Shown here: positions 1 to 53,794 of the stretch, in pieces
Position numbering within the stretch: the first letter of the stretch is position 1
How the letters are laid out: the number at the start of each line of letters is the position of its first letter
From: a virus
Taxonomy: Duplodnaviria > Heunggongvirae > Uroviricota > Caudoviricetes
Direction: 5' to 3' (one strand)
IMG/VR virus record: IMGVR_UViG_2740892439_000006
Span: 1 to 53,794 of that record
DNA length: 53,794 bases
Notes under the pieces: model-generated
Told to the model about the DNA's origin: nothing
The model's input: the letters and a program-made list of their open reading frames with translations, nothing else
The model's database searches: none
Translations under genes and position numbers: made by a program

Positions 1-41
1 ATTACCCATCTCTGAATTGTTACCCGTCTTCCTATCCAGAA

Positions 42-467
42 TTGTCCGGGAAGCTGTTAGCTCTATTAGCTAAAGCACCTACGGAATGGTTTAAGCCAGT
101 CGTTATCAATCCACACTTCCTGGATTACGGATCTGTTCGCACTCGTAACGAACTCAAAAACCTACTGGCGCATGGATTCATTCGACACCGTGCCGGGAAA
201 GGCTATCAGTTAGCGATTGCGCCAGAAGAGGCCGTGCGGCTATTCGCATATCGTGACAGCCAGACAAAAGCTCGGGTAATAGCTCAAATACTTCATAACG
301 GCAGCACCTATGCCCGCCAGTTTGGCGGCGACACGTCGCAGTTCTTGCGGGCGGTGCGATCGCTGGAGGCGCAAGGAATTATTGAAAGTTCCTGTCTTCC
401 TGTTCCTACCGTTCCACATATCAAACGTCGGGTTTACACCTTCACGCAGAGAGCTAAAAAACAATGA
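42..467 (+). CDS. hypothetical phage protein
   Basis: 141 aa ORF; stop overlaps start of next ORF (coupling). Confidence 0.4.
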   Translation: MSGKLLALLAKAPTEWFKPVVINPHFLDYGSVRTRNELKNLLAHGFIRHRAGKGYQLAIAPEEAVRLFAYRDSQTKARVIAQILHNGSTYARQFGGDTSQFLRAVRSLEAQGIIESSCLPVPTVPHIKRRVYTFTQRAKKQ

Positions 468-957
468 TTTACGTAAAAGTGAAACGCCTACATCTGGCAG
501 CAAAACTTCCAGCTTATGCCACCTCCGGATCGGCGGCGATGGATTTTGAGGCTGTTGAAATAAAACCATGCGTCGATAGCAATGGTGCAATTTCCTCAAG
601 CTGGTGGGTGTATACCGGACTGGCTATGGAGATCCCGCCCGGCTGGTGTCTGAAACTCTATCCGCGATCCGGATTGGGCTGCAAAAAACATACTCGCCTG
701 GCTAACTGCGTAGGAATTATCGACTCCGATTATCGCGGTGAAATCATGGCAAAACTGATTACTGATCCCGGCGGGGAAGGCGTTTGTCTCAAGCAGGAAT
801 GGCTGTCATGCAAGGAATTTTTGAGCGTGTTGAACAAGTCTCACTAGTCGAGGTTGAGGAACTCAACGAAACGGAACGTGGTGCTGGTGGCTTTGGTAGC
901 ACATCGGAAGGCCACTTTGAAATTAAGCGTTCACCGCTTCAGTACGAAAAGTTATAA
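464..957 (+). pseudogene. dut: dUTP diphosphatase (dUTPase), reading frame broken near 790-800
   Basis: N-part has dUTPase motifs (AYATSGSAAMD, RSGLG, GIIDSDYRGEI); C-terminal motif ERGAGGFGSTS continues in the minus-one frame (808..957); inserting one G in aagca->aaggca restores a single ORF. Confidence 0.6.
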
Positions 958-971
958 GCAGAGAAAAGACT

Positions 972-1649
972 ATGAATAACATGGCAACGAAAGAGCTTTT
1001 TAAGTTCCTTCCCAAATACAAAGCTCACAAAAACGTTAGTGCATCGAAAATCAAAAATGTTGTTATTTTCGGAGTAACTGATGCCCCACTTTGGGGCTGC
1101 ATCGAACTCGTTGAACCAAAAGGGGCAACAGTTTGTGTTGACGCAATGTTTTTACAAAAACACCGACCAAAAACTGGCGGGTATCTGATCGTTTATGAAA
1201 ACGGTTATCTGTTCTATGCCCCGGAGAAACCATTTGAGGAACGCTATGGCCTGGTTAACGACGCCTCCAAAAATGGAACCACGGTCATCATTACGGATGA
1301 CAACGGCGTGATGATTAATCTTACCGGGAGCGTAACTATTTCTGCTGGTGGCATCACCACCCAGCAAGAAGAAATCGACCTTGAAGCAGCCGACTTTTCT
1401 GACGCGCTGATGTGGCTGAAGGATGGCAAGAAAGTTGCTCGACGCGGGTGGAACGGCGAAAACCAATTCTGCTGGCTGGTTCCTGAAGGACAGTACCCGG
1501 CACGAATGGAAGCCATTAAGGGATATTTCCCCGGCGACCTCGTTCCGTATGGTGCTTATTTCGCCTTAAAAAATGCACAAGGTGTAGTTGTTCCGTGGGT
1601 TCCTTCTGTAGGCGACTTACTGGCATGTGACTGGTTTGTAGTGGAGTGA
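972..1649 (+). CDS. phage protein with C-terminal DUF2829-like (Tad2-like) domain
   Basis: C-terminus ...ALMWLKDGKKVARRGWNGEN...DLLACDWFVV matches remembered DUF2829 pattern; RBS gagaaaag upstream. Confidence 0.5.
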   Translation: MNNMATKELFKFLPKYKAHKNVSASKIKNVVIFGVTDAPLWGCIELVEPKGATVCVDAMFLQKHRPKTGGYLIVYENGYLFYAPEKPFEERYGLVNDASKNGTTVIITDDNGVMINLTGSVTISAGGITTQQEEIDLEAADFSDALMWLKDGKKVARRGWNGENQFCWLVPEGQYPARMEAIKGYFPGDLVPYGAYFALKNAQGVVVPWVPSVGDLLACDWFVVE

Positions 1650-1655
1650 TTTGAC

Positions 1656-2099
1656 ATGGAAAGCACCAAAACAATTCAATACCGCTTGCGTAATGGCCTG
1701 CTGGTGGCTGTTAACGCCGACATGTCACTGCCGTTTGACACGATTGAACGCACTATCATGACGTATCTCGGCTTTAATGAAGAGCTGAATGAAGAGCATG
1801 GCGTAGCTATATGGAGTGATGCAGACAGCGGCGTTCGTCGTTACATCACCGCCAGGGGCAAAGACTACTCTCTGGAAGAACTGTTTACCCTTGCGCAGTC
1901 TTTCGAATGTGTAGCATTAGACCTGTTTAATGATCCTGCTATAGCGCAACGACTTATACGCGAGCTTGGGCTATCCGTTACACCAATTATCTTTAAAAAT
2001 GGCAGCCTGACTGGCACATGGCGCGTAGAACGCATCTCAAACTACCTTCCATATAACCGACAGTTAAATGGAGTAATCTCCGGCGTTAATCAGCCGTAG
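1656..2099 (+). CDS. hypothetical phage protein
   Basis: 147 aa ORF, tight spacing with upstream gene. Confidence 0.4.
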   Translation: MESTKTIQYRLRNGLLVAVNADMSLPFDTIERTIMTYLGFNEELNEEHGVAIWSDADSGVRRYITARGKDYSLEELFTLAQSFECVALDLFNDPAIAQRLIRELGLSVTPIIFKNGSLTGTWRVERISNYLPYNRQLNGVISGVNQP

Positions 2100-2131
2100 C
2101 GTGTGAAAATGTAAACCTGGTTGTCGCTGTT

Positions 2132-2431
2132 TTGGCAACCGCATGTCGTGTTATCGGTTTGGCTAAACAGGCATTTATTCATTTCCCAAATGGTGCAGAA
2201 GGTAGCGCAGAGATTATCGCGTGTGATTTCGAATTTACCTGGATGCTACGCGAATATCTGGACCAAACAGTATTCCGTGCCGAAGAACTGGATATGTATA
2301 TCACGTCAACGATTCCAGACGATGTGCGAGCTGAAGCAATCGCTATAGCCAGGGCGAAATGCCGTGCGGCGATTGCAGAACGGGCCAAAGAAGAACAGTC
2401 CAATGATACAGCGGCAGAAGAGGTGAAATAA
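2132..2431 (+). CDS. hypothetical protein
   Basis: 99 aa ORF followed by intrinsic terminator. Confidence 0.4.
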   Translation: MATACRVIGLAKQAFIHFPNGAEGSAEIIACDFEFTWMLREYLDQTVFRAEELDMYITSTIPDDVRAEAIAIARAKCRAAIAERAKEEQSNDTAAEEVK

Positions 2432-2433
2432 CA

Positions 2434-2466
2434 AAAAGCCCGCTTGGTATGGCGGGCTTCTTTTCA
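2434..2466. terminator. bidirectional rho-independent terminator
   Basis: stem agcccgc/gcgggct with A-run upstream and T-run downstream, between convergent genes. Confidence 0.6.
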
Positions 2467-2661
2467 AATACTGGAAGCACTTTGTCTGCTACCAAGCATT
2501 CTCTGTTTAAGCACAACCATTTCCTGACGGCATAACACAGCAATAGCGGTCCTGGCGCCAATTTGCTTACCAATCAGGTATTGCTTTACCTCGCGGCGAC
2601 TCACGCCATCCAGAAGCATCTTTAACGCTTCACGGGACAATTTGTTGTATCTACGTGCCAT
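2464..2661 (-). CDS. small HTH-like protein downstream of doc
   Basis: ATG 4 bp after doc stop; 65 aa from MARRYNKL; track ORF extends further upstream in-frame. Confidence 0.4.
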   Translation of the reverse strand: MARRYNKLSREALKMLLDGVSRREVKQYLIGKQIGARTAIAVLCRQEMVVLKQRMLGSRQSASSI

Positions 2662-2665
2662 TAAT

Positions 2666-3046
2666 CTACTCCGCGGAACCATACAATCTACGTAACGTGT
2701 CGGCAACAGAAGATACAGATATCTCTCCGGTCGCAGCCCCTACGGTAAGGTCTGCCAGTTCAGGTGAATCAAATACCTGCACCCCGTTACGGCGTAGAAA
2801 TAGCAGCGCACTGTTTAGCGCGGTACGCTTATTGGCATCATTGAATATATGCCCTCTCGCTGTAGCCACCAGGTAGGTGGCGGAGACTTCGAAAAGGTCG
2901 GTGATCTCTTCGTAGGCAACTCTGGCCTGAACTCTCCCGATAATGGCCTCTGCCCTACCCGGATCTGACATTCCCGGCAGGCCGCCGTAGCGGTTTATAT
3001 TCGCATCATGAAGCGCAATAAGTTCTTCCGGTGATATATGCCTCAT
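2666..3046 (-). CDS. doc: Doc toxin (Fic/Doc family kinase)
   Basis: 126 aa; [11 protein letters not shown] motif; matches P1 Doc as I recall it. Confidence 0.95.
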
Positions 3047-3267
3047 TATCGGTTAACCAGTTCCTTGTTGGTGGAATCCAGAGTGTCAAACAGAGATGCA
3101 AATTCGGCATCCAGCGCCGCTTTTTTGTAGGCTTCGAAAGTAGCCTTGCTGACAATTACTGCTGGCTCACGGCCTCTGCGGGTGATTTCAACCTCTTCCC
3201 CGGCTTCAACATTGTTGAGCACTTCAGAAAAGTTGCCGCGCGCGGTACGGAAGTTAATGGATTGCAT
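3046..3267 (-). CDS. phd: Phd antitoxin
   Basis: 73 aa from [12 protein letters not shown]...; matches P1 Phd as recalled; stop/start overlap with doc. Confidence 0.95.
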
Positions 3268-3339
3268 AAACACCTCGTGTACTCATTATGTGTACACAAT
3301 TATAAACCTCACAGGCATAAAGCACCAGCACTTTGCAGC

Positions 3340-3729
3340 TTAAATAACCGGACAATCATCAAACTCCCCACTTCGGGCATCATTGATGACATGAGTGATC
3401 ACACCAAAAACAGCATTACTTCCCGTGCATCCATCGTCATCTACTGGTAACGCCTCTTTCTTCCCGGTGCTTAAATCCTCCAGGTGCTGGCGCGGATACT
3501 TCCTGTATCTCTTTATGCGATATTCACCCTCCATAGCGCACACAAGCAGCGAACCATCAACTGGAGTAAGCGAAGAATCAACCACCAGCAAAGCACCCTG
3601 CAATATTCCCTCACGGTGATGGCTGTCTGCCGCCCGCATGAAGTATGTCGCTGATGGATGCCTGATTAGTTGCTGATCAAGAGAAATTCTGCTTTCAACA
3701 TAATCCGCCGCAGGAGAAGGGAAGCCCAT
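3340..3729 (-). CDS. humD: UmuD-prime homolog HumD
   Basis: GFPSPAADYVE..RI.L.QQLI.HPSATYF matches UmuD after its cleavage site; position upstream of phd-doc as in P1. Confidence 0.85.
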   Translation of the reverse strand: MGFPSPAADYVESRISLDQQLIRHPSATYFMRAADSHHREGILQGALLVVDSSLTPVDGSLLVCAMEGEYRIKRYRKYPRQHLEDLSTGKKEALPVDDDGCTGSNAVFGVITHVINDARSGEFDDCPVI

Positions 3730-3748
3730 AGCGTTTTCACCTCAACAA

Positions 3749-3768
3749 TACTGTTCATTTATACAGTA
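3749..3768. promoter_or_regulatory. LexA (SOS) box upstream of humD
   Basis: TACTGTTCATTTATACAGTA = CTGT-N8-ACAG palindrome 20 bp upstream of humD start. Confidence 0.65.
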
Positions 3769-3903
3769 TACATTAAAGAGACACCTTTGGTGCAAACGCG
3801 TTATGTACATCAACCACCGCAGATGATTTTGTGCGCTTTGCTACTATTCATCACCAACGGATCAGCGTAACCTCGTTGCCAATCAGTTAATAAGGAATTG
3901 GCG

Positions 3904-4827
3904 TTAGCCACGGTTAACCTCCTGCGGCGGTTCTGGTAGAGGCATCCAGTGAGTTACTTTCGATGCCGGTTCTTCCCCATCATCAGTAACTGCCCACCAT
4001 TTGTTTCTCGACCAATCGTAATACCCTTCGAAGGTATCGCACTCAGTCCAGGCGTAAGACTTACCCCAACACCAAACATACTGTTTATCGTTCGGCATTC
4101 GCTCACTACAGCTTATCCAACTATCCGGAGTTGCCGGATAGTTGCCATTCACAAGGTCAGCTCGAACATATAGCGTGTCATCATGGTGTTGATTGTGGCT
4201 GCACCACGTTAATTCGCTTAACTCGCCATCTTCTGGCCATACTCCAGCTGTTTGCAGCCAGATATGGGCTGGCGCATCTTGGCAAGGTGTATTAACTGGA
4301 AACTTGTAAGTTTGGCTTACAGGTTGGCTACCCTGAAGCATGGCAGCGTGGCAGGCATACTCAACGCCCTTAACTGCATCTGCGCAGTAGTTATAGCGAT
4401 TGCATTCCACTAATTTCCGTTTGAGTTTTTCAATTGCCTGCGCGACAACAGCCTGTATTGGCGGAACGGCTGTTTGCTCTCGAACGTCATTAGTCGCTAT
4501 CGGTTCTGCTGCCAACTGACTGGCATATTTGTTAATGGTAACGATAAGCTCTTGCTCGGCCTCATCCAGACAATCACCGATACCTCGCCTGTCACCGTCA
4601 AAATCATCGAAATCGGCACGAATCCTGGCAACCTCCCGGATTGCGGACAACACTTCACCAGGAATAAGCGGAGAGTTGCCCGATAGTACATTCTGCTCCA
4701 GTGATGCCAGAGCAATTCGTGCCAGTTCTTCCGCTTCTTCTGCTGGCAGTACAACGTTGCTACCAGGTCCGTATGTTTCGCGCCACTGCTTGATTGTCAG
4801 CAGTCGCTCTTTGGTAATAGTGGTCAT
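3904..4827 (-). CDS. DUF551-like C-terminal domain phage protein
   Basis: 307 aa; C-terminal WISCSERMP...VTHWMPLPEPP pattern; RBS ggagag upstream. Confidence 0.5.
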   Translation of the reverse strand: MTTITKERLLTIKQWRETYGPGSNVVLPAEEAEELARIALASLEQNVLSGNSPLIPGEVLSAIREVARIRADFDDFDGDRRGIGDCLDEAEQELIVTINKYASQLAAEPIATNDVREQTAVPPIQAVVAQAIEKLKRKLVECNRYNYCADAVKGVEYACHAAMLQGSQPVSQTYKFPVNTPCQDAPAHIWLQTAGVWPEDGELSELTWCSHNQHHDDTLYVRADLVNGNYPATPDSWISCSERMPNDKQYVWCWGKSYAWTECDTFEGYYDWSRNKWWAVTDDGEEPASKVTHWMPLPEPPQEVNRG

Positions 4828-4833
4828 AGTTAG

Positions 4834-5067
4834 TTACTCTCCATAGTCTAATTTAACAAGTCGGCATTTGAGATATCCAAAATTCTCTGGCTTGGCATCT
4901 CTTAAATAAAATTCTTCAGGGAGTTTCCCCCTTATTTTTAATCTGCATAATTCTGTAAAAAACAACCCCCTATGATTTACAGGCTCACAACGCGGCATTA
5001 TCACAAACAACCCAATCCTGCTACCTGATATCACAGGACATAACGCGGCATCGTTAATTGTCGACAT
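4834..5067 (-). CDS. hypothetical small protein
   Basis: 77 aa from MSTINDAAL with RBS caggag; track ORF extends upstream from alternative start. Confidence 0.35.
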   Translation of the reverse strand: MSTINDAALCPVISGSRIGLFVIMPRCEPVNHRGLFFTELCRLKIRGKLPEEFYLRDAKPENFGYLKCRLVKLDYGE

Positions 5068-5268
5068 TTGGCGCTCCTGCAAGTTAGCCAGCAAACCATG
5101 TAAAAATAGTTTCCATGATTTAAATGTTGGAATTTTTATCACGTAATGTCGCAAAACTATTACTACACGCGTTGCACCACGCCGGTTAATATAAGCTCGC
5201 CTGAAGTTTGTCACGGTCTAATCTCCACCCTCTGAATCTGACAGAGTTCGCGGTGTGTTAACGCCATA

Positions 5269-5457
5269 TCACTCTCCTTTAGTGCGCAAGTGGTTTTTCC
5301 AGCGGTTTTGCGCCGCGCTGGGCTTTTTGCAACAACTGTAACTCATCACCCCGCAGCACCCCGTCAACCTCACTCGTCTGTTACTAATCCTCAACCACCT
5401 CCAGACCCCAACACCGTTTCTGCGAGCTAACAGAATTTTTGCCTTACGGTTTTTCAT
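5269..5457 (-). CDS. small basic protein
   Basis: 62 aa; ATGA overlap with upstream small ORF. Confidence 0.25.
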   Translation of the reverse strand: MKNRKAKILLARRNGVGVWRWLRISNRRVRLTGCCGVMSYSCCKKPSAAQNRWKNHLRTKGE

Positions 5458-5630
5458 CGTTTTGTTCTCCTGCGTTTCTTTGCTGCGCGCCGTGCAGCTG
5501 CAATACCGGTATGGCGGCGCTTTGGTGCCGGGATGATGTTGTCAGCCATCAGGACATGCGGCTTTGCAATTAGCGCAGAAGCCCAAAAACGAGTCGGATA
5601 CGGTAACAAGCCGATACATGCCACACGCAT
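5454..5630 (-). CDS. small basic protein
   Basis: 58 aa; strong RBS aaaggaggtgagta-ATG; start overlaps stop of upstream gene. Confidence 0.3.
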   Translation of the reverse strand: MRVACIGLLPYPTRFWASALIAKPHVLMADNIIPAPKRRHTGIAAARRAAKKRRRTKR

Positions 5631-6108
5631 TACTCACCTCCTTTGGCGTCAATATTTACAGCCTGGCAAGCCTCGTTGAGCACCCAGTCAACCGCGTCTT
5701 TCCATGCTCCGGTTTCAGCTGGCGGATTCTCACACTTTACCTGTTCATAGAAGCGTACAGCCTTAACCAGTCCGTCCGGCACTGCCTGTACCATCTGCGC
5801 CCTGACCCACGCCACCCGCGACGGTTCATATGGCACATGTTGTTCCTTTTTTCTTCATGGTAATGCCCATTACTCTCGTTAAATGGCAACACCTCATACA
5901 GCCCGGCACTTCTGAAATCAGCGTGTAATTGTTCCAGTGCCGCTTCGCTGGAGGTACCGATTGATGTGAGATAATCGAAAAGATTGGCGCATAAACCATA
6001 ATTTCGAGAAAACACCCCACCTGGTTTCGCCCCATTACTCAGCCACAAATCATAAGCAATATAAAACCCGTAAAGCTGTTTTCTGATATTTTCTTTGGTT
6101 TCTTGCAT
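5630..6108 (-). CDS. hypothetical protein, frame interrupted in an A6 run near 5848
   Basis: Two overlapping ORFs (5737..6108 and 5630..5836) join into one if the A-run is A7. Confidence 0.3.
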
Positions 6109-6143
6109 TATTTATTACCGCCCTTTCGGGCGGCCTCCTGACA

Positions 6144-6356
6144 TTAATCGTTGTGATAACTCATAGCTTCATTTGCAGCATCAACTGGATCAACATCCCA
6201 CCAGCAATAATTTGGGTCGGCTCCTTCAGGTGTCCACGGCTCTAATTCATTTTTTGCCGCATTCTCGTCGCCAGTAATTTTAAAAATCTGCTCAGAAAAT
6301 TTCCTCACCCACTCGTTATATTTTTCCGCATTAATGGTTTTCTGTGTATTTAACAT
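6144..6356 (-). CDS. hypothetical protein
   Basis: 70 aa ORF in leftward operon. Confidence 0.4.
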   Translation of the reverse strand: MLNTQKTINAEKYNEWVRKFSEQIFKITGDENAAKNELEPWTPEGADPNYCWWDVDPVDAANEAMSYHND

Positions 6357-6406
6357 AGATATACCTCCAGTTAATGATTTGATTTTATTTACAGTGCTAA
6401 ATTTAT

Positions 6407-6763
6407 TTATTCAGTTCTGGGTTTTGTCGCCCTGCGTATCCGCGCTTTCGCGTTACGCTCAATCTGAATTAACTTTTCTATATTTTTCCGTCTTTCCTGT
6501 TCCTCCTGGCGCAATAGCCTTACATCATCTGCCAGTCTGGTTTCTCTTTTCGCCACAGAGAGCATCCAGTCAAACGGCTCCACAACTGCACCGCAGATTT
6601 TACAGCGGACCTGACGCTCTTTTTCGTCAACCCGGACAGAAGCGTGATGGCAGTATGGTCTTTCCGATGGCTCATAAAGAAAATTAACCTGATCACGTGG
6701 GTCATCCTCCTTTACCGGAAATAAAACAATATTACTTAACTCATCTTCTGGTTTTATTTGCAT
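6407..6763 (-). CDS. hypothetical Cys/His-containing protein
   Basis: 118 aa from MQIKPEDE; RBS aaggagaggag; CHH...C.IC motif. Confidence 0.4.
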   Translation of the reverse strand: MQIKPEDELSNIVLFPVKEDDPRDQVNFLYEPSERPYCHHASVRVDEKERQVRCKICGAVVEPFDWMLSVAKRETRLADDVRLLRQEEQERRKNIEKLIQIERNAKARIRRATKPRTE

Positions 6764-7241
6764 GCTCCTCTCCTTTGATGCGAATGCCAGCGGCGCGTGG
6801 CACATTAACTTCCACGATGCGCACAGTTGGTTTGTACATCTCAATCGCTGTCAGCCAGTCAGCTCCTGTCATGCGCTTTTCCGCATCGCCATTAGTCCAC
6901 TGAACCGGTACACCAATAGCCTTCATCGCAATTTCTATTTCCCCGGCAATGGCGCTTTTCCCGCAACCAGTAAAACCAGAGACAACGACAAGAACTTCGC
7001 CTTTGGCTGGTTTTATTTCCCGCGCCTCCACCTCTGCAATTCGGCACATAGCATCGATATTTGTGTCTTCCAGGCGTTTAACTTCATCCAATAATGCCAA
7101 CGCGATATCTGGCGAAAAGTGCTTCATAAAATCGTTAAGCGCATTAATTCGCTGATCGAAAGGCATTACAGGCGCTTCACCAGCAATTTTTGTTTTTTCA
7201 GCAATTTCACGAAGCTTTTGATAGTCAATTTTGTTTGTCAT
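6741..7241 (-). CDS. P-loop (Walker A) containing phage protein
   Basis: 166 aa; GFTGCGKS motif. Confidence 0.45.
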   Translation of the reverse strand: MTNKIDYQKLREIAEKTKIAGEAPVMPFDQRINALNDFMKHFSPDIALALLDEVKRLEDTNIDAMCRIAEVEAREIKPAKGEVLVVVSGFTGCGKSAIAGEIEIAMKAIGVPVQWTNGDAEKRMTGADWLTAIEMYKPTVRIVEVNVPRAAGIRIKGEEHANKTRR

Positions 7242-7414
7242 GCCACTACCTCTTCGAATTTCAACTCCAATTGGTCACCCCAGATTTCACATGATTCGGA
7301 ACACGAACCAGTATCAAACCGCTTGGCCTGCACCATCGCCTGATACAAATTTCTGTAGTCGCTGTCGGCATACATTCTGGCAATCCCGTCAAGCGTCAGG
7401 TGACCACGGTACAT
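7238..7414 (-). CDS. small coupled ORF
   Basis: 58 aa; start overlaps end of PAPS-reductase-like gene, stop overlaps ATG of next gene (ATGA). Confidence 0.3.
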   Translation of the reverse strand: MYRGHLTLDGIARMYADSDYRNLYQAMVQAKRFDTGSCSESCEIWGDQLELKFEEVVA

Positions 7415-8115
7415 AACGTCTTTACCTGTTCTGCGATGACCATCCTGACGTGTTTGCCTGTAACCAGTTCATTAAAAACCCGCATCAGACCTGGTTCGTC
7501 TTTACATGCAAGCCCCAGCTTTTGCGTTGACTTTTTGATGCAAAAAACACAGTTCCCGAGGTGCTCCGGGATTTGCAAATCAAAAGGTTGTTTTCGCCAC
7601 CACCGGATAACATCCGACTTATCAAAATCTGACAGCTCGGCAAGATACCGGACGCCCGGTTTCGGTTTCAGCCTACGGGGTTCGTCCGCACGAATACCCA
7701 GCCATGTGATGTAATTCCCTCGCCCAAAATGGTCATCGCAATATTTCGTGAAAGGGGTGAGTTTTAGCCTGTCAGTACAGAACGCGCCGCCGATGTATGG
7801 CGTACCGTACTTTTTAACCATGTCCATAAACGGTTTAAGCACCGGCATTCGCGTCTGAATATCCTTTGGTTCCCATTCCGTATAACCATTTGGCTGCCCA
7901 AGTTCTGGATTTATATCGACCTGCAACACCGTTAGCGGTACATTCCAGAACTTCACAACCTCACGAATAAAGCGATACGTCAGAGGATGTTCACAGCCGG
8001 TATCCATAAAAATGAAATGGACGCTAGCGCCAGCTTTTCGCTGTGCTTCCATCAGATGAACGAGATAAGCCGATGTTCGTCCACCTGAAAAGCTGACAAC
8101 TTGATGCATACTCAC
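7396..8115 (-). CDS. phosphoadenosine-phosphosulfate reductase-like (PP-loop ATPase) protein
   Basis: SFSGGRTS PP-loop motif near N-terminus; 239 aa. Confidence 0.7.
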   Translation of the reverse strand: MSMHQVVSFSGGRTSAYLVHLMEAQRKAGASVHFIFMDTGCEHPLTYRFIREVVKFWNVPLTVLQVDINPELGQPNGYTEWEPKDIQTRMPVLKPFMDMVKKYGTPYIGGAFCTDRLKLTPFTKYCDDHFGRGNYITWLGIRADEPRRLKPKPGVRYLAELSDFDKSDVIRWWRKQPFDLQIPEHLGNCVFCIKKSTQKLGLACKDEPGLMRVFNELVTGKHVRMVIAEQVKTLCTVVT

Positions 8116-8118
8116 GGT

Positions 8119-8811
8119 TTATTCCTGAACGCGCTTAAACTCGATTACCCATACCCACGGGTTAGATAGCCAGTTATCCTGCCCGTAAATACTGCGCCAG
8201 ATATCACCAAAACCAACGCGATAAACAGCTTCCGGCGGCGTAATTTTGTACATCGCCGGAGATGCGCCTTCTGCTTTAGCATCTGCCTCGCTCATATCAC
8301 GCAGCCGTTCCACACGCACGTCGGTAATTTCCAGCAAAATACGCGAAGCCCAGCGCGGCATGTGAATTGATGGACGCCACCCGCCATCAAACTTTTCATT
8401 CACAGTGTGAGGTTTCCAGTCGGCATCATCGGGTATCGACCACAAACCGTAATCACCAGGCTTTTGCTCACAACTGGCCCGATAAATCCTTGCTGCGTTC
8501 TTCTCATCGCCACGACAAAGGTTGTCGTTCCAGTCCACACTGCAACCATCCTCATTGCCTAATATCGCCCACGCCTCACGGACCCATATGCGATCACCAA
8601 CGTTACCGAACGGGCATAAACCATGTTCAGGTGCATCCATAACGTGGGTATAGACACCATTGCGTTTCTTTGTCGGTTTACGGATAACTAGGCAGTTATC
8701 GGCCCTGACATTTTTTACAGGTCGGCGAGTCTGCGTCTTCCTTCCTTCGAGGATGGCCCTGACCATCTCATCGTTAAAAATCATCCCGCGTTCTTTCATT
8801 TTTTGATCCAC
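8119..8811 (-). CDS. ASCH-like domain phage protein
   Basis: N-terminal MVRAILEGRKTQTRR (GxKTxTxR-type motif). Confidence 0.45.
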   Translation of the reverse strand: MDQKMKERGMIFNDEMVRAILEGRKTQTRRPVKNVRADNCLVIRKPTKKRNGVYTHVMDAPEHGLCPFGNVGDRIWVREAWAILGNEDGCSVDWNDNLCRGDEKNAARIYRASCEQKPGDYGLWSIPDDADWKPHTVNEKFDGGWRPSIHMPRWASRILLEITDVRVERLRDMSEADAKAEGASPAMYKITPPEAVYRVGFGDIWRSIYGQDNWLSNPWVWVIEFKRVQE

Positions 8812-8815
8812 CTCA

Positions 8816-9811
8816 TCAGTTATTGAACGTGATCACTCCGCGCTCGATGGCGAAGTCAAAAAGCTGGTTAGCGGCTACGTAAAGGCGTATGCCATGTGCT
8901 TTTTCCCATGCCCGAACATCGTTTTCTGCGCTTCTGGCGCAGTCATCGCAAAGAGGAACAGCCCAGCGGTCGTGTTCGTTTAACGAGCGGGCGCGGTACA
9001 TGAACGGGTGGTTAACTTTGCCACCGCATCCGATGCACGGACGAGAAACCACAAACCGGAGATAAGCCGGGCTTTTACCGAGGACCGCTTTTGGTCGGCG
9101 CATATAAAGCAGGCCGGAATCCTCATCTACAGACAGGTTGACGATCTGCTCTGCGGTTATGTCCACCAGCTCGCGGGTACTGTGCTCCCAGGTGATATCT
9201 GATTCTTTCAGCGTACCGGTAGGGATTTCAGTTTTTGGCTGACAAAATGCAATGCGACCAGCTTCATCAGGCAGTTCGTCTTTAAGATTCCGGCGAATGG
9301 CCCAAAAGGTGAGTTCAACCATGCTCAGATCGCGATCTGGCGGAAGTTTTAACTCGCTGGCAGCCCAGTTCATAATCCAGTTGGCGCGATTCCGTGACAG
9401 TTGGTCTTCCAGCTTGCCGTATCCCTTCATCATGTATTCCGCATCATGCTTCCAGCACAGGCGAACGGCAGAACCGTTATAGAAATGGGTGGTTAGCTGG
9501 TGGCTGCAATCGCGCTTATCATGCGCCTGGCAATCGTGAATGTTGGTGCTAACCCAGTGAACGAGAGAATCCTCACCACCTAACGCGTTAAATACACGCT
9601 CACTTTGAAAAAAGGGTGCCAGTGACTGGTTGGCAACCAGTGAATAATTCAGGTCAACGACACCATCAGGGGTGTTTTCAGCCTGTTCACGCGGCAATGG
9701 GGATATAAGAAAACGGCGTCCTGCGCCGATGTAATTGCTGGTGGGCTTATCTACAGGAAAGACAGCCACACCAGTTTCATTTACGACATATGGGGTGATT
9801 ATTGCACTCAT
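8816..9811 (-). CDS. Cys-rich phage protein (DUF968/HNH-like C-terminus)
   Basis: 331 aa; C-terminal PCIGCGGK...HPFMY...PLCDDCAR motif. Confidence 0.45.
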   Translation of the reverse strand: MSAIITPYVVNETGVAVFPVDKPTSNYIGAGRRFLISPLPREQAENTPDGVVDLNYSLVANQSLAPFFQSERVFNALGGEDSLVHWVSTNIHDCQAHDKRDCSHQLTTHFYNGSAVRLCWKHDAEYMMKGYGKLEDQLSRNRANWIMNWAASELKLPPDRDLSMVELTFWAIRRNLKDELPDEAGRIAFCQPKTEIPTGTLKESDITWEHSTRELVDITAEQIVNLSVDEDSGLLYMRRPKAVLGKSPAYLRFVVSRPCIGCGGKVNHPFMYRARSLNEHDRWAVPLCDDCARSAENDVRAWEKAHGIRLYVAANQLFDFAIERGVITFNN

Positions 9812-9853
9812 AATGCATACCGACTCTGTTTTGTTCCGATCGGTAAAATAATA

Positions 9854-9883
9854 TGTTAGAAAACTAAAATCAATGTTCTAACG
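9854..9883. promoter_or_regulatory. palindromic operator-like site A (TGTTAGA-N16-TCTAACg)
   Basis: Inverted 7-mers with 16-bp spacer in promoter region of the leftward operon starting at 9811. Confidence 0.5.
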
Positions 9884-9909
9884 TGATTTTGAGTGCGTAA
9901 ATGATTTGA

Positions 9910-10602
9910 TCAGACTTTAAGCTGCCCTCCCTTCACCTGCATTAGCGTCAGATTTCCGCAAAAAACCGCGCCCGTGTCTATGTAGTGCTGATTCCAGTAT
10001 GCTTTTGGTCTTCGTACCGGTGTGTGCCCAAAGATAAAGCGATCTGCGCCTGTGATTTCTCCACCAATGCCATCTATCGAATCACCGACGCGACTGCGCG
10101 ACCAGACAACATCAAAAAGCGACACATCCTTACCGAACTGGTACTCTCCACCTGGATAGTCGGCATGGGCTATAACGATAGTTTCATGCCCGGTGTTCAA
10201 CTCAATGATATATGGCAGACGCTTTACCAGCTCCACCAGCGCCCAGGCTAATATTTCCTGATCAGTGTCCAGCATGAAGAACCATTGTCCGCCATTCATT
10301 AGCCAGTTATTCACGTTGCCATCAGGACTTAACGCATCAAGCATCAACCGCTCATGGTTCCCCATTACTGCCCTGAACCAGGGCATCTGCAATAGTTCCA
10401 GACATTCGACATTTTCAGTACCGCGATCGATAAGGTCGCCAACAGATATCAGTAAATCCTGCGCCGGGTCAAAATCCACACGATGGAGTTCGGACATCAG
10501 TCTGGTGTAGCAACCATGCAGATCACCAACAACCCATATGTTTCTGTAGCCAGAACCATCAATACGGCTATATAAATTCACTTCATGCATAGCCTGGATC
10601 AT
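9910..10602 (-). CDS. Ser/Thr protein phosphatase, lambda NinI type
   Basis: [30 protein letters not shown] motifs; start placed at MIQAMHEV directly after upstream stop. Confidence 0.85.
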
Positions 10603-10910
10603 GCGGCAACCTTCTCCCGCAGCCAGATACAAACTGGACCATCTTCAGTGTCATGAATAGAGCCAACAAACCAGCCTTCACCCTCTGGTCGCTCCGGTTC
10701 CCAGGCGGCAATATCGGGACCAGCTGCGTCCAGATCAAAATCATCTTCATCCATACTGCGAATAGTCCACTGAAGATTATTTTCCTTCATCCAGGCGTCA
10801 AATTCCTCAGTGGAAATATATTCACGGCCTGCGCAAAACTTTTCATACTCCGGATGTGTCCAGCAGCCATATTCATCACGTTCTACCGGCATTTCTTTAA
10901 TTGTGCTCAC
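10599..10910 (-). CDS. hypothetical protein
   Basis: 103 aa ORF, stop/start overlap with neighbours. Confidence 0.4.
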
Positions 10911-11131
10911 TCTTCATCCTCCAAGTCGGCAACGGCCTCCATCACATCAGAACCGCGAATAAACTCAAAAGCACGGCAAGCCATTTCAAACACCTGTTGT
11001 TCTTGCGGATGCGGTGACTCCCAATACTTAAAACCAGGTCGATGCTCGTAACCCATCATGGAATAAAAATCGCCAGCAAGTTCAATCGCGGCATCAACAA
11101 GTTCGCTATTTGTCATCGTCTGTTCTGTCAT
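10907..11131 (-). CDS. hypothetical protein
   Basis: 74 aa ORF, coupled. Confidence 0.4.
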   Translation of the reverse strand: MTEQTMTNSELVDAAIELAGDFYSMMGYEHRPGFKYWESPHPQEQQVFEMACRAFEFIRGSDVMEAVADLEDEE

Positions 11132-11403
11132 TTGGTTTTCTCCTGTCTGAACATCACTATCATCAGGTCGCCTTTTGTCGCTATCCTCGCTGTTGTGCCT
11201 GGTTCAATGCTGCCAAGTTCAAATGCGTCATAGAACGCTTCTAATGCCTTCTGGCGTAGTTCCTGTTTGCGCCGTTTTTTCCACTGTTTCAGGAAAATGG
11301 AACCCAGCCATCGCCATGTACGGGACATGATGTAAAGCCAACCGAGAAGTGCCAGACCAGAATTTAGGAGCGTATCGATCGTTATTGTCGTGTCGATATT
11401 CAC
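11128..11403 (-). CDS. hypothetical membrane protein
   Basis: 91 aa, hydrophobic N-terminal segment. Confidence 0.4.
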   Translation of the reverse strand: MNIDTTITIDTLLNSGLALLGWLYIMSRTWRWLGSIFLKQWKKRRKQELRQKALEAFYDAFELGSIEPGTTARIATKGDLMIVMFRQEKTK

Positions 11404-12095
11404 TTGCTGCTTCCTCTTCGAAGCTCATCGGCAAAGTCAGTTGCATGTTCACCGAGTAGTTTCCAGTTATCGCGTATATCAGATGCAAGCGACTGTTCGG
11501 ATTTTGAGTTACATTTCTGTGCAAACATCTCCAATCCCTGCGCCCGGACTTCAGCCAGGAAAGCATCAGTGGTTGGCGTTTCAGGTATCTGTCTCCTCAT
11601 CCGTTCTATTGCATGATTGAACCCGAAGTCTTCCGCGAGAGATACGTCATCCATATTGTCATTGTCATCCTCAATATCCCGTGATTCTGGAATTGCAGAC
11701 TTTATTCCCGCATTCTCCGCCGCCAGCGCCGCGCAATTACCCTCCAGCTCTGCAATGCGCTGTTTTGCGGCATCAAGTTCAATCGATAATTTTTCCAACT
11801 GCTCTTTATGCTTCTTGTATTCCTGATATGCGTGCCAAGACTGACCTTTGCGCACACTATCAGTAATATCAGTAATCTGTTCTGGTGTTAGCGTGGTCAG
11901 TGGCTGTGCTGGAAAAATCATCACTTGCCCGGCATCCCAATCAAAACCCACCTGAATTGACTGAACCTCAACTGATGGTGTTGAACCGATGCGACCAGGC
12001 GAATGAACAACGATCGTTACATCCATATCGCGACGATGGCTGTGGTTGTTGGACAAAATACGATTCACCAACTCAGAAAATTTGGAAAATTTCAT
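11400..12095 (-). CDS. hypothetical protein with central coiled coil
   Basis: 231 aa from MKFSKFSEL; start follows upstream stop. Confidence 0.4.
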
Positions 12096-12454
12096 GCTGA
12101 TTCCCTTTGCTCTTCCTGGATAATGTTGTTGCAATCTTTCACGCACTCGTTGCAGATGAAAACGTTGTCCCCGGCAATTAACTTTTTAACGGTGTGCTGG
12201 GATTTGTTGCAGAAGCTGCAATAAAGCGTTGGACTGACTGATACGGATGGTGCGCCAGATGTCAGCCGCGCGATGTCGTTCTTGCGACGCAATATCACAC
12301 GGCTGCACTCGACCAGTATCTCCGGGGATATCTTCTCCTCCGTAGCGAGCGTTTCTAATCGTTCGAGTATGTGGAAGGCTTTTTCCTGGGTAATCCTGGG
12401 TAATTCAGCGTTACGCTCTGCCAGTTGTGCGGGCGTTAAACCTTCAGACTTCAT
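12092..12454 (-). CDS. protein with C-terminal ClpX-type zinc-binding domain
   Basis: [39 protein letters not shown] matches the ClpX N-terminal ZBD; no AAA+ module. Confidence 0.55.
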
Positions 12455-12761
12455 ACACTCTCCTTTCGAAATAAACGTACTGATTAATCATGCTCAGGGG
12501 CATTTCGAGTTTTTCCGCGATCTCACGGCGGGGAACACCACACTGATGAAGCTGCCGTGCCAGTTCTATATCGCTCTGCCGGTATTTGGCTGACGGATGA
12601 AAGTCTCCTTTCAGAATCATGCTGATCCCCAACTCCCGCGCTTTAGTCCTGACGGCATCACCGGTACGACCGATCAGCTTCCCAATACTCTCGACCGTCA
12701 TAGTTCCGGCGCACTGGCGGAGTATCATGATTTCTGCCCTTCCCCATCCCCGCCAGCTCAC
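12444..12761 (-). CDS. hypothetical HTH-like protein
   Basis: 105 aa ORF. Confidence 0.4.
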
Positions 12762-13369
12762 GCAGAACTCCTTCTAACCAAAAGAACGCCATCTTCAGAA
12801 ACAACGTTGCAGGACTTCAGGTAATTCATTGCCTCTTTCGGTAATGGATTCTTTGGATCGGCGTTTGCCAGGGATTTCGATAACCTCATGATAAATTTGA
12901 TCATTACCTTCTGGCGGAGCTTGTGCTCATGAGATAAAGAAAGGTAATAGGAAATGGTATGGGCTAAACGCTCACGAAGCTGTTCTGTGCCGTGATATAC
13001 AGCAGCGATATCACGCAGTGCATTGACCAGTTCCCGGTAAATATGCGGAGCAACCTGGCATTCAATGTTGGTTGGTGACTCATAAATTACAGTCAGCCCC
13101 AGCTTTTCAGCCAGCGCGTGCTCTGCACGAGCACCAACCGAATCTTCCCATCGATTGAGCAAATAGATCGCATCAGCAGAACGCACCATTGCCAGGCAAA
13201 TATCCATGTATTCACTCTGACAAAGGCCACCAGGTAACACAGCTGGATTCAGAACGATATGCCCTTCAGCCATCAACTCGCTCGCTTTCGCATTAAACGC
13301 CGCACGGTTGTAATCTGGATAACCAGTCATCGGCCCCGCGATGTAAATTTTCAAAACACGTTTCACCAT
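12758..13369 (-). CDS. DUF4406-like (nucleoside 2-deoxyribosyltransferase-like) domain protein
   Basis: N-terminal KIYIAGPMTGYPDYN motif; start at MVKRV coupled to upstream small ORF (TGATG). Confidence 0.45.
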   Translation of the reverse strand: MVKRVLKIYIAGPMTGYPDYNRAAFNAKASELMAEGHIVLNPAVLPGGLCQSEYMDICLAMVRSADAIYLLNRWEDSVGARAEHALAEKLGLTVIYESPTNIECQVAPHIYRELVNALRDIAAVYHGTEQLRERLAHTISYYLSLSHEHKLRQKVMIKFIMRLSKSLANADPKNPLPKEAMNYLKSCNVVSEDGVLLVRRSSA

Positions 13370-13524
13370 CAAAATTTCCCCAGAATCGTGACGCAAAACA
13401 TAAGCACTGCGAAAAGCTCAATACCAAGCTCAAGTAGCGCCAACGCCCCGAAAAACAACACATAGAACAGGCCAATCTCATTCACAGATGGCTGGTGGAT
13501 CGCACTTAAAGCTATAAGCATCAT
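13369..13524 (-). CDS. small membrane protein, first gene of leftward operon
   Basis: 51 aa hydrophobic; RBS tggaggac-ATG. Confidence 0.5.
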   Translation of the reverse strand: MMLIALSAIHQPSVNEIGLFYVLFFGALALLELGIELFAVLMFCVTILGKF

Positions 13525-13563
13525 GTCCTCCAAACATTTATCAGTGATGATATTAATGTTTTA

Positions 13564-13593
13564 TGTTAGAAAATCAATTTTGAATATCTAACT
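13564..13593. promoter_or_regulatory. palindromic operator-like site B (TGTTAGA-N16-TCTAACt)
   Basis: In the divergent promoter region between the leftward operon and ref. Confidence 0.5.
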
Positions 13594-13641
13594 GTTTTGA
13601 TCAATCATAGAAAAATCGTTGAAAAGTAAGAGACTGCCATC

Positions 13642-14220
13642 ATGCAGAAACAGAGTTATTGGGAGAAACAGAGACAAAAAGCCATGCAAAAATTGGCTGA
13701 CCCGGCCTGGCGAGAGGAACAAAGGGCAAAGCGCCTTCAACAAGCTCAACGCCAGCAGCAGCGAGCGAGAGAAAAAGCCGCATCGCCTGAATATCGGCAA
13801 AAGAAAATTGAAAAAGCAAAGCAATATGAACAGCGGAGAAAAGATAAAGCTGTATCCGCTCCGCCCAAAAAAACACGCACGTCACGCGGCCTGAAAGGCA
13901 GATCACTCACAGCCGATGAACGCCGGATACAGACCGCTATCGGTACTCTCCCCTGCATTGCCTGCCATATTCACGGGCAACATAGCCCAGTGGTATCCCT
14001 GCACCATATCTTCGGGAGAACGGCAGAGAACGCGCATAAATATGTCCTCCCTTTGTGTAAATGGCACCACCAATACGCAGCGCCAGCCGAGGTCCGAGAA
14101 CAATATCCCTGGCTGGTCCCTGTTCATGCTGACGGAAAAATAGGCGGAAAAGCAGATTTCATGCGGCACAATGCCGATGAAATGACGTTGTATCAGATGG
14201 CGATTGAATTGATAAATTAG
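13642..14220 (+). CDS. ref: Ref-like HNH endonuclease
   Basis: LADPAWRE, SRGLKGR, LPCIACHIHG, SLHHI, LPLCKWHHQ, APAEVREQYPWLVPVHADG match P1 Ref as recalled. Confidence 0.8.
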   Translation: MQKQSYWEKQRQKAMQKLADPAWREEQRAKRLQQAQRQQQRAREKAASPEYRQKKIEKAKQYEQRRKDKAVSAPPKKTRTSRGLKGRSLTADERRIQTAIGTLPCIACHIHGQHSPVVSLHHIFGRTAENAHKYVLPLCKWHHQYAAPAEVREQYPWLVPVHADGKIGGKADFMRHNADEMTLYQMAIELIN

Positions 14221-14233
14221 TTTTCTAACATTT
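14211..14233. promoter_or_regulatory. operator-like half-site C
   Basis: Reverse complement reads aaaaTGTTAGAAAACTAAtt, same core as sites A and E; no matching second half. Confidence 0.3.
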
Positions 14234-14551
14234 TAAGTTGAATTGTAAATTTCTCCGATGTACATTCACTACCGATTGGCACACCGGTCAACTTTTTGAG
14301 ACAAACTGTTTAGTTTTTCGTATTATTGCCGCCGCTATACCTATGGCGGTGCAATATAGGTGGCTGAAAAGCCCCCGTTGACTCACGGTGTTCCAGCCTT
14401 TATTGCGCCGCCACCAGACCGTGGAACAGTCGATGGCGGCTCCGAAAGCAAGGAGTCACTACACTATGAACAGCTACTGTCTTTTCCCATCACTCGTTGT
14501 CCGCCACTCACGCGATAATCTGCATTCTTTACTCGCGCAGGGGGTGTCAAA

Positions 14552-14719
14552 ATGACCGTTCGCTACCTCAACTTTCAAATCCAGAACATCACTGGCGGTT
14601 GCTATGACTGGTTTGTCACTCTCGGAAAAGAAGTGATCACCGGGAAGCTGGATGAAGTGAAAGCTAAAGCAATGGCCTACGCCTGCAAGCAAGCCCGGAA
14701 GAAATCCGCCAAAGCATAA
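14552..14719 (+). CDS. small hypothetical protein
   Basis: 55 aa; RBS aggggg upstream; preferred over antisense track ORFs on composition only. Confidence 0.3.
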   Translation: MTVRYLNFQIQNITGGCYDWFVTLGKEVITGKLDEVKAKAMAYACKQARKKSAKA

Positions 14720-14821
14720 AATACTGACTGTTGCGCCCTGGCATTATCGTGGGGTATATTTCTACGGCACCTTAGAAAAACGGGTGCCGGGATTGAGACC
14801 CCGGATAATGCAAAAGGCGAC

Positions 14822-14848
14822 ACAGACGCCGAAAGCGTCTTTTTTTGT
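14822..14848 (+). terminator. rho-independent terminator
   Basis: stem agacgc/gcgtct, loop cgaaa, followed by T7. Confidence 0.6.
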
Positions 14849-14895
14849 GTCATGCCATCGCACAGCCATACGTAGCGTATAGCTCCAAGATCAAT

Positions 14896-14971
14896 GGTAG
14901 TGCTGGCTGGGCTGCCGAAAGGCAGGCCGGTTCCCTTTTGCGCCGGTAGTCTCAACCCAGCCAGTGCTACC
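14896..14971 (+). ncRNA. candidate structured RNA (c4-like antisense RNA position)
   Basis: 16-bp stem ggtagtgctggctggg/cccagccagtgctacc enclosing hairpin ctgcc-gaaa-ggcag, about 60 bp upstream of small ORF plus antirepressor. Confidence 0.3.
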
Positions 14972-15031
14972 GCCATTGAGATTGAGACCTCACGCGGTAG
15001 CTCCTTAAATTAGCAAAAGGAGGCTGCCAAT

Positions 15032-15247
15032 ATGGCTACTATCCCTACCCCAACTCATTCTGAATTTATCTGGCGTTTCTATTCCTGCCAAAAGCACCTG
15101 TATATCTGCGTCATGGCTGCTACCGAATCAGAGGCGCGCTCATACCTTCCCGAAGAACCCTGCATTTTTGCTGCTCGCTTCACTCTTGATGCGATGGAGA
15201 TCCTCAATTACTGGAATCTGCCGATGAACTGCGTGGAGGTGCACTGA
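15032..15247 (+). CDS. small protein in Icd-like position
   Basis: 71 aa; RBS aaaggagg; stop overlaps ATG of antirepressor-like gene. Confidence 0.45.
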   Translation: MATIPTPTHSEFIWRFYSCQKHLYICVMAATESEARSYLPEEPCIFAARFTLDAMEILNYWNLPMNCVEVH

Positions 15248-16173
15248 TGAATCTGTCCATCTCTCAAAAAGCGACAATGACAAGTATTGAGATCGCGGAG
15301 CTGGTGGGTAAGCGTCCTGACAACGTTAAACGCACCATTGAACACCTAGCGGAACGGGGCGTAATAACTTTTCCTCAAATTGAGGAAAAGCCCACCGCAG
15401 GCCGCCCGGCGAGCTATTACGTCTTCGAAGGCGAACAAGGCAAGCGCGATAGTATTATCGTCGTCGCGCAGCTCTCTCCCGAATTCACCGCCCGGCTGGT
15501 GGACCGCTGGCGCGAACTGGAGAGTGCCAAAGTACAGTTAAAATCAAAAGCCGAAATCCTAGCTGAAATGGCGCAAATGCATCTTGAGCATGAACGCCGG
15601 ATCAACGCCGTAAATGCCCAGGTAGCCGAGGTATCAGCACAAGTATCGATGGTCGCTGAAACACTCGAGCAAATAAAGAAAGGCAATATTCCGGAAGGCT
15701 ACATTGGCTACCGCCAGCTGGCGGCGAAATGTGGCCTGACTGAAGCCAAATGCCGAAACCTGGTCAACGCTTACCGGATTCCCACCGATACGCATGAGTT
15801 TTTAACTCCCGATGGTTTGCTTGCGCGACGCTCCATTGTGGCCCTGGCCCCCTTCCGGAAAGCCTTTAAGCAGGTGATGTCGGAGGCAGAACCACGCAAT
15901 AAACGCTGGTATCATCCAAAGATGGGGATGTTTCAGGCAATCCACCATCCTGTGCCTGAAAGTCCAAAGGCAAACCTGTCGTTGCATACCGCCAGAGAGA
16001 GGATTAAAACAGGCTATGCAATCGTATGCCGTCGAGCATCCTGGCCTGAAGGTGTATGGGTGTGGCCCGAAGGTGGATCACGAAAGCACTGGCGCACTAT
16101 CCGGGATGGGAAAATCCATGCGATTGATTTAGCTCCAGAGGATGTTGTTGCTACGGACTGGATTGTTAGTTAA
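15247..16173 (+). CDS. Rha-family antirepressor-like protein with DUF2829-like C-terminus
   Basis: N-terminal SIEIAELVGKRPDNVKRTIEHL (Rha-like); C-terminal YAIVCRRASW...DLAPEDVVATDWIV resembles the DUF2829 region of ORF 972..1649. Confidence 0.55.
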   Translation: MNLSISQKATMTSIEIAELVGKRPDNVKRTIEHLAERGVITFPQIEEKPTAGRPASYYVFEGEQGKRDSIIVVAQLSPEFTARLVDRWRELESAKVQLKSKAEILAEMAQMHLEHERRINAVNAQVAEVSAQVSMVAETLEQIKKGNIPEGYIGYRQLAAKCGLTEAKCRNLVNAYRIPTDTHEFLTPDGLLARRSIVALAPFRKAFKQVMSEAEPRNKRWYHPKMGMFQAIHHPVPESPKANLSLHTARERIKTGYAIVCRRASWPEGVWVWPEGGSRKHWRTIRDGKIHAIDLAPEDVVATDWIVS

Positions 16174-16181
16174 TTACTGTT

Positions 16182-16206
16182 GCCCCGGCCTGTCCGGGGC
16201 TTTAAC
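16182..16206 (+). terminator. weak terminator-like hairpin
   Basis: gccccgg/ccggggc stem followed by ttt. Confidence 0.35.
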
Positions 16207-16232
16207 TACTAAATAACCGGATTCTCCGCACG

Positions 16233-16517
16233 ATGAAGAAAATAGATTTCACTTACTCTGCTGCCACAATCCAGCGACGTTTCAGTCTCATAAGGGAAGT
16301 GGAACTATCAAAAAACTACTATCAAATTCTACTGGATGAAGAGTTTTCACTGATGGTTATAGCAGAAAAATTGGCTATGCCGAATGACCGGCACAAGGTC
16401 ATAGCCAGCCTGGATCTGGTGACAAACAGATACTGGGAATACGAGGAACTACTTGAAGTTGGCTTGATACGCGAGATGATAGAACAGGCTGTTCCCCTCC
16501 ACTTACAGCAACCATAA
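16233..16517 (+). CDS. hypothetical protein
   Basis: 94 aa ORF at start of AT-rich island. Confidence 0.4.
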   Translation: MKKIDFTYSAATIQRRFSLIREVELSKNYYQILLDEEFSLMVIAEKLAMPNDRHKVIASLDLVTNRYWEYEELLEVGLIREMIEQAVPLHLQQP

Positions 16518-16653
16518 TTGAAAGATCTTAACGATAGTCTGCCACGAATAGTTACTTCCACTGCCTAAAGTTATTTAATTGCATTACAAAGTGTAAATTA
16601 GTAACATTAGAATCTCACACAGCACTATAACTATATGTTTTTTATGTAAAAGG

Positions 16654-17013
16654 ATGATAATCGTGGCTACTAAAATTAAACTTGAAAACCCTCAAACTGG
16701 CGAATCAATCACCGGTTTTTATGGTTTTTCCTGGACTACATTCTTGTTTGGTGCTTTTCCAGCTTTGTTCAGGAAAGACTTTATAACTTTTATTGGGGTA
16801 TTTGTAGTTATGCTGATACTGGCATTCCTCACAGCCGGAATTGGCCCGTGGATTGCCTCATTTATCTGGGCGTTCATGTATAATAAATATTTCACCGTAA
16901 ATAAGATAAAACAAGGCTTCATTTTTGCTGGTTCTCACACAGAAAATGAGTTGGCTGCTAGCAAGCTAGGATTGTCATTAAATCAAAACAACTGCAAAAC
17001 TATTACCGAGTAA
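16654..17013 (+). CDS. hypothetical inner-membrane protein
   Basis: 119 aa with two hydrophobic segments. Confidence 0.4.
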   Translation: MIIVATKIKLENPQTGESITGFYGFSWTTFLFGAFPALFRKDFITFIGVFVVMLILAFLTAGIGPWIASFIWAFMYNKYFTVNKIKQGFIFAGSHTENELAASKLGLSLNQNNCKTITE

Positions 17014-17052
17014 AACCAAAAAGCAGGCTTAATAGTAAGCCTGCTATGTCAA

Positions 17053-17886
17053 TCACGAATCTCTCTGACAATTCAGAAACATAAACGCCCGCTTGTCTGT
17101 TAAATCCGTAACATAATACTCTCTCATGCCTGTAGGTTTTATTCTACGAGCATATACAAACTTATGAACTGGTTGTTTTTCCCCATAACTTACATCAGTC
17201 CTAAATTCATCAACCACGCTACCATCTTTTTCAGTTTCCTTTCTCACTAGCTGATTTTCTAATACAGGCTTTGATTCGTCCATGCCACTAAAAGCATCCT
17301 GACCTGTGCTGTTGCCTCGGTTTCCGCGTGGCAAATCCCATGAAAAATAAGTGCCATAGTCAGTAATCACACGATCCCATGTTCCGGAATCCCCCATATA
17401 GTTAGAACGCTCCCCCTTGTAAGTTACAGCCACCTTACAGGCATACGTTTCACCATTATTTTTTTTATCATGTCCAGCCATGCTTGCAGGAGTTGCAGGG
17501 GAATTATGAATAGATGCGCTTACATCATCTTGCGTTAATTCCTCAACTGGAGCAAATTCATATATGGGTGTGCCGAGGCTATTTAAATATAACTTATATC
17601 TAACCCTAAGCGCACTTCCATCTGAGAATTCATACGTTCCCAGGCATTGGAGCTTATTGTTTTCTCTTATCTCATTGATCTGATTATAAGCATCAATTAC
17701 AGAGATTGCTTCCTGCTCGTCCTTCAGCAGTTCATTATAATCATCGATTAACATCTGCCTAGTTTTAGGGGAATTGCAGTCAATTTTGCTAAAATCATAA
17801 GCAAAGGTGAGTGTGGGAACAAAAAGAGCAACAACAGTAGCTAGTATTGTTGAGGAAAATCTTTTTCCATTTTTTATAAAAAACAT
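17053..17886 (-). CDS. putative secreted protein (moron)
   Basis: Start at MFFIKNGKRFSSTILATVVALFVPTLTFA (signal-peptide-like) with RBS ggag; AT-rich. Confidence 0.45.
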   Translation of the reverse strand: MFFIKNGKRFSSTILATVVALFVPTLTFAYDFSKIDCNSPKTRQMLIDDYNELLKDEQEAISVIDAYNQINEIRENNKLQCLGTYEFSDGSALRVRYKLYLNSLGTPIYEFAPVEELTQDDVSASIHNSPATPASMAGHDKKNNGETYACKVAVTYKGERSNYMGDSGTWDRVITDYGTYFSWDLPRGNRGNSTGQDAFSGMDESKPVLENQLVRKETEKDGSVVDEFRTDVSYGEKQPVHKFVYARRIKPTGMREYYVTDLTDKRAFMFLNCQRDS

Positions 17887-18175
17887 TTCATTAACTCCAT
17901 ACCTTACCATCTTAGCCGCGAGCGCGGTCCCTAAAACCATTAACTTCACTGCACCGTCCTTCATGCAATCAAAATGACTTTTATGTTATAAAAATAATCA
18001 GCCAAATCAACATGATTTAGGCCAAATTTCTGTCAATAAATAAAATCCACAAAAAGTGGTTGACACTATTTTGGAAATCACAAACTGCACATAATCCATC
18101 GCGCTAACGGCTCCCGTTGAAGGTTCTTTTGACGATTAACTTTCAGCCGAAGCGCGGTAGGGAGTCATAACGCCA

Positions 18176-18206
18176 AAGCAGGCCGCCATGTGCGGCCTTT
18201 TTTTTG
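18176..18206 (+). terminator. rho-independent terminator
   Basis: stem ggccgc/gcggcc followed by T8. Confidence 0.6.
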
Positions 18207-18232
18207 TATCCGTCATCCGTGGAGGAAGGACA

Positions 18233-18886
18233 ATGGAAAAGATCGCAATATTCAGCCTGACCACCAGCAAGCCTCAAATGCTCACTGCAATACTGAAAGA
18301 CGGTGCTCTCATTATTAACGAAGTAAAACCCCTTCCCGCGTCAGCATTGGAGCAAAAGCAAAAAATTCCTCCAGCTATAGCAGCCCTGCGGAAAAGCAAA
18401 TTTAAGGTACTGGTAGACGAAATTACGCCAACGATCTCCGCTGGCACCGGAGCAAGCCAGGTGACTCTCAAGACCCGTCATGCCGATGGTAGAGCAGCAA
18501 TCATCGTCGGGATGGAAAGATACAGAGAGTTAAAACTCCAGAAGCTATTATCCCTGCCGCAAAATAACAAAGGTGCTTTCGAAATCCCTGACTCCATCGT
18601 TGACACCGAATACAACGGTAACGGAGAAGAAGTCTACCGGGTGAACTGGCAGGATATCAGGCCGGAACATATTCTGATGGTCCTGTGTTGTTACGCGACC
18701 GTATACCACAACGTTGCCAGTGCGGATTACGTAGAGCAAATGACCGGTACAGTCGAGAAAGAGCAAAAAACAGGCATACTCGCTTCGTTCCTTTCCATTA
18801 TTGGGCATGAAAAAGTTAAAGCAGGCACCTCCCAGCCAAAGTCACTGGCTGGGAAAGAAGTTGATGAAGATACCGTGATACTTTGA
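18233..18886 (+). CDS. hypothetical protein
   Basis: 218 aa from MEKIAIFSL; RBS ggaggaagg. Confidence 0.45.
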   Translation: MEKIAIFSLTTSKPQMLTAILKDGALIINEVKPLPASALEQKQKIPPAIAALRKSKFKVLVDEITPTISAGTGASQVTLKTRHADGRAAIIVGMERYRELKLQKLLSLPQNNKGAFEIPDSIVDTEYNGNGEEVYRVNWQDIRPEHILMVLCCYATVYHNVASADYVEQMTGTVEKEQKTGILASFLSIIGHEKVKAGTSQPKSLAGKEVDEDTVIL

Positions 18887-19214
18887 TCACATTAGTAGCT
18901 TTGTTAACTCCCTCAATACCAGGTAGAAGAGTAACAAAAATATTAACGCGAGTATTTGAGTGGTCAATGAAGCGTTCATAAACAGATCAATTAGCATTAA
19001 TAATTCGAAGATAACATCCATGTCATTCACTCCGTTTAATTTTTAATCTAATGCCAGCAAATGAAGCTGGCCCCCGCATAAAGATTAATGAAAGTCACTT
19101 GTCACCAGTGAGGGGATTTATGAACCACATCCCCCTGAACTGGTGGCCTGTCTGTTTCTCGCATTTCACACCCTGCATACAGTTTCCCCTAAGTTATGAC
19201 TGAGAGGCTTTGTT

Positions 19215-19544
19215 ATGGGCTATAGCAGACTCGACGATAGGTACATTGAAGACGATATTTTTCGTGCGCTGTTTCACCAGGAAATGATTAAGCGGGTATC
19301 GGAGTATCACTCTGATAATTTCCAGTACACGATAAAGATTGATGAAGTATATCGTTCAGACCTTGCAGCCTACCGGGCGTATGGCAATGCAGATTTACGC
19401 TGGGTATTCCGGGTGCTGGTGGGCCATGAGTCAGAAATGGAAGAAATGCCCGCAGGGACCACATTAACTCTTCCTGATGTGGCATGGCTGAGGAACAAGA
19501 TCCGTGATTACGCGAGCGCGGAACCGGAGATAGAAAATGCCTGA
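19215..19544 (+). CDS. hypothetical protein
   Basis: 109 aa; stop overlaps next start. Confidence 0.45.
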   Translation: MGYSRLDDRYIEDDIFRALFHQEMIKRVSEYHSDNFQYTIKIDEVYRSDLAAYRAYGNADLRWVFRVLVGHESEMEEMPAGTTLTLPDVAWLRNKIRDYASAEPEIENA

Positions 19545-20730
19545 TTTCCTGAAAAACCAAGACGGGCGCTATATCACTGATGGCCTGTCCTCTAAGGACT
19601 TCACACGTTTATTCGACCTTATCAGTAAAGAACAAACCCGTAAGCGCCGACAAGCTCACCGGACGCTGACGCCCGGCAGACTGAGGAACAAATCCGCCGA
19701 AGATATTCTCAAGTTGGGGAAGAAGAAAGGCGGCACATTCTTTACGCGAGACGATCTGAAAGGTTTCGAAAAGCTACGGAGTAAAACGCGCGAAAAATAT
19801 GACAGTAAGACGGCAGGCATCACATACGCCCAGCTGGTGGCATCCAGCCAGGCAATCGATATTAAGCGTGCAAATAACGCCGTGGATGACGGATCTGGTA
19901 TCAAAAGAGCTACACCCGTCTCTCTTCGCCACAATGTGATTAATATCCGCGTAGAAGCATCGGATATATCCGTCCACCAGCACCATATCGTCCGGATACG
20001 CTTTGAAGAATGGGATCAGATGGTTGATGACATCGCAGAAGACGATAAATCAGCTCTGAAAATCACTAAATCACTGTGCGCCGGGCGAGTGTCTTTCGAT
20101 TGTGACTGTGGTCGTCATCAATACTGGTATCGTTACATCGCTACTGCGGGTAACTTTGCCCTGGCCCCGCCAAAAGAATACGCCTATCCAAAAGTCCGTA
20201 ACCCTAAGCTACAAGGCGTCGCCTGTAAACACGTGATCCACTCAATGACGCGGTTACAATCCGCAAGTTGGCAAATGAGTATTGCTCGTGCACTACAAAA
20301 GGCTGCAACGCAAATTGCATTTGGTGACGATCGCCGACGTACAACCAAACACTTCTCAAAAGAAGACGAGAAGGAGTTTAATCGCAATCGTAGCAGTAAA
20401 ACGAACGTTGAAGCCGCCAAACGCGAATGGAGACTCTATCAGAAGCGCCAGGCAGCTTTAAGTACAAAACTGGCAAAGGACAACGGCAAGATCGACAAGC
20501 TACGTGACCAATTGACCAGGGCCAGAAAGTTGTCAGACGCACAGAAAAAACGGGCGGCTGCAAAAGAAGCGGCCTTGCAACGTGAGAAACAGAAAAATAA
20601 GGAACTTCAGCAACGCCTTGCCGATCAGTTCGCACTGAAGAAGCAGGCGTTCATTGATGCGCTTGTCATGGCTGGAACGCCACAAGAACAGGCTGAGAAG
20701 ATGTTTATAGAGTACGTGAAAAAAGCATAA
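19537..20730 (+). CDS. SWIM-zinc-finger-like protein with C-terminal coiled coil
   Basis: FDCDCGRH...(n)...CKHV fits CxCxnCxH; basic coiled-coil tail. Confidence 0.5.
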   Translation: MPDFLKNQDGRYITDGLSSKDFTRLFDLISKEQTRKRRQAHRTLTPGRLRNKSAEDILKLGKKKGGTFFTRDDLKGFEKLRSKTREKYDSKTAGITYAQLVASSQAIDIKRANNAVDDGSGIKRATPVSLRHNVINIRVEASDISVHQHHIVRIRFEEWDQMVDDIAEDDKSALKITKSLCAGRVSFDCDCGRHQYWYRYIATAGNFALAPPKEYAYPKVRNPKLQGVACKHVIHSMTRLQSASWQMSIARALQKAATQIAFGDDRRRTTKHFSKEDEKEFNRNRSSKTNVEAAKREWRLYQKRQAALSTKLAKDNGKIDKLRDQLTRARKLSDAQKKRAAAKEAALQREKQKNKELQQRLADQFALKKQAFIDALVMAGTPQEQAEKMFIEYVKKA

Positions 20731-20775
20731 ACCACACATAGCCTAGTAGTTTATGCTGGGCTTTCATTTTTTTGA
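20717..20775. terminator. bidirectional terminator between convergent genes
   Basis: stem agcataaac/gtttatgct flanked by A-run and T-run. Confidence 0.5.
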
Positions 20776-21492
20776 AAGATCAATTCCAGTATTATCAAAT
20801 AAACTGGAAATATCAGACACCAATTTATTAAAATGCTTGTCATCATTATAGAATGATGTGCTTTTTATAGCGACTATAAAATCACATAAATCTTGCGGAG
20901 ATTCAATGCTAACACCCTTATTTTTATATAGTTCAATAATACTGCCAACATCAGTATGCAATAGTTTTATCGCGCCACAAATTTCTCGCTGTTTCGTAGT
21001 TAGGTCATTAAGTTTATTTTCATTTTCATATAAGATTTGTTTTGAATATTTAGCATCATTGGTTGCTTGATTTAACTTTGTTTTCTTTCTTTGCAATTCT
21101 ATTCTTTTATCATAATCAGCAACTTCATCTAAATATCTTATTTCAGTGTATAATTTACTTGTTAGCTTAGATATCTTCAGTGTGAGAAAAGGAGCTAATA
21201 CAGATGCAAATACTCCATAAATAAATGGAATTACAACGTGATAAACCCACGGGGATACAATCCAATTATCAAAGAACGGGACATTACCACCAACAAAAAC
21301 AATAGATAATGTATATAGGATGTCGTCCTTTGACTTTAATATAATTAAAATATCCTTCCAGTTAATGATTAGAAAAGAAATGACAACATATGCAAAAACC
21401 TTGTTAAATATTTTATCTTTTATAATCTCAGAAAATGATTTTAGTTCTGTTTCATTTATAGACGGATTATCTTTAACTTTTTCTGACATCAT
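20764..21492 (-). CDS. membrane protein with cytoplasmic coiled coil (Abi-like candidate)
   Basis: 242 aa, very AT-rich codon usage, hydrophobic N-terminal half. Confidence 0.45.
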   Translation of the reverse strand: MMSEKVKDNPSINETELKSFSEIIKDKIFNKVFAYVVISFLIINWKDILIILKSKDDILYTLSIVFVGGNVPFFDNWIVSPWVYHVVIPFIYGVFASVLAPFLTLKISKLTSKLYTEIRYLDEVADYDKRIELQRKKTKLNQATNDAKYSKQILYENENKLNDLTTKQREICGAIKLLHTDVGSIIELYKNKGVSIESPQDLCDFIVAIKSTSFYNDDKHFNKLVSDISSLFDNTGIDLSKK

Positions 21493-21513
21493 AGCTTATC
21501 CTGATTACTTTTA

Positions 21514-21714
21514 TTATGGATAGTTAAAAGATTCAACAGGTGATGGTGGCTGAATTGGGTAATGTTTCTTCTCGTACTCCTCAATGAGAAGACTCATAAC
21601 CTCAAAGAAATCACCTTCCGGAGTATTCATTTCCGGTTCGTTATCGAACATCGGTTCGACAGCACGCAGTGCGGCCTCATAATCTTGTTCTGTACGGATA
21701 GGTTTAATGTTCAT
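21514..21714 (-). CDS. HigA-like N-terminal domain fragment (no HTH)
   Basis: 66 aa; TEQDYEAALRAVEPMF...EPEMNTPEGD resembles N-domain of two-domain HigA antitoxins. Confidence 0.4.
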   Translation of the reverse strand: MNIKPIRTEQDYEAALRAVEPMFDNEPEMNTPEGDFFEVMSLLIEEYEKKHYPIQPPSPVESFNYP

Positions 21715-21726
21715 TAATTACAAAGG

Positions 21727-21758
21727 AAAGCCCACTTGCTAAGTGGGCTTTTTGTATG
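21727..21758. terminator. terminator-like hairpin
   Basis: stem agcccactt/aagtgggct followed by ttttt. Confidence 0.35.
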
Positions 21759-21770
21759 TGTTTTACTATA

Positions 21771-22109
21771 TCAGGCTGCTTTTTTATTCAGGTTCCGCTG
21801 AGAAATAAATTTTTCAGCAGTATTGATACGACTTAACTCTTCCTGAACGCGCATATCATTTTCGACTTCCCACAGGTCTACTGCGGTCTGAAGATTAATC
21901 CAAAAATCTACAGAAGTATCGAATGCTTTTGCCAGGCGATATGCCATATCCATCGTTAGCTTACGATTATTATTAACAAGAGCACTTACGGTGTTACGAT
22001 GAACATGAAGTATTTCTGCTAACTCGTTGATCTTCAGCTCTAACGGCTCCAGGTATTCGTACAGCAGGATATCACCTACGGTCGTCGGTTTTCTGGTTGC
22101 CTGTTTCAT
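21771..22109 (-). CDS. higA: HigA-family antitoxin (XRE HTH)
   Basis: VGDILLYEYLEPLELKINELAEILHVHRNTVSALVNNNRKLTMDMAYRLAKAFDTSVDFWINLQ matches HigA family pattern. Confidence 0.7.
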   Translation of the reverse strand: MKQATRKPTTVGDILLYEYLEPLELKINELAEILHVHRNTVSALVNNNRKLTMDMAYRLAKAFDTSVDFWINLQTAVDLWEVENDMRVQEELSRINTAEKFISQRNLNKKAA

Positions 22110-22179
22110 TTTTTGCCCTTACTAGCGTGCGTATTAAGTGGACTCTGGTCAGAACCCGGTCCGTAACCGGGTATCTGTT

Positions 22180-22482
22180 TTAGTATTTGTGAGGGTCGAG
22201 ATACAAGTCCTCGGCCTTTCCGTTAACCCACTTAAAAATTAACCTATATTGCTTATTCACCCTTACTGATGAATAGCCATTTAGCTTCCCTGACAGTTCC
22301 TCATACCGATTACCTGGTGGTGATCTTAAATCCTTACAGGTAGTTGCGGCATTGATAATGTCCAACTTCCGTGACAATGTCATATGAATATCAGGAGGTA
22401 TCTTTCTATGTGGTGTTGAAAATTCAAAAAAATCATCAAGCCACGCATCCCTGAAATCCTTTATGTTAATTTTTTTGGTCAT
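22180..22482 (-). CDS. higB: HigB-family toxin (RelE/ParE superfamily)
   Basis: LRSPPGNRYEELSG...YSSVRVNKQYRLIFKW matches HigB pattern; upstream of higA. Confidence 0.7.
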   Translation of the reverse strand: MTKKINIKDFRDAWLDDFFEFSTPHRKIPPDIHMTLSRKLDIINAATTCKDLRSPPGNRYEELSGKLNGYSSVRVNKQYRLIFKWVNGKAEDLYLDPHKY

Positions 22483-22632
22483 TAGTCATTTGATCCTCCG
22501 TGATGATTACCGAATGCCATAACTATAGCGCACCGTTGCACTGTGCGCAAGTGCATTTTATGAATTCCCCCTCCTTCATCCAAAATCACAATCTCCAGAA
22601 AATCTTCCTTTCGATACCTGACAGATCGACCT

Positions 22633-23436
22633 TTGAGGATGCTTATGGGCCGTTTTGACGAATGGTTTGCTGACGATGCAAACCTGGCAAGTAAGGAGTC
22701 AGAACATGACAGCACGCAGAGAGAAACGCCAGCGCCGATTGAAGCGAATGCAGGAGGCGCGCCGGAACATGGCAATACAGGTTCGGATTCATTCAGCATT
22801 CTGGAAGAGCAACCCGCCGCCAAAGCTGATAGCCATGATAATTTTGCTGATAGCAACGGTGGCCTTACTCCGGATGCTGGCGAATCAGATATAGCCATAC
22901 TTCCATCTTCCCTGGCTGGCAGAGAACCGACTCCACAGTTAAAAGCACGCTATAACGGGCATAAAGCCTTTAACGACCAAATCCGCGCAGACTGGATGCT
23001 GATTATTGAATCCAGCCCAGACGCGTTTCAGGCTCTCTTATATCGACCAGATGTTGGCACATATGGGGTAGTCAGCGACGAAACAGGAGAAGAGTCATTC
23101 ACTGAACTGGATAACAACCAACGCGAACTGACTTACCAGGAACCTGAAATCGTTTATGTGCTGGATAACCCTGACGGGCGTGACTCTTTCCATGCGATTG
23201 ACGCAGACGGTGAGCAGGATGGCTTAACCGATGATGTTCTGATTCTGCGTATTGCAGCAAATAACGTCCCCGTCGGCTCAATTCTTGAATGGAATGAAGA
23301 GATGGTAAACGGCGTAGCGCGCCGCTGGTGGTACGTGCACCGTATTTTTAGCTACGGCACACAGCATGTTGGTTCGCTTTACTACTGCATACCTGCCAGG
23401 AATTTTGATACGACTCAAAACGGAGTGATCGAATGA
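22633..23436 (+). CDS. hypothetical acidic protein (start uncertain)
   Basis: 267 aa track ORF; 3-prime end coupled to next gene (ATGA); N-terminal part overlaps an SD-preceded small ORF in another frame. Confidence 0.35.
   Translation: MRMLMGRFDEWFADDANLASKESEHDSTQRETPAPIEANAGGAPEHGNTGSDSFSILEEQPAAKADSHDNFADSNGGLTPDAGESDIAILPSSLAGREPTPQLKARYNGHKAFNDQIRADWMLIIESSPDAFQALLYRPDVGTYGVVSDETGEESFTELDNNQRELTYQEPEIVYVLDNPDGRDSFHAIDADGEQDGLTDDVLILRIAANNVPVGSILEWNEEMVNGVARRWWYVHRIFSYGTQHVGSLYYCIPARNFDTTQNGVIE
22706..22894 (+). CDS. small basic protein with C-terminal transmembrane helix
   Basis: Strong RBS taaggag 7 nt upstream of ATG; 62 aa, R/K-rich N-terminus then hydrophobic stretch. Confidence 0.35.
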   Translation: MTARREKRQRRLKRMQEARRNMAIQVRIHSAFWKSNPPPKLIAMIILLIATVALLRMLANQI

Positions 23437-24200
23437 CTTCAAATAAAACCCTCCTGGCGCGAACAGGTGAATGGCAAACCTCACGCACAGGAAAATTCCA
23501 GACCACGGGCTTTGAAAACGTGGATAACGCGTTTGCGACGCTAATCAGCAACATTTTTTCTGATATCTTACTGGTGGCCCCCGCGCCGGAAGAAAAACGC
23601 TTTGCGTCATTCCTGAATCGTCCACCAGCAGAGCGTGTCTATGTGGCCCGTTTCGACAATGCGATCGAGTTTCTTAAAGCAGTTCGTCGCGCAAATGCCG
23701 GGCAAGGGAGAAAACCTGAAAACCAGAACATTAACCGGGATGCTCTCCCCCTGGTCAATATCTCACGCACTATGGATATCAATTATATCAACGATGATCA
23801 GCAGATTGACCGCAAAAAAGTAGCCAGTTTTTGCGAACCGGATACCGGAATGCCTTTAGCAGAACTGGAATACACCCAGGCCATTCTGACGTATGACGTT
23901 ACGTTAATGGCAACTGATAAAGCGACCATGAGTCTGATGTGTAATTCGCTGGGCGCACGCCTTCGCCTGATGACAGGTACACAATTTGAAGCAACCACTC
24001 ACCTTGTTCGTGTCCCGGTCCCGCTGATTTGCTCGATACAGGATTCCAAAGAAGTCGGCTTTACGGATGTTTCAGCACCAATTGGAGAAGAGCGTATTTA
24101 TGCCACACAAGCGCCGATAAGTGTGATTGCAGACGTGATCACAGCATGGGAGTTGGACGCAAAACGTATTATTACCGAAACCTCGATATCTATGGGGTGA
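23433..24200 (+). CDS. putative tail/baseplate structural protein
   Basis: 255 aa; translationally coupled series leading to spike-like gene. Confidence 0.4.
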   Translation: MTSNKTLLARTGEWQTSRTGKFQTTGFENVDNAFATLISNIFSDILLVAPAPEEKRFASFLNRPPAERVYVARFDNAIEFLKAVRRANAGQGRKPENQNINRDALPLVNISRTMDINYINDDQQIDRKKVASFCEPDTGMPLAELEYTQAILTYDVTLMATDKATMSLMCNSLGARLRLMTGTQFEATTHLVRVPVPLICSIQDSKEVGFTDVSAPIGEERIYATQAPISVIADVITAWELDAKRIITETSISMG

Positions 24201-24203
24201 TAA

Positions 24204-25184
24204 GTGGCCCAGGAGTTACAACAATATTTTCTACAGTCAGTGCTCATTAACGATAACAAAGTGCCACGAGACTGGATTTTTACCGCAGTATATGTAGAAA
24301 AAACCAGCCTCAAAGCCCCTTTGCTAAAACTGGAAATTCATGACGCTACCGGCACCGTAATTGATGACTGGAAAGCCAAATACGGTGCATCGCTGGTGGC
24401 TGAAATGGGCGATCCAAACGGTAATGCAGGCACTTTTAAAACAGATTTCTTTGTTACGTCTGCAATGCTGGCTGGTGATGTTGTTACCGTTATTGCTGTC
24501 AGTGAAGACGTGCGCAGGTTTAAGATCCCCTCCCCGCGCACAAATTTACATACCAACAAAACACCAGACGCTATATTCAAGGCATATTCCGGCAAGCTTA
24601 AAATTACCAGCAGCGTGCTAAAACGCGCAGTTACATATCATCTGAATGCCGGTGACAAACCGTCAAAAATGCTTTCGGAGATAGCGCGAGACAAAGGTGC
24701 ATTATGTTGGGTATGCCGGGGGGAATTTAACTTTTACACCCTGGCTGATCTGATGAAGCAAACGCCATCATTTACCTACGAGGGGAATAACCCTAAAGCA
24801 GAATACACTTTGTCCAAAATGCGCCTACTCCAACAGGAACATGCGACAACAGCAAAGAATCAATATCGTTTTGTTGGGTATTCCATGACCGATGGCTACG
24901 TCGAATATGGCGATAGCTCACTCCCAGTGCGTTATATATCCGACTCTGATATGGAAACTCTTCGCAATATGCAGCTGTCTCTCGTCCCCAAAATGGATAT
25001 AGAAGTCGCAGGCAATCCTGATATAAAACCGGGGATGGTGATAGAGATTATCGTATACCGCTATGACCAGGAAAACCGCATTGATGAATCAATGCCCCGT
25101 AAGCTGATAGTAAAAAATGTTGCGCACTTTGAAGACCGCGTAGGCTACACAACACGAATGATATTGGGAGTGCCGAACAAATGA
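24204..25184 (+). CDS. putative baseplate structural protein
   Basis: 326 aa; GTG start after upstream stop; coupled to next gene. Confidence 0.4.
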   Translation: MAQELQQYFLQSVLINDNKVPRDWIFTAVYVEKTSLKAPLLKLEIHDATGTVIDDWKAKYGASLVAEMGDPNGNAGTFKTDFFVTSAMLAGDVVTVIAVSEDVRRFKIPSPRTNLHTNKTPDAIFKAYSGKLKITSSVLKRAVTYHLNAGDKPSKMLSEIARDKGALCWVCRGEFNFYTLADLMKQTPSFTYEGNNPKAEYTLSKMRLLQQEHATTAKNQYRFVGYSMTDGYVEYGDSSLPVRYISDSDMETLRNMQLSLVPKMDIEVAGNPDIKPGMVIEIIVYRYDQENRIDESMPRKLIVKNVAHFEDRVGYTTRMILGVPNK

Positions 25185-25834
25185 AGCGTAGAGCGCAAAT
25201 TGTTGGAACTGTGCACCCGGCAGGGCTTATGCGTGCTCAAGTCCGTGTTTTACCTGACTGGAATGGCGTTCCTGATGACGATCTACCCTGGGCGGAATAC
25301 CTGTTACCCATCGGAAACGCTTTTGTACCCACAGTCAAAGGTGACCTGGTCTGGGTAGAGTTTCCTTATTTAGATGTTAACGGTCGAATAGACACCAGAC
25401 GCCCAATGATAGTTGGTGCCGCTCAGGATGCACCGGGAGGAATTCCAAACGTTGCACCAGAAGCATCTGGCAAAGGCAACGGCTGGACGCCGCCGGAAGT
25501 AGATGGAGCACCTCCCCGCCCCCAAATCTCAGCAACGAAAGACTTCGTTATTCACCGCAACAATATTCTTGAAGTACGAACTGCTGGTGGCGGCTATGAA
25601 ATTGCCAATACGGCAGCAGGCTCAAGGATTGGCATGAATGAGTCCGGGCAGATATATATCATTGGTCCGGCTGATGTAATCGTGAATGCAGGAGGGAGTG
25701 TTAACGTCAAATCAGCCAACAACATCAATGTTAAAGGGGAAAATATTGCTGTCACCGCTAACGGAGACATAGCTTTCAAGGCAGGAGGAACCTTTCAGGC
25801 CACTGCTAGCAACTTCGATTTCAAGAAAGGATAG
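25181..25834 (+). CDS. baseplate spike / gpV-like protein
   Basis: N-terminal OB-like region (GTVHPAG..AQVRV...GDLVWVEFP) and C-terminal Gly/Asn-rich beta-helix-like repeats. Confidence 0.5.
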   Translation: MKRRAQIVGTVHPAGLMRAQVRVLPDWNGVPDDDLPWAEYLLPIGNAFVPTVKGDLVWVEFPYLDVNGRIDTRRPMIVGAAQDAPGGIPNVAPEASGKGNGWTPPEVDGAPPRPQISATKDFVIHRNNILEVRTAGGGYEIANTAAGSRIGMNESGQIYIIGPADVIVNAGGSVNVKSANNINVKGENIAVTANGDIAFKAGGTFQATASNFDFKKG

Positions 25835-25843
25835 AAAATGCAC

Positions 25844-25887
25844 CCATTTGTGTTAGATAATTAATATGTATTTTCTAACACAAATGG
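25844..25887. promoter_or_regulatory. palindromic operator-like site D (perfect 14-bp arms, TGTTAGA-N16-TCTAACA core)
   Basis: ccatttgtgttaga ... tctaacacaaatgg immediately upstream of rdgC start. Confidence 0.55.
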
Positions 25888-25893
25888 TGAGAC

Positions 25894-26799
25894 ATGAGAT
25901 CAGTCGCTTTCAAAAATATCTTCATCTATCGTCTTTCACGCGAAGTTAGCTGGGATACTGCAGAAGTAAATGCAGCCCTTAGCAAGTTTGTGTTTACCCC
26001 ATGCGGTTCTCAGGATATGGCTAAAGCTGGTTGGACCCCCGTTCTTGGCGACAACCTCACCCATGAATACCAAGGTTTTCTTCTGATACAGCATAAACGA
26101 GAGGAAAAAATCCTACCCTCTCAAGTGCTCAAAGAAGAGTTACAGAAAAAAATCCTGACACTTGAAGAAGAGCAAGACAGAAAGCTGAAGAAGACTGAAA
26201 AAGATTCGCTGAAGGATGAAGTGCTTCACTCTCTGCTTCCTCGTGCTTTCACGAGAAAATCAGTCGCTAAAATCCTGATAGACCGAAGCAATCATCTGGT
26301 TTTTGTCGAGGCCAGCAGTGCTAAAAAAGCAGAGGATCAGCTGGCTTTGTTACGGAAATCGCTTGGCAGCTTGCCCGTTGTCCCCTTCTCTCCGAAAGAC
26401 CCATTAGAACTGACCATCACTGGCTGGATTAAAAATGGCTTCCCGAACGGTTTCCGTGCCGGTGAGGAAGCGACCTTAAAAGCATTGCTTGATGATGGCG
26501 GCGCGGTCCGCTGCAAAAAAGTGGACCTGCTATCCGACGAGATCATGAGTCATATAGAAGCTGGTAAGGTTGCAACCACAGTTGCGGTTAACTGGCAAGA
26601 CCGTGCATTTTTCAGACTGAATGACGATATGAGTATCAAGGCTTTGTCGTTCAGCGACGAATTGTACGACCAGAACGACGATATTGATCGAGAGGATGTT
26701 GCGCAACGATTTGACGCTGACTTTATCCTGTTTACTGCTGAATTATCCGCGATGTTCACTTCGCTGGTGGAGGCCGTTGGTGGTGAAGCAGAACGTTAA
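25894..26799 (+). CDS. rdgC: recombination-associated protein RdgC homolog
   Basis: [76 protein letters not shown] match E. coli RdgC as recalled. Confidence 0.85.
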
Positions 26800-26812
26800 C
26801 AATAGACCTCTG

Positions 26813-27463
26813 ATGGTGAGTCTTTGTGATTTCACGGGGAAAATGGTCGCCCCCTGGCTGGAGCATGGTATAGATGCTGTTATCGTCGATCCACAACACG
26901 CAGAGACCAGAGATGAGCTGATGCAATCAGGCGCAGTTCTGACACGTATCAGTGCGATTATCGATAGTGATGAAGTTTATGCTTTTCTCCGAAATAATTT
27001 ACAACGTATTGTGTTTTTAGCTGGTTTTCCGCCGTGCACGGACCTTGCTGTTTCCGGTGCGCGCTGGTTTGCGCATAAGGCTGACAAAGATCCGTTTTTC
27101 CAGTTCAAAGCGATGCAGGTCGTCTGGCAGTGTTACGATATTGCAAAGATGATTGGTTGCCCGTACATGATTGAAAACCCGGTCAGCCAAATATCGACAT
27201 TCTGGCGTAAACCTGATCACATCTTCCATCCTTACCACTTCACTGCATATTGCAAGGAAGACAATTACACCAAAAAAACATGCCTCTGGAGCGGGCAAGG
27301 CTTTGTCATGCCTGATGCCCTAATGGACGAATCATTAGGCAAGCCAGATAACAGAATCCATACCGCGCCACCTGGACCTGAAAGGGCTAATTTTCGAAGT
27401 GCTACTCCGCATGGATTCGCAAAGGCAGTTTTCGAAGCGAATAAGGGGGTGCTCTATGAGTAA
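26813..27463 (+). CDS. C5-cytosine methyltransferase-like protein (short, no obvious TRD)
   Basis: FLAGFPPCTDLAVSG (PC motif IV-like) and MIENPV (ENV motif VI-like); start at ATG 26813 just after rdgC stop. Confidence 0.4.
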   Translation: MVSLCDFTGKMVAPWLEHGIDAVIVDPQHAETRDELMQSGAVLTRISAIIDSDEVYAFLRNNLQRIVFLAGFPPCTDLAVSGARWFAHKADKDPFFQFKAMQVVWQCYDIAKMIGCPYMIENPVSQISTFWRKPDHIFHPYHFTAYCKEDNYTKKTCLWSGQGFVMPDALMDESLGKPDNRIHTAPPGPERANFRSATPHGFAKAVFEANKGVLYE

Positions 27464-28361
27464 ATCTATAGCAAGCATAGCCATAGAAAAACAGGATACG
27501 ATGGCTGAAATTAGCTATATGCGCACCATTCGGACTCAGGATGAATATGAGCGCCCGATCTTCAAATGGGTAGGCGGTAAATTCTCAGAGTTGCCTACAG
27601 TGCTTGAGCATCTACCACACGGCAAGCGGTTAATAGAACCATTCGTTGGTGGCGGTTCCGTATTTACAAATGCAGGATTTCGCCACAACCTGCTTAATGA
27701 TATTAACGGTGACCTGATTAACTTCTATCAGACATTGCAGCGAGAAGGACATTCGCTCGTCACGCTGTCATATAGTTTTTTCCAAAATTACAACAACGCT
27801 GACGCTTACCTCGAAGTGCGTGAGGCATTTAACAGAGGAAAGTATGACCAGCTACATCATGCTGCCGCCTTTTTGTACCTTAATCGGCACTGTTTTAATG
27901 GCGTAACGCGGTACAACCAAAATGGCGAGTTCAACGTGGGGTATGGCAAATACAAAGCGCCCTACTTCCCACATGCAGAGATGGAGGCATTTTTGGCTGA
28001 TGACGTACTCAAAAACACGTCCTTTGTATCAGGTGACTTTGCTGGCGTCATCGAGGCGGCTGGTGAAGGCGATGTGATTTTTTGCGATCCGCCGTATGAA
28101 CCGCTGCCGGATACAGAAGGGTTTACCAGTTATTCAGGAAATAGCTTCCGTTTCGACGAACAGAAACGGCTGGTATCTCTATTGGTGGAAGCCCACCAGC
28201 GCGGCGCTAAGGTAGTGATAACAAATAGTGGTGCGCCAAACATCCGTGAACTATATGAAGGAAACGGGTTTAAAGTACATCATATGGCAGCCAGACGGTC
28301 GGTGTCCTGCAAGGCGTCAACACGTGTAGTTGCTAACGATATAATTGCAATAATGAAGTAA
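27456..28361 (+). CDS. dam: DNA adenine methyltransferase (Dam family)
   Basis: FKWVGGK, EPFVGGGSV, FLYLNRHCFNGVTRYN, CDPPY motifs; start at MSKSIASIA with RBS aggggg overlapping upstream stop. Confidence 0.8.
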   Translation: MSKSIASIAIEKQDTMAEISYMRTIRTQDEYERPIFKWVGGKFSELPTVLEHLPHGKRLIEPFVGGGSVFTNAGFRHNLLNDINGDLINFYQTLQREGHSLVTLSYSFFQNYNNADAYLEVREAFNRGKYDQLHHAAAFLYLNRHCFNGVTRYNQNGEFNVGYGKYKAPYFPHAEMEAFLADDVLKNTSFVSGDFAGVIEAAGEGDVIFCDPPYEPLPDTEGFTSYSGNSFRFDEQKRLVSLLVEAHQRGAKVVITNSGAPNIRELYEGNGFKVHHMAARRSVSCKASTRVVANDIIAIMK

Positions 28362-28393
28362 AAAACGCCGCAGTAGCGGCGTTTACTTTTTTA
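28362..28393. terminator. bidirectional rho-independent terminator between dam and glnS
   Basis: stem cgccgc/gcggcg, loop agta, A5 upstream and T-run downstream. Confidence 0.7.
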
Positions 28394-28409
28394 TGTGGCG
28401 AAATACCTA

Positions 28410-30071
28410 TTAACCTAACTTCGCCCAGGTATCACGCAGCCCAACGGTGCGGTTAAATACCGGTTTTTCCGCCGTGGAATGGCGGCTGTCGAGGCAGAAA
28501 TAACCTTCACGCTCAAACTGGAATGCTTTACCCGCTACCGCGTCTTTCAGCGACGGTTCAGCAAAACCCTGTTTGATCACCAGCGATTCCGGGTTAATCA
28601 CCGACAGGAAATCATCCGCAGCACCTGGGTTCGGCACGCTGAACAGACGATCGTACAGGCGGATTTCAACCGGCAGCGCATGTGCCGCGCTCACCCAGTG
28701 AATAACGCCTTTCACTTTACGACCATCTGCCGGATCTTTGCTTAAGGTGTCGGCGTCATAAGTACAGAAGATGGTGGTGATATTGCCTTCGGCATCTTTC
28801 TCCACGCGTTCAGCCTTAATGACGTAAGCATTACGCAGACGCACTTCTTTACCCAGCACCAGACGTTTGTACTGCTTGTTAGCTTCTTCGCGGAAATCGG
28901 CGCGGTCGATCCAAATCTCACCGCTAAACGGCACCTGACGGCTACCCATTTCCGGTTTGTTTGGATGGTTCGGCATGGTGACCATTTCGCCTTCGCCCTG
29001 GTAGTTTTCGATAACCAGTTTCACCGGATCGATAACCGCCATTGCGCGCGGGGCATTTTCGTTGAGATCTTCACGGATGCAGGATTCCAGCGACGCCATT
29101 TCAATGGTGTTGTCCTGCTTGGTCACGCCGATGCGTTTGCAGAACTCACGAATAGAAGCCGCAGTGTAACCACGACGACGCAGACCGGAAATGGTCGGCA
29201 TACGCGGGTCATCCCAGCCTTCAACGTGCTTGTCGGTCACCAGCAGGTTCAGCTTACGCTTGGACATCACAGTGTATTCCAGATTCAGGCGCGAGAATTC
29301 GTACTGGCGCGGGTGAACAGGAATGGTGATGTTGTCCAGTACCCAGTCATACAGACGACGGTTGTCCTGGAACTCAAGCGTACACAGAGAGTGCGTAATA
29401 CCTTCCAGCGCATCGCTGATGCAGTGGGTAAAGTCGTACATCGGGTAGATGCACCACTTGTTACCAGTCTGGTGGTGTTCAGCAAATTTAATGCGGTACA
29501 GCACCGGATCGCGCATTACGATAAATGGCGACGCCATGTCGATTTTCGCACGCAGGCAGGCTTTACCTTCTTCAAAACCACCGGCACGCATTTTTTCGAA
29601 CAGCGCCAGGTTCTCTTCAACGCTGCGGTCGCGGTACGGGCTGTTTTTACCCGGCTGCGTCAGGGTGCCACGATATTCGCGGATCTGTTCCGGCGTCAGT
29701 TCATCAACGTACGCCAGGCCTTTATTGATCAGTTCAACAGCATAGGCATGGAGTTTGTCAAAATAATCGGAGGAGTAACGGATGTTGCCAGACCAGTGAA
29801 AACCTAACCATTCAACGTCGTTTTTAATCGACTCGACGTACTCGATATCTTCTTTTACCGGGTTAGTGTCGTCGAAACGCAGGTTGCACTGGCCTTTATA
29901 GTCCTGGGCGATCCCGAAGTTCAGGCAGATAGATTTCGCATGACCAATATGCAGATAGCCATTCGGTTCCGGCGGGAAACGGGTATGTACTGTGGTGTGC
30001 TTACCACTGGCCAGATCTTCATCGATGATCTGACGAATAAAGTTAGTCGGGCGGGCTTCTGCCTCACTCAT
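28410..30071 (-). CDS. glnS: glutaminyl-tRNA synthetase
   Basis: 553 aa; N-terminus [24 protein letters not shown] and HIGH-type motif region match E. coli GlnS as recalled; extreme C-terminus reads ...DTWAKLG. Confidence 0.95.
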
Positions 30072-30260
30072 TGTGGATTCCTCAAAGCGTAAACAACGTA
30101 TAACAGCGTATGATCTTATAAGCCGAATAGGCTGACAACCACTAGTTGATTAGAAATTGCTTTCTATCGTTATTTCAATAATGAGCTTTTTCATGAAGCC
30201 CACTTTTGCGCATAAGTAAATTAATGACAAATGGTACACAATTGGAACCAAAAAGGATGT

Positions 30261-30298
30261 AAAGGTGCACCAAATTAGTGGTGTATTGGTGCACCTTT
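30261..30298. promoter_or_regulatory. 12-bp perfect inverted repeat between glnS upstream region and partition operon
   Basis: aaaggtgcacca-N14-tggtgcaccttt; no adjacent T-run, so operator rather than clean terminator. Confidence 0.4.
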
Positions 30299-30339
30299 GG
30301 TTCAAGACTTTTTAAGTTCTAAAACCAACCTGAAAGACT

Positions 30340-30627
30340 TTATTTTGCTTCCTCAGACTCCGCTAACATGAGGATAGCATGGCGGATCATATTCAATTTG
30401 CTGCGATTATGCTTTTTACTTAACGCATCAAGTACTTGGTACTCGTATTCATTGAAACCAACACGAATAGATTTAAAATCACGTGGAGCGTCCTTATCGA
30501 GCACTTTGTTGTCTTCTGGTTGCTCACCCGGCACCAAATCAGCCTTACTGGCAAAATCCTCAATTCGGCGTTCAAGATCGGGGTCTTTTACTTCGGGGGC
30601 TTTTACCGATTTACGAGGCTTAATCAC
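30340..30627 (-). CDS. partition RHH protein (ParG-like)
   Basis: 95 aa; downstream of and overlapping small ParA; C-terminal MIRHAILMLAESEE ribbon-helix-helix-like. Confidence 0.5.
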   Translation of the reverse strand: MIKPRKSVKAPEVKDPDLERRIEDFASKADLVPGEQPEDNKVLDKDAPRDFKSIRVGFNEYEYQVLDALSKKHNRSKLNMIRHAILMLAESEEAK

Positions 30628-31261
30628 TTAATAACTCCTTAACCAACATCTGGATTTCACCTTTAGCTTTCCCGTTGTCCATCTCAACAACGCCCTTCCC
30701 TTCAGCCATGCAATCGCGGTAAACCTTACGATCACGAATGATGGTTTTCAGCAACTTCAGTTGCGGATATTCAGCCAGGTACTCTTTGGCCTCATTGGTT
30801 TCATTCACAACCGGATTGGATGGGGCCATTGTTAAGACTGCGAACGCCTTAATGCTAGGATTAGGCATCAGGTCCAAAGCCTCTTCAAACACTTCAACAA
30901 AGTGTGCCAGCGTGTCTAAATCTGGTTGAGATGGTCTGAATGGGACCAACACAATATCTGCAGCGGTTATGCCTGTACGCATCTCTTTGCTATCGCGCCC
31001 GGCTGTATCAACAACTACAAATTCATAACGCTTATCCAGATCGAGAAGTGTTTCTCGAATATTACCAAACTTCTGGACACAATGAATTACAGGAGAAACC
31101 TCTGCCGTGTTACGGTCAGCTGCCCAGCGGGCAGCTGTTCCTTGCTTGTCTGCATCTAGTAACACTACATCCTTATTTGCGCGGGCAAGCTCCGCACAGA
31201 TGTTTACGCTTGTGGTTGATTTTCCACAGCCACCTTTTTGGCTGACTACCAATATAATCAT
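30620..31261 (-). CDS. parA: small ParA-type partition ATPase (type Ib)
   Basis: Deviant Walker A VVSQKGGCGKST; start at MIILVV with RBS gagg. Confidence 0.7.
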   Translation of the reverse strand: MIILVVSQKGGCGKSTTSVNICAELARANKDVVLLDADKQGTAARWAADRNTAEVSPVIHCVQKFGNIRETLLDLDKRYEFVVVDTAGRDSKEMRTGITAADIVLVPFRPSQPDLDTLAHFVEVFEEALDLMPNPSIKAFAVLTMAPSNPVVNETNEAKEYLAEYPQLKLLKTIIRDRKVYRDCMAEGKGVVEMDNGKAKGEIQMLVKELLSD

Positions 31262-31504
31262 ATCCGTTCCTCGGTGTGATTTTGGTATCAAAACGGTTCC
31301 AGATAAGAGCCTTTTTGATGCGGGACAGGCTCTATAATGGAGTCATTAATGTTTGGCAAAGTATAACATCAATCAGACCAAATACACCTTATATTGCATC
31401 CTATTTAACACGAAATCAGCCCAAAATTGGAACCAGATACAAAATAACCCCATAACAGCACCTAAGTGGTACCAAACAAACACTAATTAGACACCATTAA
31501 GGCA

Positions 31505-31535
31505 TAAAAAAGGCTGCAATTTGCAGCCTTAAACC
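31505..31535 (-). terminator. rho-independent terminator after parR
   Basis: stem aggctgca/tgcagcct with A-run on plus strand (T-run on minus). Confidence 0.5.
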
Positions 31536-31548
31536 AGCACATCTTCTG

Positions 31549-31893
31549 TCAATCAGGTAGAGAGTCAGCTAGATTGCGCGCCGACGCGCTTTTGGCTACA
31601 AATTGCTCCTTCACTGGCTCAATGGAGGCAGGGCGCTCCTCAACCGCAGCTGGTAGTTCCAGGAAGGATGCCAGCATTTTTCGGATCAGCTCCGGGTTAT
31701 TGTCTTCGGTCAGCAGGGAAGCCAGTAATCCTGGAAGCCTGCTATCGACTTCTCCCAGCGCAAGCCCTGCCAACAATGCAGTTCTTGCCATATCGCTATG
31801 TTTTTTTATCTTCTCGCTCGCCGCCTTTTCATTGGCATAAGCCTCTGGGCGAAGATAAATCATCACTTTCTTACGTTCCTGAGACATGGACAT
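31549..31893 (-). CDS. parR: ParR-like centromere-binding protein
   Basis: 114 aa immediately downstream of parM; RTALLAGLAL resembles R1 ParR as recalled. Confidence 0.6.
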   Translation of the reverse strand: MSMSQERKKVMIYLRPEAYANEKAASEKIKKHSDMARTALLAGLALGEVDSRLPGLLASLLTEDNNPELIRKMLASFLELPAAVEERPASIEPVKEQFVAKSASARNLADSLPD

Positions 31894-31899
31894 ACCTCG

Positions 31900-32879
31900 T
31901 TAACCGATTGCTTTCAGGCCATGAACAAGAGCAAGTTGCGGGTCATCCGCCACGAAGAAACGGTCATCACGAATATTAACTTGCACGCGAATTGCATCTG
32001 CCACCAGCGGTGCGCCACCACCGATCACCATGACATGCGTATATCCTTTAAAGTCGCCAATCACATCAAGAACGCGGGTACGCAGACGGTCAATGCTTGC
32101 GGCAATGGCCTTTTTCACATCACCAATCGCTGATGGGTCATTGATATTGTCGTTCAGATAATCTTCATCGTGGCGGTTAATAATGAGCTGATCCACATTG
32201 TAATTTGACGTTTCGGTATTGGCCCTTGCAAGTGCTTGCCTTACTTCCCTGGTGACCAGTGATACACCAAGATTCGAATCGCCAAAAACACGGGAAACTG
32301 CCGTCATTTGTCCAGCGACCATTGAAACATCAAGGTAGTTCCACCCAAATCGACGATAAGAACAGAGTGGGCAGGGTTCAGATTGTCGCACAGGCTAATT
32401 CCCGCCGGGATAGACTCCGGGCGTACCGTAACTTTCTTAATAGTGAATACATTGCCTTTATTCAGCGTGACGGGGCGCATAAGACTGGCTTTCTTGCGCT
32501 CGATGTTATCGAGATTGTATTGCGCGTCGTCGTCGTAAAACTCTGCCAGAGGCAGCGTGACCACAATTTCTACTTCCTGCGGCTCAATACCGCTTGTCAG
32601 CAGGGCATGGTGAACAGCCAGGACGTTAAGCGGGCTGTATTGCCATTCCACATTATTCGTCGGCAGAACATCTGGCGATATCAAGTCGTATGAATACTTT
32701 TCGTCGTCAATGACATAGTTAAACGGCTTGCCCGCACCAAATGTTGCTGACCATCCGCGCTTAAAGCTGTTAGGGCTGATGTGAGTGCGAGTTTCCCCGT
32801 CGTGCTCCCACAGCATTTTGATATTGGTTGAACCATCATCGATAAAAATGCGCATCTTCTTGCTCCACTTCTGAGACAC
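31900..32879 (-). pseudogene. parM: ParM (StbA) actin-like segregation ATPase, frame broken after DLGGTTL
   Basis: Two ORFs (32304..32879 and 31900..32391) each match R1 ParM halves ([11 protein letters not shown]; GYTHVMVIGGGA); frame restored by ttgatg->ttggatg. Confidence 0.75.
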
Positions 32880-33060
32880 ATTTGAGAATCAAAATGTAAT
32901 TTTAAAAGAGAAGCACCCAAAAATCCACACCAAACGAGATAAAAAAGAGCGCTTGTTGAGTTTATTTTGAGAATATCTTAATCACCCACTGAATGATGGT
33001 CTGATGGTGAGATTTATTTGAGAATGAATTGAGAATACAAAAATATTCCGAAATTTAACT
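32880..33060. repeat. parC-like centromere region with direct TTGAGAAT repeats
   Basis: At least five ttgagaat copies upstream of parM. Confidence 0.45.
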
Positions 33061-33121
33061 CTCCGTTTGAATGACGAAATAACAAAGTGATGACAATAGG
33101 AGGATAACCAGGAGGTGAAGA

Positions 33122-33406
33122 ATGAGCGCAATAGCCACCAGCGACACCCTTTGTTCTGGTCACGGAGGATTTCCGCCGCGACTGGTAGCTGAAACCGTTC
33201 CCTGGTTCACCGTTAACGGTAAGCCAGTTGTTGTAGATGGTGCCATGTTTCCCAGTCACACTGACGGTAACAGTGCACATCCAGGGGCAGCTGTATCGAC
33301 GCGAGTATGGTTTTCGATAGGTGGAAAGGGAGTTGTCTGTGTAGGCGATCCGCTTTCTTGTGGTTCTGTTATCGCCAACGGCGAGGATATTTTTCAGGTT
33401 GCATAA
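33122..33406 (+). CDS. PAAR-like spike-tip protein (tentative)
   Basis: 94 aa, Gly-rich, GKGVVCVGDPLSCGSVIANGED motif; RBS aggagg. Confidence 0.4.
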   Translation: MSAIATSDTLCSGHGGFPPRLVAETVPWFTVNGKPVVVDGAMFPSHTDGNSAHPGAAVSTRVWFSIGGKGVVCVGDPLSCGSVIANGEDIFQVA

Positions 33407-34212
33407 TGCTTGATTCAATAGGTGAAGTTAAAGCCTTCAAAATTCTGTCAGATGCCGGTATCTCTACACCAGAATCTATAACCATAAGCCGGGCAGCTTC
33501 TGTAAAAGCCTCATCGCTCGCCAGCGCCATACAGGGAATAGTTCACGCCGATAAAACCTATCCTGATTCTGTTTCGGCCTGGACTACTCAATTGCTTGGC
33601 TTTTCTGAACAGCTCAATGAGGCCAGCAAAGCGTCTTCATTACTGGCTGATTCTCTTTCCCCATACACCAAGCCATCAGAGCTGTTACAGATGAAGATTG
33701 GCTGGGAATGCTACGCAAAAGGTAACGAGCTGACCCCCATACCTGCTTTCGCCCTTGTTGAGGGAATGGGGAATGTTTCCATTCCGCAATCCCTAACGGA
33801 CGCATTGACGGCGCTAAAACTTGATGCTCTGAAAACCGCCATGAACGCCATTAACGCAAAAATTGAAGCTGCCGGAAGTGCTGGTGGTGGTGAAAGCGAT
33901 GGTGGACAGGGTGGTGCTGGGGGCGCTCAGGCTCCAGTCATTACTCAGGATGAAATTGATGCTTTACGGGAAGCAGTGACAGCCGCCGAAGTTTTACTCT
34001 CCGAAATTAACTCAGCAAGTGAGGGTGTCGTAGCCCTTACAGGTCGCATTAAAACGTCAACCACTCAGGCAACCAAAGGTTTAGAGAACGCTGTCGCCAT
34101 CACGTTAACTGGTTCTCTACTGGATAATGCAGTAATGAGTCCGGCAATCAGTTTAATCATGCCACAAGGCGTTATCGATGCGCTCCAAAAGAACACCAAA
34201 AAGGAACCATAG
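33406..34212 (+). CDS. hypothetical virion-associated protein
   Basis: 268 aa from MLDSIGEV, TAATG overlap with upstream stop; Gly-rich linker. Confidence 0.4.
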   Translation: MLDSIGEVKAFKILSDAGISTPESITISRAASVKASSLASAIQGIVHADKTYPDSVSAWTTQLLGFSEQLNEASKASSLLADSLSPYTKPSELLQMKIGWECYAKGNELTPIPAFALVEGMGNVSIPQSLTDALTALKLDALKTAMNAINAKIEAAGSAGGGESDGGQGGAGGAQAPVITQDEIDALREAVTAAEVLLSEINSASEGVVALTGRIKTSTTQATKGLENAVAITLTGSLLDNAVMSPAISLIMPQGVIDALQKNTKKEP

Positions 34213-34267
34213 AAACACTACTTAGGCACACAATAGGATGTAAATTGGTACATATTTAACACCAAAA

Positions 34268-34741
34268 ATGAACCTGAAGAGGATGGTTTTGAAAAAGATA
34301 ATTTTGATTGTAATTGCGCTTTTAGCCATTTCTGGAATTTACCGAACAACGACGGCAGTTATCGAACACATCAGGTATGTCCGATCGCTTGAAGACTCAA
34401 AATCACAACTGGAAAGCACGAACAACACGCTTTCTACCGCATTACAGTTAAGTGAGAACGCTCGCTCAGCCATGCTGACCGAAAACGAAAGAATTAAAGC
34501 ACTGGAAAAGGAGTACCAGCGCAAAACAGCAGAACTGAATGCCAACCTAATCAAACAACGAGAGGAAAGCCAGAATGAAATCACTCGCCTTGAAAATGCG
34601 TTACGCCGTGCTGGGATTAACGATGTGCGTGTGCCTGATGACGTTATCAGGATGCAGCGGGAACGGGCAAAAGCCATCAACCAGCGTGCCAGTGAAAATT
34701 ACCGTAGAAGCCACCAGCAAGCCGCAGGCAAATCTGATTGA
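34268..34741 (+). CDS. Rz-like inner-membrane spanin
   Basis: N-terminal TM helix then long coiled coil; embedded out-of-frame lipoprotein ORF. Confidence 0.55.
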   Translation: MNLKRMVLKKIILIVIALLAISGIYRTTTAVIEHIRYVRSLEDSKSQLESTNNTLSTALQLSENARSAMLTENERIKALEKEYQRKTAELNANLIKQREESQNEITRLENALRRAGINDVRVPDDVIRMQRERAKAINQRASENYRRSHQQAAGKSD

Positions 34742-34907
34742 TTACTCCCCTTGTTTAGTGCCAGAGGACACGCCAGTGCTGTTAAACAAGTATCCGACAT
34801 ACGCTGAACAGTTATTCAGCACGATCGACGAATGCAACCAACGAAACGCACTGAATAACCAAAGAAACAGGGAGATTTGGGAAGGGAAGGGGGATCAAGG
34901 CTCCTGA
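34575..34907 (+). CDS. Rz1-like outer-membrane lipoprotein spanin
   Basis: Lipobox LSGC after signal peptide; overlaps Rz-like gene in another frame. Confidence 0.5.
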   Translation: MKSLALKMRYAVLGLTMCVCLMTLSGCSGNGQKPSTSVPVKITVEATSKPQANLIDYSPCLVPEDTPVLLNKYPTYAEQLFSTIDECNQRNALNNQRNREIWEGKGDQGS

Positions 34908-35353
34908 AGCCAGATGTCCTGGCTGTCAGCTTCTTCGAAACCGTGACAGACGTTAAAGTCACTCAAGCGATACTGACGCTGACGGCCTCTATTTCGCTCA
35001 TGCCAATGCATATATCCACCAGCAAATGCCAGCGGACAATCACTATAGTCTATGTAACCAATACCATTCCCCAAACGTGCTTCGCGCGCACCGGCTTTCC
35101 AGGACAGTAGAAAAGAGTCACGATCCGCCAGCATAACAACAAAATCGTCCGGATCTCCGATACAGTGAAGAATACCTGCCTTACATAACTGCTTGAGCGC
35201 TTTGGACTGGCTCAGGATGTCTTCTCCGTAATACTGAAAACAATCATCAACAACAGCGGGATAGCCTGCCGGGGGATTCAGGCTGGTTGGTATAGCTGAC
35301 GCGATCGACAGCATTAAGCGATATTGTGTTTTTGATGGGTTAACGTGGCTCAT
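34895..35353 (-). CDS. hypothetical protein
   Basis: 152 aa ORF. Confidence 0.4.
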   Translation of the reverse strand: MSHVNPSKTQYRLMLSIASAIPTSLNPPAGYPAVVDDCFQYYGEDILSQSKALKQLCKAGILHCIGDPDDFVVMLADRDSFLLSWKAGAREARLGNGIGYIDYSDCPLAFAGGYMHWHERNRGRQRQYRLSDFNVCHGFEEADSQDIWLQEP

Positions 35354-35369
35354 TTTGTCCCTTGTTTAC

Positions 35370-35762
35370 TCATTGTCGCCATGCGTTTTTTAACTCAGGA
35401 ATATCTGCCATTTCAATTAACTTGCGAAGTCCAGCACTGACTTTCCCATTACCAACCATAGCAAGCCAATCTCTTACTGCTTTCGGCATGTAGAGCGTTG
35501 CTGTTACCGGCTCTTCAACCCTGGCAGGACATCCGCATACAGGCCATTTAATTGATTCCATAACTTCGGAGGCTGGGGTGAGGGCGGGGACATTGAGTAT
35601 ATCTCTACCAGAAAACTGGATAACGATCCGTTCAGCTAGCGAGAGTATCTCACTTTCGGCAAGAATTGATGCCAACTGCGCCTCAACAAGAAAGCGACTT
35701 GTTGTGTTCAGAGAGTGGCTCTTAGCGCCATTTTTATACGAAACAAAGATTCGATACGCCAT
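35370..35762 (-). CDS. hypothetical protein
   Basis: 130 aa ORF. Confidence 0.4.
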   Translation of the reverse strand: MAYRIFVSYKNGAKSHSLNTTSRFLVEAQLASILAESEILSLAERIVIQFSGRDILNVPALTPASEVMESIKWPVCGCPARVEEPVTATLYMPKAVRDWLAMVGNGKVSAGLRKLIEMADIPELKNAWRQ

Positions 35763-35777
35763 AACTCTAATGATTTG

Positions 35778-35808
35778 TGTTAGAAAACTAAAATTAAATC
35801 ACATAACA
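35778..35808. promoter_or_regulatory. operator-like site E (good left half, degenerate right half)
   Basis: gTGTTAGAAAACTAAAAT shares 17-bp core with site A; sits between divergent genes upstream of structural operon. Confidence 0.35.
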
Positions 35809-35919
35809 ACATGCGTGTTAATATATTTTATTTTACTAAGCCTATTGACTAAATCACAAAGTATGTATTGTTAGCACGTCAAAAGAACCTTCACGCCGCG
35901 CCCGAATTTAGGCTTAACC

Positions 35920-37617
35920 GTGAATAAAAACATTCAGCCAGCTCGTGATCGCGAGCGCGAGATTATGAATCGGGCGGCAAGCGTCATGGCTATGACCGTC
36001 GATCCGACCACCGATGCAGCAGGCAACATGATTGCTGACCAGGCAGTAATGATGGAAAACCTGGATAAAGCAATCCAGAAAGTGCCTATGTTTGAAGGCG
36101 TAAATCCAGAGGTCGCTCGTCAGATCACTGGTGGGTGGGCTATGTCTCTGCATGAGTATAAACGTCAACATGGTCATTACCCGGCAAGTGACATCCTGGC
36201 GAACGCACACATGGCTCTTGAACGCCTGATGACTGAATGTGCCAGTGATACCCATGAAGGCACGGGTAAGGCAATGTTTGAGTCTGTCGCGCAATCAATG
36301 CGTAGCTCTGACGGCGTAATGAAAGTTGCTCAATATGCTGCTCTAATTCTGCCTGCCTCTCTGGGCGCTGCTACCAGTGATGCCTGTACTTTTGTTCCTT
36401 GTGATCGTGACGAGTCAAATATTTATGAACTGGTCAACGTAGCAGGCACAAAATTCGGCACCTTCAAACAAGGTGACGAACTGAATATGCAGTCAGCTGG
36501 TGTTTATTCTCAAATGAAGCGCCTGTATACCCTTTCCACTAAAGGGGATGGCAGCACCAAAACCTTCCAGTTCGACATCCAAAATTTTGAGGGACAATCC
36601 TGCCCGCTTCGCGCTGGTTATAACAAACTGCTGATCAACCGCAAACCGTCCAAAGTTGACGACGGCGATGGCAACCTTTATTTCAATGCTAAAGACAGCA
36701 AAGGTAATGCTTTCTCAGCGACTGCCAAAGTTGCCTATGACACTGGTGTCATTGACATTACATTTACCCAGGCTCCGCCAGAAGGTACTGAAATTGCTGT
36801 TCAGGTCGAAATTAACATCGAGCGCAATCCAAGCCTGATTCCGGTGATCAACCAGGCTATGCGTAAGTACGAAGTTCGTCCGTCCCAGTACGTAATTGCT
36901 TCCGAACACACGGTAATGTCCGCATCCGATTTAAGCCGTGAGCACGGCCTTGAATTAGCGGCACTTCAGTTCTCCGCGATGCGTAACTGGATCTCCCATG
37001 AAACCGACATCATGCGTCTGCGCACCCTGGTATTCCATACCGTTTATGGTCGTGAATTTGATGTGGCTCTGCCGGAAGCTCAAAACTATGAGTCCTGGGT
37101 CGGCCTCCTGCGTCACGTAGTAAACGCTCTGTCTCAAGAAATGGCAAATCGTACCCTGACAACGGGTATTCGTGGCGGCTTTGCTGGTGGTGACGCCGCG
37201 AACTTCCTGCGCTCTCTGCCTCCACAGCACTTCCAGATCGCACCAGGTTACGTTCAGTCGCCGTATGTACAGTACATCGGCACCCTGTTTGGCACGATTC
37301 GTATTTACGAAGTGCCGCAACCTGTCTGTGAGCAATTCCAGGCACAGGGATATGACTTCGGGCTGGATGACATCTTCTTCTATGGGCGTGGCGAAGGCAT
37401 CGGTAAAGCCGGTCTGATTGCTGGTGATGCAGTCCCAGCAATCCCTTACGTGCACGAAACCAATCCGTCTCTCGTTAACCGTACCACTCTCTGGGGCAGT
37501 GCCATCAACGAAGTACATCCTCGCAACGGTGAAAACTACTTCACCCGCCTGCGTCTGACTCGTGCCAAAGAAGGTGCTATCGACATGCTGACAGGCAAGG
37601 TTAACGAAAAAAAGTGA
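35920..37617 (+). CDS. large structural protein (putative major head protein)
   Basis: 565 aa; GTG start; position directly upstream of Ig-like and sheath genes. Confidence 0.4.
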   Translation: MNKNIQPARDREREIMNRAASVMAMTVDPTTDAAGNMIADQAVMMENLDKAIQKVPMFEGVNPEVARQITGGWAMSLHEYKRQHGHYPASDILANAHMALERLMTECASDTHEGTGKAMFESVAQSMRSSDGVMKVAQYAALILPASLGAATSDACTFVPCDRDESNIYELVNVAGTKFGTFKQGDELNMQSAGVYSQMKRLYTLSTKGDGSTKTFQFDIQNFEGQSCPLRAGYNKLLINRKPSKVDDGDGNLYFNAKDSKGNAFSATAKVAYDTGVIDITFTQAPPEGTEIAVQVEINIERNPSLIPVINQAMRKYEVRPSQYVIASEHTVMSASDLSREHGLELAALQFSAMRNWISHETDIMRLRTLVFHTVYGREFDVALPEAQNYESWVGLLRHVVNALSQEMANRTLTTGIRGGFAGGDAANFLRSLPPQHFQIAPGYVQSPYVQYIGTLFGTIRIYEVPQPVCEQFQAQGYDFGLDDIFFYGRGEGIGKAGLIAGDAVPAIPYVHETNPSLVNRTTLWGSAINEVHPRNGENYFTRLRLTRAKEGAIDMLTGKVNEKK

Positions 37618-37764
37618 TGGTGGCGAACGTGTCGGTATCACCAACGTCACTTGACGTAGATGAAGGTGAAACTATCGCCGCGAACACTTCAAAGGCACAG
37701 AAAAAAACAAAGCAGAAGTAAGGCAAAAACACGCCCCTGAATAAGGGGCGTTCAGGAGAAAAGA

Positions 37765-38043
37765 ATGGCAAACATTCAAGTAACTATCACGCCATCTGAC
37801 GCAACAGACAAATCTTTCACTGTTGAGTCAGATCACCCTGAAATTGTCCAGGTTGATGGCACTACATGTACCGCTCTTAAGGCCGGGCAGGCAGTGCTGA
37901 CAATCAAAACAAATGACGGCAATAAAACCGCACAGTGCACAGTCACTGTTAGGGAGGCACCTAAAAGCGTAAGCGCCGTCAGTGTTGAACCAACTACGAA
38001 AGAAGTAACCGTAGGCGACAACTTCACGGTAAGCGAATCCTGA
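37765..38043 (+). CDS. bacterial Ig-like (Big_2) domain protein
   Basis: TALKAGQAVLTIKTNDGNKTAQCTVTV typical Big_2 signature. Confidence 0.55.
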   Translation: MANIQVTITPSDATDKSFTVESDHPEIVQVDGTTCTALKAGQAVLTIKTNDGNKTAQCTVTVREAPKSVSAVSVEPTTKEVTVGDNFTVSES

Positions 38044-38110
38044 TCAGAGGCTGCCCATTAACCGTGGGTAGCCTTGCCTCGTTCTCTCGCTTTAGAGGAT
38101 AAGAACCAGC

Positions 38111-39769
38111 ATGAATAAGATTAGTTTTTCGGTAGGGCAGGCAGCTGGCGTTGCTGTAATGTCAGTAAATGCTGACGCTACCCTCACCAATACCAGCGGT
38201 GGCGCATCCGTCTTTGCTGGGCTTGTAATATCGCGTCGTGGCGCACCGGGTAAGGTACTGAAAGTTGACGATACGACTTATCAAAGCGTATTAGGTTCAC
38301 CGATTCACCCTCGCCAGGGCGCGGCATTTGAACCATATCGCCACGTGGAGCGTGCAGTAAAAGGCGGCTCTGGATATGTCGTTCGAGTTTGCGCTAAAGA
38401 CATGAAGGTGCCGGGTATTTCTGTTTCCGTTGTGGGCAAAGCAAAAGCGGCAAAGGCGAGCAAAGAACTTTCCGTTGAACCTACTGAAACCACAGTAAAT
38501 CCAGGTGACACATTAAGCGTTGGTGTTGCTTCAACTGCAACGACTCAATCAGTGTCCTTCACACCCAAAGAGACGCCCCAGATTAAAGGTGAAGAGAAGG
38601 CATTATTCTTCATCAAAGATGGTGATGCATCTCAAAATCGCACGTTATCACTAACTCGCGATGATGAAGAAAGCGAACTCTTTACGCTGACGCTGAAAGA
38701 AAAACAAACCGATGGGTCCATTGAGGTGCTGGAAAGCCACCAAGTGTCTTTCAATCCAGAAGGCACTAACGACATGGGCCAACCAGCATGGATTCCGACA
38801 CTGCTTGAAAGCCAGTCCACTCGCATTGGTGCCGTACTGGCAGATAATGCAGAAGCATCCGCTGCTCAACTCATTTTTGAGGATGTAGCTTTTGAAGGTG
38901 GTACTGATGGAGATCTGTCCGAAATTGACACTGAAGACTATCTGGAAGCATTAAAGGTTCTCGAAGCTTCAGAGGTTAATTACACCGCATTGCTGTCACT
39001 GGGTTGTTATGACGCATCCGCCTTAGCCGCAATCAAAAAGCTGGCTGAAGATGTTCGCGTAGACATGTTCTATGACCTGAAGGGCAACCAGACACCTGAA
39101 AACGCTATTTCAGAAGCGAAAAGCCATAGTTTTGGCGGCTCACATCAACCAAGCCGTTACTACTTCCCGCTCTCCTGCCGAGATACTTTCACTGGAATGA
39201 ATGTCGTCTATGGCATTAGCTGCGACGCATTCGTAGCGAAAGCAAAAGGAGTGGCGCTGGTACCGGATGTTGGTGGTTGGCATTACGCACCGGCAGGTAT
39301 ATCACGCGCGATTATTGATCGACAGAACATTGCCCGAATTCCAAATATCGGTGCAGTTGATCGTGAAGCGTTCGTTCTTGCGCGCATTAATCCAGTTTCA
39401 GTTGCTGCTGACGGGTCCGTTTACATTGACGACTCTTTAACAACTTACAGCAAAAACAACTATCTGCGATTCCAGCATGTGTCTTCCTTGATGAACGCCA
39501 TCGCCAGAGATTTCTATGAAGTAGCTCAGGCGATTAAGCACGAACCGGATGGCATTACCAAAGAAACGCTAATGAAAGCAATGACTGAATTGCTTGACCG
39601 TTACGTTGCAGCCGGTGCGCTGGTTACTCCACGTGACAAGTCCCAGGGTGAAGATCCATATGTTGTTCAGGTTGTCCAAAAGGACATCGATCTGTGGGAA
39701 GTGTCCTGGTCTGTTTGTCCGACCGGTACAGCTCGCCGAATCGTCGGTAAGCCAATTCTGATGCGCTGA
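38111..39769 (+). CDS. contractile tail sheath protein
   Basis: 552 aa; C-terminal GWHYAPAGISRAII and LRFQHVSSLMNAIARDF resemble conserved sheath segments (T4 gp18 WMSPAGYNRG / VRRLFNM). Confidence 0.6.
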   Translation: MNKISFSVGQAAGVAVMSVNADATLTNTSGGASVFAGLVISRRGAPGKVLKVDDTTYQSVLGSPIHPRQGAAFEPYRHVERAVKGGSGYVVRVCAKDMKVPGISVSVVGKAKAAKASKELSVEPTETTVNPGDTLSVGVASTATTQSVSFTPKETPQIKGEEKALFFIKDGDASQNRTLSLTRDDEESELFTLTLKEKQTDGSIEVLESHQVSFNPEGTNDMGQPAWIPTLLESQSTRIGAVLADNAEASAAQLIFEDVAFEGGTDGDLSEIDTEDYLEALKVLEASEVNYTALLSLGCYDASALAAIKKLAEDVRVDMFYDLKGNQTPENAISEAKSHSFGGSHQPSRYYFPLSCRDTFTGMNVVYGISCDAFVAKAKGVALVPDVGGWHYAPAGISRAIIDRQNIARIPNIGAVDREAFVLARINPVSVAADGSVYIDDSLTTYSKNNYLRFQHVSSLMNAIARDFYEVAQAIKHEPDGITKETLMKAMTELLDRYVAAGALVTPRDKSQGEDPYVVQVVQKDIDLWEVSWSVCPTGTARRIVGKPILMR

Positions 39770-39806
39770 TTTATAACCCCCGCTAAATGATGCGGGGGAG
39801 AGAGGT

Positions 39807-40547
39807 TTGAATATGAAAAATTATACTGCTGATCCTTTTATGCGTGCGATTTTCGGTTCTGGCTGCTTTGAAAGCGGTGATAAATCCACGCAGGACAATA
39901 ATGATAACGCCATGCTGGAAAGCGCAGGACAGAAAGGAAAGGACACTCAACCAAAGCCCAAAGACGACATTGAAACCGCGATGATGGAAGCGGTTGAATC
40001 CCGTGCACAAGGTGATATGCGCAGCCTGGCAGCTTCCATGCTTGCTGGTTGGGTTGAAGATGGTGATCCGGAGGCTGACTCATTTGATGCATTAGCAATC
40101 ACTATGGCTGGCCTGGCTGATATCGATGAAGACACCGATTTCACCGATGAGCAAATCGATGCTTATAACGATGCTCTCGCAGCTCTTGCTGATGCAGCTG
40201 TTGCGCTTGGCGCTGATCAGGACGATGTAACCGAAATGATCGACGATGAAGATGACTCAGCTGCCGAACGTGTTTATGACGCTCTTTCCGAAAGCGACAC
40301 CGACATGATGGAAACAGCTATTGCCATTTACACCGTTGCTGGTGGTGATAGCGCAATGCTGGAAGCGGTACGTAAAAAAGTGGTTCGTGATGGCAAGGTT
40401 ACCATCATCCGTAAACGCCCGCGTCCTCGCCGCATGACGTCATTGCAAAAACAGGCGCTGAAAAAAGCACGCCGCAAAGCACATACATCCGTAGCGAATA
40501 TCAACCGCAAAAAATCAATGCGCATTCGCAAAAAACGCGGTTTGTAA
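39807..40547 (+). CDS. acidic protein with highly basic C-terminus
   Basis: 246 aa; D/E-rich body, R/K-rich tail. Confidence 0.4.
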   Translation: MNMKNYTADPFMRAIFGSGCFESGDKSTQDNNDNAMLESAGQKGKDTQPKPKDDIETAMMEAVESRAQGDMRSLAASMLAGWVEDGDPEADSFDALAITMAGLADIDEDTDFTDEQIDAYNDALAALADAAVALGADQDDVTEMIDDEDDSAAERVYDALSESDTDMMETAIAIYTVAGGDSAMLEAVRKKVVRDGKVTIIRKRPRPRRMTSLQKQALKKARRKAHTSVANINRKKSMRIRKKRGL

Positions 40548-40596
40548 GTGACATAGGCCGCCTGCAAAGGTGGCCTCTACCTGGGAGAAATAGCGT

Positions 40597-41187
40597 TTGA
40601 TTTGCGGCGCGATAATGCCTGACGGAATAAGTCCGTTAATGAAGGTTTATATCCTCTCTTCAGAGGATATGGTCGTCGGTTATATCGGTGAAGGATCTAC
40701 CGCAGAACTGTCATCAATGTGGCAATCACCATTTGAAAACCAGTCAGTAGGAGGTTTGCTTGGCGGTATTAGCGCTGCGGCTGGCTCTCTTGCAGATACG
40801 CTTCAGACCGCAACCGGCGTAACAACAAAAACCCTCTTCAACTCAATGCTTGTTTGGGAAGGTCAGCAACCGCCTGAATTTAATCTGGTAATTGATTTCA
40901 TGGCGACAACGAACGCGCAACTTGAAGTGAACGCAGCCATTACAGCATTGCTGAAGATGGAATCGCCGGAACTGAACAATGTAGCGCCATTCGGTCGTCG
41001 CCCGGAGACAGTAACGTTAAACATAGGTAGGAACATAGCCCTTACCGACGTTGTTATCAAAAGCGTGAGTTACCAACTGGACGCCCCGCGCACACCGGAA
41101 GGCTATTTCACTCATAACACGGTAACCCTGCAATGCAGCGGTAACACATCGATCAACCGTAGCAATATCTCATCTGTTTTTGTGTAG
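40597..41187 (+). CDS. tail tube-like protein (tentative)
   Basis: 196 aa track ORF between sheath and tube-like gene; true start uncertain. Confidence 0.35.
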   Translation: MICGAIMPDGISPLMKVYILSSEDMVVGYIGEGSTAELSSMWQSPFENQSVGGLLGGISAAAGSLADTLQTATGVTTKTLFNSMLVWEGQQPPEFNLVIDFMATTNAQLEVNAAITALLKMESPELNNVAPFGRRPETVTLNIGRNIALTDVVIKSVSYQLDAPRTPEGYFTHNTVTLQCSGNTSINRSNISSVFV

Positions 41188-41195
41188 GAGTATTT

Positions 41196-41687
41196 ATGTC
41201 CGGTTTTGCAAATACAAAAGCCGATATGGCCTTTCTAAAATCCCGGTTTAATAAAAACCTGGCTGCAGGCGAAAAACTTATTGGTTCTGAATATTGGATG
41301 ACCATTAAGGGTTACGAACATCTGTCTGTACTAGTTCGTACAGCTCAGTTACCAGAAATGACACGTGAAGATGTGGAGGATTACGCCCCTGGTGGCATGA
41401 AATTCAACCAGCACGGACCATTACGCAACTCTGGTGAATTTCAGGTCACATGCGCGGAAACTATCGAAGGCGCAGTTCTCGCCGCTGTAAAACAGATGGT
41501 ATACGGAAAAGAATATCTGGAAATTACCTTACAGGCGGCGGCTGAATCGAATAGCGGTAACCATAAAGGTCTGATCCGCACATATTTTCATTGCAAAGTG
41601 TATTCCGACGCCGTGGACTTCTCATCCGAAGACGTAACGGCGGTCGTTAAACCTTCCCTGCGCATTGTTTACAACTGGGCGGAATAA
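41196..41687 (+). CDS. tail tube protein (gp19-like)
   Basis: 163 aa; size and position downstream of sheath; GEFQVTCAET segment resembles T4 gp19 region. Confidence 0.45.
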   Translation: MSGFANTKADMAFLKSRFNKNLAAGEKLIGSEYWMTIKGYEHLSVLVRTAQLPEMTREDVEDYAPGGMKFNQHGPLRNSGEFQVTCAETIEGAVLAAVKQMVYGKEYLEITLQAAAESNSGNHKGLIRTYFHCKVYSDAVDFSSEDVTAVVKPSLRIVYNWAE

Positions 41688-41741
41688 TCCCTATCCCGCC
41701 CTTGTGGCGGGAACATCCTTGTTATTGAGTTGTAGGCAACA

Positions 41742-42140
41742 ATGACACCAATTGAATTATTAGAAAGCGTTAAAGAGCGATTTAATCCGCTGCTTGTGCG
41801 TGAAGAAGAAACGTTGAAAGCATTCCTGATCAAAGCTCTGACCACGTATCAGGACAGGGCAGGGGTAGTGAAAACGTTAAAACTTGAAAAAGCTGGTGGT
41901 ACTGCAATCCCGTTGCCAGAAGATTATCTCTCTCTGGTTCATGTTACCGACAACAACGGCTTGTTGGTCTATTCGGATGAATTATCCGGATTTATTGAAT
42001 TAGAGCTAACAGGTTCAGAACGCTGGCCTTTTCGAATGCTGTATCTGGTTAATCTACGCGACAGAGAGCTGGATGAATGGCAAGTGCTCCTGCAATCATT
42101 GGAATGCTGGAGGAATATCTGGAGGCGCTTATCAATGTAA
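41742..42140 (+). CDS. hypothetical protein (possible tail assembly chaperone, frame 0)
   Basis: 132 aa; overlaps next ORF by 64 bp in minus-one frame. Confidence 0.35.
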   Translation: MTPIELLESVKERFNPLLVREEETLKAFLIKALTTYQDRAGVVKTLKLEKAGGTAIPLPEDYLSLVHVTDNNGLLVYSDELSGFIELELTGSERWPFRMLYLVNLRDRELDEWQVLLQSLECWRNIWRRLSM

Positions 42141-42292
42141 GAAATGTCGCCCGGCAGCGTAGAGCGTCCATCGACGGGAAATTTGACTACTCCGATCTGC
42201 CCGATGAAGCCACGCTATATGCCCGCGTGCAGGAGATTGAGGAAAAAATGTCCTCAAACCGGGCCATTATTCCGGGGGCTACCATTTTTTAA
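42077..42292 (+). CDS. hypothetical protein (possible minus-one-frame extension)
   Basis: 71 aa; frame 2 relative to upstream ORF frame 0. Confidence 0.3.
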   Translation: MASAPAIIGMLEEYLEALINVRNVARQRRASIDGKFDYSDLPDEATLYARVQEIEEKMSSNRAIIPGATIF

Positions 42293-42307
42293 CGCTGGAG
42301 GCGCAGA

Positions 42308-43015
42308 GTGAGTATTTTCAGCAGCGTTGGTAGAACGTTGACCACCGCATTGTCATTTAACACGAAATCATTCACCAGCAACCTCATTAGCGACATTCTT
42401 GATAAAGCCATATCAGGCGGCGGGGTAAGCGGGAATTACAGTAGCGATATTGCCTACGGGAAAAATATTGTTGCTGCCGCTATGCGTATCCGTTACGCCC
42501 AGGGGTGGCAGTGGACCGTTGAAGTGGATGGCCTGAACGGCTTCGATATGTTCGTGAAGGATATCACCTACAGCAGTGGAAACATTGAGACAGAAAGCAA
42601 GGTGATCGGCAGCGTAGAATTCAGCAAGCCAACCTATGTTAGCGCCGGACCGGTCACTATGACCGTGAGGGATACCGAAGATGGCAAGATCATGGACTGG
42701 TTCAAAGAGCGTCGTTCTCGTGTAACAAATCCTGATGGAACAATAAACCTTCCTCCTGAATATCTGATGAAAATCCGTGTCTACCGGGTGACTCAGGACG
42801 GCGGAAAAGAACTGGAAGAAGAAATGCGCGTATTTCCTACGCAACTTGGGGAAATCACACGCTCACGTGATCAGGTGTCAGAGTTCTTGTCATACCCAAT
42901 CACTTTCCAGAAATACACATCCGCAGGCTCAGGTGTTTCTGCTTTGGTCAACGGTGCCGCTGGCATGGCTACAAGTGCGTTAAAGGGGGCTGTGAGTGGA
43001 GTGATCAAATTCTGA
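42308..43015 (+). CDS. hypothetical structural protein
   Basis: 235 aa; GTG start. Confidence 0.4.
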   Translation: MSIFSSVGRTLTTALSFNTKSFTSNLISDILDKAISGGGVSGNYSSDIAYGKNIVAAAMRIRYAQGWQWTVEVDGLNGFDMFVKDITYSSGNIETESKVIGSVEFSKPTYVSAGPVTMTVRDTEDGKIMDWFKERRSRVTNPDGTINLPPEYLMKIRVYRVTQDGGKELEEEMRVFPTQLGEITRSRDQVSEFLSYPITFQKYTSAGSGVSALVNGAAGMATSALKGAVSGVIKF

Positions 43016-43029
43016 ATAGCTTTAATTAT

Positions 43030-43400
43030 GTGTGCTGGAGGGTTGCTCATTTCCCGTCAGCACCCACGCCCTCAACGATAGCGGGTAGGGAAGGTAGCGC
43101 AATTTTGAGGGCATTTTTTACATCATCAATTCATCTGTAATGAAGGCATTCTTTACACATTTCAATAATATCAATCAGTTAACACAGTGAATGATAATAA
43201 AAAAGCGCAATAAGAATGCACGATACGCACGATATTGGTTGAGGGCGATTTTTACATAGTCCTTACATATCAATACGTTATATAAAAACACAACTTGCTA
43301 ATAACAAGATACATGCAATTAAGATGTAAAAATTGCCCTCAATTGCCGATCGTTAAGGGCAAATTCTACACCTTGAGAGGGGTGTAAAAATTGCCCTTAA
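43030..43400. repeat. incA-like iteron array downstream of repA
   Basis: Copies of tgagggca(a/t)ttttacatc in both orientations (around 43103, 43238, 43323, 43352, 43381). Confidence 0.6.
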
Positions 43401-44152
43401 GACTGCTGATAGGTAAATTTTATCCTGGTAACTTTGCCGCCTTCCGTCACCTCTGAGAAGACTATTTTCATTTTTGTATTTTTTTCAATCTCTGCTACAG
43501 CCTTCGTTAAAAAACTTCTCTTAAATTCGGCATACCGCTGATAGCTTTTTGGTAACCCATAACGCTCCCGCATCCATTCGACGCCAAGTATGGCAAAGCC
43601 GCTTCCATCATCCTTCCTGTACTGGCATAAGGACTCATAAAGCCGCATAGAATAAGGATTTGTAAGGCGAGATACTTCGGTAAAATTCAGCCTTGTGAAT
43701 CTCTTATCAAGCAGAGTAAAAAACGGCATGAGATATGGATTAAGATGAATAATGTAAGTCCCGCGCCGTGGTGAATAGGCATCCTTAATCATCCAAGGAT
43801 AAGACTCATAACTGTCTTCTGATTCGGTCGATTCATCAGGGTTATATATCGTAACTTTCTTCTCGCTAAGCCCTGAAATGGCCTTACGAATATCCTTGCT
43901 GGCTTCAGCAGAGGGCAAATTATACATCTCTGCATATTCGTTGACCGTCAACTCACAGGCACCTGAACCAAGAACGCCATCCTTAGAAGCATAGCGAAGT
44001 CTTCCCACCACAATAAACAACAGTCGCTTTTGGTCGCGAGTCAGGTGATAAGCAGCCTCCGTGATCTCATTGGCTTGTGCCAAACTACGACTAATAGGTG
44101 TCGCTGACTCAATCAGGCTGACGGCTTTTGCTGTTAATTCCGCTCTGTTCAT
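43397..44152 (-). CDS. repA: iteron-binding replication initiator RepA (Rep_3-like)
   Basis: Gene flanked on both sides by 19-22 bp iterons; start at MNRAELTAK chosen by RBS; family from context and size. Confidence 0.8.
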   Translation of the reverse strand: MNRAELTAKAVSLIESATPISRSLAQANEITEAAYHLTRDQKRLLFIVVGRLRYASKDGVLGSGACELTVNEYAEMYNLPSAEASKDIRKAISGLSEKKVTIYNPDESTESEDSYESYPWMIKDAYSPRRGTYIIHLNPYLMPFFTLLDKRFTRLNFTEVSRLTNPYSMRLYESLCQYRKDDGSGFAILGVEWMRERYGLPKSYQRYAEFKRSFLTKAVAEIEKNTKMKIVFSEVTEGGKVTRIKFTYQQS

Positions 44153-44174
44153 AACCCTGTGTGATCCTTCAAAT

Positions 44175-44293
44175 GGTGAGGGCAATTTTTACATCACTTT
44201 GAGGGCAATTACTACACCTTTTGAGGGCAAATCTTACACCTTTTGAGGGCAAATCTTACACCGATCGTATTTAATTGAGGGCAAATCTTACAC
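44175..44293. repeat. origin iterons (five direct repeats, about 22-bp phasing)
   Basis: tgagggcaa(a/t)tcttacacc at 44177, 44200, 44222, 44244, 44275. Confidence 0.7.
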
Positions 44294-44329
44294 CAGCCTC
44301 CTCTACAGCCCGCGCCACTACTGGCTCCA

Positions 44330-44440
44330 GCGACGCCTAAAAAGGATCTAAAAAGGATTAAAAATGGAAAAAGGTTTATAAAAATACTCTGTGGATATGT
44401 GAGTAGCGTCACTTAAGGTGTAAAAATCACCCTCAATAAT
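44330..44440. other. AT-rich origin flank with DnaA-box-like site and inverted iteron
   Basis: taaaaagga x3; tgtggatat (8/9 to DnaA box) at 44390-44398; inverted iteron at 44417-44436. Confidence 0.4.
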
Positions 44441-44540
44441 CGCTTCTCGACCAGCAAAGATCTTCATTCAATCCCCATCGCAAATCACACACTCCCTATC
44501 CTCTGGAAAATGAACAGATACCTGCTTTTCGGAGGAATAA

Positions 44541-45362
44541 TTGAACATTCCAAAATTCCCATTGCCTTCCCGTCCTGAGACAGAAATTCAGTTCCACGCC
44601 CCTACCGTGAAGGATGCGCTGAAATATTCTGACCTGAACCCGGCAGAAGATGAGGCAACTACTACAGAGTACCTTAACTCTATGCAGGATGGTGAAATTA
44701 ACGACAGTGCTAACTGGACAGTTCAGGATCGCAGAACTGCTCTTTGGTGGATATTTGTTAATTCGCGCCCCGATGCAGTAATGACCTACTCCTATGAGTG
44801 CAGTCACTGCGGTAATACGCATCATGCAGATATTAACCTGAGCGACCTGGCCCAAACAGTAGAAATACTCACTGTACCTCCTTACGTGAAAACCAACGTA
44901 CCAGTAAATGGAGTACCAACTGACTGGATACTTAAACCATTAACCGGGAAAGGCGCGGAACTCCTTGAACGAATGCGAGCGTCACTTCCTGATATGAAAA
45001 GCCCCGAATACAGTGCAGGCGTGGCCCGTATGCGCATTGCAGAACTCGCTTTATGCACGGCACTGGACGACGATCCGGAAGACTTCACTCAAGCAGCTAA
45101 CCGACGCTTCGACATCATTGAAAGCATGGCGCTTGAAACCGAGTTTACACCGCTTGTGGCTCGCATACAGCTTATGCAAAAAGACCTACGCCACGGCCTG
45201 AAAATGTCTATTGAGAGAGGCACAAGCCGACTGATCCTGCCTCCGCAACATTGCAAAAACGCTAAGGAGGGTGCAGATGTGACAACCACACTGTACGTCC
45301 CCTTTCTCAATAGAGAGTTTATCCCATCAATTAGATCTGAATGGATGGCTAACCATTATTAA
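44541..45362 (+). CDS. hypothetical protein
   Basis: 273 aa ORF downstream of origin. Confidence 0.4.
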   Translation: MNIPKFPLPSRPETEIQFHAPTVKDALKYSDLNPAEDEATTTEYLNSMQDGEINDSANWTVQDRRTALWWIFVNSRPDAVMTYSYECSHCGNTHHADINLSDLAQTVEILTVPPYVKTNVPVNGVPTDWILKPLTGKGAELLERMRASLPDMKSPEYSAGVARMRIAELALCTALDDDPEDFTQAANRRFDIIESMALETEFTPLVARIQLMQKDLRHGLKMSIERGTSRLILPPQHCKNAKEGADVTTTLYVPFLNREFIPSIRSEWMANHY

Positions 45363-45376
45363 CAACCTGACTCTAT

Positions 45377-48300
45377 ATGGATATCAGCCCGTTAGCGACG
45401 TTGAACAATTACCGCAATGGCGAGCACTCCATATGTCAAAAGCCCTGGAAGAAAAATACAAAGCTCAAGCCGGGAAACGTTGATCGCGCTGGTAAAAGAG
45501 AGGTTATTTTGAAAGAGAATAAAGACCGTATCGCAATAATTGACGCTATTCAGGAAGCGAGCACAAACGAACTTAAAGCTCTTGCTGAGGTAAAAGACGC
45601 CATTCTTTCTGGGGCAAGCACCATAACTCAACAGGACGAAAGGCAAGGCAGAGTTAGCAACAGACTATCACGCAGGCGTAAAGACTACGAGCAAAGTACA
45701 TCTGATAGCGTTAGAGATGTCCAAACTAACCCATATAAAAAACGTCTCCCTGCTAAAAAGGAAAGGGCACCGATAAACCAAACCGTGGACCGCTCTATCG
45801 TTGCAACGAACACACCAGAAAGTGTTCGCTCCGTGCAATCACGTCAGACCATCCGAAAACCGGACGGTTTTATACCGGTAGCTGCTAATTCAGCCCCTCT
45901 TGAACCACAATCCCCCCAAAGTCTAAAAGGCCCGCTGCGGGATAGTAGTGGACGTTTTGTATCCCAAAAAAGCAATGAGGATGTAGCCAGAAAAAAAGAA
46001 TTGCAGAACGCACGTAAAGCCGACGCAAAATTACAAGCTGGCTTTCTCAGAAAGCTAGGTTCCATTATGGGGGTAGATGGCAATCAGTCTTCCAGTGAAG
46101 AGTCTTTAACAAATGCAGCTGGTGTCGGTGCTGGTGGGCCGTTATGGATGGCGGCTCGTGGCATGTACGACATAACTAAAGAGATCACAGGTAAAGCAGA
46201 ATCTCTTAAAGAATGGGTAGAAAAGGGGAAAAAAGAAACATCAACCTCGAAAGCGATATCACCAGTAATTACTTATCCGGCGGTGGTGAATTCTCAAAAA
46301 GCAACATCTGCAAAAGCGTTCAATAACGCTGTTGAGACAAAATCTGCACAAGCAGTAGAAGAGCAAACCAAAATCCTTCAGACCAATGACAACAAAATAA
46401 TTGATGGTCTGGAAAATGTTTCTGACGAGATACTTAAGCTTCGGAAATCAGTGTCTTCTGGAAATAAGTTCGGATTAAGTGATCTCTGGAAAAATCGAGC
46501 AAGCAGAAGAAATAAAATCAATATTGGTGATCAGACGGGAAAAAATAAACGGAACAAATCGAAAAGGAAAGGCCGCAATCTTGGAAAAAAAGCACTCTCC
46601 GCTGGCGAAAAAGTTGCTGCCGGTAGCGCTGCGGCTGGCACTGGTGTCGGAGCAGCAAAAGTAGTTAAAAATAAGATCAGCAAACCCAAAGATGTAAGCA
46701 CTATCAGCGATACATCAAAGGGGATTGCAAAGGAAACAAAAAATACTGCTAAGGCCGTGAAGTCAGCTGGTGTTGTGGCTGAAGATGCCACCATTAAAAC
46801 CGGCGAAGCCATTGCAAAGAAAAAAACTGAATCTGTAGCCCTCAAAAGTGCTGCAAAAATAGGTGTTAAATCAGCAGCATCCACAGCGGCAAGAGCGGTC
46901 CCTATCATCGGTTCGCTGGCAATGGCTGGATATGACGCCATAGATGGTTACACAGATACAGAGGCGCAAAAGGCAGCCTTTGGTTTAAGTGACGATGATG
47001 CTGTATCCGAACAGCAAAAAACGGCTTACGCAACAGCTAATGTGCTCGATATGGGGGGCTTGGTGTCGGGCGCAACGAACTTGATAGGGAAAGGAATTTC
47101 TGCGCTAGGATTTGAAAGAGCAGGTGAAAAACTTCAGAATTTTGATACCGGAGATATTGCTCGTGGTGTTAACGGCGCGGTAGATATCACCAAATCTGTT
47201 TTTGGTAGCCTTAAGGATACATTTTTATCCACTGACGAAAACACGAAACAAGTAAAAAAAGCTGTTGAAGACGGCACCAAAAAAACTGTCGATGCGATTC
47301 ATTCTCTAGGTGAACAATTACAAGGTGGGCGTAATGGCGAGGATGGAGTTGGTGAGCACGGGTATACTTCTCCAACTGAATTTAGTGCACCTGCCAACAA
47401 CACCATTGCAGCGGATCTGAATATTGGCGGCAGCAACGCTAAAAACCGCAATTACCGAAATAATAATCTCGGCAATCTTGTTTTTGCCAACCAGGAAGGG
47501 GCGACGTTGGAATCGCCAAATGCAAAAGGTGAACAACGTTTTGCGCGATTTAACACGCCTGAAGAAGGGATCAGGGCACTGGCAAACCAGGTTTCCAGCT
47601 ATTACAACGGCACCAGTGCTGCAGCGGGATATCAGAAGTTACAGACGGTATCCAGCATCATTTCAAAATGGGCACCGCCAAATGAGAACAATACTAACCA
47701 ATATATTGATAACGTCAGTAAATATCTTGGTGTATCGCCTAATGAAAAAATAGATGTCAGCAACCCAGAGGTTATGACGCAATTAGTTCGTGCAATTGCG
47801 ACGAAAGAAGGCGGAAATCCGGCAGTTAATAATGAGTTCATTAAGAATGCACTTGGAGCATTTAACACAAACACTGGTCGATGGGAGGGACAATTCTCTG
47901 ACGAAACATTGGCGCGGATTAATAAAATTCAGAAAGAAAATGGTGGTCAGCTAATTGCCCGCGATTCGCAATATAGTGTTGGTCGCAAGGTAAAATATGC
48001 TAATGGAAAATCTCCAGCTCATCCAGTTTTGAATGCCGTTCCGACAGCAACACAACAGCCAATTGAGGTTGCACAACATGCCCAGGCAGTCAAAAAGCCA
48101 CAAAAAACAGGCAATCAATCGCAACCGATTAATCCAGAGAATGTTGATGTTAATACTGGCTCGCCATCAAGTCTGCTTGAGAGATTAATCGCTATAAATG
48201 ACAGCGGGGTAGGTAATTTATTTGGAGGTGCAGCTACCAGCCTTGCTGGTACAAGCCTTGGCCTGATTAAGGATTTTGCGTCGGCGACTTCGTTTGGTTC

Positions 48301-48790
48301 TATATCTTCGCTTTCCGAAAAAGCGAAAGGAATGGATCAGGCTCTTACTGAAAAGATATCCAGCTTAACCGGTAAATCTTTTGGATTTCAAAAAGCAAGC
48401 CAGGTAACTGATATAAGAGACGCTTTACAAAAAAGACCAAAAGCTGAACGCGATATGCCTTCAGTGGATCTTCTCTCCGGTGTTTCTTCGGCAAGTGAGA
48501 GTGAAAAAATCTCTGTAAACTCAAGGGGGATTCCAGTTTATGACAATGGATACAAGGTAATTGATGGTGAAGATAAGGGGGTGCTTGGCTCTTTGTTTGA
48601 CTCGTCATTAACAGGTCTGAAACGTATTAGCTCTGCTGTGTTACCTGCAATTGGCGATAACGTTTCACAACTTATTGGTGGGGTAGATGGCACAGGCATT
48701 GTTAATGATTTGGTTTATCAGGCTACTGGGCAGAATTCAACAATTGCCAGGCTATTAGCCCGCTTACCAGGAGCGCCGGTAGTTGGCTGA
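45377..48790 (+). CDS. large virion protein (tape-measure / Sit-like)
   Basis: 1137 aa, Ala/Gly/Lys-rich low-complexity centre; position after tube/chaperone-like genes. Confidence 0.45.
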   Translation: MDISPLATLNNYRNGEHSICQKPWKKNTKLKPGNVDRAGKREVILKENKDRIAIIDAIQEASTNELKALAEVKDAILSGASTITQQDERQGRVSNRLSRRRKDYEQSTSDSVRDVQTNPYKKRLPAKKERAPINQTVDRSIVATNTPESVRSVQSRQTIRKPDGFIPVAANSAPLEPQSPQSLKGPLRDSSGRFVSQKSNEDVARKKELQNARKADAKLQAGFLRKLGSIMGVDGNQSSSEESLTNAAGVGAGGPLWMAARGMYDITKEITGKAESLKEWVEKGKKETSTSKAISPVITYPAVVNSQKATSAKAFNNAVETKSAQAVEEQTKILQTNDNKIIDGLENVSDEILKLRKSVSSGNKFGLSDLWKNRASRRNKINIGDQTGKNKRNKSKRKGRNLGKKALSAGEKVAAGSAAAGTGVGAAKVVKNKISKPKDVSTISDTSKGIAKETKNTAKAVKSAGVVAEDATIKTGEAIAKKKTESVALKSAAKIGVKSAASTAARAVPIIGSLAMAGYDAIDGYTDTEAQKAAFGLSDDDAVSEQQKTAYATANVLDMGGLVSGATNLIGKGISALGFERAGEKLQNFDTGDIARGVNGAVDITKSVFGSLKDTFLSTDENTKQVKKAVEDGTKKTVDAIHSLGEQLQGGRNGEDGVGEHGYTSPTEFSAPANNTIAADLNIGGSNAKNRNYRNNNLGNLVFANQEGATLESPNAKGEQRFARFNTPEEGIRALANQVSSYYNGTSAAAGYQKLQTVSSIISKWAPPNENNTNQYIDNVSKYLGVSPNEKIDVSNPEVMTQLVRAIATKEGGNPAVNNEFIKNALGAFNTNTGRWEGQFSDETLARINKIQKENGGQLIARDSQYSVGRKVKYANGKSPAHPVLNAVPTATQQPIEVAQHAQAVKKPQKTGNQSQPINPENVDVNTGSPSSLLERLIAINDSGVGNLFGGAATSLAGTSLGLIKDFASATSFGSISSLSEKAKGMDQALTEKISSLTGKSFGFQKASQVTDIRDALQKRPKAERDMPSVDLLSGVSSASESEKISVNSRGIPVYDNGYKVIDGEDKGVLGSLFDSSLTGLKRISSAVLPAIGDNVSQLIGGVDGTGIVNDLVYQATGQNSTIARLLARLPGAPVVG

Positions 48791-48873
48791 ATAATGGTAT
48801 TCAACAAACCGCAGATAGCATTAGAGGTATATCAAACGAAGCCAATAATGCCATATTTGGCTCTGCGTCAGCC

Positions 48874-49158
48874 GTGCAAGAACCTTTTCTTGCTTTGCCA
48901 CCACAGCTTCCTACTGTAACAGATCTCGCACGAAGCGGAATAAGACAACCATTAACTACTGACACTATAAATAACGATCCTGCTATGTTGAAGGCGCTGG
49001 ATAACATCTGCTCTATCCTGAACGATCTTCTGAATGTGAACAAGAACAATACAAAAGGCGATCCGGATAAGGTTGTCAAAACATCGCAGCCGCAACCGCG
49101 ACCACGTGCTAGCACAACTATTAATGACCCGTCGCTGGATGCTCTGCTTGAGGATTAA
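48874..49158 (+). CDS. possible minus-one-frame C-terminal continuation of the large virion protein
   Basis: Frame 1 is open from 48721 through 49158 overlapping the end of the frame-2 ORF; no RBS before the GTG start. Confidence 0.3.
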   Translation: MQEPFLALPPQLPTVTDLARSGIRQPLTTDTINNDPAMLKALDNICSILNDLLNVNKNNTKGDPDKVVKTSQPQPRPRASTTINDPSLDALLED

Positions 49159-49163
49159 TACAG

Positions 49164-49538
49164 ATGCTTTATGAAATAGACGCAAGACTTCAAACGAATG
49201 AGAGCGGTGTCATTATTGCAGAAGGAAGTACCGCAGCATGGATGGCCCGACTTGACGAGTGGCTACGAACCCCTGAAGGGAGTGTTTATGGTTTACCCTC
49301 TTGGGGGAATCCAATGGAAGAATTTAAGCATGAACCATTCGGCTCTGAAACTTCGCACATAGTTGAAGTGGCTATTGAAGGGAGAATGATGAAAAAACTA
49401 CGACAAGACTTGCCAGGTTTGGATGTGCAGGGGATTCGTTGCACATCAATTTCTGAAGATTCTTTATTAATTAGTTTTTATGCGAAAGGTGGGAGCATGG
49501 ATATTGTTATGCAGAAATCAAGTGGGGTGGGCGCGTGA
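49164..49538 (+). CDS. small baseplate protein (gpW/gp25-like, tentative)
   Basis: 124 aa, RBS, coupled to following baseplate gene. Confidence 0.35.
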   Translation: MLYEIDARLQTNESGVIIAEGSTAAWMARLDEWLRTPEGSVYGLPSWGNPMEEFKHEPFGSETSHIVEVAIEGRMMKKLRQDLPGLDVQGIRCTSISEDSLLISFYAKGGSMDIVMQKSSGVGA

Positions 49539-50963
49539 CGATTACAGAATTACTGGACAAATTTAATGCCAAGTTAAATGAAAACACATGGTGGTCACGA
49601 TTTGTAAATAGTCAGTTTGTGCAGATGCACGCTATATTCGGATCACAGCTTATTTATATTGCCCGTACATTTGCAAGCCGCGGCCTCACTGAGGGACTTA
49701 TTTCAACGGCTACGCGCCGCTCAAGTATTTTAGCGGTTGCTGAAGACCGTAGCTACGTAGGGCGATTTGTTAGTGCTTCATACGGAACAACGTCTATAAC
49801 CAATAAAACTGATCGGGATATTACGTTACCAGCCGGGGCTGAATTGCTTGCCAATGACCAAACACCTTTGGCAATTATTAACAGTGTTGTAATTCCTGCT
49901 GGAGGAACTGTTTCTGGCGTAGAACTAAACAGCATGAAGCTGTTAGCGTTACATTTGATATTGAGAAGGAAACTTTATTTCTGACATTGTTGCTTTCCAG
50001 AGAGTTAACAAAAGAAGTCTCTAGCCTTGATGTTTATGTTATTACAGATGGCGTAGAAGAAAAATGGACATATAACCCATTATTTAGAATGTCCAGAGAC
50101 AAGAGTAAGCACTATTCATTGGCATATAAACCTACAGAACAACTTGGAGTCAAGTTTGGTGATGGTTCTATGGGTATGATGCCTCCAGCAGGCTGTCAGG
50201 TTCGAATCGATGTTATGGCTAGCTTGGCGACTATACTTTGGCTGAAGGACAAAAGTTAGAACCGGCTGGAAATATCGCTCAATATGTGGAGTCACTAGAG
50301 TTTAAAATTGATTCGATCATTACCGGTGGTAGTGGTATGGAAACTACAGAAGAAACTCGAAATCGTGCTCAGTATTATGTTGCATACGATGAACAAGTGG
50401 TATGGGGCGGTGATTATCGCCAATTCATTCAGAATGTTGTTCATGGAACTTCATGGTTGAACGTTTGGGGCGAAGCGTTACAAGAGAAAATAACTGGGTT
50501 TGACGTTCGAAACATCAACAAAATTTTCTTTTGCGGACATAAGCCGGGTGTAAGCCAGGCTCAGCTAAAATCAGAAATACTGAAAGCTCTAGAGAATGTT
50601 CCAAATGAGTTGAACAAGCGGTTCGAGTATGTAGATACAAATGAACAGCCATTTACTATAAATTTTATAGGTATTGCACGTAAAAATGTTCTGATAGACG
50701 ATGCTCAAAATGCTATTAAAGCAGCGTTGGAAGATAATTTTGGCCGTGATTCGTCATCATTCAGTTTATTACTACAGAGTGATGATGATTCCCAGCAATG
50801 TTATGCACAGGTAAAAGTTAAAGATATTTGGCGAGTAATAGAGTCTCTGGATATGTTTCTGTCTTACGACATAACAATACAAAATATGAAAGATGCTGTT
50901 TACTTTAATGACTTCATTTATCTTGACGTGAAATCTTCAACGTTCAGCATTTCTTACCCGTAA
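49535..50963 (+). pseudogene. baseplate J-like protein split into three consecutive ORFs by two minus-one frame changes
   Basis: ORFs 49535..49984, 49987..50259, 50238..50963 in frames 2,1,0 with no RBS for the second and third. Confidence 0.4.
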
Positions 50964-50973
50964 TGAGGTTAGC

Positions 50974-51819
50974 ATGAAAGATAATTGGCTTAAGGAACGA
51001 TTAACTAAAGTAAAACAGGATTCCCATCTCTGGAGTGCCTTTATAGACGCTTTGCAAGATGTCTGGAATGAGGCAGTAGAACCAATATTAACAAGAATAA
51101 GTAACAGAAAATCCTTCTTCACTATGGACAGTGAGGATATGGATGCCCGCATTGCTGAATACGGGCGTTTTTTCGTTATCACTGAAAAAGATAAGGCCCG
51201 TAGGCCAATGCTGCTGGCGCAACGTTTAGATGAAGTGCACTTTAAAGGCACTATCTTGCCTATTGAGCAGACATTCTGGCGTGAATTCGGTTGTATTCCT
51301 GTTAGTTGGGAACCGCTATATGCACCTGTAAATATAGAAAAACACCCCTATGGTTCATATTTTGCGACCGAAATAGAAATACCTACGGCACAGGCTCAAT
51401 TCGGTGAGTTCTTCCTGACATCAAGGGGGCTGGTCGTTGTTGATCAGAACAAGCTATATCGCTCATATGGAGAGCAGGATAAAGAAGCCGCTGTGCAGAA
51501 ATTGTTATCTGACTTCGAAACAGTAATAGCCCCTTTGTTGCCATTGCATATTGTTTTTGATGGCGTCTCGTTTCGGCTTAGTGCTGTATTCCCTGAAGTG
51601 GCAGAAATACTAAATTGCTTGTCTACGGATGTTTCGGTAATTGAAGGTGTTTATGTTACTGAGAGTATGGCTGATATGCTATCCCGTAGTGATACCTCCT
51701 GCCAGGTAGACAATATTTCTCTTAACGCCATACCGAACCGAACGGCAGAAAAGCAATTACATCTTGATGTAACCCCACTCGATGCGTGGCCTTTGGATTA
51801 CCACCTTCAACCTGTTTAA
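50974..51819 (+). CDS. baseplate/tail protein (gpI-like, tentative)
   Basis: 281 aa downstream of J-like gene. Confidence 0.4.
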   Translation: MKDNWLKERLTKVKQDSHLWSAFIDALQDVWNEAVEPILTRISNRKSFFTMDSEDMDARIAEYGRFFVITEKDKARRPMLLAQRLDEVHFKGTILPIEQTFWREFGCIPVSWEPLYAPVNIEKHPYGSYFATEIEIPTAQAQFGEFFLTSRGLVVVDQNKLYRSYGEQDKEAAVQKLLSDFETVIAPLLPLHIVFDGVSFRLSAVFPEVAEILNCLSTDVSVIEGVYVTESMADMLSRSDTSCQVDNISLNAIPNRTAEKQLHLDVTPLDAWPLDYHLQPV

Positions 51820-51822
51820 TAA

Positions 51823-51848
51823 TTCTTCCCCCGCATTTGGGGGAAGAA
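51823..51848. terminator. perfect 10-bp hairpin without T-run
   Basis: ttcttccccc-gcattt-gggggaagaa. Confidence 0.3.
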
Positions 51849-51913
51849 CAACGGAAATCACAAACTGAGCATACTCTCCTTTGGTTCATTGCTTATGAAG
51901 GGGCTATGTTCGT

Positions 51914-52360
51914 ATGGCTGAAAATTTAAAGGCAAGAGATGGTAACCGCCTGTATAAGGCGCAATTGCTTTCCTACTATTATTCACGCCGCGCTGAGTCG
52001 GCGATCGGCAAAGGTGCGCGTTTTGTTATCTCTAAGGCGTATTGGTGCAAATCTAGTCTGGTAACTGCTAATGGTGCAGGAGGCTGGAATATAGCTGACA
52101 TTCCACTCGATTTTAAATTGAGTGATGCTCAACAGTTTGCAGTGTCCGATCTGATATTGTCCAGTGTGGATGGGATTATCACTATCAATGCAGCCTTCCC
52201 TCAAGAAAGAATGCCGGATAACACGCCTTACGACTTTAACACGCTTGTGCTTGTTGATGCTGAGGAACAGGCTTTTGGTGTGCTTTGCACCCAGCAAGAT
52301 ACCCTCTATAAAGGTAAACGTTACAGTATTCTCATGACAATCGAGCAAGTTGAGGGTTGA
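51914..52360 (+). CDS. hypothetical tail-associated protein
   Basis: 148 aa directly upstream of tail fibre gene. Confidence 0.4.
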   Translation: MAENLKARDGNRLYKAQLLSYYYSRRAESAIGKGARFVISKAYWCKSSLVTANGAGGWNIADIPLDFKLSDAQQFAVSDLILSSVDGIITINAAFPQERMPDNTPYDFNTLVLVDAEEQAFGVLCTQQDTLYKGKRYSILMTIEQVEG

Positions 52361-52362
52361 TT

Positions 52363-53794
52363 ATGGGGGCTGATAAAACGAACAACATAATGACACTATC
52401 CTCTGGTGTCTCACAGCCGTTGCTTGCTGATGTTCAATATTTCGAACTCTATAGTAGTTCGGCTCTTAACAGAAAACTTAAAAATATTGTTTTGCCTGGC
52501 TTTTACTGTGGATTTGAACCAGTTCCCGGCACAGGGTTGAGCGTCCGTATAACTTCTGAAAACTCAGAAGGTAAAGGGGCTGCTTCAGTAGATGTAAATA
52601 ATGTTCAGATATCCGTTCAGCAAATAGAAGATGTGACTGTCTTGGTAAAGGCTGGGGCTACCAACATTATTGTGCTGGAAGCCAATTTTGAACATGGTGT
52701 AAAAACGACACAGGTAGATAGCGCATCTTCTGTCAGCGCTGCAAGAATTTACGCGCGTACGGACAATACTATTGGGCAGAATCAAATTGAATTATGTCGA
52801 GTTATCGTGCCTAGCGGCGCAACGGCTGTGACTAAAGAAATGATTGTGCTTAAATACCGAGTTAACCGTGCTGTTGGTGTCGAATTCTCTAATGAAATAA
52901 GCAGTACAGAAGAAAGAAAAGCGGCTACACCTCTGGCTGTCAAAACTCTACATGATTTGGTTGATACAAAAGCACCGCTCGATAGTCCGCATCTGTCAGG
53001 TACGCCGACTTCGCCAACACCTGAACCCGGTACAAACAACACACAGATCGCAAATGCGGCCTTTGTCTATGCTGCTATAAATGCGCTTATCAATGGTGCT
53101 CCGGGAACGATGGACACGCTGAAAGAAATTGCAGCAGCCATCAATAACGACCCAAAGTTCAGCGAAACTATCAATAACGCACTGGCTCTTAAAGCTCCTT
53201 TGGCAAGCCCGGCGTTTACAGGTACGCCGACAGCGCCTACGGCCTCACAAGGCACAAATAGCACGCAGATTGCAAATACAGCCTTTGTTAAGGCAGCTAT
53301 AACGGCACTTATCAACGGTGCGCCTGGCACATTGGATACGCTGAAAGAAATAGCGGCTGCGATCAATAACGATCCGAATTTCAGCACAACTATCAACAAT
53401 GCCCTGGCTCTCAAAGCGCCTTTGGCAAGCCCTGCATTAACGGGTGTCCCTACTGCGCCGACCGCAGCACAGGGCACAAATAATACGCAGATTGCTACGA
53501 CCGCTTATGTAAGAGCTGCCATATCCGCATTGGTTGGTTCATCACCAGAAGCTCTTGATACCCTGAATGAGCTTGCCGCAGCACTTGGCAATGACCCGAA
53601 CTTTGCGACAACAATGACAAATGCGCTGGCAGGCAAACAGCCTCTGGATGCAACTTTAACCGCGCTCGCTGGCCTTGCGACTGGTGCAAACAAACTGCCT
53701 TATTTCACCGGTAAGGATACGGTAGCGCAGACTGATTTAACGTCAGTCGGTCGCGATATTCTGGCTAAAACAAGCACACTAGCCGTTATCCAAT
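52363..53794 (+). CDS. tail fibre protein (partial, runs off window)
   Basis: Repeated PAFTGTPTAPTA..GTN.TQIA.TAFV and GAPGTLDTLKEIAAAINNDP motifs typical of phage tail fibres; no stop before window end. Confidence 0.7.
   Translation, partial: MGADKTNNIMTLSSGVSQPLLADVQYFELYSSSALNRKLKNIVLPGFYCGFEPVPGTGLSVRITSENSEGKGAASVDVNNVQISVQQIEDVTVLVKAGATNIIVLEANFEHGVKTTQVDSASSVSAARIYARTDNTIGQNQIELCRVIVPSGATAVTKEMIVLKYRVNRAVGVEFSNEISSTEERKAATPLAVKTLHDLVDTKAPLDSPHLSGTPTSPTPEPGTNNTQIANAAFVYAAINALINGAPGTMDTLKEIAAAINNDPKFSETINNALALKAPLASPAFTGTPTAPTASQGTNSTQIANTAFVKAAITALINGAPGTLDTLKEIAAAINNDPNFSTTINNALALKAPLASPALTGVPTAPTAAQGTNNTQIATTAYVRAAISALVGSSPEALDTLNELAAALGNDPNFATTMTNALAGKQPLDATLTALAGLATGANKLPYFTGKDTVAQTDLTSVGRDILAKTSTLAVIQ
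52970..53634 (+). repeat. three tandem ~222-bp (74-aa) repeats inside tail fibre gene
   Basis: Units begin KAPLDSPHLSG / KAPLASPAFTG / KAPLASPALTG. Confidence 0.6.

Follow-up and report, generated by a model that had tools for sequence, protein, structure and literature searches.

Single-base frame breaks in a D6-like phage-plasmid contig most probably stem from consensus errors in an Ion Torrent draft

The DNA considered here, a stretch of 53,794 nucleotides from a member of the Caudoviricetes that will be termed the window, contains a series of genes that appear intact except for a change of reading frame within them, and it raises the question of whether these breaks are properties of the element or of the way in which its sequence was obtained. 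A first-pass annotation, made from the letters alone, listed seven breaks in six genes or gene pairs, considered their number unusual, and suggested either that the element is decaying or that the assembly carries systematic single-base deletions.

The window was compared with a panel of 38 related loci, and a one-base indel absent from this panel was defined as private. The comparison with close relatives shows that all seven listed breaks exist, each being a single base that is missing relative to all of the relatives, and the annotation was correct in reading them as changes in the same direction that are mended by adding one base, since all seven are deletions. The 41742/42077 pair, which it had included only as a possibility, is a real break in a single gene. 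One position requires correction: the break in the gene at 5630-6108 had been placed at an A6/T6 run near 5848, but this run is intact and identical to that of a relative, and the base that has been lost is a G at 5822. Four further private one-base indels, at 2093, 7443, 35910, and 18198, were found beyond those previously listed. No locus of the panel carries any of the indels, which are as follows.

793..794, plus strand: missing C in dut; CC(A/T)GG in relatives, CAGG in the window; the extra C is present in 9 of 9 relatives
2093..2095, plus strand: missing C, CCC to CC; CCC in 9 of 9 relatives; near the middle of a 258-aa isaA-like gene (1656-2431)
5822..5824, minus strand: missing G, GGG to GG on the plus strand; 5 of 5 relatives; 159-aa gene at 5630-6108
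7443..7445, minus strand: missing C, CCC to CC on the plus strand; 8 of 8 relatives; PAPS-reductase-family gene at 7238-8110
18198..18205, plus strand: extra T, T8 as against T7 in 13 of 13 relatives; non-coding; the sole private insertion
32333..32335, minus strand: missing G, GGG to GG on the plus strand; 23 of 23 relatives; parM (31900-32855)
35910..35912, plus strand: missing G, GGG to GG; 23 of 23 relatives; non-coding, 10 nt upstream of the capsid start (35920)
42086..42087, plus strand: missing C, CC to C; 22 of 22 relatives; tail-region gene
48749..48751, plus strand: missing G, GGG to GG; 12 of 12 relatives; structural transglycosylase
49922..49924, plus strand: missing A, AAA to AA; 12 of 12 relatives; first break of a 476-aa baseplate gene (49535-50963)
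50222..50223, plus strand: missing C, CC to C; 12 of 12 relatives; second break of the same baseplate gene

Addition of the ten missing bases restores eight full-length open reading frames. The dut gene, which is split in the window into frames at 464-847 and 784-957, becomes a 164-aa ORF of dUTPase length; the ORF of the isaA-like gene is restored by repair at 2093, and the 5630-6108 gene, when repaired at 5822, extends over 160 codons from stop to stop. The product of the PAPS-reductase-family gene has 290 residues in relatives, and the Pfam domain PF01507 is found on the intact homologue. Repair at 32333 restores parM, which encodes 318 residues in relatives. The deletion at 42086 divides a gene that encodes one 183-aa protein in relatives into frames at 41742-42140 and 42077-42292, and the structural transglycosylase, a protein of 1260 residues, ends early at 1137 residues (45377-48790), its true end being near 49158. 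A GC-rich hairpin (GGCCGCCATGTGCGGCC) precedes the T8 run at 18198, and the start of mat is about 28 nt downstream of this run. In exact protein look-ups, no record was found of the shortened products of the dut, 2093, 5822, and 42086 genes or of the 1137-aa fragment; this is weak evidence that other assemblies are free of the deletions, since such products could also be hidden by gene calling or by annotation as pseudogenes. Two other indels, at 31892 and 34263, distinguish the window from its closest PLSDB plasmid (CP058021.1) and were considered as additional breaks, but they are intergenic polymorphisms common to other plasmids.

That all of the breaks run in one direction could suggest that they are recoding sites, at which programmed ribosomal frameshifting or transcriptional slippage generates the full-length proteins, and programmed frameshifting does occur in tailed phages, in the gene for the tail chaperone. 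The probability of this explanation is close to negligible. Each of the eight genes is one unbroken ORF in every relative, including plasmids that are 99.9% identical, and an interrupted arrangement of these genes is conserved in none of the 38 loci. Sites such as CAAGCAGG, TCAAGGTAG, and AGTGCTCC have neither a slippery heptamer nor a long A/T run, and two of the private indels are non-coding.

The view that the number of breaks is unusual is borne out by the comparison. Private one-base indels number 11 in the window and private substitutions 8, as compared with an indel:substitution count of 16:182 (a ratio of 0.09) in the pooled close relatives (Fisher p = 5.6e-7), and in relatives with few private substitutions the number of private indels is 0. 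It should be noted that an initial panel of 13 loci gave 97 "private" substitutions, a number that fell to 8 with 38 loci; the unremarkable indel:substitution ratio obtained with the smaller panel was discarded, most of the 97 substitutions being mosaic patches common to relatives that it had not sampled. All 11 private indels are located in homopolymers (chance 2e-4), deletions outnumber insertions by 10 to 1 (p = 0.012), a C or G has been removed in 9 of the 10 deletions (p = 0.004), and the true run length is 2-3 bases at every deletion. The density of private indels is one per 4.9 kb, and the proportion that is coding (9 of 11) matches the coding fraction of the window, 90% (p = 0.30); there is therefore no sign of selection. 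Near-identical plasmids differ from the window by 6 (L015) and 5 (L017) substitutions over 20.5 kb and by 14 over 17.2 kb (L038); every one of the ten deletions is absent from them, and the eight genes are all unbroken. In these three loci and L036, which are 99.88-99.95% identical to the window, the extra T is absent as well as the ten deletions.

Apart from the breaks, the element is a D6-like (P1-related) phage-plasmid of an ordinary kind and, in all probability, intact. It is collinear with phage D6 and D6-like plasmids, with nucleotide identities of 96.7-99.9%: Escherichia phage D6 (MF356679) is 96.7% identical across 77% of the first 25 kb of the window, and the D6-like plasmid pRHB04-C06_3 (CP058021.1) is 99.3% identical to positions 29000-53794. 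The genes common to the window and D6-like elements include dut, phd/doc, a humD-like gene, ref, icd/ant, mat, higBA, rdgC, dam, and glnS, a gene for a ParA-like protein, parMR, and those for the capsid, sheath, RepB, transglycosylase, baseplate, and tail fibre. The window differs from these elements only in the one-base indels and in the usual mosaic accessory modules, and is a contig of 53.8 kb, whereas a whole D6-like element is about 90 kb.

The window is the whole of contig JUDV01000028.1 (53,794 nucleotides) of Escherichia coli RCE01 (GCA_001630855.1), of which locus L035 is 100% identical to positions 9537-30730 with 0 gaps. In PLSDB, INPHARED, and the complete E. coli genomes of RefSeq, the best match to the window was 99.3%, the source being a draft WGS contig, and it was exact-protein look-ups that led to this contig. 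The RCE01 project (JUDV00000000) was sequenced with an Ion Torrent PGM, using a 318 chip and 200-bp kit, and the genome is a meta-assembly, made with MIRA 4.0, of PGM reads of six colonies from a single Crohn's-disease patient; the RCE01 authors state that artificial frameshifts remain and that their corrector lowered them only about 2.5-fold (PMC5517970). In PGM data, high-frequency indels are present at about one per 1000-2000 bp, 82-87% of them being unique to one run, and are typically A/T insertions or C/G deletions; the strand-asymmetric subclass, 82% of which is in homopolymers of length 2-3, consists mostly of C/G deletions and causes frameshifts in assemblies (Bragg et al. 2013, PLoS Comput Biol, PMC3623719). 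With the 2.5-fold reduction, 11-22 such indels are expected per 53.8 kb, and 11 were observed. The window resembles this error class in having C/G deletions and an A/T insertion in homopolymers, with the deletions in runs of 2-3 bases, and in that the sites are largely irreproducible between assemblies; its placement in the strand-asymmetric subclass is by signature alone, from a comparison of consensus sequence.

These features suggest a mechanism in which the PGM mis-measures homopolymer length and also makes high-frequency indel errors, most reads at such a site being without a C or G of a 2-3-base run; a majority-rule consensus would then take over the deletion, which would be seen by gene callers as a frameshift. 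The long A/T runs of the window, 82 runs of at least 6 bases, are almost unaffected. This sparing is unlike the classic under-calling of long homopolymers, but fits the high-frequency-indel class and a homopolymer corrector that had already been applied. Errors of the type made by nanopore basecalling at Dcm sites (CCWGG) were also considered and rejected; only two sites, those in dut and at 48749, touch a CCWGG sequence, and the platform is Ion Torrent.

A second assembly of the element is available in the Logan contigs of SRR1599274, which have 0 substitutions relative to the window across 14.8 kb; by its sequence, SRR1599274 would be one of the RCE01 PGM runs. Five of the deletions are testable in these contigs. 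Those at 35910, 48749, and 49922 are absent, whereas the parM deletion at 32333 and the baseplate deletion at 50222 are present, with the same 183-aa shortened ParM and the same 241-aa baseplate fragment as in the window, and the Logan assembly has a private GGG to GG deletion of its own at 52534. The recurrence of exactly two deletions, with three others restored, raises the possibility that the pattern is mostly artefact but that the deletions at 32333 and 50222 are real; a ParA-like ATPase is also encoded and could in part stand in for ParM. If this were the case, the RCE01 element, from a Crohn's-disease gut isolate, would be a D6-like phage-plasmid that had recently been disabled: its ParM segregation gene would be dead and its baseplate defective, so that it could not form a baseplate or use ParM, and it would be kept only by the ParA-like system and toxin-antitoxin modules. 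This is unlikely. The two assemblies are not independent: both probably go back to one isolate and one platform, and SRR1599274 probably belongs to the pool of PGM reads behind the window. Recurrence across runs more often than chance was reported for a minority of the high-frequency indel sites in PGM data (PMC3623719). In context, a C/G run of 2-3 bases, the two deletions match the sites that are not reproduced, and the relatives are intact at both positions (23 of 23 at 32333 and 12 of 12 at 50222). In addition, less than one real indel is expected in the window, from 8 private substitutions and a natural ratio of about 0.09 that is itself dominated by non-coding sites. We infer that the shared deletions are systematic errors that recur, and not real mutations.

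The same observations bear on the first alternative of the annotation, that most or even all ten deletions are genuine, pseudogene-forming mutations in an element that decays without selection, perhaps through -1 mutagenesis of the Pol IV/SOS type in G:C runs. Untargeted mutagenesis that depends on DinB yields -1 frameshifts in runs of G:C, and the strong G:C-run bias of the deletions, together with the many genes affected in proportion to coding content, would be in keeping with such a process. However, decay is expected to leave mixed lesions and an excess of substitutions, but only the 8 private substitutions were found, none of them a nonsense change, and the window, which is collinear with its relatives, has no IS element, larger deletion, or rearrangement. 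Near-identical plasmids are intact, the second assembly is without the deletion at three of the five testable sites and has another one elsewhere, and the platform and the caveat of the RCE01 authors explain the pattern fully. Decay is therefore very improbable, and of the two original alternatives it is systematic assembly deletion that stands, favored by the PGM/MIRA source and the error signature.

Thus, assembly error is favored because of the platform, the signature of the indels, the intact state of near-identical plasmids, the disagreement of the second assembly, and the lack of other marks of decay. That the breaks reflect errors in the consensus of an Ion Torrent PGM draft, and not biology, is given a probability of about 0.93. 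A similar condition is seen in another member of the same plasmid family, a putative long-read-only assembly (GCA_900450295.1, UGFE01000007.1; locus L022), which has 1 private substitution and 7 private one-base indels in 12.7 kb, and in which ParM, GlnS, and the capsid protein are split in gene calls. The indels in this locus run both ways, with 4 extra and 3 missing bases, whereas those of the window are nearly all deletions.

The frame breaks have no biological significance for the element, and what they offer in practice is a warning and a reusable procedure. This quick diagnostic, which worked well, is to set the number of private one-base indels beside that of private substitutions, both judged against close relatives, to examine the homopolymer context and direction of the indels, and then to trace the contig to its sequencing platform. 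Ion Torrent drafts and uncorrected long-read drafts seed public databases with false pseudogenes; here, eight phage-plasmid genes, including parM, dut, and three virion genes, look broken, and surveys of the integrity of prophages or plasmids may take such records for "decaying" or "defective" elements.

Alignment of the window to 13, and then to 38, related loci, with every indel recorded, shows that all seven frame breaks listed in the first-pass annotation are real, each corresponding to one base missing from the window relative to the related loci. The break in the 5630-6108 gene had been placed in an A6/T6 run at 5848, but this run is the same as in the relative and the actual site is 5822. 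Four more private one-base indels, meaning indels absent from all other loci of the comparison panel, are also present. The eleven sites are as follows.

Breaks in the first-pass annotation, located by alignment to relatives:
After 793, dut: C of CC missing
5822, 5630-6108 gene: G of GGG missing
32333, parM: G of GGG missing
42086, 41742/42077 gene: C of CC missing
48749, transglycosylase gene: G of GGG missing
49922, baseplate gene, first break: A of AAA missing
50222, baseplate gene, second break: C of CC missing
Sites outside that annotation:
2093, isaA-like gene (258 aa): C of CCC missing
7443, PAPS-reductase gene: C of CCC missing
35910, 10 nt upstream of the capsid start: G of GGG missing
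18198, just after a terminator-like hairpin: T8 in the window, T7 in 13/13 relatives

The proposal that the genes can be mended by adding bases holds, in that ten inserted bases return all eight affected genes to the lengths found in relatives (164, 258, 159, 290, 318, 183, 1260, and 476 aa). Two further candidates seen against the closest plasmid, at 31892 and 34263, are shared intergenic polymorphisms.

In megablast searches of collections of phages, plasmids, and E. coli, phage D6 matches the first 25 kb at 96.7% identity across 77% of its length, and plasmid pRHB04-C06_3 (CP058021.1) matches 29000-53794 at 99.3% identity; these matches identify the window as part of a D6-like phage-plasmid of E. 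coli and Salmonella that is related to P1. The gene map, taken from the annotation of relatives, comprises dut, phd/doc, a humD-like S24 peptidase, PAPS reductase, ref, icd/ant (Rha), mat, and higBA, then tail and baseplate genes, rdgC, dam, glnS, a ParA-like ATPase, parR/parM, capsid, sheath, and RepB, and finally a 1260-aa structural transglycosylase, a 476-aa baseplate protein, and the tail fibre. The addiction modules are phd/doc (2666-3273) and higBA (21771-22482). Two adjoining partition systems, one ParA-like (an AAA ATPase of 213 aa in relatives, with a small ORF downstream) and one parR/parM, occupy 30620-32855 on the minus strand. The glnS gene (28410-30071, minus strand) encodes an intact, full-length glutaminyl-tRNA synthetase of 553 aa, and phage D6 likewise has glnS (orf62). 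Position 1 is inside a gene downstream of a cre-like recombinase, and position 53794 is inside the tail-fibre gene, beside the invertible tail-fibre segment of relatives; the remaining ∼40% of the ∼90-kb element (terminase, portal, head genes, lysis genes, and C1-type repressor) is on other draft contigs.

The first-pass annotation left a choice between a decaying element and systematic single-base deletions in the assembly, and it is the second that is sustained, the first being unsupported: we consider, with a probability of about 0.93, that the pattern is artefactual, produced in the assembly by Ion Torrent errors of the homopolymer and high frequency indel types. Counted against all 38 loci, private one-base indels in the window number 11 and private substitutions only 8. 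When the same count was made for every panel member, relatives with few private substitutions each had zero private one-base indels, and close relatives pooled had 16 indels versus 182 substitutions (Fisher p = 5.6e-7 against the window). All 11 events alter the length of a homopolymer (chance 2e-4), the true run length is 2-3 for 10/10 deletions, the lost base is C or G in nine of the ten (p = 0.004), and deletions outnumber insertions 10:1 (p = 0.012). Since 9/11 indels are in coding sequence, which makes up 90% of the window, there is no sign of selection against them.

The region 9537-30730 is identical to a locus of GCA_001630855.1, contig JUDV01000028.1, and the window is the whole of this contig. 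The accession JUDV00000000 belongs to E. coli RCE01, which came from a patient with Crohn's disease. Reads from six colonies, generated on an Ion Torrent PGM (318 chip, 200-bp kit), were meta-assembled with MIRA 4.0; the authors acknowledge remaining artificial frameshifts, and their HomoHomo corrector cut artificial indels by a factor of ∼2.5 (Rakitina et al., BMC Genomics 2017, PMC5517970). High frequency indel errors of the PGM occur about once per 1000-2000 bp, are found in one run only in 82-87% of cases, are mainly A/T insertions or C/G deletions, and give frameshifts in assemblies; in a strand-asymmetric subset, 82% affect homopolymers of two or three bases, with C and G deletions dominant (Bragg et al. 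2013, PMC3623719). The window matches this profile on each count, its deletions being mainly of C/G and in runs of 2-3 and its one insertion a T, and its density is 1 indel per 4.9 kb, where 11-22 per 53.8 kb are expected after 2.5-fold reduction.

Two Logan contigs from run SRR1599274, L014 (46820-52808) and L041 (30075-38854), have 0 substitutions relative to the window over 14.8 kb. In the L014 stretch, 26 mismatches separate the window from the nearest plasmid, and the Logan contigs therefore represent the same element; the run is probably one of the RCE01 PGM libraries. The bases missing from the window at 35910, 48749, and 49922 are present in the Logan contigs, which have a deletion of their own at 52534 (GG for the GGG of the window and all relatives). 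The two assemblies of this one element differ only at one-base homopolymer sites, a result that run-specific sequencing errors produce. The deletions in parM (32333) and the baseplate gene (50222) recur in both assemblies, and at least one may be genuine, but this is unlikely: the Logan assembly probably shares its platform and read pool with the window, a subset of PGM indel sites is known to recur between runs (Bragg et al., PMC3623719), and 8 private substitutions predict <1 real indel.

Near-identical relatives argue against decay. An ENA metagenome scaffold (L015, L032, L038) and GCA_006777695.1 (L017) have 5-6 substitutions relative to the window over 20.5 kb, the L038 stretch has 14 over 17.2 kb, and GCA_001749285.1 (L036) has 8 over 21.2 kb; in these relatives the eight genes are all intact, and neither the extra T nor a single one of the ten deletions is present. 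The window is otherwise collinear with them, free of IS elements, larger deletions, and rearrangements, and its 8 private substitutions introduce no stop codon. Programmed frameshifting at the breaks is excluded, because the ORFs are uninterrupted in every relative and the break sites lack a slippery motif.

Other loci have private indels of their own. L032/L038 (ERZ28572952 scaffold_33) has two one-base deletions, at window 14367-14370 and 15848-15852, one of which splits a Rha-family antirepressor gene into 209- and 98-aa products (308-313 aa elsewhere). L036 (MIWQ01000032.1), 99.95% identical to the window, has an extra A at 28359, giving A7 where the window and 20 other loci have A6; the site is just past the point at which the dam-like methylase ORF (27399-28361) ends. 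The D6-like element L022 (GCA_900450295.1, UGFE01000007.1; aligned to 27531-43042) has the same artefact diagnostic, with seven private one-base indels, in both directions, versus 1 private substitution in 12.7 kb, and split gene calls for ParM, GlnS, capsid, and methylase.

It should be recognized that private counts hinge strongly on the reference panel, the private substitutions of the window numbering 97 with 13 loci and 8 with 38. A substitution cluster in glnS (29430-29709) was private relative to the first 13-locus panel. Patches at 19397-20433 and 15282-15561, dense relative to most plasmids, vanish once closer relatives are added, and reflect the recombinational mosaicism typical of the family.

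Follow-up and report, generated by a model that had tools for sequence, protein, structure and literature searches.

The window analysed here is the whole stretch of viral DNA, 53,794 nucleotides long. Its first 6 kb were 99.4% identical to the E. coli plasmid NZ_CP148392.1 and, where alignable, 97% identical to Escherichia phage D6, a phage-plasmid of the P1 family; the P1-family relatives RCS47 and SJ46 were among the matches. The window is a D6-like, P1-family phage-plasmid of E. coli. The open reading frame 972..1649 (plus strand), which an earlier note made from the sequence alone had singled out, is a genuine gene with an ATG start and a TGA stop, and the strings quoted in that note were present in its 225-amino-acid (aa) translation. 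The product was 100% identical to WP_001061874.1 (encoded in NZ_CP148392.1 and NZ_CP050999.1), and the D6 counterpart of the gene is orf114. More than 120 homologues of the 225-aa protein were retrieved in the homologue search. The full-length allele is the common one (P0001, a cluster 97% identical to it, has 389 member sequences), and the homologue list also held several natural shorter variants of 136–167 aa.

The gene belongs to a co-directional block with the order cre-like recombinase, two hypothetical genes, dUTPase, Tad2 gene and isaA-like gene (Table 1). A hairpin downstream likely closes the operon as a bidirectional terminator, and beyond it phd/doc and a umuD-like gene lie on the opposite strand. 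The promoter scan upstream of the operon detected no sigma-70-like site, and NCBIfam gave no match for the 225-aa protein or the neighbouring genes. Two neighbours are frameshifted in the window relative to NZ_CP148392.1. At about position 794, 1 bp was lost from a short C run (window CTCAAG-CAGGA; plasmid CTCAAGCCTGGA), leaving dut as a 127-aa ORF with an out-of-frame remainder, while dut of the plasmid is intact (164 aa); the deletion may be an indel error of the assembly, or dut may be a true pseudogene here. A second 1-bp loss from a C run, at about 2094 (window AATCAG-CCGT; plasmid AATCAGCCCGT), divides the isaA-like gene into 1656..2099 and 2132..2431, which in the reference plasmid form one CDS of 258 aa. 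With both adjoining genes frameshifted, this element may not express the operon. The gene was found in 213 of the 5,426 complete E. coli genomes; 213 of its locations were plasmid-borne and 7 chromosomal. It is therefore counted among the accessory genes of a phage-plasmid lineage that is common.

Two further genes of the window were recorded. A full-length 553-aa protein is encoded at 28410..30071 (minus strand) and was 99% identical to the product of an NZ_CP148392.1 gene annotated as glnS (glutamine--tRNA ligase), which is unusual phage-plasmid cargo. Between the umuD-like gene and more small accessory genes, a 307-aa ORF (3904..4827, minus strand) has a C-terminal DUF551 (Pfam, E = 9.8e-17) preceded by a long N-terminal part with no Pfam match.

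Table 1. Features at and around the gene, in window coordinates
Feature	Position	Strand	Description
dUTPase gene (dut)	464..957	+	Upstream, same operon; broken by a 1-bp deletion near 794
Complete CDS	972..1649	+	OB-fold domain, linker and Tad2-like domain; ORF list, 100% match to WP_001061874.1
N-terminal OB-fold domain	1005..1259	+	Residues ~12–96; apparently related to the phage L Dec OB-fold; unnamed large phage family
In-frame deletion in phage D6 orf114	1032..1268	+	Residues 21–99; BLASTP against the window protein
Linker	1260..1379	+	Residues 97–136; beta-rich TVIITDDNGVMINLTGSVTISAGG, then acidic QQEEIDLEAA; mosaic between alleles
Tad2-like domain	1380..1646	+	Residues 137–225; PF11195, identity to ModTad2, Foldseek
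GWNG motif (G159-W160-N161-G162)	1446..1457	+	Corresponds to SPO1 Tad2 W25/N26 and HgmTad2 W21/N22/G23 (ligand contacts)
Variable insertion between strands	1482..1553	+	Residues ~171–194, 24 aa; alignments
WVPSVGD motif (W209...S212...D215)	1596..1616	+	Corresponds to SPO1 Tad2 W73/S76/D79 and HgmTad2 W87/S90/D93
isaA-like gene	1656..2431	+	Downstream, same operon; split by a 1-bp deletion near 2094
G+C-rich hairpin followed by a T run, AAAAAGCCCGCTTGGTATGGCGGGCTTCTTTTC	2433..2465	.	Likely bidirectional terminator

The C-terminal Tad2-like domain

The earlier note had assigned the C-terminal ~80 residues to DUF2829, and had named a Pfam HMM search and a structural comparison with Tad2 as checks. 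Both upheld the assignment. Residues 141–224 matched PF11195 ('Tad2-like', formerly DUF2829) over profile positions 2–73 of 73 with 80 bits (E = 1.8e-22; gathering cut-off 25 bits), and the predicted C-terminal structure resembled solved Tad2 folds. The sequence search against the PDB returned five differently named Tad2 proteins, the best match being ModTad2 (9eib, E = 5.5e-20) together with its apo form (8v3e), followed by HgmTad2/AcrIIA7 (8kbi, E = 3.7e-10), SPO1 Tad2 (8sme, E = 6e-9) and SptTad2. As a sequence match, the relationship of the 225-aa protein to the Tad2 family is far beyond chance. The assignment is not new, however: RefSeq already labels the protein 'DUF2829 domain-containing protein', and the Tad2 call alone therefore adds little.

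The full-length protein was modelled with AlphaFold2 (AF2) as a monomer, with 28 homologues in the alignment and a mean pLDDT of 76.6. The C-terminal part followed the Tad2 layout of an initial helix and an antiparallel sheet interrupted by a variable insertion: helices were predicted at residues 142–150, 177–182 and 213–217, and strands at 154–157, 166–170, 196–200, 206–209 and 221–224; pLDDT was only 50–68 in the internal insertion of the Tad2 domain. When the C-terminal model was compared with solved Tad2 structures in Foldseek, the probability was 1.00 and the TM-score on the target 0.74–0.87 (9eib, 8v3e, 8smf and 8kbj). The best matches were all solved Tad2 structures, with hisADPR-bound ModTad2 at the top (46% identity). 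The alpha1 helix, which mediates tetramerisation in Tad2, was nearly invariant in the alignment of homologues. On both sequence and model, the C-terminal domain is a genuine Tad2-family fold whose canonical pocket (W160/N161 and W209/S212/D215) is intact, and agrees with the family at every sequence- and fold-level criterion.

Comparison with the characterised members placed the domain nearest to ModTad2 (also MoTad2; from a Myroides odoratus prophage). The two share the fold, 46% identity over the entire 88-residue domain, the length of the insertion and the pocket motifs GWNG and W-x-PS-x-x-D. ModTad2 is a single domain of 89 aa, whereas the window protein has 136 extra N-terminal residues, forming the OB-fold and the linker, and its ligand is only predicted. 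SPO1 Tad2 (gp34.65; 8sme/8smf/8smg), the founding gcADPR anti-Thoeris sponge, blocks type I Thoeris and not type II. It belongs to the same Pfam family and fold, and its W25, N26, W73, S76 and D79 correspond to W160, N161, W209, S212 and D215 of the window protein; the identity is only ~35%, the insertion differs, and one contact is altered, as T78 of SPO1 Tad2 (T92 of HgmTad2) is replaced by Gly214. HgmTad2/AcrIIA7 (8kbi–8kbm) has the Tad2 fold and the conserved gcADPR pocket in common with the window protein, but its long insertion (41 aa, binding cyclic dinucleotides) is absent from the latter, as are the cyclic-dinucleotide residues R31 and N85.

The N-terminal OB-fold and its family

Upstream of the Tad2-like domain, the earlier note had placed an N-terminal region of ~140 aa of unknown function. 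The extra region is present, but it is not featureless: it comprises an OB-fold and a linker. The N-domain model (pLDDT 89.8, pTM 0.81; 49-sequence alignment) was a small beta-barrel in which one helix lies between strands and another at the C-terminus. When its profile was compared with solved structures, phage L Dec (6e3c) was matched at E = 1.1e-5, and the only other match had E = 0.94. Like Dec, with which it is 28% identical, the N-domain has an unusual OB-fold with an extra beta0 strand, the inter-strand helix and the C-terminal helix. Dec consists of this OB-fold and a C-terminal spike, a three-stranded beta-helix that forms as a trimer on capsids and has no ordered structure in monomers. 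The phmmer alignment with Dec extended to Dec residue 122, and the linker aligned with the first part of the spike; the spike-like segment after the OB-fold covers ~35 residues, was modelled with low pLDDT in the monomer (50–60 across the linker) and gave no match to Pfam fibre repeats. By its sequence, the OB-fold family seems to share its evolutionary origin with the OB-fold by which Dec binds capsids. The setting is different: Dec is made late, as a structural protein, and forms trimers on capsids, whereas the window gene lies in an accessory operon and would encode a cytoplasmic sponge fusion, and most members of the OB-fold family have no spike region.

Other identities were considered for the N-domain and rejected. 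Residues 1–100 had no sequence or fold match to Tad1, Acb2, Acb4, Sequestin, Lockin, TadIV-1 or RyR-type proteins; for Lockin, TadIV-1, Bes1/Bes2 and RyR-type sponges, neither sequence nor fold matched and the descriptions differ as well. A Pfam match to EF-P OB at residues 133–163 (E = 0.17) was regarded as noise.

The N-domain of this allele keeps H19, K20, K26, H64, GGY, Y75, Y79, F88, E89 and Y92, and departs from the family at five positions that are 82–97% conserved: C18A (82% Cys), D77N (90% Asp), S81F (97% Ser), S83A (94% Ser) and G91R (94% Gly). The consensus residues are retained in other alleles of this locus, and canonical stand-alone members, such as CDS0076 of Escherichia phage Dewey and those of Klebsiella phages, keep C18, D77, S81 and S83. 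The domain is basic here and acidic on the family average; net charge and pI do not discriminate between the hypotheses discussed below. In phage D6, orf114 (L002:2594-3034) retains residues 1–20, and residues 100–225 (126 residues) are 100% identical. Because D6 has deleted residues 21–99 cleanly, the N-domain is dispensable for a viable phage and may contribute nothing. It may be decaying in this lineage.

The family to which the N-domain belongs is large. A word-indexed search with the N-domain profile gave no more than 12 fragments, and an exhaustive search of representatives was used instead. With thresholds of E <= 1e-3 and E <= 1e-10, it recovered 4,373 and 1,590 cluster representatives, respectively; a profile built from canonical stand-alone members yielded 5,326 clusters at E <= 1e-5. 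Counted at 90% identity, the family exceeds 5,000 clusters, most of them stand-alone proteins of 80–100 aa. The best 120 of the 5,326 clusters were 80–153 aa long and had no functional name; their precomputed Pfam annotations, with the newer Pfam release included, held no match except one fusion to Sequestin (PF21825). There is no Pfam or NCBIfam model for the family, and no function was obtained from Pfam, PHROGs or NCBIfam, the last of these searched with stand-alone members too. Two strikingly conserved motifs rich in polar and aromatic residues, PxYxCHKxVxAxKI and KHxPxxGGYxVxYEDGYxSYSPAxAFExGY, characterise the family. Members were found in phages of Klebsiella, Ralstonia, Pseudomonas, Burkholderia, Caulobacter and E. 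coli, and lie among small accessory genes, even those annotated as 'capsid decoration protein'. Giant proteins of 1,781–4,559 aa (P0129, P0133, P0143, P0173 and P0235) were among the highest scorers when the N-domain profile was searched. They were discarded as family members, being matched only at the GGY..Y.DG hairpin, by 3–18 partial matches each, and are probably repeat artefacts; because they are included in it, the raw count of family matches is slightly inflated.

Fusion partners were examined in two samples. Among 141 representatives in the first, the OB-fold stood alone in 42, was N-terminal in a longer protein in 84 and occurred in two copies in 6. Tandem duplicates of the domain are found as well. 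The Pfam partners were Sequestin (PF21825; 14), Tad2 (13), Acb4 (PF13876; 5) and the Acb2/Tad1 hairpin (2), besides three single weak matches. Since the query profile had been built from Tad2 fusions, this sample is biased towards relatives of such fusions, and a second, independent sample was therefore drawn from IMG/VR with a profile of stand-alone members (7-sequence alignment; 49 non-redundant loci), the only sample without that bias. Its 25 multi-domain proteins contained Tad2 and Acb4 three times each, Sequestin three times, RyR once and one marginal zinc ribbon. When same-strand neighbours were added (132 proteins), the counts were five for Acb4, four each for Tad2 and Sequestin, and one each for Acb2/Tad1 and RyR; the remaining families among the 132 proteins were ordinary phage genes, each seen once. 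Nearly every Pfam domain fused to the OB-fold in the two samples is thus a known immune-signal sponge family, and sponge genes appear to be enriched among the immediate neighbours of family members.

Fusions of the OB-fold to a MazG-like pyrophosphatase were observed as well (IMG/VR loci L029, L083, L050 and others; BFVD A0A384WK77; phrog_37613). Many long family members have C-terminal extensions that are blank in Pfam, and these could hide further unrecognised anti-defence modules.

Two-module sponges are known. Acb4-Tad2 of Pasteurella phage Pm86 works experimentally, and Tad2-Sequestin fusions and the Acb4-Sequestin of phage Ab09 exist. The window protein resembles them in joining Tad2 through a linker to a small phage domain, and some of its relatives bear Sequestin after Tad2. 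The difference lies in the partner, here an unnamed OB-fold and no recognised sponge. Sequestin itself was discovered in a published screen for Pfam domains fused to Tad2 and Acb4, and a recent report added the RyR domain to the Thoeris sponges. The OB-fold escaped the Pfam-based screen because it has no Pfam model. In the literature search, no paper linking an OB-fold to sponges was found; both the combination of a Dec-like OB-fold with Tad2 and the association of the OB-fold family with sponges are undescribed in the literature searched.

Predicted function and alternatives

The product is probably an anti-defence protein of the phage-plasmid; its C-terminal Tad2 domain would act as a sponge, sequestering a second messenger of bacterial immunity. 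By homology, four copies would assemble through helix alpha1 into a Tad2 tetramer of two V-shaped dimers, with two pockets arising at protomer interfaces. These pockets would hold the signal made by TIR proteins tightly, the Thoeris effector ThsA would never be activated, and with ThsA silent the phage-plasmid could establish itself or replicate. The N-terminal OB-fold would hang from the tetramer on the 40-residue linker. Because its family is preferentially fused to, or encoded beside, five sponge families, it may be an accessory module against signalling that binds a second ligand or else acts together with sponges; in this allele it is perhaps partly degenerate.

Homologues of Tad2 sequester a broad range of ligands (3'cADPR, His-ADPR, N7-cADPR, cyclic dinucleotides or cUMP/cCMP), and specificity within the family cannot be read from sequence. 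We consider His-ADPR from type II Thoeris the most likely ligand, with 3'cADPR (gcADPR) as a possible further one and the Pycsar signals cUMP/cCMP as candidates for a second pocket. [quoted passage not shown] Because this nearest characterised relative binds His-ADPR and spares type I Thoeris, His-ADPR is ranked above gcADPR as the likelier target; it is favoured further because, in a survey of E. coli TIR proteins, those of type II Thoeris form cluster 1 of 64 (type I is cluster 9). The earlier note had proposed a sponge for gcADPR. The Tad2 family and the main contact residues speak for a sponge, and the gcADPR part is uncertain. A plain type I anti-Thoeris protein binding 1''-3'/1''-2' gcADPR in place of His-ADPR would fit the activity of most tested Tad2 homologues, which inhibit type I Thoeris, the occurrence of that system in E. 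coli and the retention of the W/N/W/D residues that hold gcADPR in SPO1 Tad2 and HgmTad2. ModTad2, however, shares those residues and leaves type I Thoeris unblocked, and the window domain resembles it (75 bits, 46% identity) far more than HgmTad2 (43 bits) or SPO1 Tad2 (39 bits, ~35%); this alternative is therefore judged unlikely. An anti-CRISPR of the AcrIIA7 type, or a sponge for c-di-GMP or other cyclic dinucleotides, is highly improbable. AcrIIA7/HgmTad2 is a DUF2829 protein with a significant match to the window protein, and binds cGG and cGAMP. Its anti-Cas9 activity was, however, not reproducible according to published work, and its dinucleotide site, contacted by R31, S47, F70 and N85, requires R31, N85 and an insertion of 35–41 residues between beta2 and beta5. 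In the window protein the insertion is about 24 residues long, V170 stands in the place of R31, and a gap beside P208 falls opposite N85; the alignment thus did not recover the HgmTad2-type dual-sponge site.

The role of the OB-fold was weighed in the same way. Given the fusions to sponge families and the sponge genes nearby, we tentatively propose that the family is a new anti-signalling module, acting as a sponge for another second messenger or as an obligate partner or protector of sponges. That the domain is a vestigial passenger in this allele and the protein works as a single-module Tad2 is rather doubtful. The five substitutions at highly conserved positions, the in-frame deletion of exactly this domain in D6 and the several shorter natural variants all agree with decay; against it, the domain still folds confidently in silico, the residues from H19 to Y92 listed above are kept, and the full-length allele is the common one. 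The homology to the capsid-binding OB-fold of Dec, continuing into the trimeric-spike part, and the annotation of some relatives as 'capsid decoration protein' could be read as signs of a structural protein whose OB-fold binds the virion while the linker trimerises. This is very unlikely. The genomic context placed the gene not with structural genes but in an accessory operon with a recombinase, a dUTPase and addiction genes, away from the head genes, and one relative with the decoration annotation lies among small hypothetical genes. Moreover, most family members are 80–100 aa long and lack the spike region, the fusion partners are cytoplasmic signal sponges, and trimerisation through a spike would be incompatible with the Tad2 tetramer.

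If the sponge prediction is right, ~4% of complete E. coli genomes would possess a phage-plasmid gene that can neutralise TIR-based immunity, which bears on the spread of P1/D6-like phage-plasmids. As a Tad2, the protein is of a known kind and already annotated; the part worth following is the OB-fold architecture and its association with sponges. The larger value would lie in this partner, which has a fusion signature with five sponge families, the same route by which Sequestin was discovered, and whose family is far more abundant than several named sponge families. Should the OB-fold bind a signal, it would represent a new family of viral immune antagonists, and it could be used as bait to catch bacterial signals still to be discovered, just as His-ADPR was caught with ModTad2. 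The D6 allele without the N-domain offers a ready-made natural control for the function of that domain.

The protein varies among related elements. Alleles that are otherwise ~90% identical (P0002, P0006, P0007, P0016 and P0024 were compared) carry at least three versions of the Tad2 insertion (1482..1553) and two versions of the beta-rich linker (1278..1367), while the junction EIDLEAADFSDALMWLK is almost invariant. The insertion region forms a second ligand pocket in other Tad2 proteins. At the sequence level, this mosaicism suggests module swapping, possibly diversifying ligand specificity. Further architectures were seen at or near the locus in related elements (homologues P0055, P0005, P0071 and P0097). 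They included a 241-aa dUTPase-Tad2 fusion, which probably arose by a deletion joining the two genes, a 306-aa homologue with a tail-fibre-repeat extension before the OB-fold, and proteins in which an OB-fold or another N-terminus is followed by Tad2 and then Sequestin.

Follow-up and report, generated by a model that had tools for sequence, protein, structure and literature searches.

A single motif recurs at five loci (9852-9885, 13562-13595, 14214-14232, 25849-25882 and 35776-35794) of the window analyzed here, a DNA stretch of 53,794 nucleotides from IMG/VR record IMGVR_UViG_2740892439_000006, and sequence comparison indicates that these loci are very probably the operators at which the C1-type repressor of a D6-like plasmid prophage related to P1 acts. 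The window shares about 96-98% identity with Escherichia phage D6, mapping to D6 positions 89538-36418, and its sequence places it among the D6-like plasmid prophages of the P1 group. The control network is most likely the one expected for the P1 family, operating with another recognition sequence (a heteroimmune version), and not a new kind of system. From the comparisons presented below, we infer that C1 is the protein binding these sites, that it represses by binding and that the neighboring promoter hexamers are in use.

The first-pass annotation of the window had described a dispersed palindrome, TGTTAGA-N16-TCTAACA, and its sites were confirmed in the sequence at the positions given. With up to two mismatches allowed, the palindrome was found three times (at 9854, 13564 and 25851) against 0.12 matches expected, and none of 100 shuffled sequences reached three. 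Exact matches to TGTTAGAAAACTAA are located at 9854 (+), 14217 (-) and 35778 (+), and all six TGTTAGA heptamers of the window fall inside the five loci, the bare heptamer count itself being at chance level (6 observed versus 5.99 expected). A weight matrix was trained exclusively on seven D6 sites, all of them outside the region homologous to the window. The top six matches of this matrix over the window correspond to the five loci, with scores of 17-27 bits, whereas in shuffled controls the mean maximum was 13.4 bits and the best score, attained by one shuffle maximum only, was 18.6 bits. Scanning against shuffled controls, which the annotation had proposed as a check, hence places the five loci far above chance. 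A comparable motif density inside coding sequence, which had been held to count against the proposal, was not found: coding sequence makes up about 90% of the window, yet each of the five loci falls in a non-coding gap or over the ref stop codon (P about 1e-5).

In order to assess the distribution of the motif, a matrix built from the window sites was used to scan D6, an S. dysenteriae plasmid, P1 and the Leclercia plasmid pE1_003. The D6-type matrix yielded 6 matches in the window, 15 each in D6 and the S. dysenteriae plasmid, and none in P1 or pE1_003; conversely, a P1 operator matrix yielded 21 matches in P1 and none in the window, D6, the S. dysenteriae plasmid or pE1_003. The absence of any cross-match between both matrices therefore points to a different specificity class, and not to P1 immunity. 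Phylogenetic footprinting of the window against the S. dysenteriae plasmid revealed that sites are kept where their flanks have diverged. Chance similarity in AT-rich intergenic DNA would be compatible with the unremarkable frequency of the bare heptamer, but the excess of palindromes, the matrix scores relative to that single shuffle maximum, the restriction of matches to two of four genomes (the two without matches being related and of comparable AT content) and the preservation of sites against diverged flanks effectively refute it, and we give it almost no credence.

The palindrome with 7-bp half-sites and a 16-bp spacer had been regarded as the recognition unit. The pattern is indeed present three times, but the conserved unit is an asymmetric site of 17-19 bp, TG-TGTTAGAAAAYTAAWWT, with its information content packed into 17-19 consecutive positions that lack internal symmetry. 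Single copies at 14214-14232 and 35776-35794 keep this unit whole, and most D6 sites are likewise single asymmetric copies. The three palindromes are inverted pairs of such sites with a 4-bp overlap, an arrangement that generates a palindrome of 30-34 bp, and since the information-bearing unit is the asymmetric motif, what had been described as an AT-rich spacer consists of the inner portions of two sites that overlap. In the first two palindromes the right half deviates from the perfect sequence (TCTAACG and TCTAACT) and is weak as a site, scoring 8.2 and 4.4 bits versus 26.0 and 22.2 bits for the left halves. The perfect 14-bp arms reported for the third palindrome (25844-25857 and 25874-25887) are correct.

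The first locus (9852-9885) is flanked by ppp (9910-10632, -) and the DUF968/pdcB-like operon (start at 9811, -) and is a putative bivalent operator composed of the strong half TATGTTAGAAAACTAAAAT (9852-9870, +) and the weak half CACGTTAGAACATTGATTT (9885-9867, -). It is kept in D6 and also in the S. dysenteriae plasmid, the latter having two strong halves and a diverged distal flank, and a leftward -35 TTGATT and -10 TATTTT appear to bracket its strong half. The second (13562-13595) is a putative operator located where the promoters of the leftward DUF4406...ppp operon and of ref (13642-14220, +) diverge, and it combines a strong half (13562-13580, +) with a degenerate one (13595-13577, -); in S. 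dysenteriae the orthologous site forms an almost perfect palindrome of 34 bp (22.3 and 22.3 bits) with diverged flanks, and P1 has its Oref operator in the equivalent place. A related site after ref, noted earlier at 14211-14233, does contain the motif: a putative monovalent operator, AATGTTAGAAAACTAATTT (14214-14232, -, 25.4 bits), lies over the ref stop codon, as P1 Omat does, and upstream of c4-icd-ant (immI). Downstream of this site, the immI region contains a gene for C4 antisense RNA at 14890-14977 on the + strand (Rfam RF01695, 76 bits, E 3.8e-13), with icd/ant further downstream. Immediately upstream of the hrdC(rdgC)-methyltransferase-dmt operon (ATG at 25894), in a location comparable to that of P1 Odmt upstream of uhr-hrdC-dmt, a putative fully bivalent operator spans 25849-25882, with halves of 21.9 bits (25849-25867, +) and 17.1 bits (25882-25864, -) and dyad symmetry reaching 25841-25889. 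A promoter-like TAGAAA-18-GATAAT (25832-25861) overlaps its left half and is kept in the S. dysenteriae orthologue. The highest-scoring site in the window, the putative monovalent operator TGTGTTAGAAAACTAAAAT (35776-35794, +, 27.4 bits), is located between orf52 (ATG at 35762, -) and the major capsid gene (35920, +); it is kept in D6 and S. dysenteriae, and pE1_003 presents a Leclercia-type site in the same intergenic region. A doubtful match in the simB/mat intergenic region, TATGTTATAAAAATAATCA (17982-18000, +), was dropped as a sixth locus because its score of 12.9 bits is inside the shuffle range.

The last of these sites had been placed upstream of the structural operon (35778-35808). The motif is present there, but it is probably not the driver of that operon, which has its own late-promoter-like element upstream of the capsid gene, AAATCACAAA-N5-TATTGT (35851-35875, +), distinct from the TGTTAGA motif. 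The AAATCACAAA box recurs upstream of mat (18075), gene 7 (22583), pmgB (44482) and R (51855), and the form AAATCACAAA-N5-TAnnnT precedes the late operons of mat, gene 7, gene 23, pmgB and R. These observations bear on the proposition that the TGTTAGA sites are themselves late promoters or Lpa binding sites, analogous to the -22 box of P1 late promoters. The position of the 35776 site upstream of the capsid gene and the D6 sites flanking pmgS and pmgM, annotated as putative morphogenetic genes, would fit such a role. The annotated late promoters of P1, however, follow the pattern AACAAGTGACTT-N4-TAnAAT, which the motif does not resemble: it lacks the arrangement characteristic of Lpa dependence in P1, a 9-bp -22 box (AAGTGACTT-like) 4 bp before a TAnAAT -10 at late operons, and only one P1-like -22 box was found in the window (at about 19092). 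Furthermore, the gene 26, gene 7, gene 22, pmgB and R operons have no preceding TGTTAGA site, and sites do occur at the early and immunity genes c1, lpa, repL and immI. The late-promoter interpretation was consequently rejected as highly improbable.

A scan for sigma-70 promoters at the sites returned no strong consensus promoter and weak matches only, so that the geometry of promoter occlusion suggested here derives from weak 8-of-12 hexamer matches read by eye. It is conceivable that the palindromes act instead as nucleic acid structures (RNA hairpins, terminators or cruciforms) and not as protein-binding sites. The hrdC palindrome, which directly follows the tail/baseplate operon, has a predicted fold of -21.3 kcal/mol (z -6.2), and its S. 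dysenteriae orthologue keeps a hairpin with 14-bp arms (-18.5 kcal/mol, z -4.9) in spite of differing flank sequence. The other two palindromes, by contrast, have weak predicted folds (-7.3 and -6.1 kcal/mol; z -3.0 and -1.2), and neither the two single-copy loci of the window nor most D6 sites have a partner arm to pair with. A terminator scan called no site at the palindromes: instead of the GC-rich stem, short loop and ensuing T-run of an intrinsic terminator, they present 16-nt AT-rich loops with no T-run after them. A purely structural function is accordingly very unlikely, and a structural role would be at most an added feature of the hrdC site.

The repressor gene had been presumed to lie outside the window, and this is borne out. 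No C1 homologue was found in a search across the window, and in its nearest complete relative c1 is located about 1.85 kb past the position matching the left end of the window. That relative encodes a C1 identical (100%) to D6 C1, which, together with D6 C1 itself, supplies the candidate for the cognate repressor that was to be sought elsewhere on the element; the operator motif of this relative precedes the c1 ATG by 12 bp and recurs at lpa, repL and immI, as in D6. The D6 sites are found at 197 (c1, 12 bp upstream of the ATG), 4630 (lpa), 22465 (repL) and, for immI, at 75978 and at 21278, upstream of a second icd-ant copy, with further sites around ref and hrdC-dmt, flanking pmgS and after dre. 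The GenBank records of D6 annotate rox and cix sites and no operators. D6 C1 is a full-length but distant homologue of P1 C1 (21% identity over 240 aa, E 2e-8), at 345 aa against 283 aa, and it matches the NCBIfam phage_rep_C1 model with an E-value of 9e-6 and 25 bits, far under the 500-bit equivalog cutoff. Pfam and PDB searches with C1 returned no domain and no solved homologue, and are hence uninformative on how C1 reads DNA.

The P1 repressor C1 binds some 22 dispersed, asymmetric 17-bp operators and controls RepL and Lpa (PMC8546580). The P1 GenBank record annotates Oc1, Olpa, OrepL, Oc4, OpmgR, Oref, Omat, Odmt and Ossb-isaA as C1 operators, and its bivalent operators (Obanab, Oc1ab) consist of two overlapping inverted 17-mers. 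The D6-type sites share this plan, with asymmetric sites of about 17 bp in many dispersed copies at promoters, some of them in overlapping inverted pairs whose specific ends face outward around an AT-rich center, and their positions match those of P1 at c1, lpa, repL, c4-icd-ant, ref, the ref stop codon, hrdC-dmt and pmgR/S. The proposal of one repressor acting through dispersed operators in the manner of P1 C1, with a sequence differing from that of P1, is supported by these matched positions and by the lack of cross-matches. Differences from P1 are nonetheless apparent. The sequence is unrelated to the P1 consensus ATTGCTCTAATAAATTT except for a TTAGA pentamer of ambiguous register and orientation, and an attempt to align both motifs gave no convincing register, with TTAGA alone in common. 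Taken as 17-mers, bivalent sites span 30 bp here (4-bp overlap) and 28 bp in P1 (6-bp overlap); the ref and hrdC-dmt operators are bivalent here and monovalent in P1; and, unlike P1, D6 has no coi, imcA or imcB annotated between c1 and the recombinase. Lambdoid CI/Cro operators, which also place repressor sites over early promoters and keep the prophage silent, are clustered at two loci, symmetric and dimer-bound, whereas the D6-type sites are dispersed genome-wide and each of them is asymmetric.

Elements from Leclercia and Citrobacter (pE1_003, NZ_CP099368), where the motif is known from sequence alone, harbor another dispersed motif, GCCTTAGAATT..., at orthologous positions (c1, after cre, the ref divergent region, rdgC, repL, pmgS and the capsid divergent region), reproducing the positional pattern seen in D6. 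Both architectures can be aligned as two to four specificity bases followed by TTAGAA and an AT-rich tail, with GCC-TTAGAA-TT... in Leclercia/Citrobacter and TGTG-TTAGAA-AAYTAA in the D6 type; no palindromic pairs were seen among the Leclercia/Citrobacter sites. Identity to D6 C1 is 70% for the C1 of the S. dysenteriae plasmid and about 30% for those of the Leclercia/Citrobacter elements. The joint occurrence of motif and C1 type does not point uniquely to C1, since other proteins diverge along the same lineages, and on that basis alone C1 could not be separated from another element-encoded regulator, for example a protein of the Xre/HTH type, an antitoxin or an early regulator that has gone unrecognised in the D6 lineage. 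In the D6 region homologous to the window, orf72 is indeed annotated as a 'transcriptional regulator' and a further gene as an HTH antitoxin. There is, however, no site near this toxin-antitoxin/orf72 locus (about 21.5-22.6 kb), the sites occur at the c1 promoter, lpa, repL and immI, the places canonically targeted by C1 in P1, and the Leclercia/Citrobacter elements, with their 30% identical C1, repeat the positional pattern with a different motif. Binding by a regulator other than C1 is thus considered unlikely, if less so than the alternatives discussed above.

Under the preferred reading of C1 operators, c1 would be located outside the window, about 1.85 kb past its left end and adjoining the dre/rox recombination module. 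In a lysogen, C1 would occupy sites overlapping or abutting weak sigma-70 promoters, three of which (those of the DUF968 operon, the ref/DUF4406 divergent region and hrdC-dmt) bear paired inverted sites. This occupancy would silence ref, the immI antirepressor operon, hrdC-dmt and two accessory operons, as well as lpa, repL and c1 itself elsewhere on the element, and loss of C1 activity would de-repress all these operons at once. A broader reading, which we advance tentatively and would not favor as it stands, combines a C1 operator plan shared across the P1 group with palindromes working as switch modules and with the hrdC hairpin. C1-family operators may follow a plan in which a TTAGA(A) core is bordered by two to four specificity bases and, at its opposite end, by an AT-rich tail; the flanks would then set apart at least three heteroimmune classes, those of P1, D6 and Leclercia/Citrobacter. 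The 34-bp palindromes of the D6 class may be compact bidirectional switch modules, in which -35 hexamers would sit back to back in the AT-rich center, each arm taking up the spacer of a promoter, and the hrdC copy may also act as a conserved RNA hairpin.

Phage-plasmids of the D6-like and P1-like types are common in E. coli, Salmonella and Shigella. A D6-type operator consensus and its regulon would allow immunity groups to be assigned from sequence, and, if the shared operator plan holds true, phage-plasmid immunity groups at large could be read from DNA. The regulon also predicts which accessory operons are silent in lysogens (ref, hrdC-dmt, the DUF968 and DUF4406 operons and the antirepressor), and an operator and repressor orthogonal to P1 C1 would constitute defined parts for genetic tools. 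The general picture of P1-type prophage control is left unchanged by the D6-type operators. Full-text literature searches for the motif and for D6-like C1 operators retrieved nothing relevant, which still allows for an earlier description. P1-like plasmids spread antibiotic resistance (PMC8546580), and a D6-type C1 homologue was found here in 149 plasmid records.

The sequence TGTTAGA-N16-TCTAACA, allowing up to two mismatches, occurs three times in the window (9854, 13564 and 25851) against 0.12 expected, and none of 100 shuffles contained three matches. The 14-mer TGTTAGAAAACTAA is found exactly at 9854 (+), 14217 (-) and 35778 (+), and perfect 14-bp arms are present at 25844-25857 and 25874-25887. 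The bare heptamer TGTTAGA appears at chance level (six copies versus 5.99 expected), and all six copies fall within five loci: 9852-9885, 13562-13595, 14214-14232, 25849-25882 and 35776-35794. Coding sequence makes up ~90% of the window, and every one of these loci is intergenic or covers the ref stop codon (P ~1e-5). Rereading of these positions confirmed the sequences reported in the first-pass annotation, including the perfect arms near 25.8 kb; the motif also withstood the shuffled control proposed there and showed none of the coding-sequence density that would have spoken against it. A matrix trained on seven sites of Escherichia phage D6 from outside its window-homologous part returned the five loci as its six best matches in the window (17-27 bits), as compared with a best score of 18.6 and a mean maximum of 13.4 bits in shuffled sequences.

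The sites were originally described as palindromes of 7-bp half-sites around a 16-bp AT-rich spacer. Alignment of the window sites with further D6 copies, however, places the information in 17-19 consecutive positions, TG-TGTTAGAAAAYTAAWWT, without internal symmetry, and this entire unit is kept at the single sites 14214-14232 (-) and 35776-35794 (+). The three palindromes, at ref, hrdC and DUF968, each comprise two such units, inverted and overlapping by 4 bp, with a span of 30 bp as 17-mers or 34 bp as 19-mers; what was read as AT-rich spacer is hence conserved too, as the inner portion of the operator. The sequences are present as described, but the repeated element is an asymmetric 17-19-mer, doubled with overlap at the palindromes. 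Among the window loci, both halves score well at hrdC alone (21.9 and 17.1 bits), the second half being weak at 9852-9885 (8.2 bits) and 13562-13595 (4.4 bits). In the S. dysenteriae plasmid NZ_CP026818, both halves score well at each of the three paired sites (17.6-24.7 bits); the bivalent layout is thus conserved, with partial decay in the D6 branch. When the window, D6 and this plasmid are aligned, operator blocks are kept where adjoining sequence has diverged, most clearly at the ref divergent region and hrdC.

Identity between the window and D6, a plasmid prophage related to P1, is 96-98%, and the window maps in reverse to D6 89538-36418 with a few accessory segments replaced. The D6 homologue of the lysogeny repressor C1 (227-1264) and lpa (4161-4553) both lie outside the window, and a tblastn search of the window returned no C1 match, in agreement with the initial remark that no repressor gene is evident there. 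The putative cognate repressor was located in E. coli pZ1323HEC0010-2, the nearest relative among complete elements of the plasmid collection. This plasmid contains the first 60 bases of the window exactly and shares 99.4% identity with it over the variable segment. Its C1, 100% identical to that of D6, is encoded ~1.85 kb past the left end of the window, with TATGTTAGAAAACTAAATC 12 bp upstream of the c1 ATG; more sites follow the recombinase gene and precede lpa. P1 C1 and D6 C1 are distantly related, full-length homologues (21% identity over 240 aa, E 2e-8). The D6 protein, which has a 60-aa C-terminal extension, matches NCBIfam phage_rep_C1 (E 9e-6) with a score far under the equivalog cutoff, and 149 plasmids encode homologues of the D6-type C1.

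Using a matrix built from the six strong window sites only and a threshold of at least 13 bits, 15 sites were identified on the whole D6 genome. They are found at c1 (197), upstream of lpa (4630), around pmgS and pmgM (8928, 9084 and 10333), upstream of the second icd-ant copy that D6 carries elsewhere in its genome (21278), upstream of repL (22465), and after dre, ahead of the dut-isaA operon (89946); the rest are the D6 counterparts of the window sites. When dispersed k-mers were sought in D6 without a preset motif, TTAGAAAATTA ranked top after Chi. A weaker, inverted copy of the motif (reverse complement ATTTTAGAAAACCAACC) at D6 ~113-135, ~75 bp upstream of the c1-proximal operator, is kept in relatives with 68-70% identical C1 and might serve as an auxiliary operator for transcription in the rox/dre direction.

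In P1, C1 acts through ~22 dispersed operators with a 17-bp asymmetric consensus, ATTGCTCTAATAAATTT, and controls RepL and Lpa (PMC8546580). The P1 record (GenBank AF234172) annotates Oref, Omat, Ossb, Oc4, OrepL, Orlf, Odmt, Obanab, O26, Oppp, OpmgRa/b, OpmgT, Olpa and Oc1a-e, with Obanab and Oc1ab each given as a bivalent pair of inverted 17-mers that overlap. By position, Oref corresponds to window site 13562 and Odmt, upstream of uhr-hrdC-dmt, to 25849. Omat corresponds to 14214, both overlapping the ref stop codon; by function, 14214 also resembles Oc4, a C4 antisense RNA (14890-14977, +; Rfam 76 bits) lying ahead of icd-ant, with an isrK-like RNA (14767-14845, +; Rfam 59 bits) directly upstream of it. 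Oc1, Olpa, OrepL, Oc4, OpmgR and Ossb-isaA have positional counterparts elsewhere in D6. The proposed analogy with the dispersed P1 operators is borne out by these positions, which the two networks have in common while differing in recognition sequence.

This difference was assessed by scanning each genome with each matrix, counting matches of at least 14 bits (shuffled genomes, ~0.4-1.1). The D6-type matrix matched 6 sites in the window, 15 in D6, 15 in the S. dysenteriae plasmid and none in P1 or Leclercia pE1_003; the P1 matrix matched 21 sites in P1 and none in the other four, consistent with the earlier statement that the motif is not the P1 C1 operator. The C1 of the S. dysenteriae plasmid is 70% identical to D6 C1 and that of Leclercia pE1_003 ~30%. 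The latter plasmid has its own dispersed asymmetric motif, ~GCCTTAGAATYWCTAT (also given as ~GCCTTAGAATTNNTRT), whose matrix matched 12 sites there, one in P1 and none in the window, D6 or the S. dysenteriae plasmid. Its sites lie upstream of c1, cre, rdgC and repL, after cre, twice in the ref divergent region, and at pmgM, pmgS and the capsid divergent region. Citrobacter NZ_CP099368, with a similar C1 (~30% to D6 C1), presents a like motif class at the same positions. This looks like a third operator class. The pattern of positions is thus shared by three repressor lineages that differ in recognition sequence. D6-type and Leclercia-type sites align with each other as specificity bases followed by TTAGAA and an AT-rich tail. 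Binding by a regulator other than C1 is improbable; a site in an autoregulatory position at c1 recurs in all three lineages and makes C1 the putative binder. On sequence grounds, the window and D6 sites are a putative heteroimmune specificity class of the C1 operator network described for P1. P1-type C1 control is already known; what differs here is the operator sequence and the bivalent geometry. Operator sequence, regulon map and bivalent geometry are apparently not annotated in either D6 GenBank record. No mention of D6-type operators was found in the literature searched, which did not include the D6 genome and D6 immC papers, and an earlier description is possible.

Judging from site positions, C1 would occlude promoters at its operators. 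The left half-site at hrdC shares bases with a conserved promoter-like pair, TAGAAA-17/18-GATAAT, and the region where transcription is expected to start falls under the right half. The palindromes at the DUF968 promoter and between ref and DUF4406 have -35-like hexamers (TTGATT, TTGAAT) in their AT-rich centres, which puts each arm in the 16-17 bp spacer before a -10-like hexamer, the same layout as the annotated P1 Oref within P2ref; these hexamers have 8/12 matches and fall under the promoter-scan threshold, so we infer this geometry. Site 35776 is separated by 14 bp from the orf52 ATG and by 126 bp from the downstream capsid gene, which has its own late-type box at 35851; the leftward orf52-53 genes seem the more likely target.

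The predicted fold of the hrdC palindrome is a strong hairpin (-21.3 kcal/mol, z -6.2) whose symmetry outreaches the operator consensus, as it does in the S. dysenteriae orthologue (-18.5 kcal/mol) with other flank bases. That the palindromes act purely as nucleic-acid structure is nonetheless very unlikely, given that most sites have no inverted partner; weak folding was also seen for two of the three palindromes. The hrdC symmetry (25841-25889; 22845-22905 in NZ_CP026818) extends several bases past the consensus, and some of the GGTGAG ribosome-binding site would be paired in the hairpin. In the orthologue the arms are still 14 bp long and the flank bases are different, which means that the two arms have changed in concert; a second, RNA-level role may exist.

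It is equally hard to credit that the sites are late promoters or Lpa sites: one does lie near gene 23, but the other late operons have no TGTTAGA site nearby. P1 late promoters are annotated as AACAAGTGACTT-N4-TAnAAT, and the late operons of this element carry another recurring box, AAATCACAAA-N5-TAnnnT, so this reading was excluded. The AAATCACAAA box, with a -10-like hexamer after 5 nt, is located on the + strand at 18075-18084, 22583-22592, 35851-35860, 44482-44491 and 51855-51864, upstream of mat, gene 7, gene 23, pmgB and R, respectively. With at most one mismatch it has 16 matches versus 7.9 expected, 15 of them on the + strand, and is likely a D6-type late (Lpa) promoter element, unlike P1's AACAAGTGACTT. 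The -22 palindrome of P1 late promoters has a single close match in the window, AAGTCACTT (within GAAAGTCACTTGTCACC), at 19092-19100 between mat and gene 26, without a good -10 towards gene 26.

Chi (GCTGGTGG) occurs 32 times in the window (e.g. 600, 883, 1344 ... 46130) versus 1.39 expected and 5 in the largest shuffle, and is the top dispersed k-mer family in D6. P1 is likewise Chi-rich, and Chi richness is therefore probably a shared trait of the group. Five direct repeats of ~20 bp (TTGAGGGCAAATCTTACACC; 44176-44294, spacing 22-32 bp) adjoin a RepB-family replication gene and are presumably iterons of a plasmid origin. The window also encodes a full-length glutaminyl-tRNA synthetase (28410-30071, -; D6 orf62), an unusual prophage cargo.

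Follow-up and report, generated by a model that had tools for sequence, protein, structure and literature searches.

The window, a stretch of 53,794 nucleotides, originates from a D6-like, P1-related phage-plasmid, and the region described here is very probably the secondary immunity (immI) switch of this E. coli element, in which an antisense RNA silences an antirepressor operon. With equally high confidence, we regard it as one of two immI-type modules carried by the phage-plasmid. Escherichia phage D6, whose record annotates both icd and Ant at this position, shares 98.9% identity with the locus, which is best explained by combining two models, the c4-icd-ant operon of P1 and the isrK locus of Gifsy-1. 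The immI module as such is already known, since an ImmI with c4, icd and an antirepressor has been described for D6-like plasmids (PMC6799933), and the P1 biology is textbook knowledge. A first-pass annotation of this DNA had pointed to a c4-icd-ant-like layout of antisense RNA, small ORF and antirepressor. Every feature it described is present where it was placed, and the layout is borne out by a covariance-model match to C4, a true Icd homologue and identifiable pairing sites, all on the + strand.

The C4 antisense RNA gene was located at 14890–14977, where the Rfam model RF01695 matches over its full length (positions 1–87 of 87) with 76 bits, against a gathering score of 45. What had been noticed as a long stem-loop at 14896–14971 is the closing stem of this RNA, which encloses two internal hairpins, and relative to shuffled sequences the fold of the 291-nt region has a z-score of −7. 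In the predicted fold two short segments of C4 are unpaired, b′ (CCTTTTGC, 14934–14941) in the loop of hairpin 2 and a′ (GTCTCAA, 14949–14955) in a single-stranded joint. Their complements are found in the icd leader: site a2 (TTGAGAC, 14982–14988), the equivalent of P1 a2, pairs with a′ at 7 of 7 positions, and site b2 (GCAAAAGG, 15013–15020) pairs with b′ at 8 of 8, all of them Watson-Crick. The complementarity to the downstream mRNA leader that the first-pass annotation had raised as a possibility is thus present, and b2 overlaps the icd Shine-Dalgarno sequence (AAGGAGG, 15017–15023), the two together spanning 15013–15023. In the predicted fold this Shine-Dalgarno is also buried in a local hairpin at about 14996–15028.

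The lengths of the two sites (7 and 8 nt), their order and their spacing are those annotated in P1, with 19 nt from b2 to the icd ATG here versus 18 nt in P1. Across nine loci compared, which include six different a and seven different b specificities, the pairing sites co-vary three ways: all 15 cognate positions pair with a2/b2 in eight of the nine loci, while non-cognate combinations pair at a mean of 9.7. The window and RCS47 have the same a and a different b, the b sequence of RCS47 being GTCAAAGG.

The same segment of DNA contains a 39-aa ORF (14894–15013), which carries the PGAP name 'ash family protein' and is equivalent to orf45 of Gifsy-1, and the stem-loop region could accordingly be read as mainly protein-coding, with hairpins that are incidental or mere attenuators. 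This ORF begins at a conserved AUG within the C4 5′ stem, in each of the six isrK-type loci it remains open for 37–39 codons or continues in frame into the gene that follows, and translation of orf45 matters for the expression of anrP in Gifsy-1. In P1-type loci, however, the same ORF has just 14 codons, no protein family matches it, the RNA covariance model reaches 67–84 bits in all loci, and the loop sequences co-vary with their targets and not as codons; in addition, P1 c4 was established as an RNA (Citron & Schuster 1990, as cited in PMC8198154). We therefore consider a mainly coding function to be very improbable. As a conserved protein the ORF was rejected as the main function of the region, its length ranging from 14 to 261 codons with no family match, but it may still serve as a leader ORF, like its Gifsy-1 counterpart.

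Upstream of C4, a second structured RNA was identified. The Rfam model RF01394 (isrK) matches 14767–14845 over its full length (positions 1–77 of 77) with 59.1 bits, against a gathering score of 50, so that the Rfam scan suggested earlier as a check returned two families above their gathering scores. A terminator stem at 14824–14840 (AGACGC-CGAAA-GCGTCT), followed by T7 and, in the terminator scan, a T-run to 14848, coincides with the 3′ end of the isrK match. The first-pass annotation had recorded an intrinsic terminator at 14822–14848; its stem and T-run are indeed there, but it does not close an upstream gene and belongs instead to an IsrK-type leader sRNA (14767–14848) with its own Rho-independent terminator. 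This leader carries the putative decoy sites a1 (TTGAGAC, 14793–14799), complementary to a′ of C4 and exposed, according to the fold, in the loop of IsrK hairpin 2, and b1 (GCAAAAGG, 14810–14817), complementary to b′. Both upstream duplicates are exact, and they are the positional equivalents of P1 a1 and b1.

A probable sigma-70 promoter for the operon can be read from the sequence at 14731–14760, with a −35 hexamer TTGCGC (14731–14736), an 18-nt spacer and a −10 hexamer TATATT (14755–14760). The transcription start predicted from it, at about 14767, is position 1 of the isrK model, and the hexamers are equally placed relative to the isrK 5′ end in RCS47, 673R5, Stx2 F039 and phiP27. The consensus promoter scan missed it because the −35 hexamer matches at only 3 of 6 positions. 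A separate promoter for C4 was looked for in 14849–14889, and no convincing hexamers were found there by eye or by scan.

The first cistron of the operon, at 15032–15247, encodes a protein of 71 aa that is 63% identical to P1 Icd (E = 4e-28), belongs to phrog_1426 and matches the NCBIfam model NF033153 (phage_ICD_like) with 50.3 bits against a cutoff of 25; the D6 record annotates it as orf83, 'similar to P1 icd'. Its TGA (15245–15247) overlaps the ATG of the next gene (15247–15249) as 'TGATG'. The small ORF that had been described as running into the start of a 308-aa protein is Icd. This arrangement suggests translational coupling of icd and ant.

The second cistron, ant (15247–16173), encodes the 308-aa protein, a putative antirepressor of the Rha/Roi type that matches PHROG 63, 'anti-repressor Ant', with E = 3e-64. 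An Rha-like N-terminus had been proposed for it, and the corresponding Pfam model, Phage_pRha (PF09669), does match aa 11–92, with a borderline 29.9 bits that equals the cutoff of 29.9; the D6 allele of Ant scores 36.9 bits, and PF09669 is precomputed for nearly all close homologues. The winged-helix domain and a long helix (aa 78–144) that follows it are encoded at 15277–15678 and are modelled by AF2 with a pLDDT of 70–90 over aa 10–140. Confidence in this full-length model is limited to aa 10–145; the C-terminal half has a pLDDT below 50, so the model is uninformative on the C-terminal domain. In tblastn searches the N-terminal ~140 aa proved common to the Roi/Rha proteins of HK620, Stx phages and others (known representatives being HK022/HK620 Roi and P22 Rha), with 45–60% identity to Roi of lambdoid and Stx phages. 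In contrast to Roi/Rha, the middle region and the C-terminal tail are confined, within the phage records, to the D6 lineage; only 4 of 741 records cover at least 80% of Ant. Full-length Ant was found in more than 100 protein clusters, on contigs of ~90 kb from E. coli and Salmonella.

Judged by sequence comparison, Ant is not related to P1 Ant1/2: BLASTP detected no homology between them, the best hit having E = 0.27, and P1 Ant1 was rejected as a carrier of the same C-terminal domain, which it lacks. The P1 C1 operator, ATTGCTCTAATAAATTT, was searched for in the whole window with up to three mismatches and gave no match, and no c1 or coi homologues were found within the window. A C1 homologue of D6 may use another operator. 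A GC-rich hairpin with a weak T tail (GCCCCGG-CCTGT-CCGGGGC, 16182–16200), read from the sequence just 3′ of the ant stop, may mark where the operon ends; the terminator scan did not list it.

The putative antirepressor role of Ant is assigned from the position of its gene together with the labels given by PHROG and by depositors, and a different function has to be weighed, in which the 308-aa protein is a DNA-binding regulator of the Roi/Rha type, that might act as a transcription factor or interfere with IHF-dependent functions of the host, and the C4 switch serves another purpose. This would fit with Phage_pRha/wHTH being the only curated domain in the protein, with the 'DNA-binding protein Roi' genes being its closest characterised relatives in tblastn, with the lack of P1 Ant1/2 homology and with its NCBI name, 'Rha family transcriptional regulator'. 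The protein nevertheless fills the exact ant slot of immI, following a true icd to which it is apparently coupled, and its PHROG 63 match is strong; moreover, AnrP of Gifsy-1, encoded downstream of the isrK locus and likened to Ant by locus position, induces the prophage. We thus judge a regulator other than an antirepressor to be unlikely, and retain the antirepressor as the preferred assignment. Members of the Roi/Rha DNA-binding family are mostly uncharacterised.

Comparison with known systems shows which parts of the switch are shared with each of the two models. The immI operon of P1/P7 (a1 b1 - c4 - a2 b2 - icd - ant1/ant2), which also belongs to phage-plasmids of the P1-related group, has the same element order, a C4 RNA of the same Rfam family, a and b sites that are placed alike, b2 lying across the ribosome-binding site of icd, and an ant gene that begins on the icd stop codon. 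It differs in its antirepressors, since Ant1/Ant2 have no detectable homology to the Rha/Roi wHTH protein with a Tad2-like tail found here, and in its leader, which is of the c4-a1b1 type (RF03163) in P1 and of the IsrK type in the window. P1 also has a C1 operator (Op51) at the operon promoter, whereas the window has none of the P1 consensus. The immunity specificity differs from that of P1 because the a and b sequences are different.

The isrK - orf45 - anrP - isrJ locus of Salmonella Gifsy-1 (Hershko-Shalev et al. 2016, PMC4825925) resembles the window in having an IsrK-family sRNA that ends in a terminator (leaky in Gifsy-1, presumably so here) and is served by a promoter of its own (a probable one here), a structured RNA (C4/STnc1160-like in Gifsy-1, C4 here) on the transcript that reads, or here would read, through this terminator, and a small upstream ORF translationally coupled, or here apparently so, to an antirepressor-like gene. 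The same isrK and C4 pair is annotated in Stx phages. Unlike Gifsy-1, the window has a true icd between C4 and the antirepressor and derives from a plasmid prophage, and isrJ, part of the Gifsy-1 locus, has no match here at Rfam gathering thresholds. Hfq binding by IsrK and its trans-activation of the read-through mRNA are known only for Gifsy-1 (PMC4825925). A further parallel, also drawn by the authors of the IsrK paper (PMC4825925), is the seqA - CI RNA - seqC immunity region of satellite phage P4, whose CI RNA belongs to the same Rfam clan as C4 (CL00128) and, as predicted for C4, is a processed small RNA that pairs with duplicated sites flanking its own gene. In contrast to the present locus, P4 CI causes premature transcription termination of replication genes and there is no icd/ant cargo.

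From the published mechanism of P1 immI, as summarised in PMC8198154, and from Gifsy-1, where IsrK activates orf45-anrP translation in trans with translational coupling (PMC4825925), we infer how the switch may operate. Transcription would start near 14767, and most transcripts would end at the terminator at 14824–14848, giving an IsrK-type RNA of ~80 nt that displays a1 and b1, whereas read-through transcripts would comprise C4, the leader, icd and ant. A stable C4 RNA would be released by processing, and its exposed a′ and b′ would pair with a2 and b2 of the leader. Since b2 overlaps the icd Shine-Dalgarno, icd would then be left untranslated, and so would ant, because it starts on the icd stop codon and reaching it would require icd translation. 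With icd and ant silent, the prophage would stay repressed, and a superinfecting relative with the same a and b would be silenced as well. The a1 and b1 sites on the short leader RNA would act as decoys competing for C4, so that the ratio of leader RNA to C4 would set the switch. When C4 is limiting, upon fresh infection or with an excess of IsrK-type RNA, Icd and Ant would be made; Icd would delay cell division, and Ant, a protein in three parts (winged helix of the Rha/Roi type, long helical middle, C-terminal domain of ~65 aa), would antagonise a C1-type repressor encoded outside the window.

The unusual feature of this known system is the small and very divergent Tad2-like domain that ends the antirepressor. 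This domain, here called Tad2L (aa ~242–308, 15970–16170), is probably a shortened, divergent member of the Tad2/DUF2829 fold; a trimmed Tad2 fold of ~65 aa is its most likely identity. The first-pass annotation had likened the Ant C-terminus to the DUF2829 region of ORF 972–1649, which does contain a true Tad2-like domain (80 bits in Pfam and 77 bits to ModTad2, PDB 9eib). The resemblance emerges only from comparisons of profiles and folds, not from pairwise comparison or small HMMs. BLASTP gave no alignment longer than six residues between Ant and ORF 972–1649; among 638 ORF segments of the window a small Tad2 HMM placed Ant fifth (E = 3.3) and the reciprocal family HMM placed its target fifth (E = 1.1), neither being significant. 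With Pfam, the C-terminal HMM search proposed earlier does return Tad2-like (PF11195) over the whole domain (profile positions 4–72 of 73), but with 12 bits, below the cutoff of 25 (E = 0.32).

An alternative reading is that the similarity arose by chance, or by convergent evolution of a short motif, 'RR-x-W ... D-W-I-V', and that the tail is simply a lineage-specific extension of this Ant family. The weak Pfam E-value, the empty BLASTP comparison, the fifth rank of Ant with the small Tad2 HMM, and the PDB sequence searches, in which both the Tad2L family profile and the family member P0010 alone returned noise and no Tad2 entry, would all be expected in this case. Against it, four partly independent methods indicate the same family, each over the full length of the domain. 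P0010, the best-scoring member, reaches 23.9 bits with PF11195 against the cutoff of 25; Tad2-like is listed at E ≤ 10 for six of eight family members and is the only recurring Pfam family; hhalign aligns Tad2L with Tad2 over 65 columns with E = 1.4e-4; and the best structural matches of Tad2L are Tad2 structures, based partly on a low-confidence model (pLDDT 62). Chance or convergence is consequently an improbable explanation, and we favour remote membership of the Tad2 fold.

The Tad2L family is very small, given that the C-terminal profile found just six matches with HMMER among 1.84 billion representatives. The HMMER match P0009, a low-complexity repeat protein, was discarded, and a scan of genome contigs for further relatives found none. 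As in the known Tad2 immune-signal sponges of PF11195 (SPO1 Tad2, 8SME-G; ModTad2, 9EIB; HgmTad2/AcrIIA7, 8KBI), a helix at the N-terminus of Tad2L is predicted to lead into a small antiparallel sheet, and the patterns 'G-x-x-V-x-R-x-x-W' and, at the C-terminus, 'D-x-x-A-x-D-W-x-V' align between them. In the hhalign register to SPO1 Tad2, in which W25, N26, W73 and D79 contact gcADPR, the equivalents of W25 and D79 are invariant in the family as W and D, while N26 is replaced by P/S/H, W73 by I/Y/F/V, S76 by A/S and T78 by E/N/A. Tad2L is also without the β2–β3 loop of ~22–27 residues with helix α2.

Unlike the Tad2 sponges, Tad2L is fused or coupled to an antirepressor under antisense-RNA control. 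Every occurrence lies in an operon under C4 control, and three arrangements are seen: fusion to Ant, translational coupling to Ant, or the domain by itself. The other D6 module encodes it as an independent ORF of 65 aa, the ATG of which overlaps the stop of a 242-aa Ant (TGATG), and in two P1-like elements no gene other than Tad2L follows a1b1-C4-a2b2. A C4 gene ~1 kb upstream on the same strand accompanies Tad2L in each of the 35 IMG/VR loci that could be tested. Purifying selection on the domain is strong, with a dN/dS of 0.10–0.13.

The first-pass annotation had proposed an antirepressor fused to a putative signal-sponge domain. Ant does end in a fused, remotely Tad2-like domain, but we treat the 'signal sponge' as a hypothesis and not as a finding, because the match is remote and Tad2L lacks two of the four principal ligand contacts as well as the central loop. 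A broader version holds that Tad2L and its free-standing relatives of 65–96 aa are working small-molecule sponges or sensors derived from Tad2, which C4 control would switch on in a burst when a naive cell is infected and keep silent in the lysogen, and which in the fused form may couple an immune signal to antirepressor activity. The structural and Pfam matches, the two invariant ligand-contact equivalents and the strong purifying selection would suit such a function, as would the free-standing forms, which match known sponges in size and make up the entire cargo of the C4 module in loci L011 and L013. The substitutions at the N26 and W73 equivalents argue against it, the missing β2–β3 loop and α2 constitute the Tad2 dimer interface, and a canonical Tad2 domain is already present on the same plasmid in ORF 972–1649. 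We find a working sponge or sensor rather unlikely, and take Tad2L to be an integral partner module of this type of Ant, one that helps it to bind the repressor or to assemble, rather than an active gcADPR sponge.

This analysis mostly improves the annotation: in hundreds of phage-plasmids of E. coli and Salmonella, the gene named 'ash family protein' and the gap left without annotation correspond to C4 and IsrK-type RNAs, and their a and b specificity sequences, which can be read directly, allow mutual immunity to be predicted among P1/D6-type elements. Tad2L is the one point that possibly matters beyond annotation. Should it bind a signalling molecule or the repressor, the protein folds of anti-defence would be connected to the control of lysogeny. 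More specifically, and in our view quite doubtfully, Tad2L could be a ligand-binding sponge or sensor for an immune or metabolic nucleotide of the host, released in a C4-gated burst on entry into a naive cell, or else its free forms could be very small antirepressors. In the former case C4 would serve as a gate made of RNA, comparable in role to the Aca repressors of anti-CRISPR operons, and the D6 fusion would let an immune signal modulate the antirepressor, tying defence signalling to the lysis-lysogeny decision; in the latter, the free forms of 65–96 aa would be antirepressors of a new, very small class that uses the Tad2 fold.

An Rfam search of the whole window at gathering thresholds returned exactly two matches, both on the plus strand, above their gathering scores and within the locus considered here: a C4 antisense RNA (RF01695, 14890-14977; 76 bits vs a gathering score of 45, with the full model covered) and an isrK RNA (RF01394, 14767-14845; 59.1 bits vs 50). 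The long stem-loop at 14896-14971 described in the first-pass annotation is present, and corresponds to the closing stem of C4. The terminator described there was also recovered by a terminator scan (stem 14824-14840 followed by T7, plus strand), but it does not end the upstream gene; it is the 3' end of the IsrK-type leader RNA. A 291-nt region folds far more strongly than shuffled sequences (z = −7). The hexamers TTGCGC (14731-36) and TATATT (14755-60), on the plus strand and separated by 18 nt, are found at the same relative position in related loci and form a likely promoter, and transcription would likely start at about 14767, position 1 of the isrK model. A conserved AUG within the 5' half of the C4 stem opens a 39-aa ORF (14894-15013, plus strand), which PGAP calls 'ash family protein' in many E. 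coli plasmids even though it lies over the C4 RNA gene. This AUG appears to match the first AUG of Gifsy-1 'orf45'; in isrK-type loci the frame that it opens extends for 37-39 codons or continues without a stop into the following gene, and in P1-type loci it spans only 14 codons.

The order annotated in the P1 record, a1 (7 nt), b1 (8 nt), c4, a2 (7 nt), b2 (8 nt), icd and ant1/2, recurs in the window. The exact complement of the C4 segment a' (GTCTCAA, 14949-14955), TTGAGAC, occurs both upstream of c4 (a1, 14793-14799) and in the icd leader (a2, 14982-14988). That of b' (CCTTTTGC, 14934-14941) is GCAAAAGG, which occurs at 14810-14817 (b1) and 15013-15020 (b2). The a'/a2 and b'/b2 matches give a positive outcome to the check proposed in the earlier reading, a search for complementarity between the stem-loop and the downstream mRNA leader. 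The icd Shine-Dalgarno sequence, AAGGAGG (15017-15023), is overlapped by b2, which lies 19 nt before the ATG (18 nt in P1). Predicted folds place b' in the loop of the second internal C4 hairpin, a' in a single-stranded joint, and a1 within a hairpin loop of the leader RNA.

We compared nine loci (the window, RCS47, phage 673R5, two Stx2-type phages, phiP27, P1 and two P1-like elements), which contain six different a and seven different b sequences. All 15 cognate positions pair with a2/b2 in eight of the nine, vs a mean of 9.7 for non-cognate combinations, and some of the changes are compensated via G-U pairs. At the sequence level, such three-way co-variation argues strongly for functional a/b pairings; it is also the known basis of P1/P7 heteroimmunity.

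Downstream of C4, GCGGTAGC (14994-15001) shows complementarity to positions 14966-14973, in the 3' strand of the closing stem of C4, and overlaps a hairpin (14996-15028) that buries the icd Shine-Dalgarno; three other isrK-type loci have a conserved equivalent, GCGGTGG. By analogy with Gifsy-1 structures A and B, the read-through transcript may adopt this pairing as an alternative structure before it is processed. The P1-like phages RCS47 and JL22 carry an IsrK-C4-icd 5' cassette that is 94-96% identical to that of the window (RCS47 2002-2290 vs window 14766-15093), followed by a P1-type ant, and their b site is 2 nt off that of the window, with b', b1 and b2 all altered to match. Phage-plasmid lineages have evidently exchanged this RNA immunity cassette.

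The 71-aa ORF (15032-15247, plus strand) has 63% identity to P1 Icd (E=4e-28) and scores above the cutoff of the NCBIfam Icd model. Its TGA and the start codon of the 308-aa Ant (15247-16173, plus strand) have one base in common, giving TGATG. Together with the C4 model match, these features bear out the proposed P1 c4-icd-ant-like layout. The Rha-like N-terminus of Ant was likewise recovered, as a winged helix of the Rha/Roi family, with a Pfam score exactly at the cutoff (29.9 bits; the D6 allele reaches 36.9 bits) and 45-60% identity over ~140 aa to Roi proteins of lambdoid and Stx phages. The AlphaFold model has a wHTH at aa 10-76 and one long helix at aa 78-144, with fair confidence, the rest being unreliable. 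PHROG 63 'Ant' matches the protein end to end (E=3e-64). Since Ant has no homology to P1 Ant1, its antirepressor role is putative, assigned by position and label only. No c1 homologue, coi homologue or P1 C1 operator consensus (up to three mismatches) was found in the whole window, so the main repressor and its operators must lie outside it or be unlike those of P1; D6-like plasmids reportedly encode a C1 homologue elsewhere (PMC6799933). The recognition-helix part of Ant (aa ~12-60, window 15280-15430) is strongly unlike the D6 allele, the remainder of the protein being near-identical. The DNA-binding domain has thus undergone an internal mosaic replacement, which explains the 308-aa vs 313-aa length classes.

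The stretch 14500-16300 has 98.9% identity to Escherichia phage D6 (NC_050154, 73895-75710) and is matched full length by 86 complete E. coli plasmids, and the RNA-icd part is matched in 439 PLSDB plasmids of ~90 kb each. Judged from this identity and the plasmid matches, the window is a D6-like, P1-related phage-plasmid. In D6 the two ORFs are labelled orf83 'Icd-like' and orf82 'anti-repressor Ant', with a Ref-like nuclease annotated upstream and pmgF-, simB- and mat-like genes downstream. In the window, a Ref-like RecA-dependent nuclease (13642-14220, plus strand; Pfam 120 bits) lies directly upstream of the module, and a DUF4406 protein (12758-13396, minus strand) is encoded on the opposite strand.

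In function and architecture, the locus belongs with the P1-type immI modules, and its leader is of the Gifsy-1/Stx-phage (IsrK) type. As in P1 immI, the C4 model matches, a' and b' pair with a2 and b2 at the ribosome-binding site, a1/b1 duplicates are present, and an icd gene overlaps ant; homology to Ant1/2 and a P1 C1 operator were not found. The module itself was already known. D6-like plasmids were described with 'ImmI with c4, icd and antirepressor' and a second c4/icd region (PMC6799933), and the isrK and C4 pair is annotated in some Stx-phage records. All features described by the first-pass annotation are present, and its reading is correct; it is not new, because these sources and the D6 annotation already describe parts of the module.

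In P1, C4 stops translation of icd and thereby that of ant (PMC8198154). In Gifsy-1, the terminator of IsrK is leaky, and read-through gives an isrK-orf45-anrP mRNA that is translationally silent. Short IsrK supplied in trans activates this mRNA >100-fold, and anrP translation requires the upstream ORF; STnc1160, a processed RNA downstream of IsrK, was likened to P4 CI by the authors (PMC4825925). The window most likely unites both pictures, and all that follows beyond the sequence-level pairings is drawn by analogy from these two systems. The short leader RNA would display a1/b1, the read-through transcript would give rise to C4, and C4 would occlude the icd ribosome-binding site, where a predicted local hairpin also buries the Shine-Dalgarno. 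Expression of ant would hang on icd translation, and the state of the switch would be set by the leader-to-C4 ratio.

The C-terminal tail of Ant (aa ~242-308) had been proposed to resemble the DUF2829 (Tad2) region of ORF 972-1649. This ORF does contain a true Tad2 domain (Pfam, 80 bits; 77 bits to ModTad2, PDB 9eib/8v3e), but the tail does not resemble it in pairwise comparison. On Pfam Tad2-like the tail reaches no more than 12 bits (E=0.32), although this match extends over profile positions 4-72 of 73 and is to the only family reported; the resemblance is one of profile and fold. The ORF (plus strand, 225 aa) has its canonical Tad2 (anti-Thoeris sponge) domain in the last ~85 aa, and its N-terminal ~130 aa match phrog_872/11049. 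The tail family is very small, with six matches in a HMMER scan of 1.84 billion representatives. Tad2-like is listed for six of eight family members, and P0010, a free-standing relative of 96 aa, reaches 23.9 bits vs a cutoff of 25. Profile-profile alignment (hhalign) of the tail with four Tad2 sequences gave E=1.4e-4 and a probability of 52% over 65 columns, and Foldseek with a poor tail model (pLDDT 62) ranked Tad2 chains as the top 16 of 350,542 (E 0.3-1.1). Nothing significant was obtained with the tail-family profile or P0010 against PDB sequences, or with a small Tad2 HMM against all window ORFs. We consider it probable that the tail is a trimmed, divergent Tad2 fold. It is also a real part of the protein and under selection, as indicated by dN/dS of 0.10-0.13 (dS 0.4-0.7) and its presence in >100 full-length protein clusters. 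In some plasmids (E. coli pPEC1021-1 and pEC213_2) PGAP calls this ant a pseudogene although the ORF is intact, covering aa 1-232 under the label 'Rha family transcriptional regulator, incomplete, missing C-terminus'; the call was probably misled by the unmodelled Tad2-like tail.

The main gcADPR contacts of SPO1 Tad2 are W25, N26, W73 and D79 (bioRxiv 10.1101/2023.05.01.538930). In the hhalign register the tail retains the equivalents of W25 and D79, with N26 and W73 replaced, and ~22-27 central residues are missing, corresponding to the beta2-beta3 loop and helix alpha2 of the SPO1 Tad2 dimer interface. The tail therefore falls outside PF11195, and a gcADPR-sponge function is not supported. 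That the tail is a ligand-binding sponge or sensor, the main rival to its being a partner module of Ant, seems rather unlikely.

The tail domain occurs in three arrangements, fused, split and alone. The fused form is that of D6-like elements, as in the window. These elements also carry, outside the window and adjoining repL, a second immI-type module (L012 2796-4198, loci L033-L051, phage D6 at ~19.8 kb) in the order a1b1 (RF03163), C4, icd, 242-aa Ant and 65-aa ORF. This Ant is of the same type as that of the window; the separate 65-aa protein (P0016) is 40% identical to the window's tail, and its ATG overlaps the stop of the 242-aa Ant (TGATG). The alone form is found in the P1-like elements L011 (labelled a Raoultella plasmid by one source) and L013, which have no icd or ant at this place: the free small protein is encoded immediately after a1b1-C4-a2/b2, and b2 coincides with its ribosome-binding site. 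The C4 gene lies ~1 kb upstream on the same strand in 35 of 35 loci with enough upstream sequence, among 37 IMG/VR loci that encode the domain and are mostly D6 relatives, so that the counts are not independent. As far as these sequences go, the domain is known only as cargo of C4-gated operons. We regard a partner module of this Ant type as the likeliest role of the tail, at somewhat less than an even chance.

No paper naming Tad2/DUF2829 together with antirepressors or C4 was among the top-ranked literature-search results. The Tad2-like tail and its exclusive link to C4 operons are a modest, weakly supported addition, and the arrangement of the tail across elements is the only result that goes past existing annotation. 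The second module has the same a/b sites (TTGACAG / GTTAGTGA) as P1 itself, from which P1 ant would be predicted to be silenced in a D6-type lysogen as well.

Follow-up and report, generated by a model that had tools for sequence, protein, structure and literature searches.

By its sequence, the window, i.e., the whole 53,794-nucleotide stretch of IMG/VR record IMGVR_UViG_2740892439_000006 that was analysed, is a D6-like (P1-family) phage-plasmid, whose nucleotide identity is 95% with phage D6 and reaches 98% with plasmids of E. coli and Salmonella. The interval 16233–21492, which a preliminary description had singled out, lies between an immI unit on one side and higBA (21771–22482) on the other, as that description had placed it. 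The features are listed below; slot 1 is the immI|mat position and slot 2 the 25|7 position.

14890–14977, C4 RNA of the immI unit, which also includes icd and ant
16182–16200, plus strand, GC-rich hairpin after ant; weak terminator with a 3-T tail, read directly from the sequence
16233–16517, plus strand, pmgF-like gene (94 aa), a P1-family backbone gene; phrog_7349
16654–17013, plus strand, small membrane protein of 119 aa, slot 1 cargo; GC 0.375
17022–17045, minus strand, terminator between the convergent 119-aa gene and SimB-domain gene; 10-bp stem followed by TTTTTGGTTTT
17053–17886, minus strand, exported two-domain protein (SimB-domain protein), slot 1 cargo; 277 aa from M27, with the ORF reaching 17964
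18180–18198, plus strand, strong terminator-like hairpin with T8, lying 35 nt before the start of mat
18233–18886, plus strand, mat (maturation control) homologue, core gene; GC 0.476
18887–19030, minus strand, conserved hydrophobic 47-aa ORF, annotated orf77 in D6
19082–19100, minus strand, exact match to the P1 late-promoter consensus (AAGTGACTT-N4-TAATCT), directed at the 47-aa ORF
19215–19544, plus strand, gene 26 homologue, core baseplate protein (T4 gp53-like); phrog_1269 baseplate wedge subunit
19537–20730, plus strand, gene 25 homologue, core, tail stability; phrog_1722 tail protein
20740–20762, hairpin terminator where gene 25 and orf73 converge; marks the left boundary of slot 2
20764–21492, minus strand, orf73 (242 aa), slot 2 cargo of an uncharacterised family; two hydrophobic segments and a long helix
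21514–21714, minus strand, remnant (66 aa) of a HigA2-type (PD-Lambda-2_B-like) antitoxin/regulator that has lost its HTH
21725–21753, bidirectional terminator hairpin between higA and the 66-aa ORF
21771–22109, minus strand, higA antitoxin (112 aa); Pfam HTH_3, E 7e-11; phrog_1381 plasmid antitoxin
22180–22482, minus strand, higB toxin (100 aa); Pfam PF05015 HigB-like toxin, E 4e-35
22645–23436, plus strand, gene 7 homologue (tail), with which the tail operon continues on the right flank; annotated in D6

The flagged 5.26 kb has a GC content of 0.416 (versus 0.465), and is the lowest stretch of its length in the window (0.7th percentile of same-size windows), in agreement with the preliminary description. 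However, the low GC does not form the single AT-rich block described there, but is split between 16233–18232 (0.395) and 20731–22482 (0.355), and the 2.5 kb between them (18233–20730) has a GC content of 0.471, equal to that of the backbone. The right block also does not end at 21492 as had been proposed, but takes in higBA as well and reaches about 22482. There is an excess of terminator-like hairpins (20 vs. 7.0 ± 2.2 in shuffles), which is in line with the proposal that terminators bound the interval; the left boundary hairpin at 16182–16200, however, carries just its 3-T tail and was not called by the terminator scan. The leader fold at the 18180–18198 hairpin upstream of mat reached no significance (z = −1.6). 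No promoters of the slot genes were identified, and the window showed no P1-type C1 operators.

The middle of the interval encodes homologues of well-known P1 genes. The mat product is 33% identical to P1 Mat over 208 aa (E 1e-35), and mat occurs in all nine D6-like relatives used for scoring presence and absence, with identities of 82–100%. The two overlapping plus-strand ORFs downstream, already recognised as a two-gene pair, are genes 26 and 25, both present in 9/9 relatives. The gene 26 product matches P1 gp26 (41% aa identity, E 8e-19) and chain S, 'Gp26', of PDB 9ay5 (E 1e-16); the solved P1 tail–baseplate complex (PDB 9ay5/9vzk) includes P1 gp26 as a structural protein of the baseplate, with six copies in the baseplate hub. 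The gene 25 product is 56% identical to P1 gp25 over 359 aa (E 8e-123), and gp25 homologues are found in 862 PLSDB plasmids. It had been described as a SWIM-zinc-finger/coiled-coil protein, and indeed shows a conserved CxC...CxH motif (C189/C191/C230/H232, invariant with P1) and a C-terminal coiled coil; the SWIM assignment holds at the motif level, whereas the Pfam SWIM model gave no match even at E ≤ 5. In P1, gp25 is a classical 'tail stability' gene whose virion mass-spectrometry signal is weak, and according to Piya et al., its known essential genes include mat, 25 and 26. The pmgF-like protein shares 42% identity with P1 PmgF over 76 aa (E 4e-11), and its gene is detected in seven of the nine relatives, in one of them as a 27-aa fragment only; pmgF is non-essential in P1. 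Outside the interval, the gene 7 product is 46% identical to P1 gp7 (E 3e-43).

Because of these mat, 26, 25 and pmgF-like homologues, the statement that none of the genes resembles core phage functions is wrong. The idea that the whole 5.26 kb is a single accessory or defence island free of such functions draws on the lowest overall GC in the window and on the failure of all eight proteins in or abutting the interval (from the pmgF-like protein to the 66-aa ORF) to match Pfam. It is contradicted by the backbone GC across the middle, and it is refuted by the P1 homology, by the 9/9 conservation, which extends to hundreds of P1-family plasmids carrying mat, 26 and 25, and by the gp26 match to a solved baseplate protein, so that it is almost certainly incorrect. 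The notion of a moron or defence hotspot thus fails for about half of the interval and survives in spirit for its two AT-rich ends, whose contents vary among relatives that are otherwise 93–100% identical.

Next to mat, the 47-aa ORF has a tblastn match in 9/9 relatives (51–98%). The promoter directed at it matches a consensus derived from P1 late promoters with zero mismatches, and its −22 box, being palindromic, may act for gene 26 as well, by analogy to P1 LP26/LPpmgL.

The two cargo products of slot 1, one a small membrane protein and the other exported and two-domained, had both been noticed correctly in the preliminary description (ORFs 16654–17013 and, on the opposite strand, 17053–17964). 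The 119-aa protein has a single strong hydrophobic segment (residues 43–61) and no P1 counterpart, and its gene is found in 2/9 relatives. The exported protein consists of a Sec-type signal peptide, with a hydrophobic segment ending in TFA|YDF, a SimB-like N-domain and a conserved C-domain. Residues 57–148 of the ORF are 49% identical to P1 SimB (E 8e-22), a similarity that spans only one third of the protein, and no similarity to SimC was found. The phrog_13054 alignment begins at residue 27, and the 5′ end of the 303-aa ORF, which reaches 17964, carries the leftover of an older signal peptide. Within the family, the C-domain is kept while the N-domain is swapped. The SimB-domain gene is likewise present in only 2/9 relatives, and others encode different exported proteins at slot 1, suggesting an envelope-acting function for this slot.

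At slot 2, genes 25 and 7 of the P1 tail operon are separated by cargo on the opposite strand, comprising higBA, a truncated HigA2-like gene and orf73. The gene at 21771–22109 is annotated HigA in D6 and related plasmids, and higBA of D6-like plasmids was earlier described as a post-segregational killing system. The 66-aa ORF matches positions 1–65 of the 402 positions of PADLOC PD-Lambda-2_B (E 2.5e-16); it lost the HTH through a ~200-bp deletion or recombination junction, and D6 retains the full 119-aa gene. In relatives, the full-length form is paired with a PF09907 HigB-family toxin. The 25|7 slot is occupied in different relatives by this HigB-family/HTH pair alone, by the pair plus an orf73-like gene, by higBA plus HTH and orf73, by a YjaZ-like gene, or by ParE/HTH plus an orf73-family gene.

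The remaining cargo gene, orf73, has the lowest GC (0.283) and GC3 (0.214) in the window. Its product fits the earlier description of a convergent membrane/coiled-coil protein, with hydrophobic segments at about 34–52 and 86–104. Structure prediction, which the preliminary description had called for, gave an AF2 model (pLDDT 78) with a continuous helix from 81 to 192; the fold search with this protein yielded no significant match, and the top non-significant ones include holins and ion channels. No match was found in Pfam, PADLOC or NCBIfam. The family is small (45 representatives) and confined to mobile elements, and an N-terminal motif is conserved across 28 aligned diverse sequences. Alleles are 38–97% identical across relatives and have been swapped between near-identical backbones: from the 20740–20762 hairpin on, nucleotide identity to D6 drops from at least 0.93 to 0.58–0.84, and this drop is sharply bounded and covers orf73 only.

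Four of nine orf73-family contexts place the gene directly downstream of toxin–antitoxin pairs. On one alternative reading, orf73 would be the obligate third part of a HigB2/HigA2-derived toxin–antitoxin or abortive-infection (Abi) system related to PD-lambda-2, whose three genes have been validated as an Abi system (Vassallo et al. 2022). The copy in the window would then be a degenerate orphan whose toxin was replaced by an unrelated higBA and whose antitoxin was truncated. In E. coli plasmid L007 and Klebsiella IncFIB plasmid L020, a PF09907 HigB-family toxin is indeed followed by an HTH antitoxin and then by an orf73-family gene, and the toxin and HTH proteins match PADLOC PD-Lambda-2_A (E 2.6e-42) and positions 1–119 of PD-Lambda-2_B (E 6.9e-43), respectively. 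An orf73-family match is found in 54 Klebsiella plasmid records. Other family members come after ParE/HTH or TacA/TacT pairs, and ahead of the member at L013 lies a short ORF with weak similarity to the N-terminus of HigA2. However, partners drawn from several unrelated families (HigB2/HigA2-type, PF05015 higBA, ParE/HTH, TacA/TacT) fit slot sharing better than a specific partnership, and solitary members (L012, L017, L022–24) show that the family can stand alone; no toxin–antitoxin neighbour accompanies those in two genomic islands, on a phage contig and in the chromosome of an Enterobacter. In addition, orf73 matches neither the peptidase part of PD-Lambda-2_B nor any PD-Lambda-2 model, and despite the truncated HTH it is under purifying selection in the lineage of the window (pN/pS 0.26), with 71 plasmids retaining it at ≥ 90% identity and with its frame intact. 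An obligate tripartite system is thus unlikely.

The same selection data weigh against regarding the AT-rich ORFs as non-functional leftovers, with low GC as a neutral by-product of recombination scars. The 66-aa HTH stump is one clear decayed gene, and the old signal-peptide leftover in the 303-aa ORF points the same way; the intact orf73 frame, the N-terminal motif kept across diverse sequences and the intact higBA with strong Pfam matches nevertheless make general decay very improbable.

The cargo membrane and exported proteins could instead serve the lytic cycle, e.g., in lysis timing, envelope remodelling or help with tail function or DNA injection, rather than protect the lysogen. The cargo genes sit among late genes with the exact P1-type late promoter nearby, and two hydrophobic segments followed by a long helix would also suit a holin or lysis regulator, as the non-significant holin matches illustrate. 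For the 119-aa protein, the closest homologues occur in 121Q/PBECO4-type jumbo coliphages (54–58%) and in Lactobacillus phages (about 30%), so that a lytic-cycle role fits at least as well as lysogen protection. On the other hand, neither orf73 nor the SimB-domain gene is on the strand of the late operon; both have terminators of their own on either side, and they are missing from 3/9 and 7/9 close relatives, respectively. Moreover, orf73 is absent from 50,697 phage records, D6 excepted, yet is found on non-phage Klebsiella plasmids and in chromosomal islands. For the cargo as a whole, a lytic-cycle function is doubtful.

The interval is probably best explained as a mosaic of P1/D6-type backbone genes and two horizontally exchanged AT-rich cargo slots. 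The GC-normal genes (pmgF-like, mat, 26 and 25) would be vertically inherited late/morphogenesis genes with the same roles as in P1, namely tail and baseplate assembly and maturation. The AT-rich ends would be sites of cargo exchange such as temperate phages and phage-plasmids usually have. We infer that slot 1 acts on the envelope, most likely in superinfection exclusion comparable to P1 sim. Slot 2 appears to be an insertion dividing the operon, which brought the intact higBA, the HigA2-type stump and orf73. The orf73 product is predicted to be an inner-membrane protein with a helical stalk of roughly 110 residues. The gene is probably a self-contained accessory function that acts at the membrane and is expressed by the prophage, and it would share the slot with toxin–antitoxin modules without being an obligate component of them. 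Its most likely role would be exclusion or abortive-infection-type protection of the lysogen. Among the cargo proteins, a PADLOC search matched defence models only through the 66-aa remnant (PD-Lambda-2_B N-terminus); with no PADLOC, Pfam or NCBIfam model matching the cargo membrane and exported proteins and no significant fold match for orf73, the putative exclusion or defence role is proposed from context, and for orf73 it is a plausible candidate role.

Escherichia phage D6 (NC_050154) and D6-like plasmid prophages, e.g., pYU39_89, share the same gene order with 95–98% nucleotide identity across the interval, and D6 orf73–orf81 have one-to-one counterparts in the window. The window differs from D6 in its orf73 allele, which shares 60% aa identity with that of D6 (0.58–0.84 at the nucleotide level over 20701–21600), and in the ~200-bp deletion that cuts D6 orf72 from 119 to 66 aa. 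Compared with P1, homologues of 26, 25, 7, mat and pmgF are retained at 33–56% aa identity, together with the 26/25 adjacency and the gp25 Cys/His motif. However, 25 and 7 are 3 nt apart in the P1 operon 26-25-7-24-6-5, whereas 1.9 kb of opposite-strand cargo separates them here; mat adjoins 26 rather than ref, and pmgF follows ant rather than bplB.

The exported-protein gene resembles the P1 sim operon simA-simB-simC in its position near immI on the opposite strand and in its SimB-like N-domain. Sim has been described as possibly blocking DNA injection by superinfecting phages; the similarity here is to SimB, an uncharacterised 'accessory' ORF, whereas the P1 annotation names SimC as the superimmunity protein. 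The window has no SimC homologue and, per the literature, no SimA, and its protein has an extra conserved C-domain of ~130 aa that is absent in P1. For D6-like plasmids, it had been noted earlier that simB has a homologue while simA and simC have none, and that the surroundings of this homologue vary.

The likeness to PD-lambda-2 lies in the N-terminal match of the 66-aa ORF and, in relatives, in the strong matches of the intact 119-aa HTH gene and its PF09907 HigB partner; PD-lambda-2 and the relatives' HigB/HTH/orf73 set are both three-gene, toxin–antitoxin-derived layouts. In contrast to PD-lambda-2, there is neither an ImmA/IrrE peptidase domain nor a P4-antitoxin-like component C, the third gene belongs to the unrelated orf73 family, and the window lacks the A-type toxin. 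Finally, higBA itself resembles the Rts1/Proteus-type HigBA, a type II toxin–antitoxin system for plasmid addiction: the PF05015 HigB-like toxin gene precedes that of the HTH_3 HigA, the toxin-first order typical of higBA, and its sole peculiarity is its position within a tail operon.

The flagged interval 16233-21492 consists of vertically inherited tail, baseplate and maturation genes of the P1 family merged with two typical moron or cargo slots. A megablast search with 16000-22000 returned Escherichia phage D6 (95.4% identity, 98% coverage) and 122 plasmids in PLSDB from E. coli, Salmonella and Shigella (up to 98.2% identity), 120 of them non-mobilizable and mostly ~90 kb in size, which identifies the window as a D6-like phage-plasmid of the P1 family. 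The D6 annotation corresponds to the interval gene for gene, so that the locus is essentially annotated already in that phage; what is new is only the recognition of the family of orf73 (a 242-aa minus-strand ORF at 20764-21492, named after its D6 counterpart), with its allele exchange and frequent adjacency to TA or defence-type genes.

A preliminary description had taken the interval for an AT-rich accessory island between an immI-like unit and higBA. With a GC of 0.416 against 0.465 for the window, the interval is indeed the lowest of all 5.26-kb stretches (0.7th percentile), but it is not uniform: 16233-18232 has a GC of 0.395, the middle (18233-20730) stands at the backbone level of 0.471, and 20731-22482 falls to 0.355. 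The right AT-rich block extends past the end of the interval through higBA, and orf73 (GC 0.283, GC3 0.214) is the window minimum. Both neighbours were correctly recognised, the left one as an Rfam C4 antisense RNA (76 bits, 14890-14977, plus strand) followed by icd and a Rha-type ant that ends at 16173, and the right one as a type II TA pair of the HigBA family (higB, Pfam PF05015, E 4e-35; higA, HTH_3, E 7e-11). The ORFs described between them are present, including a minus-strand ORF with a Sec-type signal peptide, and the 119-aa ORF and orf73 with their strong hydrophobic segments. An isrK RNA (Rfam, 59 bits, 14767-14845, plus strand) lies beside the C4 RNA within the immI region, ahead of icd and ant; these two were the only Rfam matches, neither inside the interval. 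No P1-type C1 operator (ATTGCTCTAATAAATTT) occurs in the whole 53.8 kb at <=3 mismatches, which is consistent with an immunity specificity of D6-like elements that differs from that of P1.

Local tblastn against the P1 genome identified the following homologues:

16233-16517, PmgF-like gene (P1 PmgF, 42%, E 4e-11)
18233-18886, Mat homologue (P1 Mat, 33% over 208/217 aa, E 1e-35)
19215-19544, gp26 homologue (P1 gp26, 41% over 96 aa, E 8e-19)
19537-20730, gp25 homologue (P1 gp25, 56% over 359 aa, E 8e-123)
22645-23436, plus strand, gp7 homologue and next plus-strand gene (P1 gp7, 46%, E 3e-43)

The PHROGs families agree, assigning the gp26 homologue to phrog_1269 'baseplate wedge subunit' (E 2e-36), the gp25 homologue to phrog_1722 'tail protein' (E 5e-196) and the Mat homologue to phrog_1837 (E 4e-94). 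The gp26 homologue also matches the 'Gp26' chain of the solved P1 baseplate entries PDB 9ay5 (9ay5_S) and 9vzk (phmmer, E 1e-16), and gene 26 overlaps gene 25 by 8 nt in the same 26-25 order as in the P1 late tail operon, so that both homology and position upstream of 25 place it among the P1 gp26/T4 gp53-like baseplate proteins. In the P1 tail-baseplate structure, the hub is tied to the spearhead by six gp26 copies (bioRxiv 10.1101/2025.07.21.665459); P1 gp26 had earlier been predicted as the T4 gp53 counterpart, and gp25, the product of a classical 'tail stability' gene, gave a weak signal in the P1 virion proteome (PMC9024508). The known essential genes of P1 include mat, 25 and 26, pmgF and simABC being non-essential (PMC10695390). 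Homologues of gp25 are found in 862 PLSDB plasmids, and mat, 26 and 25 are present in all nine D6-like relatives compared, at 82-100% amino acid identity. The statement that none of the genes resembles core phage functions thus does not hold for the middle, nor for the PmgF-like first gene. Conservation in all relatives with assigned structural or replication roles had itself been named among the observations that would refute the defence reading, and the homology and the nine-of-nine presence of mat, 26 and 25 refute it for the middle part.

The gp25 homologue had been described as a SWIM-zinc-finger protein. The CxCxnCxH signature is there, and its residues C189-x-C191...C230-x-H232 (CxC-x38-CxH) are invariant between the window and P1 despite ~50-56% overall identity. 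However, a Pfam scan at E<=5 returned no family, SWIM (PF04434) included, for either the window or the P1 gp25, and the 38-residue spacer exceeds that of typical SWIM domains. No gp25 homologue was found among PDB chains. The Cys/His motif is a conserved, perhaps metal-binding feature of gp25 and gives no sign of a defence protein; its invariance in the absence of a SWIM match suggests that this P1 tail-assembly protein contains a metal-binding module that had gone unrecognised.

The correction is the main value of the analysis: low GC and 'no obvious function' had led to core P1 tail and baseplate genes being filed as defence cargo, and the interval coordinates are unsuitable as a defence-island call. 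As drawn, the hotspot idea is not sustained; it stays reasonable, as a putative assignment, for 16.5-18.2 kb and 20.7-22.5 kb. The useful remainder is a precise map of two recombination slots, one between immI and mat and the other between genes 25 and 7, in D6-like phage-plasmids, elements often met in E. coli and Salmonella of clinical and livestock origin.

The slot between 25 and 7 interrupts what is a continuous operon in P1, where only 3 nt separate the two genes in the late operon 26-25-7-24-6-5; the window carries 1.9 kb of opposite-strand DNA there, comprising higB, higA, a terminator, a 66-aa ORF, orf73 and a second terminator. The slot flanks are near-identical among the relatives, and the occupants differ at exactly that position:

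D6 and four relatives (L005, L009, L011, L021), higBA, a 119-aa HTH protein and an orf73-like gene
L006, a PF09907 HigB-family toxin and a 119-aa HTH protein only
L007, a PF09907 HigB-family toxin, a 119-aa HTH protein and an orf73-like gene
L008 and L010, a YjaZ-like gene alone
L016 (metagenomic relative), ParE, an HTH protein and an orf73-family gene

In relatives from E. fergusonii and part of those from E. coli (L008, 7698-8237; L010, 11070-11609), the TA and orf73 genes are replaced by a homologue of the chromosomal yjaZ gene, which is full-length and matches the 'stationary phase growth adaptation protein' NCBIfam equivalog at E 1.7e-100. In the window, the 66-aa ORF retains only the N-terminal part of the 119-aa HTH protein, whose HTH was lost via a ~200-bp deletion or a recombination junction. 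Nucleotide identity to D6 is 0.93-1.00 across 16-23 kb except at 20701-21600, which holds orf73 and this junction and falls to 0.58-0.84 in bins free of the deletion gap; therefore the orf73 cassette has been exchanged within an otherwise conserved backbone. The higBA pair has the toxin-first order on the minus strand (higB 22482-22180, then higA 22109-21771). By analogy with the family, HigA is assumed to neutralise HigB toxicity and the pair to act by post-segregational killing; the higBA of D6-like plasmids has been described as a PSK system (PMC6799933). A third slot, between mat and 26, holds a RelE/ParE-HigA pair in L008 (5306-5877), L009 (5152-5723) and L010 (8653-9224), and the window has only a 47-aa ORF and a late-promoter box at this position.

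In the slot between immI and mat, the 119-aa membrane protein and its exported neighbour occur in only two of nine relatives, and the others encode, immediately 5' of mat and in reverse orientation to it, different signal-peptide proteins of 202 aa and 130 aa. These alternative proteins, which are fused as one 277-aa protein in L016, show no similarity to P1 sim. The first 26 codons (17887-17964, minus strand) of the 303-aa ORF (MKDGAVKLMVLG..., MKDGAVKLMVLGTALAAK...) share homology with the signal peptide at the start of the otherwise unrelated exported protein in this slot of L010 and L011, and are a leftover of the previous occupant, a cassette-replacement scar just downstream of the old start codon. 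Translation probably starts at M27, the first residue in the PHROG alignment. Residues 57-148 of the exported protein are 49% identical to P1 SimB (tblastn, E 8e-22), a match to the N-domain only, and the protein is modular: in some family members the SimB-like N-domain is swapped for an unrelated one and the ~130-aa C-domain is kept. The P1 sim superinfection-exclusion system, described as possibly blocking DNA injection by superinfecting phages, thus has a SimB homologue in the window but not one of SimC, the superimmunity protein of the P1 annotation (best BLASTP E 0.96, no tblastn match). Earlier work on D6-like plasmids had noted a simB homologue lacking simA and simC, together with the surrounding variation (PMC6799933). 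An ungapped pN/pS of the SimB-domain gene against the relative L002 was set aside as invalid because of an indel. Relatives of the 119-aa protein occur in 121Q/PBECO4-type jumbo coliphages (54-58% identity) and, more distantly, in Lactobacillus phages, and its role could as well be lytic. The PHROGs matches of the cargo genes are 'unknown function' families only, and the PADLOC-DB v2 profiles matched none of three cargo proteins, namely orf73, the SimB-domain protein and the 119-aa protein.

Hairpins of the terminator type are more numerous than in shuffled sequence (20 found against 7.0 +/- 2.2), and those at 17022-17045, 20740-20762 and 21725-21753 bracket gene units. The hairpin at the left boundary of the interval (16182-16200) has a three-T tail only. 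A strong terminator-like hairpin on the mat strand (AGGCCGCCATGTGCGGCC followed by T8, 18180-18198, plus strand) lies 35 nt 5' of the mat start, with no plus-strand gene upstream of it in 17965-18232 and a late-promoter-like box, AAATGACTT, at 17974-17982. Possible roles for this hairpin are attenuation or termination of a small RNA. The fold of the mat leader RNA is not significant (z = -1.6).

P1-type late promoters at <=2 mismatches are not enriched (3 found, 4.6 expected), and the single exact match to the consensus (AAGTGACTT-N4-TAATCT), at 19082-19100 on the minus strand, is worth noting. It faces the 47-aa hydrophobic ORF (18887-19030, minus strand), which tblastn detects in each of the nine D6-like relatives (51-98%) and which has no P1 counterpart. 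By analogy with the shared LP26/LPpmgL box of P1, its palindromic -22 box may also serve gene 26. For genes 7-24-6-5, no sigma-70 or P1-type late promoter is recognisable in 22483-22644, though phage D6 itself is viable. At 22484-22492, a AAATGACTA box overlaps the higB ribosome-binding site and start codon and is therefore taken as coincidental. The divergent higBA promoter region contains an inverted repeat, TGCACTGTGCGCAAGTGCA (22537-22555), that resembles a HigA operator.

Pfam, NCBIfam and PADLOC searches with all island proteins returned nothing beyond higBA and the HTH stump, orf73 itself having zero matches. A word-indexed search with orf73 reached E. coli proteins only, and a profile search of genome contigs with a narrower alignment gave a single Enterobacter locus; an exhaustive HMMER profile search yielded 45 cluster representatives, 8 of them at <1e-30. 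The gene is found in 156 PLSDB plasmids and, among 50,697 phage records, in D6 alone. The 28 aligned representatives span ~200-320 aa and share an N-terminal motif, KDRLxNxxFGYxxxSFxxxNWQxIxIxxKSKxDI, and a second hydrophobic segment with conserved Pro residues, after which come a coiled coil of variable sequence and a small domain at the C-terminus; family-wide scans gave only coiled-coil noise (in PADLOC, e.g., LmuB and JetC). The AF2 model, unusable with a 3-sequence alignment (pLDDT 46), reached pLDDT 78 with the 28-sequence alignment and predicts short helices at 12-65, a loop, a continuous helix at 81-192 and two short helices. A Foldseek search of this model against PDB and BFVD gave nothing below E 0.6. 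The top Foldseek matches, K+ channels and holins, are not significant, and the 'VGG' loop is not conserved in the family. The pN/pS of orf73 against a 97.5%-identical allele is 0.26, indicating purifying selection, and gp25, mat and gp7 have values of 0.02-0.08. Across relatives, the orf73 alleles are 97, 60, 60, 43, 39 and 38% identical, and the adjoining gp25 is 93-99% identical.

Members of the orf73 family occupy the following contexts:

D6-like elements, the slot between 25 and 7
P1-like lineage (Citrobacter, E. coli, Salmonella), the junction between bplB and pmgC (a different tail-gene junction), after TacA-TacT and a 68-aa ORF that weakly resembles the N-terminal part of HigA2
L020, 4204-5414, IncFIB plasmid NZ_CP045194 of Klebsiella pneumoniae, a 137-aa protein like the orf73 N-terminal part, preceded by a HigB-family toxin and its HTH antitoxin
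L018, 4309-5732, chromosomal island with resolvase/recombinase genes, a distant member 12 nt 3' of a DUF4145 protein
A further locus, a member two genes away from a WYL-domain regulator
Solitary members, a chromosomal site in Enterobacter with asr and an M32 peptidase gene on either side, a phage-like contig and an H-NS/DUF4942 island

The L020 trio is flanked by IS66 and IS110 on large non-phage plasmids, and therefore moves outside phage-plasmids; 54 Klebsiella plasmid records have an orf73-family match. The DUF4145 protein of L018 matches the PADLOC single-gene system PD-T7-4 (E 4.8e-13) and possibly forms a two-gene unit with its orf73-family neighbour. In four of nine independent contexts, a type II TA pair immediately precedes the family member in the same orientation, these pairs belonging to three to four different families, a recurrence that is suggestive. 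The solitary members argue, for their part, that the orf73 protein works alone and merely shares slots with TA modules. The family, whose members combine two hydrophobic segments with a helical stalk of ~110 residues and a small domain at the C-terminus, moves with TA modules in phage-plasmid tail-operon junctions, on Klebsiella IncF plasmids and in genomic islands, and its alleles are swapped between near-identical backbones. It is possible, though less likely than not, that it constitutes a new single-gene, membrane-acting exclusion or Abi determinant, with the allele swaps reflecting an arms race and expression perhaps switched on via the TA promoter upon antitoxin loss. As an uncharacterised membrane-protein family found repeatedly beside TA or defence-type genes, it is a cheap and well-defined candidate for phage challenge, and, if protective, would add a small single-gene system to the phage-plasmid-borne list.

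PD-lambda-2 is a validated three-gene Abi system of a HigB-like A, an HTH-peptidase B (ImmA/IrrE) and a P4-antitoxin-like C (PMC9519451). The cassettes found here have neither the peptidase nor C, and A is absent from the window too; they thus do not qualify as PD-lambda-2. Specifically, the window HigB (PF05015) has no PADLOC match, the 66-aa stump covers only positions 1-65 of the 402-position B model, with neither HTH nor peptidase, and no PD-Lambda-2_C match occurs among the ten proteins scanned from the PmgF-like protein to HigB, the third gene being orf73. The PF09907 A-type toxin is found only in the relatives L006, L007 and L020; in L007, the toxin matches PD-Lambda-2_A at E 2.6e-42 and the HTH protein matches the first 119 positions of PD-Lambda-2_B at E 6.9e-43.
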